Positions 1 through 64,000 of a stretch of DNA of 64,000 nt are shown in pieces. Position 1 is the first letter of the stretch. Each line of letters begins with the position of its first letter. Both the position numbers and the translations under genes were made by a program. The notes beneath the pieces were generated by a model, which saw only the letters and a list, made by a program, of their open reading frames with translations, searched no databases and had not been told where the DNA came from. The DNA comes from Girardia tigrina (taxonomy: Eukaryota), in contig MQRK01219517.1 in the NCBI GenBank assembly GCA_001938485.1, positions 1-64,000 of the forward strand, written 5' to 3'.

Positions 1-641
1 TCTTTTAGCACTCTTGCCACAGTACTCTGCGACAATTTTTCAGGTAGGGCTAACATGATTTCTCTAGTTGACATCGTTTTCTTTGTTGCAAGGTGAAAGA
101 TTCTTCTTTTTAATCTGTCCGAAACACCACTTACCCTTCCGGAATTATGCTTTAATGATGTCTTATCACTTTTCCTAGCGTATTTTGAAATTGTGCTTGC
201 AGATCGATCTAATTTGCGAGAGATTTCAACATAAGAAAGTCCAAGATCAATCATTGCATCGATTTTTCCTCTTTCATAATCTGATAGATCTTCACCTTTA
301 CCCATTACAATCTATTATTTATATTTATATGAATTATAAGCCAAATATAAATAATATTACTTACAGTTTCATAAATTTGCCAAATAATTGAAAATTAAAA
401 CAATAGTGGTAATTTAAACCTGATTTATAGAAAAAGTGATAATTATCTGACTCAGCCTAAAATGGTGAAAATAATGATTTTGTGTTTTTTTTCAATTATA
501 GCTATCATATTAATTTCTTTTATTTACAATATTGTTATATAACATGAGTAATATATATATACTAAATTACAGAGATATATCTTAAATAATAGAAAAGATA
601 GGGCTTTATTTAAAAAAGTGATAATTATATGACTCAGACTG
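1..641 (-). mobile_element. Tc3/Tc1-like DNA transposon, 5' end with transposase N-terminus (runs off window)
   Basis: Terminus CAGTCTGAGTCATATAATTATCAC (641 down) next to TA, with an internal repeat of the motif at ~432-457. ATG at 305 gives MGKGEDLSDYERGKIDAMIDLGLSYVEISRKLDRSASTISKY, a Tc3-type HTH. Confidence 0.7.
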
Positions 642-644
642 TAT

Positions 645-1008
645 ATGGATCGACTTATAAACAATCGAACTAGAGCTCCTTCAATCTTTCCATCCAATGT
701 TTGGTACGGACTTTAAATGGCATGGATAGAACAAACAATTTTGCTGAAGCTTGTCATCGCAAATTGCAGTTACGCTTTGGCAGTAATTCATCTCATCCAA
801 CTCTGTAGATTTTTATAGACAGATTAAGAAAGATTCAAAAAACGTATGGCATCGATTATGAACGAAATATCGCTGGTTACGAACAACCACAAAAACGTAA
901 ATGGTGTGAAGAAGCTCACAAAAGAATTCTAAGCAAAGTTAAGAATTATAATAGACAGAATATTATTGAGTATTTACGAGGAGTATCGTACAACTATAAT
1001 ATGTGTTA
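645..1008 (+). pseudogene. MULE/Mutator transposase C-terminal remnant
   Basis: Degenerate translation ...NNFAEACHRKLQ...HPTL*IFIDRLRKIQK...EYLRGVSYNY resembles the TNNxxE/HPT region of MULE transposases; stops and frameshifts present. Confidence 0.55.
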
Positions 1009-3482
1009 ATTGTGTTTTTAATAAAATTTTATTCCGTGTATTTTTTCATGTATTAATTAATTTTTGCTATTTTCTTCATGTTGGCCATCATCCAGATAAT
1101 TATTTAATTATTTATTATTATTTTGACTGTCGCCCAGTTGCAATCATCCAAATGACCGTCTCCGACTTTAGGCGATGTTATAAAAATACTTTCTCAATAA
1201 TCACTTGGATTTGTAGTGTTGATTTAAGACAATAAATATCAAGTGATCCTTTAAGTTTACTTCTTAAATGTTGTGGTCTCTACTTAGAAAGGTTGTGAAA
1301 CAAAGAAGCAAATATTATTTTCCCGACCACTACAATATTTTATTTTAAATACCAGTAAAATTATATCAAAAATACTGCACAAGAATGTTTATAGCTTTGC
1401 CTGTGAAGAACACCGTTTCGGCCTAGTTTCGACTCTACGACAGTAACTACACATTTTAAAGGAATAAATAATAATTAATTAATAAAAAGCAAACATGTTT
1501 TGTAAAAACAGTGATCGACAGTTCACATGGACAAACTGATTCTTCTTGATTCGTGTGAGACTGGAAACTCTCGATATCAGATAGATTACTCTCTCTATAA
1601 TTCCCGTCGTTACGTGCTTCAGGTTACAAAGGAACGGAAGTTCCTGTTTACAGCAAAAATCTTACGTTTTCTTTCAAAATAAATAACAAAAGTTTTTCCA
1701 GACACATTGACAAAGATTACAAATTCCGATTATTTTGACAATTAAAACAAAAAATTCAATTCATAATTGATCATTTCGTTATCGAAAATTTTAATAAATT
1801 GTCCTATCTCGGGAATATCTGTCTAAAAATTGTGTCAATATTGATAAAATAAATGTCTTTCTTTAATTATTATTTCAATGGAGAGCGGTTTCGAATAAAA
1901 TTCTATTTATTAAAAATAATTTACTTAAAGCTATCTAAGAAATTGATTATTGAGCATCGTCATTAATTCTAATTTAATTTGTAAAATATTTCAATATTGG
2001 TTTTTGTTAGTAATATTTAAAATGTTGATATTTTGTTTTGAATGTTGTTTGTTTGAGATGCCTACTGCCGGAACTAGTGGCGGCGGCCAGGACCTCTTAA
2101 TTGTGCCTGAAATTGTTGCTGGTGAGTATGATCGGTCGGTTCCAGTGCCCACCGGTCGGTGCGTCGGTGTGTGCTGGGTTCTTGTCCAGTCGGTGACTTC
2201 TTCCCTATCCGTCTCTCCGGTTCTGTTAAGGTCGGTGGGAGTGCGGAGATCTCCGAAACGGCGCATGATTTTTCGCGTTGTTATTATGAAGGGTTAGTGT
2301 AAATTTTCGATTCGCTGAATAATTTAATGTTTTAATTTAAAAATTATGCAAAAATTAAATAATAAAAACAGAGTTTAAAATCACAAAAAATTTAAAGTTG
2401 ATATATTTCAGTTGATAGTTTTAAAATAAAAATTTTAAAAGAAATAATACAATTAATAAAAGTTTTTGCATAAATTTAAATATCAAGCTGCTACAAAAGT
2501 TTTTTTACGAAATTAAATAGTTTTCTACAAATTAATTTTAAAATTAGATGTTATATAAATGTAAAAAATTAGTTTTATTGTGTTTAGAATATTTTTTAAA
2601 AAGAACATAATAATAAATATTTTTTAAAATTTTATAGGTTGATTGCATCTTATTTAAATGAAATAAATTAATTTTATAGATAATAAAATTTTTAAAAGCA
2701 TTGTAAAAATAATAAAAAAAGTTTTAATTAAAAAGAAAAGTTCAAAAATATGTTATCGAATATAATAAACTATTTTTAAAGTTTTTAAACATTCATTGGA
2801 TTTTATTTAATGGAATAAATAAATTTTATGTCATATAATTTTTAAAAATGCATTTTAAAAAATAATAAAAATTTGATATAGAAAAAAGTCAAAAATAAGT
2901 TTTAGAATATAATGAATTATTTTTTAAAGTTTAAAATGTTTTTACAAATTGAAAGTAAAATAAAATGTATGAGGGGAGTTGAAAATTTTAATTAACGGAA
3001 ATTTGTTTGAAAATTAGGAGTTGTCATATTAATAAATTTTGGTGTTAAAAAATGAATTCTGATATTGATGCAACCACTTCTCAAAGTTATTTTTAATTAT
3101 TGTTTTTTTTATTTCGGTCGTTTGATCGGAGCACCACAGTGTTGATTTGGAATCGTCTCTTTCGCTCAGATGGATCATAAATATTTTAATTCTTATTATC
3201 TGAAACTAATGTATTCAAATTTAGAATTAATGTTCAAATTTATTTTTAATTTATTATTGTTGTCCTACTGTGTTTACCGCTGAGAAAAAATTAAAAAAAT
3301 CATGTAAAGAAAAAACTGAAAAACAATAAATAAGTTGTTTAAATGAATTTAAAAAACACGCAATTAGCATTAATCAATGCTTTAAATGATGTTCATTGTC
3401 TTGCTCTAATAATGGCTTATCACTGAAATGATGCTTACTGTCGAATGCTTAAACACGAATACAGGCCGCGATAGACCACTAA

Positions 3483-4439
3483 CCACGATGCAAACGTCTT
3501 TGTAGCCAAGGGTTCAATGGCAGCGCGATAAAGTCCGTTTCAGCTGCCTTTAAACCAAATGACATCGATATGCGCCTAACGCACCGACACTGTCCCGTTA
3601 TTCTTTGTTGTACTGGTAATATGATCACTAATCAAAACCAATGCACTCTCCGAAGTATTGAACCCCCATGCTATATTGACCTTATTAAGAACACCAACAT
3701 GGGTTTTCGAACTTTTATTTTCAATACAATTAAAATTGTCTTTTGGACAACTCTCAGCAAAACTTTCGTAATTCGACATCGTTCTAAATTGATAACTTTT
3801 AGTTAATGTTTTTAATAAACAACTATTCGAACAAATTTTTTATTATTTTCAGATTTTATTTTTAAAGTTCGAATTTTGTAATTTTAGTAATAATTTTATC
3901 TACATATTAATTTTATTTAGAAAATGATTTTATGTAAAGAATGAACATTTATTTAATTTAAAACTTAGTTAAAAGATATTTACTTTATTCAAATTTTTAA
4001 TATTAAAATTTGAAACGATTTGATATTTTTAAAGTTTTTTTTAACATCTTATGCTGTACTTTAAAATGCAAATTATACTCGAATAATTATTCATCGTGAA
4101 CACCCAAAATATCAATTTTCCATCTGGGTGTGAGAAACACTTTTCCAAATACTAAACTCAACATACGAAATTCAACATACCAAGTTTAAAATATTCCTCA
4201 TAGACCTGAACTCTGATCGGCACACCAAGATTGATGGCAAATCTGTCAAATCACCGGCTGTCGTCTACTGGAGCAGGTGCACCAACATTCCGTGCGGTGC
4301 GGTGACGATCTCTTGGACCGATGGGAAAGAGCAAAAAGGGTATTTGGAGCTGATCAAACTCCACAAAATTAAGTGGTTCAGTACACACCCCACCGAATTG
4401 AATGGTGGAACGACAATTATGATTTTAAAATTTACATGA
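3483..4439 (+). pseudogene. GC-rich, Cys-containing ORF of unknown family, interrupted by a solo LTR
   Basis: Removing 3683-4207 (LTR plus one TSD) joins ...PPCYIDL|NSDRHTKIDGK...ILKFT* into one stop-free frame of ~140 codons. Confidence 0.45.
3683..4202 (-). mobile_element. Solo LTR, 5-bp TSD GACCT
   Basis: GACCT at 3678-3682 and 4203-4207. Minus-strand ends TATGAGG...GTTCTTAATA and the family core CCCAGATGGA. Confidence 0.8.
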
Positions 4440-4827
4440 TTTTAATAATTTTATATAAATTTTTGAATTATTAAATCAAATTAATATTTAAATAATAAAT
4501 ATTAATTTTAATTTTAGTCAATAACATTGGTAGTAAATATCTTTAAAATAATATGTAGGTTCAAGTTAGTTCAGATTTTGTGATGAAAATTATTCAACTT
4601 TGATCGATAAATATGAGTGAAAGCACTTCTCTGGATTGTCATAAAAATGATAAATTGATATTGTAATAAATTTTATAATAAAAACATTTAATGTGAGTTC
4701 TCTTAAAGATTTTAAAGGAAGATTTTGAAAATTTAAATTTTTTTATTAAAGATAAAAAAACATTTTAAATTTATATTAAATTATAAAAGTAAATAATATT
4801 ATTAATAAAAAAAATTTTATAAAAACA

Positions 4828-5360
4828 ACCACGTTTTTCAAGCATTACCAATGCACTAAAAAGAGGAAAATAATTTTTTTTCTAGACATGTGCGAAATTT
4901 TATATCTAACCAAAAACGTGGGGCGGATTTCTGNNNNNNNNNNNNNNNNNNNNNNNNNNNNNNNNNNNNNNNNNNNNNNNNNNNNNNNNNNNNNNNNNNN
5001 NNNNNNNNNNNNNNNNNNNNNNNNNNNNNNNNNNNNNNNNNNNNNNNNNNNNNNNNNNNNNNNNNNNNNNNNNNNNNNNNNNNNNNNNNNNNNNNNNNNN
5101 NNNNNNNNNNNNNNNNNNNNNNNNNNNNNNNNNNNNNNNNNNNNNNNNNNNNNNNNNNNNNNNNNNNNNNNNNNNNNNNNNNNNNNNNNNNNNNNNNNNN
5201 NTCCGTAAAGTAAATGTTTTAAAATATTGTATTGTCATCGGAAGCAAGCCTGTATAAAAAATTCAGCTCAATTGGATGACTGAAAGTGGTCGAAAAATCA
5301 ATCGCAAGATTTGTTCCAGATAGACAAACAGACAAGAAACCAAGCTAAGTAAAACGTGGT
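4828..5360 (-). mobile_element. Helentron/DINE-1-like non-autonomous element (contains gap)
   Basis: Subterminal inverted repeat ACCACGTTTT (4828) / AAAACGTGGT (5351), GACA-type microsatellite near one end, A/T-run flanks. Confidence 0.4.
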
Positions 5361-5619
5361 AAAAAAATAGAAAATTATTGTAAAATACACGAAGACGATA
5401 AAATGTGTATAGTATAAAACTTCGAAACAAGTTCAATAATAAATCGATTAATAAGCTTTTTTTCTAAATTATCAAATATTTATGTAAATATATATCTGCT
5501 TAAAAAAGATTTAATTATGAATAAATATTGGAAAAATTAGGAAATTAATAGCAAATAAAAATTGATAAATGAGATTTTAAAAATAAAACAAAGGAAAAAA
5601 AACGTTTCAAAAAGAAAAA

Positions 5620-5765
5620 AAAACATTCCGGAAATGTAACCGAGTTGGAAACATTAGAAAGTGGTTTGACTCATCGACATTGGCGATCATTAGTTAACGT
5701 TTCCCAAACATACACACGCATCACGTGTGCGTCAATTGTGATTGGTTGGTTTTCTTTCAGTGGAA
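5620..5765 (+). promoter_or_regulatory. Putative core promoter of the Kv2 gene
   Basis: GC-richer patch upstream of the coding exon: ETS-like CCGGAA (~5628), E-box CACGTG (5722), reverse CCAAT (5741), Inr-like TCAGT (5757). Motif inspection only. Confidence 0.3.
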
Positions 5766-5816
5766 AGAGAGAGAGTGAAAAACACAGTGAAAACACAGTG
5801 TAGAAGGAAAAGTAAA

Positions 5817-5929
5817 ATGCAGCACCAAAATGTCAGCGTTAATCCACATGCAGTCTCAAACTATGACTCGATCAATGACAGGTTATCGTCTTCTGATCAA
5901 GTAAATGGAGCAGAAAGAGAGGAAAACGA
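5817..5929 (+). CDS. Possible upstream coding exon of Kv2 (MQHQNVSVNPHAV...)
   Basis: Same frame as the T1 exon. In-frame introns 5930-6028 (99 nt) or 5901-5960 (60 nt) would remove the stop at 5943; splice choice is ambiguous. Confidence 0.3.
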
Positions 5930-6014
5930 GTGTGTTTGTCTGTAAAATTTAATATTTCAGAATTTTATCATTGATTTCGCTGATTTTTATTTGAGAATTT
6001 TGCTTGATGTAATT

Positions 6015-6671
6015 ATGATTTCGATAAGTGAAGTAAGACAACACTCACCTGGACCGGTTGCACTGAACTTCGCCAGTGAACGAATTGATGAGAACAAATA
6101 TGATATGAAGCGAATTATAAAATGCCCGAAAAAATGGGGTAAAACGATTCGGGCGACGGATGAGGAAATTTTTCTTAGTCGATTAAAATCGACGAGAGTG
6201 AAATTGAATGTCGGCGGAGAGTCGCACGAAGTCATGTGGAAAACGTTGAAACGGATGCCGTTCACTCGGTTGGGTCTGTTGAGAAAAGCGTTGACCCACG
6301 ATCAAATAATGGAAATTTGCGACGATTACGATTTGAAGAAGAACGAGTATTATTTTGATCGGCATCCGAAATCGTTTTTGTGTGTTTTAACGATGTTTCG
6401 GACTGGAAATTTGCATATGTTGGAGGATTTGTGCATTGTGAATTTTGCGGATGATTTAGCGTATTGGGGAATCAACGAGAACCTGATGGAGAGCTGTTGC
6501 CATCATCGGTATCACATGAAACGGGAACGGGTCAATGATGAGATTAAAAAAGTCAAAGACATTAATGACGAATCGAACCAAGTCGATAATTTCGGGCTAA
6601 ATAGGTTTCATCAATTTCGTCGAAAGTTGTGGGATTTAATGGAAAATCCTCAAACGTCTATAGCTGCCCAA
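6015..6671 (+). CDS. Shab: Shab/Kv2 voltage-gated K+ channel, T1 (BTB) exon
   Basis: RVKLNVGG, TRLG, CDDY, EYYFDRHP, Zn motif HMLEDLC-x20-CC, LWDLMENPQTSIAAQ, then phase-0 donor GTGAGT at 6672. The true start is uncertain. Confidence 0.92.
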
Positions 6672-6769
6672 GTGAGTTTTAAACAGTTTTTTATTTAATA
6701 ATAAATAACCTACCAAAGAGAGATTTTTTTCTCATTTAAAATTGTTTTTATAATACAAAAGTTATAAAA

Positions 6770-6933
6770 CGTGACCCGACAAATGCGCACACCGAAAAAC
6801 GTGCGAAATTAGTTACGTATTCATTGAGTCATTCCAGCAGTACGTTCTCAAAAATTCCACATGGTGATAGGACAAACTAGTTTATTTTTATACTTCTTTT
6901 ATTTTTTTTCTTTCGTGCATTTATCGGGACACC
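6770..6933. mobile_element. ~165-bp MITE-like element
   Basis: Imperfect TIRs CGTGACCCGACAAATGCGC / GTGCATTTATCGGGACACC; no clear TSD. Confidence 0.5.
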
Positions 6934-6937
6934 ATAT

Positions 6938-6987
6938 TGGAAATTTGCGACGATTACGATTTGCAGAAGAACGAGTATTATTTTGAT
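6938..6987 (+). repeat. 50-bp copy of Kv2 exon sequence 6310-6359
   Basis: TGGAAATTTGCGACGATTACGATTTG[C/A]AGAAGAACGAGTATTATTTTGAT, one mismatch. Confidence 0.9.
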
Positions 6988-7562
6988 TTAAATTTTAACT
7001 TGATTAAATGCAATATTATTTGTTTTGTTTTATTATTTAACCTAGAGCAATTTTATGAGATTGAATGTTTTGTCTTGTTTATGTAGGCGTGGTTGTTGAA
7101 GCCTCTTAATCATGATTTCTTTAATAACTTCAAACTCCAATGAGCTAATCATTTAACAAGTAATTGACGAAATTAAAATAATTAATTTAAAAATATTTTT
7201 TATAAATAATTTTTAAAAACTGAATGAAACGTTTTACCAACATTTTTTATTTTTTTATAGGTGTAACTTTTGAGGTTACTAAACTAGTTAACGAATATGT
7301 AATGTATAGTAGATCCCAATAATAATGTTAGTAGCGTTTATGACATTTTCATTATCAGCAAGATCATAATTCATATTCAACACAAATAAGTAATACACAT
7401 AAATAAATTTCTTGTTAGTTTAATCATTGCACCAAAATCGATTTATTAAAATTTTCTTTCAATTTATTTTGTAAAATTTAACTTATAATTATAAAATTTA
7501 TTTTTAAATTATATTTTTAATGGAATATGTAAAAAAAACATCCATTAAAATATATATTTAGA

Positions 7563-7601
7563 GACAATATATTTCGTCGGATCAACAATCATCTTCAGGT
7601 C
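7563..7601 (-). ncRNA. Minimal type-I hammerhead ribozyme motif
   Basis: GAC CTGAAGA T-(weak stem II)-GAAAT AT ATT GTC. Confidence 0.55.
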
Positions 7602-7990
7602 ATTTATTAATAATTAATTCACCTGTATATAAATACAAAAATGATGATTATGTAATCGATTGCATGAAATCATGCTAATCGAAATTTCTCAATAAGATGG
7701 TTGAGACTACCGATCGAACATTGATTTTAGGGCAACGTGACCTAATTAACAATGCTTCACATGATACTCTCCCAATAACTGTCAAAATTCTGTGTAAGCA
7801 TTTATCATTATTAACATCACATTAACATTTTTTCCTATGTTCTGCAACTCTCTTTTCGACCATGTTCGTGAATTTGTTTACAGAGATTACCTTCACCAGT
7901 CTCTCCAATGTATGTGGCATCGCACCCATTACATTTCATAATCATAATCATACATTTCATATCATAACAAAGTGTTAAAGGTGTAATAAA
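7563..7990 (-). mobile_element. Penelope-like element 3' fragment (GIY-YIG endonuclease plus hammerhead)
   Basis: MKCNGCDATYIGETG...IHEH and a downstream PKINV-like C-terminus, with a hammerhead motif at the 3' end. It sits inside a repeat also present at ~18430-18890. Confidence 0.7.
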
Positions 7991-10900
7991 TTTATTACTG
8001 AACATATTTTGAATTTTGTGAGATCGTGATATAATTTTAAAATTTTTTGTTTGTTTTTTTTTAAATTTACAAATCATTTTTAACTTTTTAAATTTTAAAA
8101 CTTTTTGTATTTAGATAATTTTTTACATTTTCGAATTATAAAAATCTTACATTATTTGGCAAAAGAAAAAGTTTAACTGAGTCTTCATAAAAAATATTTC
8201 CAAAATTCTAAAAAATATTTAAAATAACAAATAAGCAATTATTTATAGATGTTTTTGAAAACCTTTAGATAATTTAACTAGAGTTTCACAGACACAAATT
8301 CGTACTAATTTAGCATATATTATTTATTAAAATAATGAAATCAAGAGAATAGAACAACATTCTAATTGAAAATAAAAGTAACTAAAGACGATAGTTTCAT
8401 TTTGTTTAGTAAATACTGCAAACAAATTATTAAAAAAAAACCACAATTTTTAATCCAGGTATAAAAATCTGAATTTATTTAGAAACATGAAACCTTTATC
8501 AACAATAAATTATAAAAATGGAATTTTTCATCTTTAAGAAAACTCTTTTTGTCCATGTTAAGTTTTTCAAACAATTAATTTCAAATAATTAATTTCAAAC
8601 AATAGAATGTGAGGTCTTTAATAATTTTGCTATTTTGTATTATAATTAAAAAAATTTTTGAATACTTAAACCTCCATTGACTAAAGCGTATTTAATCCAA
8701 TGGCTTCCGAGCTTATGCATTAGTTGGGGGTACCGAACTATTTATAACACCGAATAAATTACAACACCAAATTACAACAACGAATTAATTAAAACACTGA
8801 ATTAACAGTTAAAAACAGAATAAATGTATCTGTAGACAAATTTAACACAAAATATTACAGTGGGGCTCGTGAAAATTTTAATGAACATGTTTTTGTTTAA
8901 GTAAAATAATTCAATAATAAAATGTTGGACAAATTCAAATTGTACATTATGGAAAAATAAATGTTTTTGTTGATTTGATTGCATTTTAATTCATAAATTT
9001 CGTGATCATCTCAAATGATTTCGCATCAACAATCCGCTGGGAATATGGATTGGTTGAAATCGATCGATTTCCTCGGACCGAAAAAAACCGGACGAACTTG
9101 ACGATAACGTAGTTCGCCACTCCGTGACATAACAAACCGGTCACGGTGGTGGAATCAGACAAAGAATTATCACGCAGCATTAAATGTTGATGTTCATTGT
9201 ACAATACTAATGTGCTCACCGAAAATTCAAACATGACGATTTAATTATTAAGGAGTCTTCTTTTGAGACTTTTATTAAGAACCTTAGGAGTTCGGGTTTC
9301 TCTACCTTGTTGTAAGAAGATTATTGTTAATTCGTAAAGACTACAAGTTCAAATCTTCAATCATTGAATTCAATATTGGCAAGTTGATTCAAAGTAGTAA
9401 TTTTACTTTTATTTCTCCATAACAAGCGACCAAGATCTTATGTTCCTATTATTACTTTACTCTTTAATGAATATCAAAATAATAAATTTACTTCATTTAA
9501 TAATTTTCGGAATTTTAAAACAAATTCTCCTAATTTCAATTTAGATTCAACAATAATTTTCTATCAATGGATTTAGACACAAATTGAAATTTTTATTGAA
9601 TTTTTAATGTACATCTTTCAAATAATGGATTGATGAGAATTAATTAATTTCGGAGATTTAGTATTGAGAAATTCAAAAACTCAATTAAATATGTATTTAT
9701 TCAGAAAAAAGATTTTTTTCGGTGAAAAAAACACAATTCTCGAATTAGCGATTTGTTTAAATGTATTCATTAGAAATGTATCTTCGTGGATGTAAATACC
9801 GCTTTAATTAAATAAACAATCAGAAATTCAAATAAACAATTTTTTATTTAAATTACTTTCATTTTAAAATATTTTTAACGTCTTTGATCTGAATTTTGCG
9901 TTTGTAAGTAATATTTAGGAATGATGTGAGGATAAGGTTTTGAATGTTACGAAAAAATAAAACTTCCTTAGTGTAATACTTGAATAAATTAACGGCAACA
10001 CAAGCAGTACAAAATATATTCAATCAGGTAAGAGCTCCGAACAACTCGCTAGCAATTTTTTAAAAATAAAATAATTTTAGTATTTTAGTATTTCTAATTA
10101 TTGTAAGTATTTTCAGAAATCTCCAATAATTAAAAAAACAATTAAAAAATTGTCATTCATAAAATTTATTTAAAACAAAAAAACTGCCAAAGCTGTATAT
10201 TATTTATACAACTGAATTTTCAGGAGTTTTTAATATAACAGTATTCAGATCCATTTATAAATAAATATATTTGAATATAGTATAAATAAGTTAATTAATG
10301 AGTTATAATTATTTTCCCTTAAAAAATTAATTTTCTTATGTGTATCTTTTGTTTATATAAATGAAAAATGTAATTAAAGATTTAATAAATATTTTGAAAT
10401 ATGAAATTGTAAATGAGTAATATTACAAGAAATAAATTAAATTAAAAATATAATTTCTGAAAATATCAAGAAAAAAAACTAAATTTAAGATAAATTGATG
10501 TTAATTTATCTTAACACAAATTACTTTAATACCCTGAAGGTTTTTTTTCTAAAAGTTAAAATACAATTCAACTTATTTGAATTGTCTTCTTCATTATTTT
10601 TCAGCTATAGTACACCAATAATGAAATTCAATACTTCAGGAAGTACAGTCAAATGTTTACAGAGCTACTTACTTTCCTTTCCTCTGCAAGCACTTTTTCA
10701 AATGCTTCCAAATTCATCATTATCCATTTCAAAAGAATCCCTTTTGTGATCAAACTCTAATTTTTTTTCGCTTTTATCATCTTCAATATATTTTGATATG
10801 GATTTGAAACAACTCCAGCAGACGACTTACAAGAAAATTTATTTATACTTGATTTAACACCAAACAAAAATAATGGCAATCTCCAGATGATAGAACGCGA

Positions 10901-11302
10901 TAAATAACTAAACCAGAAATATCAACTGCGGCCATATTAGCACAGATTAACATATGCACTGAATACTCAACAATAATTTAAACCTAAAAGGTGCTGTTGT
11001 AGAAAAACTGTCACTAGTGTGTAAAATTTACCTCCGGTTAGCCTTCTAGGGTTATGTATTTTATTTTATTATTTATTTGAAAGTAACTCAAAAAGTTTCA
11101 AATTTAAATGATAATTAATTAAACGCTTTACAATTTAAATTTTATAATTTTTATATGTAAAATTTTAATAACAATTTTATTTAATTAAATTTAGAACAAT
11201 TGTAAAATTAATATTTATTTAATATATTTTAGTTTAAAATTTTATATATTTTAGCAATTTTTAAATTGCATTTAATACAATTTTAAAATAAATATTTACT
11301 TT

Positions 11303-11806
11303 TATTAATAACTTTTAAACAAGCCCCGTTTGAATGTTTATTACAATCACATTTAGAGTCATTATGACTCTCAGAAAGTCTTTCATCGTTTGTCATCATT
11401 CTAATTGGTTTGCCTATTTCTGTTTTTAATCATGATTATTCAAACAATTTTTCTAAGTTATTTTTTAAAATATTTAATTTCTAAAAAATATTAATTAAAA
11501 AATAATAATTTTTACAATTTCTCAATAAATCCTAAAATAATAAAATGTCATCAAATTATTAAAAATACATTTAATTTAAATTTTACCAAAAAAATATTAA
11601 ACTTAATTTTAATTGTTAAATTAAATAATATGAACTTATAACATGATTATTTTAATTATGTTCGAATAGTCAATCACTTTAAATTTAATAAAAAAATACC
11701 AATTTCCATCTGTGTGGGAGAATCACCATTCTAAATTCAACATACTTAAATCAACATACAACATCCATACATTTACACATTCAAACAATTTAAAATATCC
11801 CTCACA
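11303..11806 (-). mobile_element. Solo LTR (same family as 60359-61254)
   Basis: Minus-strand TGTGAGG...TTAATA, flanks ACTTT/ATTTT, long similarity to 60359-60698 + 61145-61254. Confidence 0.7.
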
Positions 11807-11820
11807 ATTTTGAAAAAAAA

Positions 11821-12281
11821 CGTTAGTTGGATTTTTGAGAATTTTGAAAGCATATTTTGAATTTTTTTGTTGCATGTTGGTTTGGATCGTGTCTCTCCTA
11901 CCCAGATGGATGATTGGTATTTTCTTTGATTCCTACTAATTTAAAATTATTTATTTAATTTTTAAAGTAACAAGATTTAATATAATTTTCGAATGTTATG
12001 TTTAATTTTTAATGTGATTTAAAATTTTAATATATTAATTAAAGTTTTTTTAAAAATGTTTAGATTTAATTTTAACAATGTTAAAATCTTAATAAATAAA
12101 TTTGATAATTAATTAATAATAATAAATATTTTTCATTTATTTTAAAAATTATGATGAAACTCAGAAATATATTAATTAAGAAAGAATGTCGAATAGAGAC
12201 AGTGGTTTGAATAATTGTTGTAATTACAATTCAGCTTTTGATATTAATAAATGTTCAAAAATCATATTGATGTTGTTAATA
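11821..12281 (+). mobile_element. Solo LTR, back-to-back with the previous one
   Basis: Core TCTCTCCTACCCAGATGGATGATT and end GATGTTGTTAATA. Left boundary approximate, no TSD seen. Confidence 0.55.
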
Positions 12282-12972
12282 CATACTGAGTTTGCATTTA
12301 CAAGTTTTATATGCTCAAAAATATTACTTTTACATTTTCTATGATAATTTTCTTAAACTTGTTTGCAAAGTTGATGGATAGTTTCTCCATGTTCGTGGAC
12401 CTAGCCGAGGTTCTATCTTGATAATATATTTTTAATTTACCAAACTTTTACTTTATAAAAATGTTTTAAATGAAAATTTATTAATGACACTTTATTTAAA
12501 GTAACATGTAACATATGATTCATTGCACAATAAATATTTATAAATAATTTAACAACATGATCATAAATAATTTAACCTGTTGATAACCAAATAAGTTGGC
12601 ATAAAATATCATTTAAAATGAAGTATTTTAAAATTTGATTTCATCTTAGAGCTACAAAAAAGTAAATAAAACATGTCATATAATAATTTTATTATTTCTA
12701 TGATTAATGCAATTTAAATAAAAGATTTATATTGTACAAAAGGATTTTGTTTACATAAAAAATGATAGTTATGTGAACCTCAATGAAAAGACACTGTAAC
12801 CCATTAATTAACATTCAAAATAGGTAAAGTAACTCAGTATCAGTACTTAAAAAATTTAATTAAATAAAAATTGTCTTTATTGACCAAAATTATTTCAATT
12901 TATTATATATTATTATTATTATTTTAATAACTAGTTTTGTTTTTTTATAATAATTAATTTGTATAATTAATA

Positions 12973-13014
12973 ATTGTTGATGATGATTCTAGAACATATC
13001 GAAATATGTCCTAT
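12973..13014 (+). ncRNA. Degenerate hammerhead motif downstream of a PLE endonuclease C-terminal remnant (~12770-12830)
   Basis: ATTG TTGATGA T GAT..ATC GAAAT AT GTC; C3 is changed to U. Confidence 0.45.
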
Positions 13015-16000
13015 GGGGATATTTCCAAAATGCATTTTATTAATTTATATATAATCTCAGAATCAAGTTATTTCATTATGACATTATTATTAGGAAGTAT
13101 ATAATTAGCATTATTATTTTCTAAATCTCTCCTTTCGATTTTCTAAACTAGATAATTATTTGCAATCAATAAAGTCTTCATCTTTTATCAATAATTGTCG
13201 TTTTAAATCCTAAAGTCAAGTTCAAAATAATTTATTAATTCTATAAATAGAATGGGGTCAAATATATAAAATTATATTTAATTCTCTATTTATCAATATT
13301 ATCAGGATCCAAAGTTCGACTCAGGGTCATTGACGATTTTTGCGTCCACACAATTGTCTTATATAAATATGAGGAGTTAGTTAAATTTTTCAAATTCACC
13401 CAATAATTTATTTAATAGTTTGAATTGAAAATTGATTAAAGATTAGAAAAGATTCAATAAAATTAAACACTATAAGATTTAATGATACAAAAATTAACAA
13501 GTTTGAATAAATTAAAATTTAAATAAAAGTTATTTAATATGATAAATTAAAATAAGGATAAAATTTAGGATAATAATTTAAACGAAATTAATTAATGAAT
13601 TGACGAAACGAAAAATTGAATTAACGAAAATTTGTTTGTTACATACATAATTTTTTTGAGTTAAATATGAATTTGGATTCTGAAATTTAAAATAACCTCA
13701 TTAGCATCAATGCTACTAACAATAAGTAATTCTCTTCTAATATTGTTTTTTACAATAAACGATTTTAAAAAGCAAAAATTAGAAATGACAGGGAGCAAGA
13801 CTGAAATTTTATTAGTAATATTTCCACTAAGGCATTGATGTTCTAGATTTTTCACCAACGTTGTTCTTACAATTTTTAGGTCTTAACTTTTAAACTACCG
13901 GAACCGGCAATTAATCAGAGAGCCGGAACTACTACTACTTTTTTACAAAATTTCCAGTTATTAGTTTTTCTAACGAAAACACTTCAAAAAGTATTTGATG
14001 TTTGGAGTGTAGTTACCCCATATGTATGTGAGGCTTTAAAGGTCAAAAAATATAAAATGTATATGAAAGGAAAATATATTTTAAACTGTATTTAAAAATC
14101 GAAGATGTAGAATTAGAGAGGACTGAATGTATTCAAAATGATAAATATTTGTGAAAATTGTCATTTGGAATCGCCGTGTAATCAAATTTATTGACGACGA
14201 TAGCAAAGATGTGGCGGGTTGGTAGTATCAATTTGTTGGAACATATTCCTTTCTTCAATCGTCGACGTAGAGATCTCTTTGACAGCAAAATATAGCAAAT
14301 ATTTATTTGTAATGTCTACAATGAGCTCGTAAGAGATAATGAATAATTGATTGAATTACGATAATAATCGTCCAAATAATATTAGAAAATTTATATTTTT
14401 CGAAGAATTTATTTTATTATTTCTTATCGTTTATTAGAACCCGCCAAATGACAAAATGAAATGTGAGAATTTCTATAATTACAAATAAAGTTATCAATAA
14501 TCATGTAAATATTTATATTATTTATATATTTTCTGACAAATATCTTTACAAATAAACAAGATTATCATTGACAGGAAATAATTTGTTTCTTTTAAAAATT
14601 TAAATATAAATAAAATTTTTAATATAAATAAAATTATCTTCGATATTCCATTATAATAATAAAAAGATAAGTAGCGACCCTATATGTCCCTCTTAGGTCA
14701 GTCTAAAAACGATTGATAATAATGTCTCATTGGAAATTACTACATGTCTCCAAATCGTGGACCCGATTCGACAAACCATAAAAATGTGGTCTCGGCCAAT
14801 TGAAGATTTGACGTACAACGAAGAAGAGGATGTCACCAACGCGGAGCCAACTTTATGATAATTGGAACAATCTTTTCAACAAGAAAAGAATTTCTGCGGA
14901 GTATGTAACATACATGTTTACATCGCCATATGCTTCAGAGAAATAAATTATTAAAAATTATTTTCAAAAGAAACAATTAGTTTATTTTCAACTCAAAAGA
15001 ATAAATTTCTTTTGAAAATTTAGTGAAATAAGAAAAAAATGAAATTTATATTATATGTTTTACTTGATCGTAATCGCAGTTTACCTCTTGCAATCTTGGA
15101 TTTCCCACGCCAATAGAGTTGTAGCTTTGCTGTTCTTTCCCTTCTACAATTGAAAAAAATATGTTTAAAAAATAAATATTTAAATATTTTGTACTTTTAA
15201 ATGTTTTCCAAAGCATTAATGTGATTTAACCTCTTCAATTCCAGTATCCCTTAAGTGGATATTGTTCTTAAACCAAACATACGAGCTTTTTGCACTAGTG
15301 CAACCTTTACAAACACAAAATAAAAAACTTTTGTAACATTTTCATTGCTCTAAAATATTCAAAATTATTTATAGTAAATACACATATTTTATATATTTCT
15401 GAATATTATTTTTTCAGTAGCAATACAATTTTTACATAAATAAATTTACCAATTGATTTCTACGAGATCGTTAAGAATACTAAATAGTAAAATAAAGTTT
15501 ATTTAACACATGGTATATTTTAAGTTCCTGCAAAATTTGGTGTCTGATTTAAAATAAATAATAATAAATAAAATAAAACCCAGTTTCGTGAAAAACTATT
15601 TTTATTGATGTCTAATGTACTCACAACTATTTTCCATAACTGTCCCTACCGTTCTACATGTCTTAGAATTCCCTCCTGGTAGAAACTAGGTGGTTTATCT
15701 TCAAAAAAAATTATAGGGTTGTTTTTCCCTTCTTCCGTAGAAAAAATTCTTTTGCTATTCAAATTATTTGAAGAAAACTAAAAAAATGAAAAGCTGAAGG
15801 GCCAAGGTTAAGGGAATGTGGCGGTTGCTGGGGCTTTCCTCTTTCAGCTTCCTTAGTTTTGCAGTGTCGGTTGAGTGACAATGGGTCTCGCATTGTCGTG
15901 GGGAAGATGATGCCTGTTCGATTAACCTGACTTGGATATTTTGCATGGATTTCCACATTTATTTTGGTGAGTTCCTCGTAAAAATTCTCCGCAGTGGAAA

Positions 16001-19000
16001 AAGCTCAAAATAAATTATTCTTCTGCGATCTCAGCTTACACATAACAAAATTGGAATGAAAGTTGTTTTTACTAGATATAGTATTGGTGTGAATCATTTT
16101 AATTCAATATTGTTGGATTAGAAAGTGTTTTCATCTTTTCAATGTCTCCCAATTGACGATTTTAGGTAATATATTAGGTAATATATTTAGGTAATATATA
16201 TCTGAGAGGCGATGTCTCCAGTAAAGGTTTACATTCCATGACAAGATATGCAAAATAAACTGAAACTGAAGTTGCTCACAAAACTGTCAAACTTCAGGTT
16301 CACAGCAAGTATGTGGAATGTGCAGGAGAGAAGCTTCCTTAAATGGAGAGAGTTTAAGAAAACACATTCGGCTTATTTGAAAGTAAGCTTGCTTGATACT
16401 AAAGATTCAAAACCACTTACTTTTAATGACTGTACTATCAAGATAAACCTAATTGTTAATAGCTTTGCCTTGAATTTCAAATTAAAGACCTGAATGACAA
16501 TCTGATAACCCTTTTTATGATGTATCGTTTTTTGAGTGAGCTAACCTGATATACTTTGTCAATAAAAGAGTGTTTAAAGCGAGTTGATGAAATCAAATAC
16601 TTAATCATTAGTTTAGCATTTTGAGAATACCCATCTCAAATAATACAACATCCAACATTTATTAATGAGAAGAAAACACACTTAAGACATTTATAGAAGA
16701 AATGAAGCCGCTGATCAACAAAATATTCAAGAAGAAGATAAATGAAGATCGGCACTGATAACACTGGTAAGACAGAGATTGGAGTTCAGCAGAAAACAGT
16801 TATTGAGAGATCTTTCTGCTTGACTTACACGTATTTCAGAGAGAACTCTGGATCAATGCTAATTCCTTTTCATGTAAAAAGTTTAATTAAGATGATAAGT
16901 ATACCACGAAAATTTTTGAGGAAGGCAGTTACCGAGGTTGGTAACTAGCAAAAGCTTTCACGAGTGTCAATCGAGAAGTTTTGCGGACATGTCCTAGAAT
17001 CTTGAAGTATCCTAAACGTTCTAAATTTGATGAAATGTTTTCATGAAAGAAACAAGTGGAAACTTACTACGGATGTTAGAAAAAGCTGAGAGAAAAGATT
17101 TTGTTTATTTTATACTGATTTCGATGAAGTTATAATGAAAAGAATATAAATGAGAATCGAACTTCAAAGAGCATATGATTCGACATACTTAGTAGTCAGA
17201 TTAGCCTATTTAGATAATGTCTGTGTCAGTTATACAAACATAGATCGAAGTAGCATAAATTTTGATATATTAAAGATTAATGTTAAGTGTTTAGAAGATC
17301 CACATTGTCATTTGCAATACATAAACTTTCATAACACTTATCGATTTCCAGTCATTAATAATTCAAAGTACAATCTCTTATACAAATATTGACTCACATT
17401 AACAAAGCCAAATGTACATTACTGATTATACAAAAACAGAGAATACCATATGATGAGTGAAACATGAACGAACATTTTGAGAAATAATTGTATGCGATGC
17501 TTATCACGATTAAAATTTTATTAATTAAATGCTCGCACTTTTCGGGTTTTTCCGTGTTCTTGCTTATAAGTATCTTGTAAATGGTGTAACGCCGCATACT
17601 TTTAGTATACATCTTTAATATATAATACATAAATAAAACCAAAGGTGTTGCAACAATGACGGAAAAAAATTTGTACAGCTCTGAACAGCAAACTTATTTA
17701 TGTAAATATGATTGTTTGTCTTTATCACGTGTTTAATTAAATACACTTTGGTTTCATAAAATTCTTTGGTTTTCTACTGGGTACCCTATAGAAAATATTT
17801 TTCAACGACGTCAGAACTAACATAAGAACACGTTTAGAAAAAATAACTTATTTTTTTCAAACTATTCATGCCTGTTTGACCATTGTCGGTATTTCTTGAT
17901 TTGAATTTTCTAGAATTACATTTTGAAACATTTTTAGAAATATTTTATTTATTCTTCATTTAAATCTGCCATCAAGTGTTAGGTGTACCTAAATAGTTAA
18001 AATATTTCTAGAATTGTATATAGACCCAGTACATATGTACATGCGCTAAAAATTGATTTAAAAAGAATTATTACTTCCAATTCTGTATATTCTATTGAAA
18101 ATAAAAATTACTGGATTGAAAATATGTCATAGATCATATCTCTGTAGGGTTGAAGAATTGCTTCCTTGGAATCTGTCGTTGCTAAATTCTATTTAAAATG
18201 ACATTAAAATACATTTCTAGATAACATTTCAATACCAACGGTGTTTTCTTAATCATATCTTACAATTTTAGCCTAGAAAGAACATAAAGAGGTAAATATA
18301 TAAAAAATCACTGGAACATAGACTGGTACAAATTCGACATCTCTGTGCTTATTAACGCAAGTAGCGTTTATGCCATTCTTATTATCCGAAATTTTAGAAT
18401 TCATATTTATTGAAAAATTTTATTGACAATAATACACATATATAAATAAATTTCCCGTTAATTCAATCATTTCGCCAAAATCGATTTATTAAATTTTTCT
18501 TTCAATTTAATTTGTAAAATTTAACTTATAATTATAACATTAATTTTTTAAATTATAACTAAAAATTTTTTATAAAATTTTATCATAAAACTATTAAATT
18601 TAACATAAGCCTTTTAATTTAAAAAATTATTTCCTAAAAAATATTATAAATTTTAATCCTTTGATTATTTATTTTAAAATTCTTATTTCAAAACTTTTAT
18701 TAAAATATATCAATTTTTATGACAGTAAACATTTTTTTTATTTTTATAGAAGTATTTATTTTTTTGATGGTTTTTCTTTTTAGATCATTTTTAATTTCAA
18801 AACCTTTTGTATTTATTTCATTTTTTAAACTTTCAAATTAAAAAAAAATTAAAACATTATTTTGGCGATAATATATTTAAACTAACTCCTTATACTTAAT
18901 ATTATTCCCAATGCTTGAATCCGGGTACCCTATTAGTGAGTGTTGTTGTAATAATAAGAAAGTGATGGTTCCATAGACGAACTTTTATATCTTGTCATTA

Positions 19001-20450
19001 AATAAAAGTAGTTTTATATTAAAAGTAAAAATTGCGTTCTTTTTTATATTTAATGAGCCAAATCAAAAATTAATTGATTAAAAAATAATTTGAAATTTAA
19101 TTGTAATAAAAAAATTTGTTACTTTTATTCCTTAACGGAATTTATTGAGTTTTTATGAGTAAAAATCTTTAAATTTATGATAAACCCATCATAAATAATT
19201 TTTAAGAATTATATTTAATGGTTTATATATTTGTAACAAACGTTTTTCATGGAAATATATCGAATTTCACTTCAAGTAAATTTCCTTCTGATGTAACGAC
19301 TTTAAAATACAATGTTATGACTTTTGCCAAATTACGCTACATAAATGTTTTCGATTTTGAGAATAATTGAGCATATCAGAATAAGAAAAAAGTAATAAAT
19401 TTTAAAATCTTAAAATTTTATTTTTTTCTTCTATATTCAACATTGATGTATAAATTTTAAATAAAGTCATTCAGCATATTATTTTTGATAAACCATACAC
19501 TAAGACAAAGGCCAATAGTGAAAGTAAGTTTTATCTTAAAAAGTGAAGGGTATAAAACAATAGTTTAAAACAAGTTCAAAATTTTAAATACGTTATTTTT
19601 GAGTGTTACAAATTATACGATTTCACTTCGGGATCAGTTACAATGGAACCTGTGTAAGTCAGTTAACATACTTCCACATAGTGTCCCTGGAAAACTAGAA
19701 GAGGTGTTTTAGACTATTTTTAGGCGAAAGTGTCTGAAGCTAGTCGAGCTACCATTTGCCGGCAGTGAATTCGTAATACCAGTTAGCCAACAATTCACTT
19801 ACAAGGCTAGCATAAACATTTGGTGTAGGGATGATCGATCTCGATCGATATTCAGTAAAGCTGTGAAGCATAGGGAACCAACGGTCGATGGTAAGTTAAC
19901 TTTGTAATTATGCCTTCTAAATCAATCAGGTTGAGCAATGAAGCGATGAATCTTGGAATCGAGCTAAGCAGTATTGTGATGAAATCCATTGAGTTCAATC
20001 GTTCTGATAGAGCAGCACAAAGATACCATCAACATTTCAGGACTTCCTAAATACCTTTATTATCCATTTTTTAATAATATCTTAGTTTAATATTTTACTA
20101 TTTTATGATTTAATGAAATCATGCTTGTCAAAAAATTGTCCAGTATTAACAATGTATCCAGCCATACTTTTCACCTGTAACTATCCAAATAATTACATGT
20201 GATGTACAAATTATTAATTTTAATAACAAATTTACGTTCTTTTTAGCGTAAATATATAATTCGAGTATGTTTTGTCAGTGTTCTTGAGTTTCACATTAGA
20301 AACATTTTTATTTTCCTGAAAAAGATTATTTGTAGGACAAACAATTTTCATTTGATGACATTTCATTCCCTCACTCCTTTTGATTGATTTGACGTAAGAG
20401 ATTACATAATCAGCCACTTCACGCATGAGCAATTAAAGAGCATGCTCTCC

Positions 20451-20520
20451 GTGATCTGTCAATGACGATAAAACCGTAGAAATATATTATCATAAACTTT
20501 ATTTTTAAATGGCGTTTTTG
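20451..20520 (+). ncRNA. Degenerate hammerhead/PLE 3' terminus
   Basis: GTGAT CTGTCAA TGACG..CCGTA GAAAT AT ATT ATCAT followed by the AAATGGCGTTT terminus shared with 45280. Confidence 0.5.
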
Positions 20521-21114
20521 TATATCATTAAATTGTAAAATTTGCCTTAAAAAACTTTTTAAATTTATAATACAGTTTCCAGATAAAAAAATATCAAACC
20601 GGTGAACGGTCATTTTTCAAATTAAATTAATTATTTTATATTTTAACATCAAGCAAGAAAGACTAGTTGGTCTAAATGTAATTGCAATAAAAAATACATA
20701 AGAACAAATTGAAGTTAATGCAAAACTTTCCAGATCTAAAATCAGGAAAAATAAATTTATAATTTACTTGTATATTTGCTATTTTACACGTCCTTTTTAA
20801 TTAAATATTTATTAGCATAAAGTAACATCAAAACTTCCAGCAGCATGAAATAATGAAAACTCAAGTCATAGCAATTATGAATACGTGAAAATGTCGCATT
20901 GAAGTTAGGAATTTATTGAGTCAAATGGGTGAATAAATGCCAACAACCTTCAGTTATATACGAAATTAGACGGGAAATATCGCTGCCCACAACAGAGTGG
21001 GATACATGGAGAATAAATAATTATGAAGAAAAATTAAATTAGAGCTATAGTAAATCAAATTGCATTTTACCTACCGATAAAACTCAAGGAATATATAACG
21101 AATTATTTTTTTAT

Positions 21115-21436
21115 ACTGTAGCCGTTGGGCCGTGGGTGCACTCAATTATGTACAAGCATATGGCTTGTATTTGCATATTTTTGAGTGACTCAGTAGGCAA
21201 GTAACTTGGTGGTACCTATCTACTATCCAGGTATGGATGGCCTTTGGGTCCAAGGAGCTCATCCACCTTTTGCTACGTTTAGTTTTTCATCCTGCTAGGT
21301 ATCCACACACCCTCTTCATCTAGGTTGCTCTGGGTAGCCGGTTTAGTCGCCTACCATTCGACCATGGGACGCGGCCGTTGGTAGCTTAACTTCGTAAATC
21401 GGACGAAATCCGTTGTACGCATCTGCGGCCATTGAC
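21115..21436 (-). mobile_element. 5S rRNA-derived SINE (SINE3-like)
   Basis: 5' head GTCAATGGCC...GATTTCGTCCGATTTACGAAGTTAAGC...GGCCGCG...GAATGG..GCGAC parallels 5S rRNA including box A and a box C-like motif. It is followed by ~200 nt of non-5S body with a hairpin and has a TA-repeat flank. Confidence 0.6.
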
Positions 21437-22338
21437 TATATATATTATTAGACCTTCGTATGTATAAATACTTAATGGGCATACAACGTATCGATTAAAA
21501 TATTACGAGATTTCGATGAATAGAATAATAATTGTAAAGAAAAGAAAGAAAATCAAATTAACAGTTTGTCTTACGTTTTTACAGTATATGAAATTATTGA
21601 AAAAATCAGGAAGTAGACAAAATATTTAGAAATATTGGACGGAAATAATCACAATATTATAAAATACAATTAATAATAATAATATAATTAAATAATAAAA
21701 TATTATTAATAATTTAAATACCATAACTACATTACCATCCATCATATCACAAAATAAGTTTATTTATTTATTTATAAATTATTTAATTATTAATGAGAGA
21801 GAATGAAATCGAAATTTTGCTGGACGAAATGATTAACCTAATTTTATTAAAACAAATGAATATTTGAGTATGAAACTGTAGAACGTTATTTTTTTCGATG
21901 ACAAGAACGAAATTTCGTATTCTTTACTGGATTTGTGACAAAGTAATATAAAAGAGCGGCAAGATTCCCTGGATATCAAAGACAGGTTTTCAGTTTGAAC
22001 AGGAAAGTAATCGCGTTTGTGTTTTGAGACAAAGTTTGCATTTGGTTTGCTAGTAACGAATTCGATGGTTAGATAAGAACTGGCCGAAATTGTTTTCCGT
22101 GGGAGAAGATAAAAATATAATAACTTTTATAGTCATATAGATGAAATATAGACAGGAAAATGAATAGTTAATGTATCAAAACACCAGCGAGAAGGACGAC
22201 GATCAGTTCTACTTAATATTAAACAATAACAATAATAAATTGCAGTTTTGAAAATCTTTTTTTTGTTTCCACAAGAATAAATCTAGAAATATTGTGCGAA
22301 TTCAGTTAAAAAAAGAAAATTATAAATTTCATTTTTTT

Positions 22339-22575
22339 ATGATATTATATTTCGAAGGTTTTACCGTCATCATCAGATCATTGATTTTTAACTTTTCTAT
22401 TGCTTATATATAAATATGAAATTGATGATTATGTAACCAATTACGTAAAACTAATCGAAAATCTAAATAAAATAATTGAGAGCGCCGTTTGAACATTAAT
22501 TTTAGAATCACAATCTTGATCATGATCAGTGATCTGAAAATATCGATAAAAACGTCGAAATATATTATCACAAAA
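22339..22575. mobile_element. Palindromic PLE-derived mini-element with two outward-facing hammerheads
   Basis: Minus HHR 22339-22381 (CTGATGA core), plus HHR 22529-22571 (CTGAAAA, stem I GTGAT/ATCAC). The spacer resembles the PLE 3' region at 7640-7730. Confidence 0.65.
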
Positions 22576-23588
22576 GCTATATTACGAAGTAGCATATCTT
22601 TTGCTTTTTTTTAATTGTCATTATTTTTTAAATTAATTTGCAATAATTTTTATTGTTGAAATATAAAAACATTTCGTTTAATTTTCGTTAAAAGTATTTT
22701 ATAAATATACATTTTGTTTTTATCCTTTCAACACTGTTGGGACATATTGTTGCAGAGCATACTTTTTTTGCTGTTTGCGGTCTGCAAATCGCCATATTAT
22801 TTTTTCTATACATTTTTTTCAGTCTAGATGTTACTTGCAAACAGTAGATACGAGTCACACTAATTAGTCAAAATAAATAGGAAAAAATATTTTGAGTTAT
22901 AATATTACACGGATTACTGAAATAAAAAAATCCTGTTAAAAGAAAATAGAGCAGATGCTCACCTAGGTGGATGATGATTGCACTTTGACTCTACAAAGTT
23001 TTGTTCGTAATATACGAGAAGAATTTCATCTTGAGGTATACAAATCTACCGTTGACAGATGTTTGCATCTGTGAGGATAATTAGATGTATATAGGTATTT
23101 GTAATAACATATTTCTATTTATAATTATAATATATTAATGGATCCAAAGTATTCTTAATAAAAATCTCCTGTGTTTTAATATTCAGAAAATTTGTAACAA
23201 ATTCAAATTATTGTGTAATTTTATATTAACAATAAATTTTGGAAAATTCTTATAGCGTCAATTCAAATATACTTTAAAAAGAATATTCCAATAAGTAGAA
23301 ATTTTCTTTATGTAGATATTCTTATTTCCAATATTCCTATAAGTAGAAATACTAAAAAGGGTGATAAGCCTCAGGGAAACTTATGAACGACTTTAAGAAG
23401 CCTCGAAGAAAGTTACGAGGATGAAACATTCATTTCTTGATGAGTTTAAGTTTCAGGTTGTGACGTGACCTAGTCGTGATTGAAGTAGATTAGGAGAATC
23501 TGCTTATGTTTCAGTATCTGCTGCAAGGAGTCAGAACAATTCGGTCGTAGCAGCCATGAATAAATAAGGTAAATTTTACCATAAAATT

Positions 23589-24079
23589 TATTATATGTTC
23601 TTGGAACATTCCCGAAACTAATATTAAGAGTTATTTCAAACATCGAAATTTTATTATTATCCACCACAAAAACATGTTTAAATCTAATATTGAAACAAAC
23701 TTATTTTTCTGAGAAACAATTTGTTTCATAAATCATAAACCGATATAAATAAAAGTACTTATAATATTAATATTTGATTTTATTTTATTTTTATAAATCA
23801 ATTTTAAATTTCGATGACATTTTAAAATATTTAATCGTTTCGTTTAATTTTATTAATTTTTAAAATTGTTTCACATTTAAAAATTATACATTTTAATTGC
23901 ATTTTATATTTTAGACTATTTCGAAAATTCTTAATTCTTAACAGTTTTATTAAATCTTATTAATTTTAAAAATTTCTTTTTCAAACTTTATATAATTAAA
24001 TATATCTAAATTTTAATTTGTACATATTTAATTTAACTTTATTTCAAAATTTTTCCTAACATTTTTTTAATTCCTAACT
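23589..24079 (-). mobile_element. Solo LTR of the 34017-35092 family, TSD AAATT
   Basis: Reverse-complement similarity to LTR 34017-34450 along its length; AAATT at 23584-23588 and 24080-24084. Confidence 0.8.
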
Positions 24080-24601
24080 AAATTCATGAAAGTTCATGGA
24101 AATGACTTTAAAGTCTTCTTGAAAGATTTTTTTCTTATATTTCCTTAAAAAAAAGATAATTTCTTATTTTCATCAATAAAGATATAATTTCTTCCAACAG
24201 TTTCGGATATAAAATGATAATTAAATAAATCTGTAACTTTTTAACGGATAAATAAACAAAAAAATAAAACTTATGAACAACACGAAGCTTAAAAAATAGT
24301 TTTCTCTAACGCTAAATTGTTTAATTTAATCATAATTAAGTGACGTTATTCATTAATCTAGAATAGATAATCAAATAAATTTCTCTAAAACGGCGAAAGT
24401 AGACAAGATATTAAATAATAATAGTGCATTAATTTATTTATTTATAACAATTTATTTTTGTTAGTTTAATGATTAAAAAACTTTCTAATGTTCTGTCACG
24501 TTTACGAATGATGGAAAACCCTGGTCGAATTTGTAGGTTGTTGCACGATATATTCAAAACTCCAAGTTTATGAAGTGTTACAAGAAGAATTAATTAAGCC
24601 C

Positions 24602-24760
24602 GTTACCATGGCAACGGTCGCGGTTACCATAGAAACGGTTCCGGTGCACTTGGAAACGCTTCTGATTGGTTCCTGGTACCCTAGCAACGGTTGCGATTAC
24701 CCAAAAACACTTCTGATTGATCATTGGTACCCTAGCAACGGTTACGATCACCTTAGCAAT
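24602..24760. repeat. Minisatellite of RFX X-box-like motifs with CCAAT boxes
   Basis: GTTACCATGGCAAC (24602), GTTACCATAGAAAC (24623), GGTACCCTAGCAAC twice, plus degenerate units. ~21-bp spacing, 51-bp higher-order unit containing CTGATTG(G). Confidence 0.7.
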
Positions 24761-24791
24761 TACTATAGCTCTTCCTTTACTATAGTTTTAT

Positions 24792-25180
24792 GGGATACAG
24801 TCAAATAGCGACAGTCGAAATAGCTATAATTATGAACATACAATTATAAATAAAAAAACTAAAGAACTAAGAAACATTTATTTCCAAGTTATAGGCAATG
24901 GCTTGTAATAACTCTCGAAAATTTATTGAAGCGCTGCAACGACAAGAATCTCTTCAACAAATAAATGACATATAAATTTTATAAAATAGAGATTTAGTTC
25001 AAAAATTAAAAAATATGCAGCCATTAATAAAAGAAGGACTGTAGTACAACAAAATCAAAACCAATACAATTTACAAGAGGTCTTACAAAGCCTATAACTC
25101 GAAAATAAATGTTCTTAATTGTTTAGTTTTTTTATTTACAATTGCATTTTTATAATTATCGCTATTTTGAACGCGAGCCC
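24792..25180. mobile_element. Long-TIR MITE (MULE/Merlin-like)
   Basis: GGG...CCC termini, ~110-130-bp imperfect inverted arms, 8-bp flanks AGTTTTAT/ATTTTTAT. Confidence 0.6.
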
Positions 25181-26229
25181 ATTTTTATATACGTGTGGTT
25201 GTTTGAGCTTATAGAGACAGCTAAGCCTAGTTTGGGGGTTAGTTTCGATTAATTTTGGTTTTTGTTTACAATTATTTTTACAAATAAACGTGATAATATC
25301 AAAAGCTCATTTTATACGAATGATTATTTTTTTTCTAATTATTATCATTTTACTTTTTATTAAAAAATGAGTTCAATTAAAAATCTTTTCGTAATAAGTG
25401 ATACTTTTCTTTTTTTCTATCGATTGCAAAAGAGTAATTTTGTAAACAAAATCAATTGAAACTAATTTTCAAATAACTAAAAAAATATGAAAATGAGCTC
25501 TCTGCAAACAGAGTAATTGTTTTCATTCGTGTAATAGTGTTATTAAAAAATACGACAAGTTTTCCTTTGTAAAATATTTTCTAATTTGAATGTCTATCTG
25601 CACCCAAGAATTAGTAGATATACCCCCTCTGCATAATTCTCTAGGCAACTCTGTCAGAGAATTCCACTGTTACTTTCTGAGTAGACTCATTGTGAAGAGA
25701 AAGTCGTCTCAAACCATTTTAACAGTATATAATTAGGACGAAGTAAACTAATTTCAATTTAATTTGAAAAATTTATAACCAACATACAAATATTTTAATA
25801 ATTTTTTTTAAAATAAACAAGTTTTACGAGAATATTTCCATCGAAGTTTTAATTATATGTAGGATATTAAAATATTATTATATTATATTTTGAGTTTCGT
25901 TAATCATTAAGGTTCCCTGCTAAAGTATGGGAATAATTTTTTGAATAATCTTTATTCATCAGTTTCAGATAAGTGCTTAAAATATTATCTTCGTATTTCA
26001 AATTGGATTTGTTTTTTGATATAATTATCGATTTTCCATTTAACTGTAAAGGAAGTCTCTCAAATTATATGTTACTGATACTATTTTACCATTTTTGTCT
26101 TTTTATGAATGATATTGTCAAATTTTCTAAATCCTACTCAATATGAAATTTTTTAAACTTTTAATACGTTATCCTTCATCATCTTTCTTGGTTTTGTAAG
26201 TGTCGACCCCGCTTTATATTGGCCTAATG

Positions 26230-26620
26230 TTAGTCACCATTTTTAATTCGGGTACATATTATTATTTAGACGTTTCCTAAAAATGTAAAGTACATTTCAT
26301 TAATTTCCATAATTAGAGGATAGAGTCCAGACTCTGATAAATAACCCATTGATCGTAGCATCTTTGTATATATCTTCACAGTAAGTCTCTCGATGTTGTA
26401 AAAATTCATAAATTGTTGCCTTTCGGTATAATTTCGTCCATATTTATCATTCATTCAAGACAATCCAGGAATCGAATTTTATCATTAACCTCAAATTTTG
26501 TATTGAAGTTATTATTATGAATGGATTTTGTGAAATTCATAATGATAATATGTGCACTTTGTCTATAAAAACTTGGAATTTATCAGCCACACATCTTTTA
26601 TACATATGTAGACGTTTTTT
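26230..26620 (-). pseudogene. Penelope-like reverse transcriptase remnant
   Basis: MYKRCVADKF (decayed YxRYVDD), KFEVNDKIRFLD, KLYRKAT, INGLFIRVWTLSS. Confidence 0.55.
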
Positions 26621-26789
26621 AGTATAAGCGTCGTTGAAATGCTCGAAGATTGAAGCCAGTATCTGAGCAAGAGATGAGCCCGTTTCTACACTATCTCTTT
26701 GAATGTACCTTTCCTAATTGAAGAGTGTATTTTTCTTTCCCATTATTCCGTAGTCAAACAGATCGTTTCATCAATTGGTAAAATTTTAT

Positions 26790-27447
26790 ATAGACTATGA
26801 ACGTCAAATGAAACCATAAATTCAATATTTGTCAATGAAACTCAACAGTCACAATTCTGTTTACTTGGCCCATGAAAATCCGCATGAAATCCTACAAAAA
26901 GAAGTCCACGTAGTTGGTGTCGCAGTTTGGATTGGAATCACTGCCTCCGGTCTGGTAGGGCCGTTTTTCTTTGAAGGTTCTGTGACAGATGATAATAATA
27001 ATAACAATAATTTTATACCCTGTGTGAAGAACTGGCCGCTTGGGGAGTGTGGTTTCAACAAGATGGTGCACCTCCCCATTACAGCATTGTAGCGCGAAAC
27101 TGGCTCAACGACAACTTTCCATCGAGTATCCTCCTCACTCTCCAGACCTTACTCCTCATGATTTCTTCCTTTGGAGTGTGTTAAAGAATTCAGTGTATGC
27201 CAAAAAGCCGGGAACAATAGATCAACTTGTGGCAATGATGATGAATTCTTGCCCAGAAATTAGTGATGATTTATGCCGAAGTGCTTGCCATTCTGTCGTT
27301 CGAAGGACTCCAAAATGCATTGAAGAAGGTGGTTAATATTTTGAGAATTTACTCCGTTAGATTATGTACACAATTTTAATGTAATAATAAATTGAATTTT
27401 TAAAACCTGTATCGTTTTGACTGCCCGGTGACTTCTGACTCACCCTG
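26790..27447 (+). mobile_element. Tc1/mariner-superfamily transposon 3' part (rosa/DD41D-like)
   Basis: VWIGITASGLVGPFFFEGSV, FQQDGAPPHY, YPPHSPDLTPHDFFLWSVLKNSVY; terminus CACCCTG followed by TA. Confidence 0.75.
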
Positions 27448-28002
27448 TATATATTTTAATTAGTCAATTTTATTCAAGTATATTAAAATAATTGTTCATA
27501 AGGTACTGAAAAAAACAAATTCATATAATCAAAAACGCCATTGGGGTCAGAAAATTTATCAATTAAAATGTTCCGTTTTTTGCGATATATTTTGGTAGAT
27601 TTACCTCCGTCTTTAAGTAAAACTTTTCAATAATTGTACTACCTTATTTAAATTGTGATTACTTAATCAATTTATGTAATAACTAATTAAATACGTTCAA
27701 CAAAGTGGAAAGGAGGCTTGTTTGAAAATTAGTTGATTGATTAAGTGATTAATCAATAATGCCTCACCAAAGACCTCTCCCAATAATTTTTAAAATTACT
27801 GTACAGTAAAATAACTATTATTCTTTATACAATGCGTCAAAATTATTCAAGAAATAGATCATTCATCTTATGATTCCTTTGAAATTGTGGAAACTAAATA
27901 TTAACCGTTAGATTTTCTGAACCACATACATAAAGATGATGACATTAAGCAATCAGAAAATTCACACTCTTCAGAAAGAAATGTAAAATTCAAGATTATC
28001 AG

Positions 28003-28513
28003 TGTGAGGAATATTATCGAATGATGTTTATTGTATGTCGTGTTTTATATGTTTTTGTAGGATTGTGTTTCTCTCATCCAGATGGAAGATTGATATTTTG
28101 AATGTTTTGAATTGTCGGAATTTTCGGAACATTTTGAAATGTAAATAAAAACTTTAAAATTAAATTAATATATTTTAATCAATTAATATATAATAAAATT
28201 TTAATTAAAATATTTAAAGTCTATTTGAAAGTGAATTAAAATATTCTAGTCGTGGATTGTAACTTAAAGATCAACTTAATTATAGATAAGGCATTTAAAA
28301 TGAATTAAATATTTTTAAAAATATATTTTGTAATATTTGTTTAAGGAATTGTAATTTGAAAATGTTCGAATATTTAGAGTTTTAGAAATAGAATTTAAAT
28401 TTATCAATCAAGAACTATGGCTAGCTACAAACGTTTTATGGAGAATTATCCAGGAGGCCATTCGAGGTGTGATGTCAATAAAAGAATTGGAAATCATATT
28501 AGTGTTCTTAATA
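28003..28513 (+). mobile_element. Solo LTR, TSD ATCAG
   Basis: TGTGAGGAATA...GTGTTCTTAATA flanked by ATCAG at 27998 and 28514. Confidence 0.85.
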
Positions 28514-30018
28514 ATCAGAAAAAAACGTTTTTGAAAAATTTGAAAAAAACTAACGATTCATTCTCAATGTATTGAACTTAACAAAATAATTCTTCTAAAC
28601 GTGTTCTATGTTCAAGGAGATCATACAGTAATATTTTATTAATAATTCGATTTGTCGGTTCATGACAAATGACTGTAGAAAAAGTAGCTGTATGTTAATG
28701 AAATTATTACATCCCAGTTTGACTTACAAGTCAAAATTTTGCTTACTATTTCAAACTTTTAGTTATGTCAAAGAACATAATACAATCACGAAGTCTTTTC
28801 TAAATTGTTTTGGTGAATGTCATCCTATAACCGGAGAATCAAATAAAAAGACTCTAACTAATAATCTCAAGAACTTCTCCTCCATGTCATTCTCCACCTT
28901 TCTATAATGTCTTTGCTTGAATTTAGTGTACAAATAAGCGAATATCCTTTTCTGCTCAACTCTATTCCTTTTTTAAACACCATTAGTCTCTTAAATGCAA
29001 TCCACCAAACAGTATTCTCCAGATTCCTATTAAATAATTCCAAATATTTGCAAATAATGTTTGATTGTTTCGACCAAAAAAAATTTCAACATTCTTAAAT
29101 ATGAATGAGTGAGAGAGAAAGTGGGAGAATGACTGTTTAAAAAATTGTGTCCCTGGACGAAATTCTTGCTACAAAAACCGAAAGACTATAAAAAACAGAT
29201 CACTCTACAAGTATTGTACAATTTGTTTTTACATCTTCATTATAAATCTGAAGAAGTATGTGAATTAAAAAAAACTAGTTTTCAGAATTAAATGCCAATT
29301 TACTGACATATGGCAACAATCATGGAAAGTAAAAATGCATTGCCGATGTCGGATTTGTGTACATCGTTTGTATATTTTCTGAATCTCTCTCCAAATTCTA
29401 TTAGATAATTTGTATTCCTTTTTGGGGAATCTCGTTTTCTTCTACCATCAAGGGACTGCACGAGTGCATTTCTGTGCGAATGACTAAGGCGCGAGTTTGT
29501 TCCTAATTTCCTTCTTCAAATTGGCGTGCTGGTCATTGATTATTATTGATTTGAGCACACAGAAATGTTATTTATATCAATATCAATTCCTTAGGGAAAA
29601 TAATAAATGAAATAAGAATGTACAAAAAACAAACAATATTTATTCTAAGGCTGGTTTTTTCAGACAACTCTGTTGTCTTAAATGATATGGGCATATATTC
29701 CATCAATAAATATGATTTATTTTTAGTCATAATAAATCTTCTGTGTCTCTTATGGATATACTACCGTCAAGGGTCATTAAATAGACATGATTACGTATAA
29801 CAAAGGGGTAACCTTTTCCTGATTGTCTTCTTCGTAGATAAGACAAAATAAAAATTCTATCAATTCTAATACCTTTTTTTTAATTTAAGTAATAATGATT
29901 TTGATGACACCATTTAACTATACTTGTATTTTATATCCTCATTAGTATTTATAAATGTATAATATTAATTTGATATTTTTAAATAGATTTTTTCAAGCAC
30001 CTTTTTTAAAAAATTATC

Positions 30019-30061
30019 GTTAAACATGTTTCGATCAGCTAATTTCATCATTTCCGGCAAC
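30019..30061 (-). ncRNA. Degenerate hammerhead motif
   Basis: GTTG CCGGAAA T GAT..ATC GAAAC AT GTT TAAC; core heavily mutated. Confidence 0.35.
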
Positions 30062-31242
30062 TTTATATTACGGTAAATTTTAGTATGTATAGGAACCCAA
30101 AATATTAATATGGGAAAGTAAAGCAGCCTCAACATTAAATATCTTCAATTAAAATATCTATATATAATATGATATAAAAATAATTAAATTAAAAAAAATA
30201 AATATTATCCAATACATTTCANNNNNNNNNNNNNNNNNNNNNNNNNNNNNNNNNNNNNNNNNNNNNNNNNNNNNNNNNNNNNNNNNNNNNNNNNNNNNNN
30301 NNNNNNNNNNNNNNNNNNNNNNNNNNNNNNNNNNNNNNNNNNNNNNNNNNNNNNNNACACTCTTAAAATTTTTGAATATTTAAAGTAAGAAAATATCTAA
30401 AATCAAAAGTTTTTGAAAGGAATCCTTATTAAAAAATAAATTTAAAAAAAATAAATCTCAAAATAATTTAATGAAATTTTATTTGATAAAAATGTAAGTT
30501 TAAAATTATTCGTTAAATAATTTAATTTTAAAATATGAATAATTTAGAGAATTATTTGTAGTTAAATTCTGTAAATTTTGAAATTTATTTGAAATTAAAT
30601 TTTATAAAATATTGAATGTATTTCTATAAAATTATTGTAACTAAAAAGAAAATAGAATTATAAATTCAATTTGTAAAAATAACGATTTAAATAAATAACT
30701 TATCAGTATTTATATTTCAGTATTTTGATGTATAATGAATCTGTTCAAAAAGAAAAAAAGAAAGGTTCCGCAACAAAAATTGTTTAAATAATTTTATTTG
30801 TTATAAAATAAAGTTTTGTGTTTCAATGAATTCAATTCTTCATCAAGAACCAAACCACCACAACAACAATAATAATAATAATAATAATTTTTAAGAAAAC
30901 TCGCGCATTGATTACAGAATTTACTACGATTACCATTTGAACAATTTCTATGACAATCGGTATTAGTGCTTTTACTCATATTCATCGATCAAAAGATTAA
31001 TAATCTCCATCACAAAATCTGAACTAATTTGAGAATACATATTTTTTTGAAAATATTTACTAAAAATTTAATTGGTTTCAATTAAAATGACTAATTATTT
31101 TTTAAAATTATTAATTTGATTAAAAATTTTAAATAAATTAATAAAATCATTTAAAATTCACAATCCTAATTAATGAAAAATAAATTCAAACATGAAAGTT
31201 AAATACAAATTAATTTAGTTTTAGATAATAAAAATTAAAATA

Positions 31243-32731
31243 CTTAGTTTGTTCCAAAAGTCCTCAGGTGGCCTTTAGAAACATATTTTACCAAATTTAA
31301 CCAAATTTGGACTGAATATTATTCAGACTGTCATAAATACTGTGTTAAAATTTCAAAGCATAAAATTAAAAAAAGTAAAATTTTGTTTTATTAAAGTATT
31401 GAAATTTTAAAAGTGCAGCGAATTCAAATGAAGCGGTTTTTAACAATGGAACCAAATAAATATTGCCAACGTTTTTTTGTTCTAACTCAAAGTAAAAGAG
31501 GATTCTCTGCTTCAGAAATTCTTCAGCAACTTCATCAGGTATGGGAAGACGCAAATCACCCAGCACTGAAAACTATTCAACAATGGTTGACTGATTTTAA
31601 AAAAGAAAAGCGGACGTCCTTCGATGATTCATCAAGAAGTAGCAGGCCGTCATTAATAGACAATGAAAAGATTAAAGCAGTCAAAGAAGTGATTGATGAA
31701 GCTCCAAATGCGTCTTTGCGTTATATTGAAAATGAACTTTCTTTAGGAAAAAATACAGTCCACAAAATTTTGCGTGAAAAACTTTATTACAAAAAAGTTT
31801 GTCCTGTATGGGTCCCTCACGAACTTTCTGCTGCTAATAAACAACAACGCATTAACACGGCAAAGCATATACACCAAGTAATTTCATATATGGGTGATGA
31901 AGAATATTCCAACATAGCGATCGAGGATGAGACATGGGTCTTTTTCCAAGGTAGAGGAAAGAAAGAAGATCACAAATTTTGGATTCTTTCTAATGCTGTT
32001 CCACTAAAAGTGATAAAGCCATTGCTAATGACTGATAAAAAATCTCTTGTTTTCGTAACCTTTACCTGCAACAAACGTTTTAATGTAAAAGCACTGCCAT
32101 ATGGTACCAAGATTGATTCCGAGGCGTATGTGAACTTTGTTCATGACACCNGTGAAAAATGGCGGAAACTTAGATATAACAGCATCAAGCTAAAGGAACT
32201 TAAGTGGTGGCATGATAATGCAAGACCTCATTCTAGCAAAGAAACAACTCTTTTTTTGAAAGAAGAAAAATTGAAACAATTTATCAATCGCCCTATAGTC
32301 CAGATTTTAATCTGTGTGATAAATTCTTGTTTTCAAAAATGAAGAAAAGTTTTAAAAATCATGTTTTCAAATCACATGAAGAAATTGAAGAAGCTTGTAA
32401 ATTCTTTTTGAATTCTTTATCAACAGAAACATTAAAAAATCAACTAGATAAACTTTTTAACTATTGTCAGTGGGTTATTGACAACAATGGTGAATATGTT
32501 GTTGCTTAAGAAATATTTAAAATATTTTTTAAATAAATTTTTAAATTCACTGCATCTAATTTTTTTGTTGGTTAATAATATTATTTTTTTGGTAAGTTTC
32601 AAATTTTTTGCTTTGAAATTTTAACACAGTATTTATGACAGTCTGAATAATATTCAGTCCAAATTTGGTTAAATTTGGTAAAATATTAGTGTGTTTTTAA
32701 AGGCCACCTGAGGACTTTTGGGACAGTCTAA
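31243..32731 (+). mobile_element. Near-intact mariner (DD34D) with ~125-bp TIRs
   Basis: Inverted repeats ~31244-31368 / ~32600-32731 are nearly identical and enclose a transposase. Confidence 0.92.
31446..32509 (+). pseudogene. Mariner transposase (~354 aa) with one frameshift
   Basis: WVPHEL, EDETW, HDNARPH, YSPDFNLCD. Adding one T to the T7 run at 32251-32257 restores the ORF and D34D spacing; one N at 32151. Confidence 0.88.
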
Positions 32732-34016
32732 TTAATCATTGATCTGAGTAGGAGGCAATCCCAAATCGACACATAACATTCAAACACTAAACATTAACAT
32801 TCAGATATAATAATAATAAGAAGAAGAAGAACTTTTTATTTATAACTTTGGTGAATTTTATTAATTTAAAATTCTTATTATAAAATTATTATAACTCAAA
32901 AATAAAGTTTTAAAGAGATATGATTATCAGGAAATCAAATTACAAATCCATTTTGAAAGGAAACAATTTATTAATAATTTCGAGAATTCTAAGTTACCAA
33001 GTAATGCTTAAATAATATTAAATTATAGAAGAGAGTCTGAGTTATTCTTACAGGCGGCAGCGATGAGAATGATTTATTTGTCTTGTATCCAACACAAAAG
33101 ACATTATGTTTCAGTCTTTGTATAATGTGTCTCTCACAAATCAGTTTTATAATTCTTTTTCGTGGTTAAAGAATCACATTAACATTCTTCTATTCTTTTC
33201 TCTAATAATTTTTATCGTTTTGATATGTTTCTATAATTACTATTATAATAGATTTTAATAACTGCTATTATTCAGATTTTCCAATTGAAAATATCGTATT
33301 AACCTAATTTAAATATCAATTATACGTTTATTCATTAATATATATAGGCTTTATATTATATATTTTAGATGAATACCAATTTTATTACCTGAATTTATGA
33401 TAATAACAAAACTTGATATAGTTAAATTGCAAATGTATCAATATATAAAATTATGTACCATGCATTAACGTTGTAAATTTATATATTTTAATAGGGATCC
33501 TTATTCAAATTCTTTCTTCTAATTTTTTTTAAGCTTCTTCAAGAAATTAATTATTGAACAAGTATCGAAGTTTCATACACCATAATAGGCGAAAATAATC
33601 TGTAATATTAAAAAATAATGTTTTTGAAAATTGAAATTGTTGTCGATAGATTTACTTTTAAAAGAATTAAATTGTCGTCATTTTGCGTGTTTTTCATGAG
33701 ATTTCTGATCTAAGTCCCTTTGATCATGTTGACTATTGATGTTTTATACTGATGATGTTAATATACTTGTATTAGATTTAACACAACATACACCAGAGAG
33801 ACTTCCCGTCATCTCTGCAAAGGGATCAAAAAACAAATACAATTGTATAAAAGTCGATATATTGCTAAATATAATTTTCAATAAGATCGATTGATCTGAA
33901 AATTAATATTCAAGCCTTATACTAAATTTTTATGTTAAACAACTTAAAAAGGAACCTGAGGACATTAGTTTATCCATGATATTTCTTTCATTAACCTCTT
34001 AATGTGTTATGCAGTA

Positions 34017-35092
34017 TGTTAGGAATTAAAAATGTTAGGAAAATTTTTGAAAGAAAGTTATATTAAATATGTACAAATTAAAATTTTTATATAATTAAAT
34101 ATGTAACATTCGAAAAAATAAAATTACTAAAATTAAGATCAATTAAATTGCTAATAAAATTTTTTGAGAGTTTTAATATAATATAAAAAGTAAAAAAACG
34201 TGTATAATTTTTATGTGAAACGATTTTAAAAAAAGTAATAAAATTAAATGAAACGATTAAATATTTTAAAGTGTTATCGTAATTTAAAAGTGATTACAGA
34301 AGAAATAAAAAAATCAAATATGAATATTTATATGTATTTTTATCTATATCGGTTTAAGATTTATAAAACAAATAGTTTCTCAAAAAAATATAATAAAAGT
34401 TTTAATGTCTGATACTAATAATTCTGACGTTTTTCCAAGAACCACTAATATGGCGGCCTTTGCCACAAACTCGGACCAATTAATCTCCAGATTGATTCCG
34501 GAGCATTTTAAACGGGATGACGATGTCGAAGTATTTATTACGAGTTGTANNNNNNNNNNNNNNNNNNNNNNNNNNNNNNNNNNNNNNNNNNNNNNNNNNN
34601 NNNNNNNNNNNNNNNNNNNNNNNNNNNNNNNNNNNNNNNNNNNNNNNNNNNNNNNNNNNNNNNNNNNNNNNNNNNNNNNNNNNNNNNNNNNNNNNNNNNN
34701 NNNNNNNNNNNGCCGTAGAATTTCAAAGAACAACGGAGACGACAGCAGAATTTTTTGCTAAAGCAAGGAAGATGGCTGAAGCGATAGTATCATTTCAATG
34801 GACGGTCGAAGAAGTGGAAAAATGCATGTTGTTAAATTGTAATAACGATAACGAAACAAAGAAAGAAATAAAAATGAGGGATATCCAAGAAAAAGAAGAA
34901 AAAAATCAAGAAAAAATCAAATATGAATATTTATATGTATTTTTATCTATATCGGTTTAAGATTTATGAAACGAATAGTTTCTCAAAAAAATAAATTTGT
35001 TTAAATATTAGATTTAAACATTTTTTGTGGTATAATAAAAGTTTTAATGTCTGATACTAATAATTCTGACGTTTTTCCAAGAACCACTAATA
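34017..35092 (+). mobile_element. Internally deleted LTR retrotransposon, TSD CAGTA
   Basis: 5' LTR 34017-34450, PBS-like TGGCGGCC at 34451, gag-like fragment, partial 3' LTR ~34912-35092. CAGTA at 34012 and 35093. Confidence 0.85.
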
Positions 35093-35917
35093 CAGTATAT
35101 TTCCATCATGAACAAAATCAATGCAAACTGAATGGATAAATACATATGCTTTTTGAATCTCCATGAATCTTAGTGTATTTGTTGAATATGTCCGCTTGTA
35201 TATGCATAAAACATTTGATATTGATTGATGAGTCGCAGTAACCAACTTGTCTTAGCTTGTTCATAATAATTTTATCATATATAAAATATAACATATATGT
35301 GCGCTGGTGATGAAAAGTTCTTCTGACTAAAGTGCGCTTTTATCGTCCGAGATAATAATGCTTATGCGGTTAATTAAGTTTGATGATAGCCAAAATTCTC
35401 ACAAAATTACTTATAGAAATAAAGTTTAAAAAATCGTTCTGAATTTAAAACATACACTAGCAAAACATTCAACGGAAGAGTCACAGATCTAATTATTAAC
35501 AATTAAAAGTTTTATAAAATAATGATTTATCTTTGTAATTGTAACATAGAGACTGAGCCACCAAATAAAATGAATGGAGAAATACAAATAGATTTCGCAA
35601 TGTAGATCTATCTTCAGCCTTGAATAAAAACTTTCCCTAAAGCACTATAAATAAGGTATTATAAACCATGTTTAACCTTCCAAAATTGTTCTTTTTGGAA
35701 GTAATTATTTTCAGTTTTACTTTTATATTAGTACAAACTAATTATAATTTACAGTATAAAATTCTAATACTGTAAACCAAAAATAAAAAAACATAAAAAA
35801 TTCATAAAAACAAAAATAATAAATAATAATAAATTCATCAGGATATATGCAATTATACTGAGATTTATGATTTCCAAAAGGTTTCAAGGGGTTCGATGTT
35901 CAAGGATATTATAGGAA

Positions 35918-36764
35918 CAGGCGCGTACTCAGGGGGACTATAATGTAATATATTTCTGCGTATATGAGTTTTGAATTTTTAAGTTAAAAAAAATTTAGGA
36001 TTAATTATTATTAAAATAATAAAATTTATAATACCATCGAAATTCAACTTTTGTTAAAAATAAAATTACATAAATTTATACAATAATTATAAAAGCATAA
36101 ATCTTCTGGGGTTCTTCGCTAAAGTGTTAAAACCTCGTCAGTCTCTTAGGAAGCACATAATTCCTGGTGAATGTTCATTATAGCTAAGCCATTCAATCCC
36201 TGCTCTGATGTCGTGTTTCGTAAGCAAGTCTTGATTCTGCGTAATATAGAAAAAGATCGTTTAGCTGTGGCTGTTGTTACTGGTAAAGTTGCAAATAACC
36301 TCAACATATTGTGAATTGTAGGATATAAATGAAAGTTGCAAATATTCAAGCAATGAATAATGTCCATTGAAAGATATTTTTTATTTATACAATTACGCTT
36401 CTACATCGTCACTTCATCAAAAATACATCTTTAGTGCATTTAATATCATTCGGCTATTGTTTATGACTGGCTGTTATCTGCAGCATGTTTAATGTTTTGA
36501 GGAAGAACAATTTCTATGATCTGAAAAACATATATTCAGTTAAAAAACTTAGAGGTAATTAAGATCATAATTGCAATTTTCGGGATATGATTTTCTTAAA
36601 TTTGCAAAATATTAATTAATTTGGAGATTTAACAAAACTTAAATATTCTAACTTATTCTTATTAATATGTAGTAAAAAAACATAGACGTAATTAAGATCG
36701 AAATATTAATTTTTTTCGGAGGGTGTTTTATCCAATCTTATTACCCCCCCTGCGTACGCACCTG
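35918..36764 (-). mobile_element. Internally deleted hAT transposon
   Basis: TIRs CAGGCGCGTACTCAGGGGG / CCCCCTGCGTACGCACCTG, degenerate 8-bp TSD, hAT dimerisation motif TLPVTTATAKRSFSILRRIKTCLRNT. Confidence 0.85.
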
Positions 36765-37963
36765 TAACAGGAAGACATATTCCGGTTGTGTTATCAATGA
36801 GTTATATGGTCAGGTCAAAAAATACTTTTTGATTTTTAAATAAAATAATAAATTAAATAATAAACTATTTTTCTAGTGATTATAAATAAAATAAAAAATA
36901 AAATAAAAATAAAATTAAGTCGAATAGACTCAACCCTTGACTTAAAGGTCACAATGAACATCTTTTAAAAGGCTCGGTTTGGGAGGATTTTCGGTCTTTT
37001 AATTTCCAAATAAAAATTTAAACTGAAATTATTTTATTTTCTGTTTATTAAATTGATTAAAAATTATATATAAATTATATTTCCCAACCGAATAAAAAAG
37101 TCAATCTCGATAAATATATGAAAGTGCTGTAGTCGATAATTGAGAGGATAATTAAAGTTAATAATTTCATGAATAATCAATTTTTTTGGGGAAAATCCAA
37201 TGATAAAATAATTGCCGGGCATCTCCCTAGGACCTCAATTGCAAATCCAGTTTCCTGTATTGGTCTCTTCCAGCAATTTCCTCCCAATGATTTATTCGTT
37301 TGGTTTTGTTTAATAATTTTCATTTTAATTAAATTTGTTATTAGTTGAACAAACAAAATTCAGTGACATCATTAAATTATATTAAACTTTATTATCGAAG
37401 CATTTTAATTGTGAAATACATTTTTTTTGAAAAAAATAATAATTATTAAAATGTAATAATTGTTGTAAATAGGACAAAACGTTTTATTTAATTTAGGTAT
37501 TTTTCTTTAAAATATTATATAAGTTTTTAATTTAATATGTTTACATTTAAAACTTATCGAACAAATAATATTTCCATGCTTTAACCAAATATTTTTTTCG
37601 TAAAATTAAACGGAGCACACAGAATTTTAAAGTCATTTATGTTAATACTTTCGTTTGAATTTCAAACTTTTCGGTATTATGCAATATTACTTCCTCCCAC
37701 ATTCCGACCATGTTCTTGTATTGTAGTCTGAGACATATCTCTAATGTTTGTGACATTACATGTCTTCAGTGTGCTCAGTTTAATAAGTGTTGGGAGAGAG
37801 TGGCTTGTGAAGAACTACATATCAAATCTTTAGATTCTAAGATTAATGTGAAAACGGTTCTCACGACAATCTTATTGAGTGTGTTTAGATTACACAATTA
37901 ATCATTGATTTTATAATCACTGCTGGCCTATAGAAGTAGATTTAAAATTAATAATTTCTTTAT

Positions 37964-38002
37964 GACCTGATCATAATGGTTATACTGTCGAAATTAATTG
38001 TA
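37964..38002 (+). ncRNA. Degenerate hammerhead downstream of PLE endonuclease remnant (~37790-37860)
   Basis: GAC CTGATCA ...CTGTC GAAAT; G8 changed to C. Upstream RVACEELHIKSLDSKINV. Confidence 0.4.
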
Positions 38003-38249
38003 GATGGAAATAAGTTTTTTTGTGAAATTGGTGTCTTTTTATTTTAAGCATTCCTTAAAGAAATAATTATTATGTGTCAAGTATGAAATTTGCAGGCATC
38101 ATTATAATAAATTCAAATAGCTATCATTTAACAATGACTTAACATTTTGCTGTACAGTTTTTAATCTTTGATTGCTACATATCTTGGCTGTAAAACAATC
38201 AATTAAAATAATTAAAATTATTGATAACTTGTTTTAATAATCAATATTT

Positions 38250-39671
38250 AAAAAAAATTGAAAATGCAGAAATTTCGAACCTCAGAGTCAGCAACCATAC
38301 TAAACATCAATAGTGTATTTAAATACAATTCTAGGACAGTCTCAAAAATGTTCAAGAAATTCGTAAAAGATGATTTAAACTCAATAATGAGGCTCAGGTT
38401 CACAAAAGTAGACAATGACGAGCTGAAGGTAACCGTTGAGTTAGATTCATCACAAAGTAGTTATTATTAACATCACAATTTGAATGCAAACATTTATTTA
38501 CAACACAAACAGATTATTCACAACAATGTTCAGAGGTCATCTTTCTTTGACTGATATAGTTTTTGATTAAATATTCAAATATGAAAAAATCAATAAATGG
38601 GAAATTTTAATATTACATTTTAATTTCTCATAATTTTTATTGGATAAAAAGACATTATGTAATTTTTTTAAATAAACATTAATTTTTAAAATATATTAAA
38701 TTTAATAAGTTAAAATCGTTTACTGAAAATATTANTAAAATTCATAATTATCAAACTTTAATTAATTAGTACTTAAAATTAATATCATTAAATTAATTTC
38801 ATTGGATTCAAATAATCAATCAATAAACATATCAATCCCATCTGAGTAGGAGAGTCACAAATCTAAACAGCATACAAACAACAAACTTACAACATTCCAA
38901 ATTATCCCTCACAGTCATGATTTATTTTTAACGTTCGCTTTTACAAAGCAAACAATATTCAATCGTTTGGGTTAAATTGGTAACGTGTAAAAGTTGTATA
39001 ATTGTATTCCACTGGAGTTGAATGAACAGCAGAAACAAAAGCCTTAGAATCCTTGCTTGATGATGCTTTCTCGTTATAAATGTGAACACTTTTTGAATGG
39101 AATCGTCACTTTTAATAAAAAGTGAAACAATATGATAATCCCAAACGTTCAGCAAGCGAAAGGGATAATAGTGAAGCTTAAAAACACATTTTAAAGCCCA
39201 AAACTCATTTAAAAAGCTGATTGTAATCCAGGTTTAATCCATTATACCTTCATGAAATCTGGTTCGTCGATTACAGCAGATGTCTACTGCAATTAATTAG
39301 AAGATATGATATGGAAAATCAAAAAAACAGTCACGATTGGTAAACAGGTCGAAATGCATAGCACATCCTGTACTTAAGACAGTGACAAAGCTACAGCTAC
39401 TTGAGTTGGAAATTCTGCATCATTTATCATACTCACTAGACTTAGTCCACACTGAATAACATTTCTACCTCAATCTGAAAACCTTTTGATAGGAAAAAAT
39501 TAAATTCCGAAGATGTCGTAAAAATCGCCTTTCAGAAATTTAAGGATTCCCACCCACTAAAATTTTATTCAAATGGTAAGTGTATCGATAATGAATGACA
39601 AAAATATTTGTATCGGTAAATTACCAATAAACGTTGCCTTAAGTTCTACTAATTTCATATGTGACACATAA
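38250..39671 (+). mobile_element. Decayed mariner interrupted by a solo LTR
   Basis: KVDNDELKVTVELDSSQ before the LTR; IPLELNEQQK, YDNPKRS, ITADVYC, LHHLSYSLDL after it. Boundaries approximate. Confidence 0.7.
38465..38913 (-). mobile_element. Solo LTR, TSD GTTAT/GTCAT
   Basis: Minus-strand TGTGAGG...GTTAATA; similar to 54312-54762. Confidence 0.75.
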
Positions 39672-39899
39672 TATATGATATATTGTTTATTGAAAGAAAA
39701 AATTATTTATTTGATAAATGAAGATAATTTTAGAAATTTTCAATATGTTTATAATTATATTTTTGTTCAATTTAAATCTACATTTATTGAGAAAAATATT
39801 ATTTTTATATTTCTTTTAGTTGGCTAGAATTTTTAAAACAAATCTAGTCAAAATATGAAATAAATTCAAAAATATTTATAAATATGACTTTCTATTCAG

Positions 39900-40856
39900 A
39901 TAATCGCTGTCGTATCTGTGATATTTATCCTCATTTCCATAACCTGCCTCATGATAAGTACATTGCCACAATTCCAGATGAATGATACTCTAACCAACAC
40001 CAACTACACGAACAATACACAGACCAAAGAGAACCCAGTCAATGAAGCTGAAAATTTCCATCCTCTCGAAATGATTGAAGTTATTTGTATTATATGGTTT
40101 ACATTTGAATATGTCTGTAGATTATTTTCGTGTCCAAATAAAAAAAATTTTCTCAAATCCCCCATGAACATGATAGATATTTTAGCAATTTTACCTTACT
40201 ATATTTCCGTTATTTTTACAAAAGTGTTACACAATCAAAATACCGAGTCTTTGATTTCTGTTAGAAAAGTCGTACAAGTTTTTCGTATTCTTCGTGTTTT
40301 AAGAATATTGAAATTGGCTCGACATTCAACTGGTCTTCAGGCACTTGGATATACTCTTCAGAAAAGTTATAAAGAATTGGGAATGTTGGTTATGTTTATA
40401 GCATTGGGCGTTCTTTTATTCTCCAGTTTGATTTATTTTGCGGAAAAAGATGAGGCTGAAAAAAAATTTACAAGTATTCCGGCTACCTTTTGGTGGGCCA
40501 TAATAACAATGACTACAGTTGGTTATGGAGATATGGTACCAAATTCAGTGTTGGGTAAATTTATCGGTTCCTTCTGTTGCATATGCGGTGTTCTTGTGAT
40601 AGCTTTGCCGATTCCTATAATTGTGAATAATTTTGCCGACTATTATAAAGATCAGTTACGTCGAGAAAAGACTCTGAAACGAAGAGAAGACATGGCAAAA
40701 GCTAAAGAACAAGGAAGTATTGTTTCAGCCAAATCAGATGATGAAGAATCCTCGGATTTCACGTTTGGTTCAGATGAAGAAAACACCAGTCTTATGAAAA
40801 GAAACACTTTTCACAGTCAATCTCTCAAACCACGCAGCTTCAGTGACTTTTTTAAA
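39900..40856 (+). CDS. Shab: Shab/Kv2 channel, S1-S6 and proximal C-terminus exon
   Basis: S4 [20 protein letters not shown], filter TMTTVGYGD, Kv2-type PIP hinge [16 protein letters not shown]...GSIVS; donor GTAAAT at 40857. Confidence 0.95.
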
Positions 40857-40902
40857 GTAAATATTATATTAATATTCTAATAAAACCGTATTTTTTCATT
40901 AG

Positions 40903-40968
40903 AACATTTATATTTATTGTAAAAATGGCCGTCAATTAATCGATAGAATTTTTCCTGTTTCAATGTAA
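40903..40968 (+). CDS. Shab: Probable last exon of Kv2 (NIYIYCKNGRQLIDRIFPVSM*)
   Basis: 46-nt phase-0 intron 40857-40902 (GTAAAT...TTTTTTCATTAG), open frame to TAA, AATAAA shortly after. Confidence 0.6.
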   Translation, partial: NIYIYCKNGRQLIDRIFPVSM

Positions 40969-40991
40969 ATATTGAATGAAGATGAAAGATA

Positions 40992-40997
40992 AATAAA
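40992..40997 (+). terminator. Candidate polyadenylation signal
   Basis: AATAAA ~24 nt after the stop, T-rich downstream. Weak evidence in AT-rich DNA. Confidence 0.35.
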
Positions 40998-43184
40998 AAA
41001 TGTTTATTTGAACTAATATCGAATTTATTTTCCTTATTTTTCTCAAAGATAAACTCTTCTTTTCTATTGAAAATGTCCTAATTCTTAATTATTATATTAT
41101 TTCAATAATATAATCACTTTATGGGATCTCATAATTTGTATTCGTACAAACAATCAAGTTATGAAAGTTTGCTTTATATATCTCTTTTTAGAAACTAAAT
41201 AAAGAGACTGAAAATACTTCTTAATTATTTAATAGGGATAGATACATATTATGTTGACCAGAAAGTAATGAGAATCTTTTAAGTGAATGATGAATCTCCC
41301 ATTTACTCAACTACCTTTTGCCATCTTTCGGCCATAACAGTAAGTTACATTTGAAGAAATATTTTGATGGAAGCACATTTCAATTTTAACGAAATAAGTT
41401 AATAAAAATAATAATAATTGAAATAGAAATAAAATATGGATTCACTGAACATTGGAGAAAAAATAATAAATAAATAGTATTTAAATAAATATTTACGAAA
41501 ACTAAATACTTCGATAATTTTAAATAATTAAATAAAATTTAAAAGGAAAAATACTAAAATAAATAAATTAAAACTAAAAAAATATAAACATTAAAAAGAA
41601 ATTTAATTAATTAACTTAAAATGATGGTTATTAATTAATAATATTTTAGTTCCCGCATATTTTTTTATTTATAACAAAATATGCATATGAATATCTATTT
41701 TGTGTAAGGTGTTATAAACGAAATCATTTTTGTATTTTAAAGAGGTTTGACTGTTTTTTTTTGTTTTTATGTAAATAATAAAAAAATATATTAGCATGAA
41801 TAAAATAAAAAAATCAATGAATCAATTCAATTATCAAGCAACGAAATCCAAATTTAATAAATCCTCTCGCGAATTACAAGGGATTTTTCTATTCAATTTA
41901 TTGTAAATATCGAAACCGAGTGGCCATATAACTAATCCGAATTCTAAAAATCAAAATCCTCTTCAAATTTCGGATCTTTATTACATTCTTGAAAATTCGT
42001 GACCAGTCCTATACAACTATTTGTTTTGTTGACGACCAATTGGGACAGAAATAAAGTAACATTTTACTCGTTGAATTCCCTCTAACTGATTTTCCTTTTA
42101 TTTGGTGATATTATTACTTCGTTTTATCCTTCTGTTATATCGTTATTAATATATATTTTAACTTAACTTATTGACTTTATTTTTTATTTATATTCGTAGG
42201 TGGATTAAAATTAGGTTCATCTCCTATTTAATTCACTTCAAATATATATTAAAAAAAGAAAGAAAGAAATTATACAAATAAATCATTGCATTTGTTTAAA
42301 TTCATCAATTGATTAAATTTGGTACGTGACTATTTGTTACAAATTTAAAATGTTTAAAATTTGAGTAAGTTATGTTCTGATCGTTTCAAAAATGTAAAAG
42401 TGAATATTAGTTTTGTTTTTTGAATTCTGCAATAAAAAATGAAATCCAAAATGATAAAAAGAACAAAAATGATAAAATGAAACACCTAATTCTCCTACCC
42501 AAAAATAATTAGAAGAAGAAGAATATTAAGGAATTTCAAAAACTATAAATTGAATTTTTTTAAATTTTAAAATCTTTGTTTTCAAAGTAGAGTTCTGTTT
42601 GCATAAAGAATGGATATAAAAAAATTAATTTTTTGATTTACTAGTTAATATTTAATTTTTTTTAATATAATTCATACATATATAATAATACAAATATAAT
42701 ACAAATACAAATATAATAATTTAAATTATTTAATCCCATATTATTATTTATCTTTTATACGTATATTTATAGTGTAGAAACAACAATTTTAATCATATAT
42801 GATCATCATAATGATCGAAATTACTATACAAAATTTTAAGAATTTTATTAGGCTTACTTATTTTGATCTCTGAAATTCAATATATTGTTAAGAAAGGAAC
42901 TTCTACTCTAGTGGAAATATTTTGTTATTCTAGTTTTTAGTTGATGGCTAATCTCTCCAGTTTACAATGACATATTTATTTTGCCTGAACACTCAATGGA
43001 ATTTCGGATTCATTTGAAAAGAAACTCTATACTTTACGTGCATTAATATTTATTCTAAACTTGCTGAAGATCTGATTGACTTTAAAATCCTTTGCTACCT
43101 AGTGATGTATTATTGAGACTTTTGCAAGTTAATTTGATATTTTTTAAAAAATAATTTCGTTAAAGTGTTTTTAAAAATGTTATT

Positions 43185-43620
43185 ATTGAACATGTTTTGG
43201 AACTCAATTTCTATCGTCAGCAATTATAATTTAATGTTTATTATAATAAACTTTAAATTAATGGCATCATTTTCTAAGAAGTCTCTTGAAGATAAAATCA
43301 ATACATACCCTAGGGCAAAACCTGTAGTGTAAAAGAAATATGTAGATGACATCTTTCTGTTTTCAGGAATCAATCCCTCATTGAACCATTCCTAATATTC
43401 TTGAATGACCTTTATCTTAATATTAAGTTCACAAAAGAATCAAAAGTAAATAACAAACTTTCTTTTCTTAACATTTTTGTCGCTTGGATAAATGGAAAAT
43501 ACCAAACTGAATTATACAAAAAGACATCAGATAAATACCTCTACACAACACTACAGAGCTTTTTCGAGGAAAAAATTTAGATGGGATAATAGAGAGATTG
43601 TAAATTGTATTTTGATTTTA
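43185..43620 (+). mobile_element. PLE RT remnant with upstream inverted hammerhead
   Basis: KYVDDIFLF, IKFTKESKVNNKLSFL on +. Minus HHR at 43185-43224: ATTG CTGACGA...AAAAC AT GTT CAAT (G12 changed to A). Confidence 0.6.
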
Positions 43621-45047
43621 AAATATCAGACTCTGCTTTAAATATTCTTTAAGGACACTGGAGAGACAACATAAAAAGTTAGATAGATCACGATAATAAT
43701 AATAATCAGAGAACTATTCATGCATGCAAATACAACCAATTATTTCATTCACAATCATGCAATATTATCATCACATCACTCTTATCGCACATCATTCACT
43801 CATCAAACATTCGCACTTCAAACCATCAATCTCATCACTCCATAATTATCAATCATACCTAAACCTATTCTCAGATCAACATCAATTTAATCCAATTGTC
43901 CTACGAATCGAAACATCTTCTCAACAGTACTTCTTTGGTTTACACTTAATTTTCAGCACAAGCTCCAGCAGGTAGCTTCTGTTTCGTAATTGATCTCTTC
44001 CATATTCCCTTATTATGATTTTATTTTAAATAGTGTTACAATATATAACAAAATCTTCTTTACAATGTTCTTTAACTTCGAAGATGATATTTTAATTGTG
44101 AATTTTTTAAAACTTCATTTTTATAAAAATTTGTCCCAATTTAATTAAAATATTATCATTACTTTAAAATTTTTTAAAAAAATTATTTCATTTTAATTAG
44201 TAATATACTATCTGTGAACTATAATTTTTACAAAAATTATTTCCATTTAATTAGTAGAATTGTTACTATAAAATATATTTTTAAAAAAATCCTATTTAAT
44301 TTAATTAGTAAAAATATTATCCATAACTTAAATTTTTTATTTTAAAGAATTATTTCATTTTAATTAATCAACATTATTTTTACTTTATCCAAAATATAAA
44401 TATGATTTTTAAAAAATATCAAAAATTTAAAGTTCACGAAAAGGAACCCCAACATGTATTACATGCAACCGTAATATGATGTGGAAACGTTGAATTGAGG
44501 GATGATGCTCTGGATGCGAGAGGAATCCCTCCATATATTGAGAACCAGATTGGTAAAATTCTCCATAAAACATTAAGAGAACGAAGTACGGCCATTATCA
44601 AGGCCATTAATGATAGTTGTTAAATTACGATCCAGAAGATGAACCAATGCTCTCCAAGAGATTCGAGAACTTTGGAAAAATTGAAGAACACCGTCAAAAA
44701 TATCCATAAACCATTTTTTATAATGTTTAAATTGTAATTTTATATTAATATTGAAATTTCTTAATTACTTTTTTAAAAATTTAAAATAAATTGGCATTTA
44801 AGAAATAATCTATTCATTTCAATTTTATAAATAATATTTTACATTTCTTTCAATTAAAGATAATTTTTTTCGAAGATTCTTAATATTATATTTTTAATGT
44901 TTTCTTCAGATAATTAAAAGATTATAATTATTTCTGACAGTTGACAATTGCTACTTAAATTTCCAAAACGAAAAAAATAGAAATATTGAAATAATTCATT
45001 TAAAAATAATTACAAATAAACTTGAAAAAAGATGGCAATTTTTTATT

Positions 45048-45300
45048 AAAAACAAATAAACGCCATTTAAAAATATATTTTAGGATAATATATTTCGACG
45101 GTTTAACCGTCATCATCAGANNNNNNNNNNNNNNNNNNNNNNNNNNNNNNNNNNNNNNNNNNNNNNNNNNNNNNNNNNNNNNNNNNTTTTCTTATATAAA
45201 AGCAATAAAAAAGAACATAATCAGTGATCTGATGATGACGGTTAAACCGTCGAAATATATTATCCTAAAATATATTTTTAAATGGCGTTTATTTGTTTTT
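45048..45300. mobile_element. Palindromic double-hammerhead mini-element (gap in centre)
   Basis: Perfect ~73-bp inverted arms, each with CTGATGA T GACGG-TTAAA-CCGTC GAAAT AT ATT and the AAATGGCGTTT terminus. Confidence 0.7.
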
Positions 45301-47325
45301 TATTAAAAATAATTATATATTATTTTCATTGTTGAATATGTTTTCCAAGTAATTCATAATATAAGGTTATAAGATTTTATAAGATCGTGTAATATAAAAT
45401 AAATGATTTAAGTGAAGTTTCAAACGAACTTGTGTGAACAAGAAGGAAACAACTTGATGGAAAAAAATAAGAGCCCTTCGTAAAAGATATGAGGCTTCAA
45501 TAATCATTGGTACACTAGAAATGTTTCAGAGGGTACCCAGTTCACTTTACTAATTCCATTTCTTTCAAAGACTTTAACTTGTTGGGATAGTATTTTATTA
45601 TAAAGAGCCTTATAATTATGTTAGTTTTTCAAATTAATTGTTTACTTAATCCTAAAAAAATATTTTTAATTTCATTATGAAAGGTTTGGGAAATTATGTT
45701 ACACTGATCGAAGTATATTATTTTTGGTTTGACTTCATAAGTTAATTAATCACACAAAATGTTATTTATTATTTATTCCACTATATCCCTCTTAGACTAT
45801 AGACAATAAAAATGCTTTTTACTAAACTTTACAAAAAAATATTTATAAAAGTAAATATTTTTTAAAATTTGTGACAAATATTTAAAACTTTTATGCATGT
45901 GGTATGTTGATTTTAGTATACTGAACTTAGAATGGTGATTCTAAAACCCAGTCGACAGTTGGTCGATACTTAATTTGTGTACATTGATTATTCGAACATA
46001 ATTAAGATTTTTAAAAGTTAATGTAATTAATAATGTGATAAAATTATAATTTATGAAATAATAATTAGACTCAATTTTAAGTATAAATAAATTTTTAAAA
46101 AATGATTAAATTTGGTATATTCAATATTTTAATTATTAAAAATCAAAAATCATAAAATTTGTATACTTTTAAGAAATAGTTTTAATGAAGCTATATAAAA
46201 TATATTTTAAAGTTTAACATTTAGGTATATAATTGTTTGACTTAAATGTGGTGAATAAGTTTCACCAAAAAAGAAAAGTATCTCTCGACGAAAATCAACC
46301 GAAGTCGATCAAAAAAGACCAGTGTTCACCGGTGAAGAAGAAACAAAAATCACTGATGGTAAACAAGACGATAATCAAGACAAAAAACGAATAAAATTAA
46401 GAAAATCAATAATAAAGGAATCGGAGAGATAAATACCGCGATGGGTTTCCCTTGACGGTTCTCGTCGTAAGGATAACAAGCGTTGGGGTTCGAATAACAA
46501 CAATGATAATGATAGTGATAATAAAAGATGGGGATCTTATAACAATGAATACGATGAGAATAATAAAAAATGAGACTCTAATGGGACCCTCAGAGGAATG
46601 ATAGTCAGATTGAGATTCGGAGCTTCCCTCCAGGTGAGACTATGCATTTAAGGCTCCCGCGTCCCGCAGTCCACCCCCATCACCAACACGCCGCAGCCAC
46701 CACGCTGCGCCTGCTCTCGCACCACCAATAATATTTAAGAATATTTCTTTAAATTGAAGTTCGTTTAATATTTTTATGAAGTTTAAACGAAAATTAAATC
46801 TCAAAGGTTAATAAAAAATTTAAAATTATTTACTCGCTTCGATGATTTTAAAATTATGAAAGGAAGAAACTTTTTTTCCAATAATCATAATAAGAAAAAT
46901 TAGAAAATATAAATATAATTTCACCAACTAGAATGTAGACCTGTTTACGATCTCCCGATATCAGTCACGGAATCGATTGAAAAAAAAATATTATATGATA
47001 TTATATTTTTGTTGTTTTTATATATTAAATATATTGTTTTGTTAAATTATTAATGCCATAACTTTTCTCTTTTCTCTTTAAAAAGTGAAAAGCACATTAT
47101 TTATTCAGCTAAATAGAAAGAAAAGCAAACATTTGACCCAATTATTTAACAAATAAAAATTATTTTAACTAATAAAAAATCGAATATTTATTGGAACAAT
47201 ACTGAATTTGTTTGACCAAATTATTTGGAATTTTGCTGAAATGAAAATTATTATAATTTTATAAAATATTATTGTAATTATATATGTGTGCGTTTTCTGC
47301 TTTTTAATATATTTTATTAACAAAC

Positions 47326-47329
<4 letters not shown>

Positions 47330-47372
<43 letters not shown>

Positions 47373-47566
47373 AGAAAATAAATTTAAATAAGTTTTAAGG
47401 CATTTTGTCTTGTCTAAGATATATATGAATATATTTGTGAATACAAAGCGAAATTCCAAAATAAATCAGTTTTGCAAGTTAAAAAAAAGTATATATATAT
47501 ATATATATATATATATNNNNNNNNNNNNNNNNNNNNNNNNNNNNNNNNNNNNNNNNNNNNNNNNNN

Positions 47567-47600
<34 letters not shown>
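47330..47600. repeat. (TA)n microsatellites (others at ~48093, 50647, 57817, 60328, 62233, 62846)
   Basis: Direct observation; several border gaps or TE insertions. Confidence 0.9.
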
Positions 47601-47603
<3 letters not shown>

Positions 47604-47742
47604 CATCATAAACCATGCTTAAATGTGCAAGGTGATTCATCTAATCATATTAAAGTTTTTTAAATATCATTAAAATACTTTTTTTTAAAAAGAAAAAAAA
47701 GCATGTTTTTGAGACGTATGATGTAATAGTTTTTCAACTATA

Positions 47743-47949
47743 TACTCATAGTTCGATATACGGCCTAGATACGTTCCTAGATACGGCCTAGAAAATATGT
47801 ATATTAATGTTTTTTTCACACTTTTTTCAAAATTTTTTTTGGCCGTATAACGAAAAATTCTAGGCCGTAAATCAAAAAGTGCCATAATTAAAGTAGGCCG
47901 TTATAGCGAAAAGCCGTATAAAGAGCGGCCGTATAGCGAGGTATGAGTG
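47743..47949. mobile_element. pogo/Tigger-like MITE
   Basis: TIRs TACTCATAGTTCGATATACGGCC / GGCCGTATAGCGAGGTATGAGTG, TA flanks, internal TACGGCC repeats. Confidence 0.7.
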
Positions 47950-47977
47950 TATAAATAGTAATTAATCTCTTTATTTC

Positions 47978-48018
47978 ATTGCACTGAAGATGCCGAAATG
48001 ATGAAACGCGTATGTCTT
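47978..48018 (+). ncRNA. Minimal hammerhead motif
   Basis: GCA CTGAAGA T GCC..GAT GAAAC GC GTA TGT; core intact, stem II decayed. Confidence 0.5.
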
Positions 48019-48088
48019 GTCAATAAATTTAATATTCAAAAATGGACTTTCTTTTCATTATTATTAAAAATGCCATTATCAGTTCTAG

Positions 48089-48126
<38 letters not shown>

Positions 48127-49811
48127 GTTGTTTAAGTCAAGTGTGACGTAGAAATTGAAATTGACATTTTAAATTTAAATAAAGAATATTTTAGAGATTT
48201 CGAGTTTTTTTTGAGAAGAAAGAATTGATGATGATGATATATTATGAAATCATTACCGACGAGGAAAATTTCTGCCAAATAACTATAAAGTTATACGATG
48301 AAAACGTTATGAATACAGTCGAGAATTTCAGCGTTGCTTTTACTGGAGCAATAGGTGAATTTCTTCGATAATGTCTGACGAACCTACCGATCCGAGAATG
48401 GACAACGGCCCTCGTTAGGACCGCAAATTGTGATTGTTTCGATCCGTCTTGCCGAAACCCACTTCCGCCTGTTGTGCTAGAAATTATATGCGGACACCGA
48501 GAGTCAGGCGCTATTATGAAATCGAGATTTTTAACAATGGGAAATATATTCATTAAACAAAATTATTTATAATATGCTTTTATTTTAAACTAAATGTTAG
48601 CAAAGTCATACAATATATGTACAATATATACAAGTCATACAATATATATAAGTCACCTATATATATAGTGAAAATTCATATACATCTTTTTATCGATTTT
48701 CCTTAAAATTATAAAATTTTGTTTTAATCTACTGTATGAAATTTTTCTTATTTTTTGTTTAAATGTAAAGGAAATGAGAAATAAATTATTTAATGAGTCA
48801 TTCAATTGAGAAGGTTTAACTATAAAAAATCTAAATAGTAAGTAATTCAAAATTAATAAAATAATTTTTTAATTAATTGATTTTATGTTTAGTAAATTAT
48901 TTATTAAATAAATGAGAGAAATTCGTAGCGATTTTGCTAATATAATTTGTAGATGAAAATGACAAAAAAGTTAAATGTTAATTTGATAAAAATTGTCATA
49001 TATTTTATTTATTTACACTATATATTAAAAATTGATTTTAATTTATTTAGTTTCTAGTTGCTTTTGATGTTTTTTTGCATTAAAATATTTACAAAAATAG
49101 AACAGATTAAGAATATTTGCTTTATTTTATTTTCTTCTATTAAATGAGACAGGAAATACAATTTACGAAGGACAATTAGAAATAATGTTTATTTTATTAT
49201 TAGAATTAGTCGTGATTTATACAAACGCGATTAAATAAATTTTCAAAAACAACAAAATAGTATTCTATAGAAGAAATATTTTAAAGGTCTTTATAAATAG
49301 TAAAGAATATTAGTATATTAATGTACAATATCATATATGAATATGTATAAACTTGATGACAGACTTTTTCAATACAAATGAAACCATTTACGACTACTTG
49401 GTCAAGACCCTTCCAAACTTAGAACAAATAATGAATCGAGGAAAACATTTTTAATTGTAAAAAAGGTATTTATAGATTTATTAAAGTATTATTAGGATTT
49501 TTATTAGTTATGTTTAATATATTTTTGATTATGTCTAAACTCTATAATTTATATTTCTATATTATATAAACGACAGTTTTGTGAATCTCTACTAATAAGA
49601 CACTACAAACAATCAATTAACATTCAGAATGGGCAAAGTAAGGTTATTTCAATACTTAAAATATTTTATTAAAATATTCTTTTTGCCATTATTACCCAAT
49701 AATACTTTGATAAATAATAATAATTAATTTTTGGTTACTTTTTAAAGTAAATATATCTGTTAAAATTGTATTATTCGAACAATTCAATATTCATATACTA
49801 AACATCCGAAA

Positions 49812-49853
49812 ATTGCTGATGATGATGTATGTAAACATGGAAACATGTCCAAT
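49812..49853 (+). ncRNA. Minimal type-I hammerhead ribozyme downstream of PLE endonuclease remnant (~49568-49633)
   Basis: ATTG CTGATGA TG ATGT-loop-ACAT G GAAAC AT GTC CAAT. Upstream KRQFCESLLIRHYKQSINIQ. Confidence 0.7.
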
Positions 49854-50663
49854 AATTATATAAAAAAAGCTTTAATCAAATTATATTTTCGAAAAAACTA
49901 AACTTGCGTTCAGACGACTCAATAATATATATTTATATATATAAGTATAATATATATATATATATATATATGTGTACATATTTATATATATATTATACTT
50001 ATATCAGCAATCCCATTCACTATAGACAAACCAGTAATTCTGTCCGCTATATAGTTTTGCAAATATTTTGGACTTTTTTTGAACCATTTGATTATTGAAC
50101 CATCTATTTCGTTGGAAATCAAGGATAGATGGATTTTAAAAACTAAAATACTCCCAAATAAAGGAAATAAAAAGCAGACTCTAATGACTGAACTTTAAAC
50201 GATGAGTATAACTATTTTTTTCTTTTTAAATGAGAAAGATTACATTTACAGATCTGCAATTACTTCAACACTGGGTTCCGTCTTTATTTACTTCTTAATA
50301 TGATAAACTGATATCATATAACTACAGATCAACATTAGGTTTATAAAAGATGGTGATAGTTTGATGATAGATCGAATTCATAATCATGATGGCAAGGAGG
50401 ATAATAAGGTATTTTCTAAAAATAAAGAAGATATGAAATAAGCGTTTATAAGAATATTGATAAAGTCATGATTATTTCATGGAAATTCATAAATAATGAC
50501 TTTTTTACATGAAACATGAATTCGCAATGAAAGTTAATCTTGCATACAAATTTAATGGTCGTGGGTATCAAAATATTACAAGGAGAGCACCGCATTCTTT
50601 TACAATGTGCATTTTTTTAAATTATAACAATATTTGTGTAAAAGTACATATATAAATATAAAA

Positions 50664-50694
<31 letters not shown>

Positions 50695-52829
50695 CAATAA
50701 AAATATTGATTGAAAATTCGTTAAATATAAATAACGAATTATAATCATAATATTAAATACAGACCATTTTTCTGTAAATTCGTTTTATAAAGGAATTTTC
50801 TAGCAGCATCGATAGTATTTCTATAGCTCATTCAGAATAATTTCCAAAACTATTAATCATTCCAATTGCAAACATCAAACTCGCACCAAAATTTCAAATC
50901 AAAACACCGAAAACATTTTCCTGTAAATTCGTTTCATAAAGGAACTTTCCGCAAATCAATTTATAAACATTCCCCTGAAAGTGTATCTCTCAGATAATCC
51001 ATTTCCTCAAAATCTCATCGTGCAACTGAATAATTCTTTAACGTTTCCATCAATATCGTTGCAACAGAAGATCGTCCCTTTGAAATCTTTGAACAATAGA
51101 CACAAATCGAAACCGAAATTTATCCTCTCTCGTATGTCGTTTTATTGGTTCTATATGTTTATTTATATTGCGTAAAAATAAAGTTTTATGTATATTTACC
51201 TTTATTTTTGTTACGTTAAAGGAGCTTACTGAAACACGTTTTCAGTTAGCTCTTTTACAATTTGTAATAGGGTTTTTACTGAAAATCCATTTGTTTTGCC
51301 ACAATCAAATCTTTACTTCACATTTGTTTCACACTAAATAAATTTCCCTTCAAACGTCACAAATTTACGTAGGCACTTCTTCAATCGAAATTTTTTATTC
51401 GTATTATGTTCTTTTTATCAAAATTTATGTAATACGAGTTTTTTTTAAATTTGATTTTCATTAATGACAAAAAATTAAATAATTTAACTTATATGTTTTC
51501 AGAGTTTTTGAAATTTTTAAAAAGTTTTAAAGCAATTTTAAAAGAAATTTTAAATTATTTTCCGTAAACATTTGAAGAAAATACCCAACAAAAAAAATTT
51601 TAAAAAATAAAAACACTTTAAAAAAAGATATATATGAGTGTTAATTAAAATTTCTATTCATAGATTTTTTCATTTTTATTTTTTTTAATATTTTAAAATT
51701 AGGCTTTCTTAATAAAAAATTTATAAAAAATACTGGTTAAATTTATCGGAAAAAGATTTTTAATTTCTACATTATCTTTGATTTATGAAGGGTCTCAACG
51801 TTCCTTATAATTCGGATCAAAATCCTCCAACTCGGATCAAAAAAATTGAATTATTTGTTTAATTCGTTAAAACATATCTTCAAAACAAAGTCTTTTTGCT
51901 GCCTTGTCTAATCTTAGTCAGGATATGTTCAACCACGCTGAGTATCAGATACTAATTGTTATTGACATTAACGTATAACCAAAACACTAATATTACAGCA
52001 TTTATGAAATGATTTTAAGACCGTACTTGGAGGAATCTAACTTTGTTACTTTGAATAAACACAGAACATTTTTAACATATCCGTTTTTATTTTCGTTGGA
52101 CGTTTAGAATATGGTAATGAGAAGTTATAGTGTCTTGTGAAGTGGATTAAAGTAAAATTATAAGCCATACGAATTATATTAATAATGCTTGGCATTATTG
52201 TCAATAACTTGCCTTTTAGGTGTCTTTGATGCAACATTCTGGCTGCCATTCTATTAGATATCAAACCTAAATCTTAGGAAATAGGAAATCTCCTAACAGA
52301 CTAGTGTTTACCTTATTCCCTTATTTATTCCTCTTATTTATTGGTACTAAAATTGTCGCTTTTCCCGAGGATAAACAAAAGATAATTGTAAACAATCTTT
52401 CTAAGATAATTTAGAAGCAGAAAAATATCTTCTTAATATTATCTTCCTTACATACCTGTAAACAAATATAGAAGCTTTAGAAATTACTCACATGTTACAA
52501 TAGTTTGTGCCGCTTTTAAATGAATTATAAATAATATTTAGTTGTAATAATATAAATAAATAATTATAAATAAATAATAATAAATGAATTATAAATAATA
52601 ATAATTAATAAATAATTATAAATTAATAATTAATATATTTATTAATTTAATTTAATTTAATTTAATTGCACCGCTTAGGTTGAGTTAAATCAAATGCAAA
52701 GCATCGACATTTCCATGTAGATGTCTTGATAACCGACTAGGGGCTTGCGCCTCTGCCTTCGCTTCGTCACGGTGAAGAGTTACACACTCATCAAAATTTT
52801 ACATCAACATTAAATTTCAATATCATATA

Positions 52830-53609
52830 TGTTCTCCATTATCCATTTAAAATAAAATGACTGATACCGATTCTATGATCTATTAATTAAAACACAATAT
52901 CAATAATCTCGACTATTTAATGGGAGAATAGTGATGTTATAATTGTGAGGAATATTTGAATGTTTGATGTTTTGTGTTTGAATGTGTATGTTGATTTGGA
53001 AATGTGTCTCTCCTACCCAGATGGATGATTAATATTTTAATTATTATTATCTGAAAATATGTAATGTTTAAATTTATTTTTAATTTCAAATAATTTTACA
53101 ATTTTAAATAAGTTAATTAGTTTTTACAAATTTTAATAAATAAATCAAATTAATATTTTTTAAATAATTAATTATCATTTTAATTATTATCCAATAAGTT
53201 TTGAGCGAATATTTTATTTAAATATTTATTTCCCCATTTTCTAAAAACTTAATGAGAATTAAACCATTAATCAATTTTGCTTTGAAAGCAAATGTACGAA
53301 AGTTTTTACAAAGATTGTCTTGAGGACAATCAAAATTGTTGTTTAAATAAAAATATATAAAATCAAATTGGTGTTCTTAATAATAATGAGTCACATTTTC
53401 AAAGCCTTTTCATTGGTTTACACTCTCTAACACTCTCTAACTGTCAACATACATTCAATATCAAACAACTAACCCATATTATTGTATCATCACAACTAAC
53501 TTTACACAATCAATTTCATCAAGAATCACACAATAATTAAGACGTAATTAATCTTAGTTATTTCAGTTAGTTCCATGCAATATTTATTACGTAACTATTC
53601 CTACTCACA
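52830..53609 (-). mobile_element. Solo LTR (TG...CA, TSD ATATA) hosting a second solo LTR
   Basis: Similar to the uninterrupted copy 59074-59469; ATATA at 52825 and 53610. Confidence 0.8.
52944..53382 (+). mobile_element. Solo LTR, TSD ATAAT
   Basis: TGTGAGG...GTTCTTAATA, high identity to 60699-61139; the empty site is visible at ~59171-59190. Confidence 0.9.
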
Positions 53610-54311
53610 ATATATATATATTTTATTATATTATATATTATATTATATTATATTTATTAAAATAGTCATAAAATGGGACATATCGATTAATAATCCTATA
53701 ATTTAATTGGTTGGTGTCTCGTCCTAACCCCGTGGATTGTGTGAATGTGAATCAGTTTATGCACCTAAATAATGTGCTAAGTCACACGTTTGCCAATAAA
53801 TAAACCAGCATAAAATTGATATATTAATTAATTAAGTCATTTATAGATTGTAATAAAAACAAATTCAAACGAACAAATTGATTAAAGAGAAAGGGACAAA
53901 GTTTTGGGAAAATAAAACAAATTTTGTTTAAAGAGATATTGAACATGTAAACATTTGTAAAATGAACTGACTGGAATTAATCAATTGCGTTGGGAAAGGA
54001 TTTGAGAAGTGGGGAAGAGTAGAGACAAACAGAAAATGAAAAATATTCATTTGTCTTAAACATAAAATAATAAAAATAGCAAACATTTAAACAGAAAATA
54101 ATTAATAATAATTATTGAATATCTTTTAATTATTTTTGTAGAATTTCTGCTTTATTAAACATTTTATTCTTTTTTGAAAGTTACCCATTTTTCAATTTAA
54201 GAAATATAAGGAACTAATAATAAGTATTAAAAACAGTAATATAATTTTCGATTGTTCCATCTGATTTCAAGGTGGCCACGAAGGCCGGATGGTGGTATCA
54301 AATCCTGGCAC

Positions 54312-54762
54312 TATTTAGCAACATTGCAATTAGCGTGAAAACATTGATTAACAACACAAACAGACTCATCCTTATAACAATTTTCAGGAGCACCATCTGC
54401 GGTAAGCATCGTTCTTAATGGCTATATTTTTATAACAATATTCAAATCTTTGATTAATCAATTAGATCAAAATAATAATAACTTACTTTCTCAAAATTTT
54501 ATTTGATAAAATTTATTTTATTGGATTTAAAATAAATATTAGTTTTTAATTTATAATAAATTCAATAAGTTAAATTATTTACTCAAAATTATTATTAAAA
54601 TTTATAATTATAAAACTTTTAACTAATAAGTATTTCAACATTAATTACATTAAACTAATCTCATTAGATTCAAATAATCAATCAATAAACATATCAATCC
54701 CATCTGCGTAGGAGAGCACCAATCTAAACAGCATACAAGGAACATTCAGAATTTGTCATCAT
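54312..54762 (-). mobile_element. Solo LTR (family of 38465-38913)
   Basis: Extended similarity to 38465-38913; ends approximate, no TSD seen. Confidence 0.6.
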
Positions 54763-55340
54763 AGCGCTCATGGCAGTTATATTCGTGCTTGATCCATTTG
54801 GATTTGAATCGATTACTCAATGAAAAATTTTTATAAATCGTTAATGATAATAAAATTCAAAGTTCAGTTAAAGATGCAAAAAACACTAAGTAGTTTTACC
54901 AAAATCATTTCAATAAACATCAAATTCTCAGTAAAAAAAATTATTGATTAAAAAGTAGTTTTTTTATCGCTCCATATTTCGTCATCTCGCGACTACTTTC
55001 CAGAACAAAGAAGTCTTTTTTTCGGGATTTTAAACAATTTCGAATTGTTTAAACTCAAAATATTAATTTCTATGAAATGATTTTAAATTTCTTTTTTTTT
55101 ATTTTTTTAATATTCATTATTTATCATATTATTATACCTATATATAAGCAAGGAGCAAAAATAAATCATTGAAATGTCATTAATGCAAACAATGGTAAAT
55201 CATAGATGGGTCATTCGAAAGAAAATAGATAAATTAAATTAAATATTTAACTTAAACTGTTTTAGGGAATGGAAGGAGATTTAATGGCAATTTATTTGTA
55301 AAGAAAATGAAGAACAAACGCCATTTTAAAAGTTTTTTAT

Positions 55341-55383
55341 TTCTCAAAACATGTTTCGCCATTACGGCATCATCAGTTGTGAA
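55341..55383 (-). ncRNA. Intact minimal type-I hammerhead ribozyme at PLE 3' end
   Basis: TTCACAA CTGATGA T GCC-GTAAT-GGC GAAAC AT GTT TTGAGAA. Upstream (55480-55555) reads ERIVTEALLIKHLKPCKNVQ. Confidence 0.8.
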
Positions 55384-57813
55384 GTAAATTTCAAATTACA
55401 AGTCATTTATATGGCACATTGACTATCACGCAATAAATCTTTTTTTTAATTAATATTAAAAGATTTTAATATGATTGGATAATTAACTTTGAACATTTTT
55501 GCATGGTTTTAAATGCTTTATTAATAATGCCTCAGTGACTATCCTCTCATGATGTGTGACCAAATTTTTCTTCCTTTTACAGTTTTGAAGAATTTTAATA
55601 ATTTATTCTAATATTTTTTCTATAATTTATTTTAAATTTAAAAATCACTGTAAAATTCTAATTTTTTTTAAAATTTTTAAATGATGCTTAATTTAATTTA
55701 ATATTTTTTTAAAATAAATAAAATTCATTTTAATTTTAAGCAATCACATTTATGATACATGTATTTAAATATAAAAATATCGAATTCTGATAATTTTAAA
55801 TTATATATATAGAAAATGAAGAACAAACGCCATTTAACAAGTTTTCATTTCATTTTATACCTTCTCAGAGTTTCAATTAAAATCTGAACTGAATTTTTAT
55901 AATTTTTTAAAATAGAAATCAGGAGAATGAAGATTATAAAAAATTTAACCTTGAAATGTGTATGTAAATAAAACATAACCAAATTCTGAGAAAGTATAAA
56001 GTGAAATGGAAATTAGGAAGCAAAATGTCGTACGCGGCGACAGCACCCAAACAACAATCATGACACGATCAGTCTTAAAATCAAATAGGATTGAGAATGG
56101 GAAACAATTTGAGAATTATGTTTTAATATAATATTTTTCAATCACCGCTTTTTCACAAACGTGTTTATTTTAAATCATTTATAAAACGTATCAAATAATT
56201 GTATTTAATTAAACAATAATTTTTTACGTTCATATTTTTAATAATTATAATTTTTGTTGATCTAATATATTTTTATTTTCACACGTCGACGTCACTGATG
56301 AGGTACACAACAAGAAATGTTAGAATTGATTTGATTTCTTTTTAATTTGAGGTACATAATAAAATTCCGAGATTAATAAGACAATAGTAGTTAGTGAGGC
56401 CAGTAAAACTCTTTTGAAAGAAATAAATTTTATACAGTTTTACAAAATTAAGTATTGTTACCTGAGATTTGGAAGGAAAGTGAGATCGCTTGCATTTTTT
56501 TAGGTAAATACAAGATCCCGTAATCGTAGCTAATTGACTAATAATCCAAGGAGATATATGTCAACTCTACATTTTTTGTAGAGGATGGGTCCACCAGGAA
56601 ATGAGTAAATCAGAATGTTCTCATTAGAATGATACTTGATGATTATACATTTTAAAGGTAACTGAACATGGTATATGTAGCATATTATCCAATCTCTACA
56701 GAATCTATTAATATATTTTAAAATATAAATAAAGTAACTTAAATTAACAGCATCTTAATAATTTAAATTGAATATTCAATCTTTTCTTCTTATATAAACC
56801 TATAAGCATCTTAAAGTTTTTTAAATGTGTCTGATGTTCATGATAAATTTTCGAAGAACACTAAATGTGTTGTGAAAAATAAGTTAGTTATTTAATTATT
56901 TTTATTATATTTTTTTACATAATTAAGACTAATATTTTAAATATTTATTCATATAAAAATAGAATGATTTTTATAAAATAATATTTACTCTACAAAGTTT
57001 TGTGAACAAAAAAGATAACATAGAAGCAAAATTCATTTAAGTTTTATTTATCAATTTTTTGTCAATTAAACTAAATTTAAATTGATTTCCTCCATCAAAA
57101 AAGCCCATTAAATTTTTTAGATATTTTTTTCAATTTTTAAAAATTAATAAAATCTCAGTTTTAAGTATCAAAAAAGAGATTTTATCATTTTTTTATTTTT
57201 ATAACGCAAAATATATAAAAAAAATTTTGAATTATTTTTATATAGTGTTTTTTGAAGTTAAATCTAATGAAATATTTTTAAACATTTTTAAATTAAAAAG
57301 CTTAGGCTAGTTAACCCTACTGTGTAAAATTCAATTGAACAACTAAATAAAAATAAAATAATAAAAGATTAAATAAATAAAAAAAGAAAAATTTAAGGTA
57401 AAACTAAAAAATAAAAAATGAAAACAGTAATAAAAAAATCACAAATCAAATAGATAATAAATAAAATTATAGTAAAAAATGATGTTTAAAAGAAGAATAA
57501 ACTGATATTAAAAATAATAAAAATAATAATTATTAAATTAAAGAATATTTTTATATGTCACTGTCCCTCAGACACAGCAGAATATCTCATTTTTGTTTGT
57601 AGATCTTGTAAAAGTTATTGTGTAAACATTTATATATAAAATAATTAATAAAATAATGATTGCTTTATGAACGTAATGTAGGGTCAAGCTAAGAGTTAAT
57701 AATATATGATATGTTTACAAATAATGTTCAAAAAATATTTTCAATATATAGAACAATAAGCTGAATTATTAGTTTATCATAAATATTAAAATATATAAAT
57801 CATCGTTTAAATA

Positions 57814-57844
<31 letters not shown>

Positions 57845-60310
57845 NNNNNNNNNNNNNNNNNNNNNNNNNNNNNNNNNNNNNNNNNNNNNNNNNNNNNNNN
57901 NNNNNNNNNNNNNNNNNNNNNNNNNNNNNNNNNNNNNNNNNNNNNNNNNNNNNNNNNNNNNNNNNNNNNNNNNNNNNNNNNNNNNNNNNNNNNNNNNNNN
58001 NNNNNNNNNNNNNNNNNNNNNNNNNNNNNNNNNNNNNNNNNNNNNNNNNNNNNNNNNNNNNNNNNNNNNNNNNNNNNNNNNNNNNNNNNNNNNNNNNNNN
58101 NNNNNNNNNNNNNNNNNNNNNNNNNNNNNNNNNNNNNNNNNNNNNNNNNNNNNNNNNNNNNNNNNNNNNNNNNNNNNNNNNNNNNNNNNNNNNNNNNNNN
58201 NNNNNNNNNNNNNNNNNNNNNNNNNNNNNNNNNNNNNNNNNNNNNNNNNNNNNNNNNNNNNNNNNNNNNNNNNNNNNNNNNNNNNNNNNNNNNNNNNNNN
58301 NNNNNNNNNNNNNNNNNNNNNNNNNNNNNNNNNNNNNNNNNNNNNNNNNNNNNNNNNNNNNNNNNNNNNNNNNNNNNNNNNNNNNNNNNNNNNNNNNNNN
58401 NNNNNNNNNNNNNNNNNNNNNNNNNNNNNNNNNNNNNNNNNNNNNNNNNNNNNNNNNNNNNNNNNNNNNNNNNNNNNNNNNNNNNNNNNNNNNNNNNNNN
58501 NNNNNNNNNNNNNNNNNNNNNNNNNNNNNNNNNNNNNNNNNNNTTGTACCCATTATTTTCTAACCTGCTTTTAAGATCAACAATACCCTTATCCACACCA
58601 TAATACGTAGAAGATAAATTCCATATTCTGTGAATTAATCCCTTCACCATATTTTTATTGTACTTGGGATCACAGAAACTCATAGGTATAAACCCGTTAT
58701 TGTATAAACCCGTGTCAGTACTCTTTCGAAATACTTCAGTTTCATAGCCCTTCGATTTTCTTTCAATTAATACATCCAAAAATGAAATCTTGTCCCCTGA
58801 TTCGATTTCACTGGTAAATNNNNNNNNNNNNNNNNNNNNNNNNNNNNNNNNNNNNAAATTATCTATATGGTTTTTATTTTCAAAAATCAAGAAGATATCA
58901 TCAACATATCTAGTGTAAAATAAAGGCATGTTTCCTTCAAAAAATTGAATTTTTTCTCCAAACTTTGAAGAAATATTGACGCCATTAGAGGTGCTAATGG
59001 AGACCTCATTGCCACTCCATCAACTTGCATGTACCATTCATTATTAAAAATAAATGGAACATTTTTTGTACTATGTTATCCATTTAATATCAAATAACAA
59101 ATTCCGATTATAAGATTTATTAACTATAACAAAATATCAACAATCTAGTCTATTTAATGGGGAAAATAGTGATGTTATAATGACTCATATTTTCAAAGCC
59201 TTTTCATTGGTTTACAATCTCAAAGACATACATACTATCAACATACATTCAGCATACATTCAACAAACATTCAGCATACATTCAACATCAGACAAATAAC
59301 CAATATTATTGTATCATCACAATTGACTTTACACAATCAATTTAATCAACAATCACTCAATAATTATTATGTAATTAATCTTAGTTACTTCTGTTAGTAA
59401 CAAACAATATTGATTACATAATTAAACATAATTACATAATTACATAATTAAACAATATTCCTACTCACATACTAAATTCTAAAAGTGCCTTCATTGCTTT
59501 ACTACTCATTGAAGTCACTTTATTTTCAACTAATTCATCCCATAATTTAGTACATAAATCAATCGTTTCATTTAAAGGTACGTTAGTGAATAAGCTATGT
59601 CAAATGAAACCATGACCTCCTCATTAGTTTTGATTTTATAATTTAAGATATTGTTCACAAACTCAAAACTATCTTTACATTCTAGGGGGTTATTAATTAA
59701 GGAAAGGCCTAATGAAAAAGATTCCTTCGGGTTTTAATTTGCGGGTGATCTTTATAACTAATAAACTATCGAGATATTTCTCAAATAAATCAAAAACTCC
59801 ATCGGGTGTCCAAGCTAATCTAGTATATCACTTTAAATGTCACAAGTGTGAATCCTTGTACATTTAGAAACAAATCGTCATCTCCGCACTAGAATAGCTG
59901 AACACACCCAATTGAGTAGGAATAGCTCGATTCTAGATCACATTAAAAAATGCAGAAATAGAGATAAAGTTAACTATGAAACTNNNNNNNNNNNNNNNNN
60001 NNNNNNNNNNNNNNNNNNNNNNNNNNNNNNNNNNNNNNNNNNNNNNNNNNNNNNNNNNNNNNNNNNNNNNNNNNNNNNNNNNNNNNNNNNNNNNNNNNNN
60101 NNNNNNNNNNNNNNNNNNNNNNNNNNNNNNNNNNNNNNNNNNNNNNNNNNNNNNNNNNNNNNNNNNNNNNNNNNNNNNNNNNNNNNNNNNNNNNNNNNNN
60201 NNNNNNNNNNNNNNNNNNNNNNNNNNNNNNNNNNNNNNNNNNNNNNNNNNNNNNNNNNNNNNNNNNNNNNNNNNNNNNNNNNNNNNNNNNNNNNNNNNNN
60301 NNNNNNNNNN
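57845..60310 (-). mobile_element. Penelope-like retroelement with inverted 3' segment, in (TA)n
   Basis: Minus RT 59690-58545: VSFD..SLFTNVP, QVDGVAMRSPLAP, YTRYVDDIF, ISFLDV. Plus-strand GIY-YIG 59730-59983: LVYHFKCHKCESLYI..ETNRHLRTRIAEH. Gaps at both ends, (TA)n on both flanks. Confidence 0.85.
59074..59469 (-). mobile_element. Solo LTR (TG...CA, TSD TACTA) inside the PLE RT
   Basis: TACTA at 59069 and 59470; removal restores ...ALLEFSTKNVPFIF... Confidence 0.9.
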
Positions 60311-60322
60311 GTTTTTTATTTT

Positions 60323-60358
<36 letters not shown>

Positions 60359-60361
<3 letters not shown>

Positions 60362-61254
60362 GAGGCATATTTTAAATTTGGTATGTTGAATTTTGTATGT
60401 TGAACTAGTATTTGGATGTGTGATTCTCCCACCCAGGTGGAAATTGGTATTTTTTTTAATTTAAAGTGATTGACTATTCGAACATAATTAAAATAATAAA
60501 TTTTTTTTAAAATAACAATTTAAATTAAGTTTAATATTTTTAATAAAATTTAAATTAAATTCATTTTCAATAATTTGATGCCATTTTTATTATTTTGGGT
60601 TTTTATTAAGAAATGGTTTAAAGTATTATTTTTAATTAATATTTTTAGAAATTAAATATTTTTAAAAGATTTAAAAAAATTGTTCGAATAATCATGATTG
60701 TGAGGAATATTTGAATGTTTGCTGTTTTGTGTTTGAATGTGTATGTTGATTTGGAAATGTGTCTCTCCTACCCAGATGGATGATTAATATTTTAATTATT
60801 ATTATCTGAAAATATGTAATGTTTAAATTAATTTTAATTTCAAATAATTTTAAATTTTTAAATAAGTTTATTAATTTTTATAATATTTAATAAATATATC
60901 AAATTAATATTTTTTTAAATAATTAATTATCTTTTTAATTATTATCAAATAAGTTTTGAGTAAATATTTTATTAAAATATTTATTTCTCCATTTGCTAAA
61001 AAAATAATGAAAATTAATTCATTAATCGATTTCGCTTAGAATGCAAATGTACGAAAGTTTTGACAAAGATTGTCTTAAGGACAATCAAAATTAAATTGTT
61101 TAAATAAAAATATAAAAAGTCAAATTGATGTTCTTAATAATGATTAAACGAACTAGAACGATGTCAAATGGTGAAAAATCTTCTGAGAGTTGTAATGACT
61201 CTAAATGTGATTGTAATAAAAATTCAATTGAGATTTGTCTCAATGTTCTTAATA
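60359..61254 (+). mobile_element. Solo LTR hosting a nested solo LTR
   Basis: TGTGAGG...GTTCTTAATA; uninterrupted relative at 11303-11806. Confidence 0.75.
60699..61139 (+). mobile_element. Solo LTR, TSD ATGAT
   Basis: ATGAT at 60694 and 61140; near-identical to 52944-53382. Confidence 0.9.
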
Positions 61255-62249
61255 TTGTGCTTTGAACCCCTAGGTATGAGGCAATTTAAGGGTATAAAAT
61301 GTTTTATAAATAGTACAACAGATGTCCCAGAACTATTCAAAATTCTTGACTTTGAGCATGAATTCATTCTTTATTATTAAGACGCCTATAATTTAATTTA
61401 TCCTTTACTTTCTTTTGAAGTTTATATTTTTAGTGATAGTAAAAATTTATTTATTATGTGTGATTATTTTGGTTTCATTGTCTATGAGTGGATTTTTGCA
61501 AACTATAAAAATTTGAATGATATAAGATTCTTTTAAAAAGATACATAATAAAATAAAATAAAATAAAAATTTTAATAAAATTGTTAAAATGAATACTAAT
61601 TTCAAAAAACCAATAAAAAATAATAAGCTCATAACTTTTGAAATCATTTGTTTAAGAAATGTTTGACTCTTAATCAGAAAAACAAATTCTTAACCTTCTA
61701 GGATCTCTCTTAAACATGGAAATATCACAGTTTCTGGATGAATATTTAGTCTTCATTTCGGAACAAGAAATGACATTGGTTCCCAATTATACCTTACTAC
61801 TAATCCTTTAGTTTCTGAAACACCTTGGTCGATAAAACGTTTACGTACAAATCTGAATTTTAAGGTACCAACTTTAAACCAGCTTAGCTGACATGAAAAA
61901 GTTTTTTCAAAGGTATTTTCAAGTAGACCTTAGTTAAAACCATTAAAAATGACAACCACTTATGTAAACATGAATTTGTCATAAAATTTAATTAAAATAA
62001 AATTTCAAGATAAATTATACAATTCGAAAAAATTCAAATATTTATCCTTTAATTAAACATAATTATGTTTTTTTGTCATATAATTGTTGTTTTCAATACG
62101 AATCTATACTGATCCACTTACAGGTTACAATTTAAAAAACATCTGCTCCGAATTTCTGATGAAATAATTTTCTTATAAAAATGGGTCACGAAAACGTTTT
62201 TCGAAATAGATTTAAAGAATATATTTTCTATATTATATATATATATATA

Positions 62250-62845
62250 CCGTTAGGTGCAAAAGTTTGTGAACGCTTGTTGTTAAATTGTCTTTTGCAC
62301 CCAACTGCAATTATATTGACAAAAGCACACCAAAATACAAAGATTTTATTAGAACATTATAATGAGACACAAATTTATCAAAACTTGTCATAACTGGCAC
62401 ATAAACCACGAAAAACCAGTGTACATTTAGTATTTTGTGTATTGATATTTAATATTGATATTTCAATCAGTCTCTTTGACTGGTTGACCTTGGACGATCA
62501 GATCGAGATCTTGAACATAATGAACCAGTCTCCATTTTTCTCTGAACAGTCTGACACACAACTCCAAGAGAAATATTAAGAGTTGTAGCTATTTGTCGAT
62601 AAGAAAAGCCATGCTTCTGCAATGCCAAAACTGCTACATGCTGTTCTGTTGTTAGCTCCTTGCCGCGGACAGGCATGATTCTAAAATAAATAATGGCAAT
62701 TTATAACTTGAAAAGTAATAAAAATAAAATATGCATTTAAGCATTTAAATGGTTTATGTATATTTAACAAGGAAAGCACAAACATGCAGTGCAACAATAA
62801 AAAGTAGAATAGAAACAAGCGTTCACAAACTTTTGCACCTGACTG
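62250..62845 (-). mobile_element. Internally deleted Tc1-like element in (TA)n
   Basis: ~30-bp TIRs AGGTGCAAAAGTTTGTGAACGCTTGT; transposase N-terminal HTH only (62676-62467). Confidence 0.85.
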
Positions 62846-62974
62846 TATATATATATATATATACTAGGAAAAAACCAGTCATGTATGACTGGAGAGTTAA
62901 ATTTCTTCTTTGAAAGTTTTTCTTTTAATTAAAAAATCGTAGTTATAATTTAATATTTATTGTTTCGAATTTGG

Positions 62975-64000
62975 ATATAGCTCTGGAATGATACCGTTGT
63001 TTCCAGCAGCTGTACCCTTCTTTTGTTGTCCAAAAGCGGTACCTACATCTTCTACATCCGGTGAGTTGTCTATTTCGAGTGCTTGGCTCTGTTCGATTTC
63101 CACGAGATAGTCTCTTTCGCTTTTCTGAATAGATGTGAGAAGTGCTCTGCTAACACTTCGTCCTTCACACTGCTTTGTACAGTACAGAGAGAGGATTCCT
63201 TCGTTTCACTATTGCAGAGGACTTTGAGCTCCGTGTATAACTCAGAAGTCTTGCCCATACATTCTCTGTTGAGAATTCCTTCTATTTCTTGTCCAATTCC
63301 CTCAATCCTCTCTCTTTTCCATTTCCTGAGATGCCGTAATGTGTTCAGTCTTGCAGTCTTCCACGTCGAATATGTTATTTCACATCTATTCTGAATGTAT
63401 TCTTTCCTTCATTTCCATTTCTCCTGCAGTAATGGTTTCAGCTCTTCTAGGTGTCCCTAGAGCCACCTCTGATTGAGCGGGACTTTTTTCTTTCTGTGTC
63501 TTTCTGAGGCCTTCAAAATGACCTTCTCCTCATTATCTCAGCTCTCGACATTCGGACAAGTCTGTCCTATGTCACTACTGATGGCCACTTTGTTGTTCTG
63601 CAAGGAGAATTTGTCAATTTTTCCTTTTCCTTTCTTTCTTCTATCATTCGCCAACTTGAGTACCTTATTGTTGTTGGTGTTCCATATCGTTAACACGACT
63701 AAGTCTTGGTTAGAGCGCAGTCGAAATTCGAGTAGCTTTTGACATTGCTTATCCTGTTGCATCTGCTCTTTTGCGACAGGAATAAGTCCTGTAGTAGTTT
63801 TTTCTCGTTGCCGGGTGTGTCCAGATAGTTCTCTGCGCCAACTTATGTTTGTAGAAGGTGTTCTCTACTCGTAAGTTGCACTCGTCAGCAAGATTTATTA
63901 AAAGATCTCCGTTTTATGATGTTACTGTTGACCTAGTGTAACACTTGACAGTCTTTCCGTTTTCCTCTGTCCGATTAAGTCGACAGTTGAAGTCGCCTCC
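62975..64000 (-). mobile_element. Decayed LINE (RTE-like) ORF: end of APE domain and linker
   Basis: GC-richer frame with stops: SNQDLVV (SDH-like), AEHFSHLF, EDVGTAFGQQKKGTAAGNNGIIPEL (KAxGxDGIxxE-like). Confidence 0.6.

Follow-up and report, generated by a model that had tools for sequence, protein, structure and literature searches.

The 64,000-nucleotide stretch of Girardia tigrina DNA analysed here (the window) carries thirteen hammerhead motifs, which can be assigned with high confidence to the type I ribozymes of the pLTRs of Penelope-like elements (PLEs), present as 5'-truncated, mostly decayed copies of elements that bear an endonuclease; it is likely that these elements are of the Penelope/Poseidon type and that the copies are inert. 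The motifs are real and of a kind already known, and nothing in the window is new in kind. In the parent families of these copies, the start codon of the element likely lies inside the ribozyme itself.

Hammerhead motifs and associated features in the window

A previous sequence-only reading had listed thirteen hammerhead sites. Each of them does have a recognisable motif on the strand assigned to it (C3 at 7598-, 12977+, 20456+, 22376-, 22534+, 30057- and 37967+ for sites 1-7, and at 43220-, 45119-, 45229+, 47984+, 49816+ and 55376- for sites 8-13), but the catalytic boxes, CUGANGA and GAAA with an extra base before G10.1-C11.1, are intact in only four. The thirteen motifs correspond to 11 insertions of about eight families, the pairs 22376/22534 and 45119/45229 each being one inverted insertion. 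Boxes, stem II and palindrome are all intact in three motifs (45119, 45229 and 55376); the motif at 7598 has intact boxes and two of its five stem II pairs broken, and in the other nine there are alterations of the conserved boxes or of pairs 10.1-11.1 or 15.1-16.1. With three intact motifs out of thirteen, the idea of about a dozen working ribozymes in the window was not borne out. The features are the following (min-HHR, minimal hammerhead ribozyme):

7566..7598, minus strand: min-HHR, family G, boxes intact, three of five stem II pairs, AUU; 89% to L156 over 180 nt
7681..8110, minus strand: decayed GIY-YIG endonuclease end (CxxC...YIG; 45.9 bits) of the element with the 7598 motif
12789-12836: weak endonuclease end for the 12977 motif (11.9 bits, E 0.008)
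12977..13010, plus strand: decayed min-HHR, family C-like (72% over 79 nt, E 7e-5)
20456..20488, plus strand: decayed min-HHR, family A, with a broken core; endonuclease end not detected
22344..22376, minus strand: min-HHR, family A, 15.1-16.1 pair broken
22462-22515, minus strand: endonuclease end for the 22376 motif
22534..22566, plus strand: decayed inverted partner of 22376, same insertion
27576..27731, minus strand: heavily decayed family H pLTR relic that includes an endonuclease end (73% over 162 nt)
30023..30057, minus strand: most decayed motif, its first box with three changes; relative of the L193 motif (68% over 117 nt, E 1e-6)
37767-37886: endonuclease end for the 37967 motif (47.2 bits)
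37967..37999, plus strand: decayed min-HHR, G8 and G10.1 changed
43189..43220, minus strand: decayed min-HHR, family D, G12 changed; 77% to L137; copy without endonuclease end
45000..45012: target-site duplication, left copy, 13 bp
45013..45302: single family A insertion with two inverted pLTR ends; 66 N in the middle
45087..45119, minus strand: intact min-HHR core, family A, AUU; 5' strand of stem I under N
45229..45261, plus strand: intact min-HHR, family A, AUU
45303..45315: target-site duplication, right copy, 13 bp
47595..47660, plus strand: endonuclease end of a family E copy, beginning at a (TA)n run (28.3 bits)
47743..47949: 207-bp MITE (terminal inverted repeats, TA duplication) interrupting the 3' UTR of this family E copy; empty site in L207
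47984..48012, plus strand: min-HHR, family E, with damage to stem II (C11.1 changed), GUA; 94% to L111
49565-49666: endonuclease end for the 49816 motif (37.7 bits)
49816..49849, plus strand: min-HHR, family C, 10.1-11.1 pair broken, GUC; 94% to L139
55348..55376, minus strand: intact min-HHR, family B, GUU, then tail; 98% to L104
55459-55572: endonuclease end for the 55376 motif (60.8 bits)

The relic at 27576-27731(-) was absent from the original list, and no target duplication was found for the 22376/22534 insertion beyond an 8-nt T run.

The notion that such motifs are chance matches in AT-rich DNA draws on the permissive end of the window scan, in which a hammerhead descriptor with a palindromic helix III was compared with 100 shuffles per mismatch level. 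Matches in the window numbered 4, 6, 8 and 12 at 0, 1, 2 and 3 core mismatches, against shuffle means of 0, 0, 0.19 and 2.0 (maxima 0, 0, 1 and 5). At three mismatches there are thus 2.0 matches per shuffle on average, and two of the 12 (at 13564 and 39330, both absent from the original list) fit this chance rate. At up to two mismatches, in contrast, the eight sites far exceed the shuffle mean, so the motif frequency stands above that of shuffled sequence, and at up to one mismatch six were observed with none in 100 shuffles. The motifs at 12977 and 30057 are weak as motifs, yet their alignments with genome families extend over 79 and 117 nt; alignments to families refute a chance origin for 11 of the 13 sites, and as a general explanation it has a vanishingly small probability. 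A scan of the window against Rfam, with E up to 10, gave no match to a hammerhead family.

Relationship with Penelope-like elements

The association with GIY-YIG endonuclease remnants, which had been noticed for several motifs, holds for seven of the 11 insertions. The C-terminal remnant is clear at 7598, 22376, 37967, 47984, 49816 and 55376 and weak at 12977, and it lies about 80-150 nt before C3, except at 47984, where the spacing is 324 nt because the 207-bp MITE sits between the remnant and the motif. A Pfam scan of the window's own RT and endonuclease fragments gave no match. In the rest of the genome, an ORF with matches to RVT_1 and GIY-YIG lies upstream of the family B motif; the single ORF consists of an RT followed by a C-terminal GIY-YIG domain, with DKG and CxxC...H...H read in the translations. 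Locus L191 shows the order inverted pLTR, direct 5' pLTR, a 557-codon open frame running into the RT, and then endonuclease and 3' motif; the motif is therefore present in both pLTRs, before and after the ORF. Junctions at the 5' side were also seen for families B, E and K, and none for A, C, D and G. By eye, translations of families A, B and F have the CCHH motif and lack the CX2-5CxxC zinc-finger linker between RT and endonuclease; judged by these motifs, the clade is likely Penelope/Poseidon. The identification of minimal type I hammerheads of PLE pLTRs at the 3' ends of elements of several families is in this way upheld.

For four insertions (20456, 30057, 43220 and 45119/45229) the window contains no endonuclease remnant, and these could be taken for non-autonomous retrozyme- or SINE-like elements, or for ends attached to LINEs. 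Support for the former comes from bioRxiv 10.64898/2026.07.22.740005, where non-LTR retrozymes are derived from pLTRs and have, as here, a type I hammerhead from PLEs. The retrozymes described there are tandem non-coding units, while the motifs studied here are dispersed and follow endonuclease ends, and no tandem arrays of the motif occur in the window. Family A (20456, 45119 and 45229) has its motif 3' of an endonuclease end in copies elsewhere in the genome, and so does family D in L137; the retrozyme, SINE or LINE reading is improbable, and the insertions of these two families are best seen as truncated PLE copies, as the one at 30057 may be too.

The best preserved insertion (45013-45302) has the 13-bp duplication and a tail of about 35 nt on its minus-strand pLTR end alone, a layout already published for Penelope (bioRxiv 2021.04.23.441226 and PMC3846280). 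The latter describes Pen2a_Av and relatives of Adineta vaga, which also have a direct and an inverted pLTR, a target duplication, an optional 31-bp tail on one end and a pLTR with the first 12-22 codons; unlike them, the copies in the window are stubs of 100-500 bp with a duplication of 13 bp. The two motifs of the inverted pair are predicted to fold on each other (-110 kcal/mol). The exact 33-mer at 45229..45261 occurs 1,881 times in the genome assembly, and part of this stretch was found in 18 of the 19 runs listed, as assembled contigs, which is no measure of expression or habitat; in the four aligned to it, starts and ends do not pile up, a signal that contigs could not give in any case.

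The perfect core was counted 34,260 times genome-wide (haplotype duplicates included) against 27 for the control, a 1,270-fold excess. The proposed density of one motif per 5 kb is correct for the window if decayed relics are counted, but not for the genome, where perfect cores occur once per about 42 kb. The stems were evaluated in 74 copies, sampled with a search pattern that required just two base pairs. Helix III is palindromic in 67 of them, with five different palindromes; stem I pairs 1-3 are kept in 67, 69 and 55 of 71 copies, with four pair types at pairs 1-2, and stem II pairs 2-4 in 69, 70 and 70 of 74, with several pair types each. Stems I and II and the helix III palindrome thus covary across families, although the copies are related and the counts are not independent events. 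It is known that the NUH rule excludes G17, and G17 was found in none of the 74 copies; genome-wide it was found 436 times versus 21,879 for U17, the commonest class. The palindrome and the NUH triplet are strongly conserved across families, which points to selection on the fold in the parent elements.

The AUU cleavage triplet, considered a special variant in the sequence-only reading, is present in 26 of the 74 copies. Its novelty is ruled out by an alignment published in 2014 (Cervera and De la Pena; PMC4209133), whose Fig. S3 contains AUU in D. rhopaloa, D. elegans, D. ficusphila, C. remanei and Latimeria; a literature search aimed at AUU triplets returned nothing relevant. The min-HHRs of that work resemble those of Girardia in both boxes, the extra base between 9 and 10.1, G10.1-C11.1, the short stem I, the palindromic helix III, the many families per genome, the AUU and GUU triplets of Fig. 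S3, and the predominance of solitary 3' copies with some opposite-strand pairs 100-700 bp apart. There are two differences from what is described there: the six-base palindrome is the rule here and a variant in that work, and the count given above, which includes haplotype duplicates and comes from a different descriptor, exceeds the 4,000 and 9,000 that were called remarkable there.

Start codons, element ends and the possible role of the ribozyme

In four families (B, E, F and K) the ORF opens at an AUG within the ribozyme, upstream of the predicted cut. In L191 the 557-codon frame begins at an AUG in stem II, and in L175 the family B AUG is within the motif. Among 19 N-terminal matches with a motif upstream, 11 (families F, E and K) have an in-frame AUG inside the motif, and in the other eight it is missing through indels or point changes in those copies. 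In families B, E and F the AUG belongs to the 3' strand of stem II and precedes the predicted cut by 15 nt; a further in-frame AUG of family E comes 57 nt past the cut. The distance from AUG to cut is 26 nt in family K and, as inferred from peptide likeness, 27 nt in family A. A start codon inside the ribozyme is therefore likely for these elements. An AUG at stem II had been shown for one lizard element, PAc, a Poseidon of Anolis carolinensis (Frangieh et al. 2024; PMC11167929), whose ORF also starts from stem II, 26 nt before the cut; the 15-nt position of families B, E and F is a second one, unlike that of PAc.

The ends of the elements are located past the cut. Of 27 family B ends, scored from 14 nt past the cut onwards, 14 are at 34-49 nt and 11 at 74-78 nt, and the 29 family A ends are mostly at 33-51 or 62-76 nt. 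Copies ending at the cut site itself were also considered: among the 29 ends of family A, a single one is within 3 nt of it, one is at 17 nt and the other 27 are at 33 nt or more. PAc likewise has an optional tail between two RT start sites, one of them in a stem-loop, with ends at about 85 nt and beyond, whereas those described here, deduced from sequence alone, are at about 40-78 nt. A helix search per copy found a tail hairpin in 79 of 170 (related) copies, against a shuffle mean of 26.8 and a maximum of 35, and it is this search, not the others, that is suggestive of a hairpin spanning the tail: no consensus structure emerged when 10 sequences were aligned blind, and single-sequence z-scores ranged from -1.4 to +1.3. 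As regards a start codon in the ribozyme or a tail hairpin in print, searches of the literature outside subscription journals returned no papers beyond those cited here, and Figs S1 and S2 of PMC11167929 and the bioRxiv supplements may show the stem-loop in more detail.

Taken together, these observations allow a cycle to be proposed. In an active parent, the pLTR comprises the 3' UTR, the ribozyme and the start of the single RT-endonuclease ORF (its first 25-30 codons), as four families show, and the start codon would stand 15-27 nt ahead of the predicted cut. Folding of the ribozyme is predicted to require either a dimer, joined through the six-base palindrome, or the help of the element's protein, so that the majority of transcripts would escape cutting and be available both for translation and as template; cutting at the 5' pLTR would separate the start codon from the ORF. 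Reverse transcription would begin at two sites, about 40-45 and 73-78 nt past the cut, producing ends with and without the tail, and its early termination or fold-back would leave the short and inverted stubs of the window. Protein-assisted cleavage and two RT starts, together with the AUG at stem II, are known from the anole element (PMC11167929). Minimum-energy folding of 45229, 55376 and 49816, single or paired, did not yield the active fold; in the minimum-energy dimers the strands of stem II pair between molecules in place of helix III.

The ribozyme might instead be a working step of replication, in which the 5' and 3' motifs pair via the palindrome and excise a unit-length RNA that circularises, ligation rejoins the AUG to the ORF, and RT from the tail hairpin crosses the junction and makes the pLTR. 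Such a circle was proposed as a model in PMC4209133; the conservation of palindrome and NUH across families is in its favour, and the position of the AUG before the cut and of the ends 40-78 nt beyond it is equally compatible with a circular and an uncut template. Against it, mutants with a dead ribozyme were still able to insert in vitro and no RNA-seq reads terminated at the cut (PMC11167929), and the motif is absent from Naiad and from most Chlamys elements, which spread all the same (bioRxiv 2021.04.23.441226), so that a working circle can be entertained as a possibility and is on the doubtful side. Retention of some copies by the host as self-cleaving regulatory elements, for instance within the long Kv2/Shab channel gene intron, is very improbable: seven of the listed motifs do fall in the interval from the BTB exon (5946-6698) to the pore exon (39888-40880), but all four on the sense strand of the intron (12977, 20456, 22534 and 37967) have broken cores, and none of the three intact motifs is in that intron, two of them forming an inverted pair.

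The function of the PLE hammerhead is still called unclear (PMC11167929; bioRxiv 2021.04.23.441226). Tentatively, it may act as a switch from translation to template: the AUG of every family would precede the cut despite its moved positions, cleavage would decapitate the ORF and circularisation restore it, and a covarying hairpin 10-65 nt past the cut, with the short element end in its loop, would be the conserved RT start that makes the tail. The AUG positions involved, with the same reservation, could be A9-U-G10.1 of the core, the 3' strand of stem II and possibly the helix III palindrome.

For the study of these elements, the motif is a cheap marker with which PLE families can be counted and sorted in a fragmented assembly. 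Should the tail hairpin be real, what is so far a single in vitro result would be broadened to a conserved signal. If the AUG stays within the ribozyme across many families and positions, this would point to a link between cleavage and translation that simple reporters could address, and if the hammerhead is indeed such a switch, the roughly 34,000 perfect cores of ten or more families would amount to a natural mutational scan of both signals.

Hammerhead motifs of the window and of the genome

A hammerhead-like motif is present at all 13 sites named in the sequence-only reading, each on the strand that had been claimed, as a site-by-site check established. These motifs lie in the pLTRs of Penelope-like elements. 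A descriptor combining both conserved boxes with a palindromic helix III matches the window 4, 6, 8 and 12 times at 0, 1, 2 and 3 mismatches, versus 0, 0, 0.19 and 2.0 matches in 100 local shuffles, so the excess over shuffled sequence holds. An Rfam scan of the window returned no hammerhead match. Only the motifs at 45119, 45229 and 55376 (named by the position of C3) read as intact; conserved positions are altered in nine of the 13, and in 7598 the boxes are intact but stem II is damaged.

The 13 motifs correspond to 11 insertions, two pairs being each a single inverted insertion. One inverted stub, at 45013-45302, bears a 13-bp duplication on both flanks and the tail (an optional extension of about 35 nt) at one side only. 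Alignment to motif copies elsewhere in the genome separates about eight Penelope families, which bears out the claim of several subfamilies; the assignment is clear for 11 sites and weak for 12977 and 30057. The endonuclease remnants said to precede several motifs were recovered in 7 of the 11 insertions, using a profile built from 37 C-terminal endonuclease peptides; at 47984, a 207-bp MITE sits between remnant and motif. An additional pLTR relic, beyond the sites originally listed, occupies 27576-27731. Short pLTR-like fragments without the full motif also occur at 23116-23171(-), 53611-53675(+), 55387-55447(+), 44010-44047 and 44170-44202.

Other features of the window (about 26% G+C)
5946-6698, +: Kv2/Shab potassium channel exon, BTB_2 domain (Pfam match)
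31283-32686: Tc1/mariner-like element, transposase ORF (31395-32509, frameshifted) between 90-nt inverted repeats
36146-36400, -: fragment of a hAT transposase dimerisation domain
39888-40880, +: Kv2/Shab potassium channel exon, Ion_trans domain (Pfam match)
47743-47949: MITE of 207 bp inside a Penelope 3' UTR, with inverted ends of ~23 bp and a duplicated TA; locus L207 carries the empty site
58544-59019, -: family B Penelope RT piece running into N
59852-59983, +: Penelope endonuclease piece running into N

The two Kv2/Shab exons are likely separated by an intron of 33 kb. The Rfam K_chan_RES match at 40518-40631 is the pore-coding part of this channel, whose highest-identity named relatives include two flatworms and one annelid, so that a flatworm is a possible host. 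The RT and endonuclease pieces are probably one inverted insertion. A dispersed repeat family, with several copies 80-85% alike, occupies 52830-53609 and 59067-61144, and also occurs at 3153, 11889 and 28065.

In the assembly as a whole (1.43 Gb, 255,254 contigs), the core of 45229 has 1,881 exact copies versus 0 for the control, and a general perfect-core pattern has 34,260 matches versus 27, a figure that overstates the loci, some neighbouring contigs looking like haplotype duplicates, and that leaves decayed copies uncounted. The genome thus gives about 42 kb per perfect core, rather than the proposed one motif per 5 kb. Stem covariation was assessed in 74 distinct copies, taken from the flanks of 70 among the first 100 matches listed, with a search pattern that demands only pairs 10.1-11.1 and 15.1-16.1. 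A palindromic helix III is seen in 67 of these 74 copies, and five distinct palindromes occur among them; stem I pairs 1, 2 and 3 are kept in 67/71, 69/71 and 55/71 copies, and stem II pairs 2, 3 and 4 in 69/74, 70/74 and 70/74. Several pair types occur at each, so that both stems covary across copies.

Hammerhead cleavage triplets follow the NUH rule. Genome-wide, 21,879 matches have U at position 17 and 436 have G; among the sampled copies that position is U in 36, C in 21, A in 17 and G in none. The consensus line in Fig. S3 of PMC4209133 likewise reads NUH. The AUU triplet, earlier singled out as a variant, occurs in 26 of the 74 copies and in five species of that same figure, and is therefore ordinary.

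Parent elements and the start codon

With the RT piece of the window as query, family B copies were retrieved in which the ORF, matching RVT_1 and GIY-YIG, stops about 85 nt before a 55376-type motif. DKG and CCHH were found in the parent-element ORFs, and no extra zinc-finger linker was seen in their translations; judged by translated sequence, this combination fits the Penelope/Poseidon type by the criteria in bioRxiv 2021.04.23.441226.

A near-complete copy elsewhere in the genome (L191) comprises an inverted pLTR, a direct 5' pLTR, the ORF and, on the 3' side, a motif that stops at (TA)n. Its ORF opens at a stem II AUG and stays open for 557 codons through the RT core, followed by a frameshift and then the endonuclease; L175 has the same 5' pLTR/ORF junction for family B. 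The N-terminal peptide has 53 matches, 19 of them with a motif just upstream; in 11 of these 19 an in-frame AUG lies inside the motif, and the other eight carry indels or point changes. This AUG precedes the predicted cleavage site by 15 nt in families E and F and by 26 (and 5) nt in family K. In family A a similar peptide begins at a core AUG placed 27 nt upstream of the predicted cut, but no 5' junction was seen among the copies examined. When 140 copies are translated so that AAA of the second box forms a codon, a median of 21.5 codons stays open; the two remaining frames give 4 and 6. The ORF start overlaps the motif in four families. An AUG at stem II is shared with the anole element, where the cut falls 26 nt later (PMC11167929), and Adineta pLTRs are described in PMC3846280 as containing the first 12-22 codons.

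Element ends and the tail

Element ends fall into two classes. Of 32 family B copies, 27 have their end marked by a (TA)n run: 14 end 34-49 nt and 11 end 74-78 nt past the cut, and the remaining two at 63 and 85 nt. In family A (29 copies) the ends lie at 3, 17, 33-51 (8) and 62-76 nt (19). Since ends lie past the cut in both families, the template normally ran beyond it, either uncut or religated.

Several observations are suggestive of a hairpin in the tail. Of 170 copies, 79 have a helix whose arms lie around 21-29 and 50-65 nt past the cut, versus 26.8 in shuffles; its arms co-vary between families and once within one family, and the short element ends fall in its loop. Evidence that speaks against the hairpin is that these arms overlap conserved codons, blind alignment folding of the tail region gave no consensus structure, and single-sequence z-scores of the hairpin were not significant.

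Insertion at (TA)n also differs by family (27/32 in B versus 1/32 in A). Among loci L060-L259 this preference splits families B, C, E and F from A, G, H, I and J, and different Penelope families are often adjacent or nested at the same (TA)n runs (L062, L078, L101, L174, L177). bioRxiv 2021.04.23.441226 proposes that a linker zinc finger directs (TA)n targeting; such a finger was seen in neither family A nor family B, despite their differing preference.

Proposed mechanism and significance

According to PMC4209133, dimers are weakly active and a monomer inactive, and protein-assisted cleavage, dispensable for insertion, has been described (PMC11167929). By analogy with this literature, cleavage may occur as a dimer or with the help of a protein, and reverse transcription may be primed internally at two sites. 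A cut at the 5' pLTR would sever the start codon from the ORF; circularisation by ligation would rejoin them. The copies of the window are most likely inert, because damage affects ten of them, two of the intact three are predicted to pair together, and all four sense motifs in the channel intron are broken. The motifs are real and of a known type; the start-codon rule and the putative tail hairpin are of interest at the level of the genome rather than of the window.
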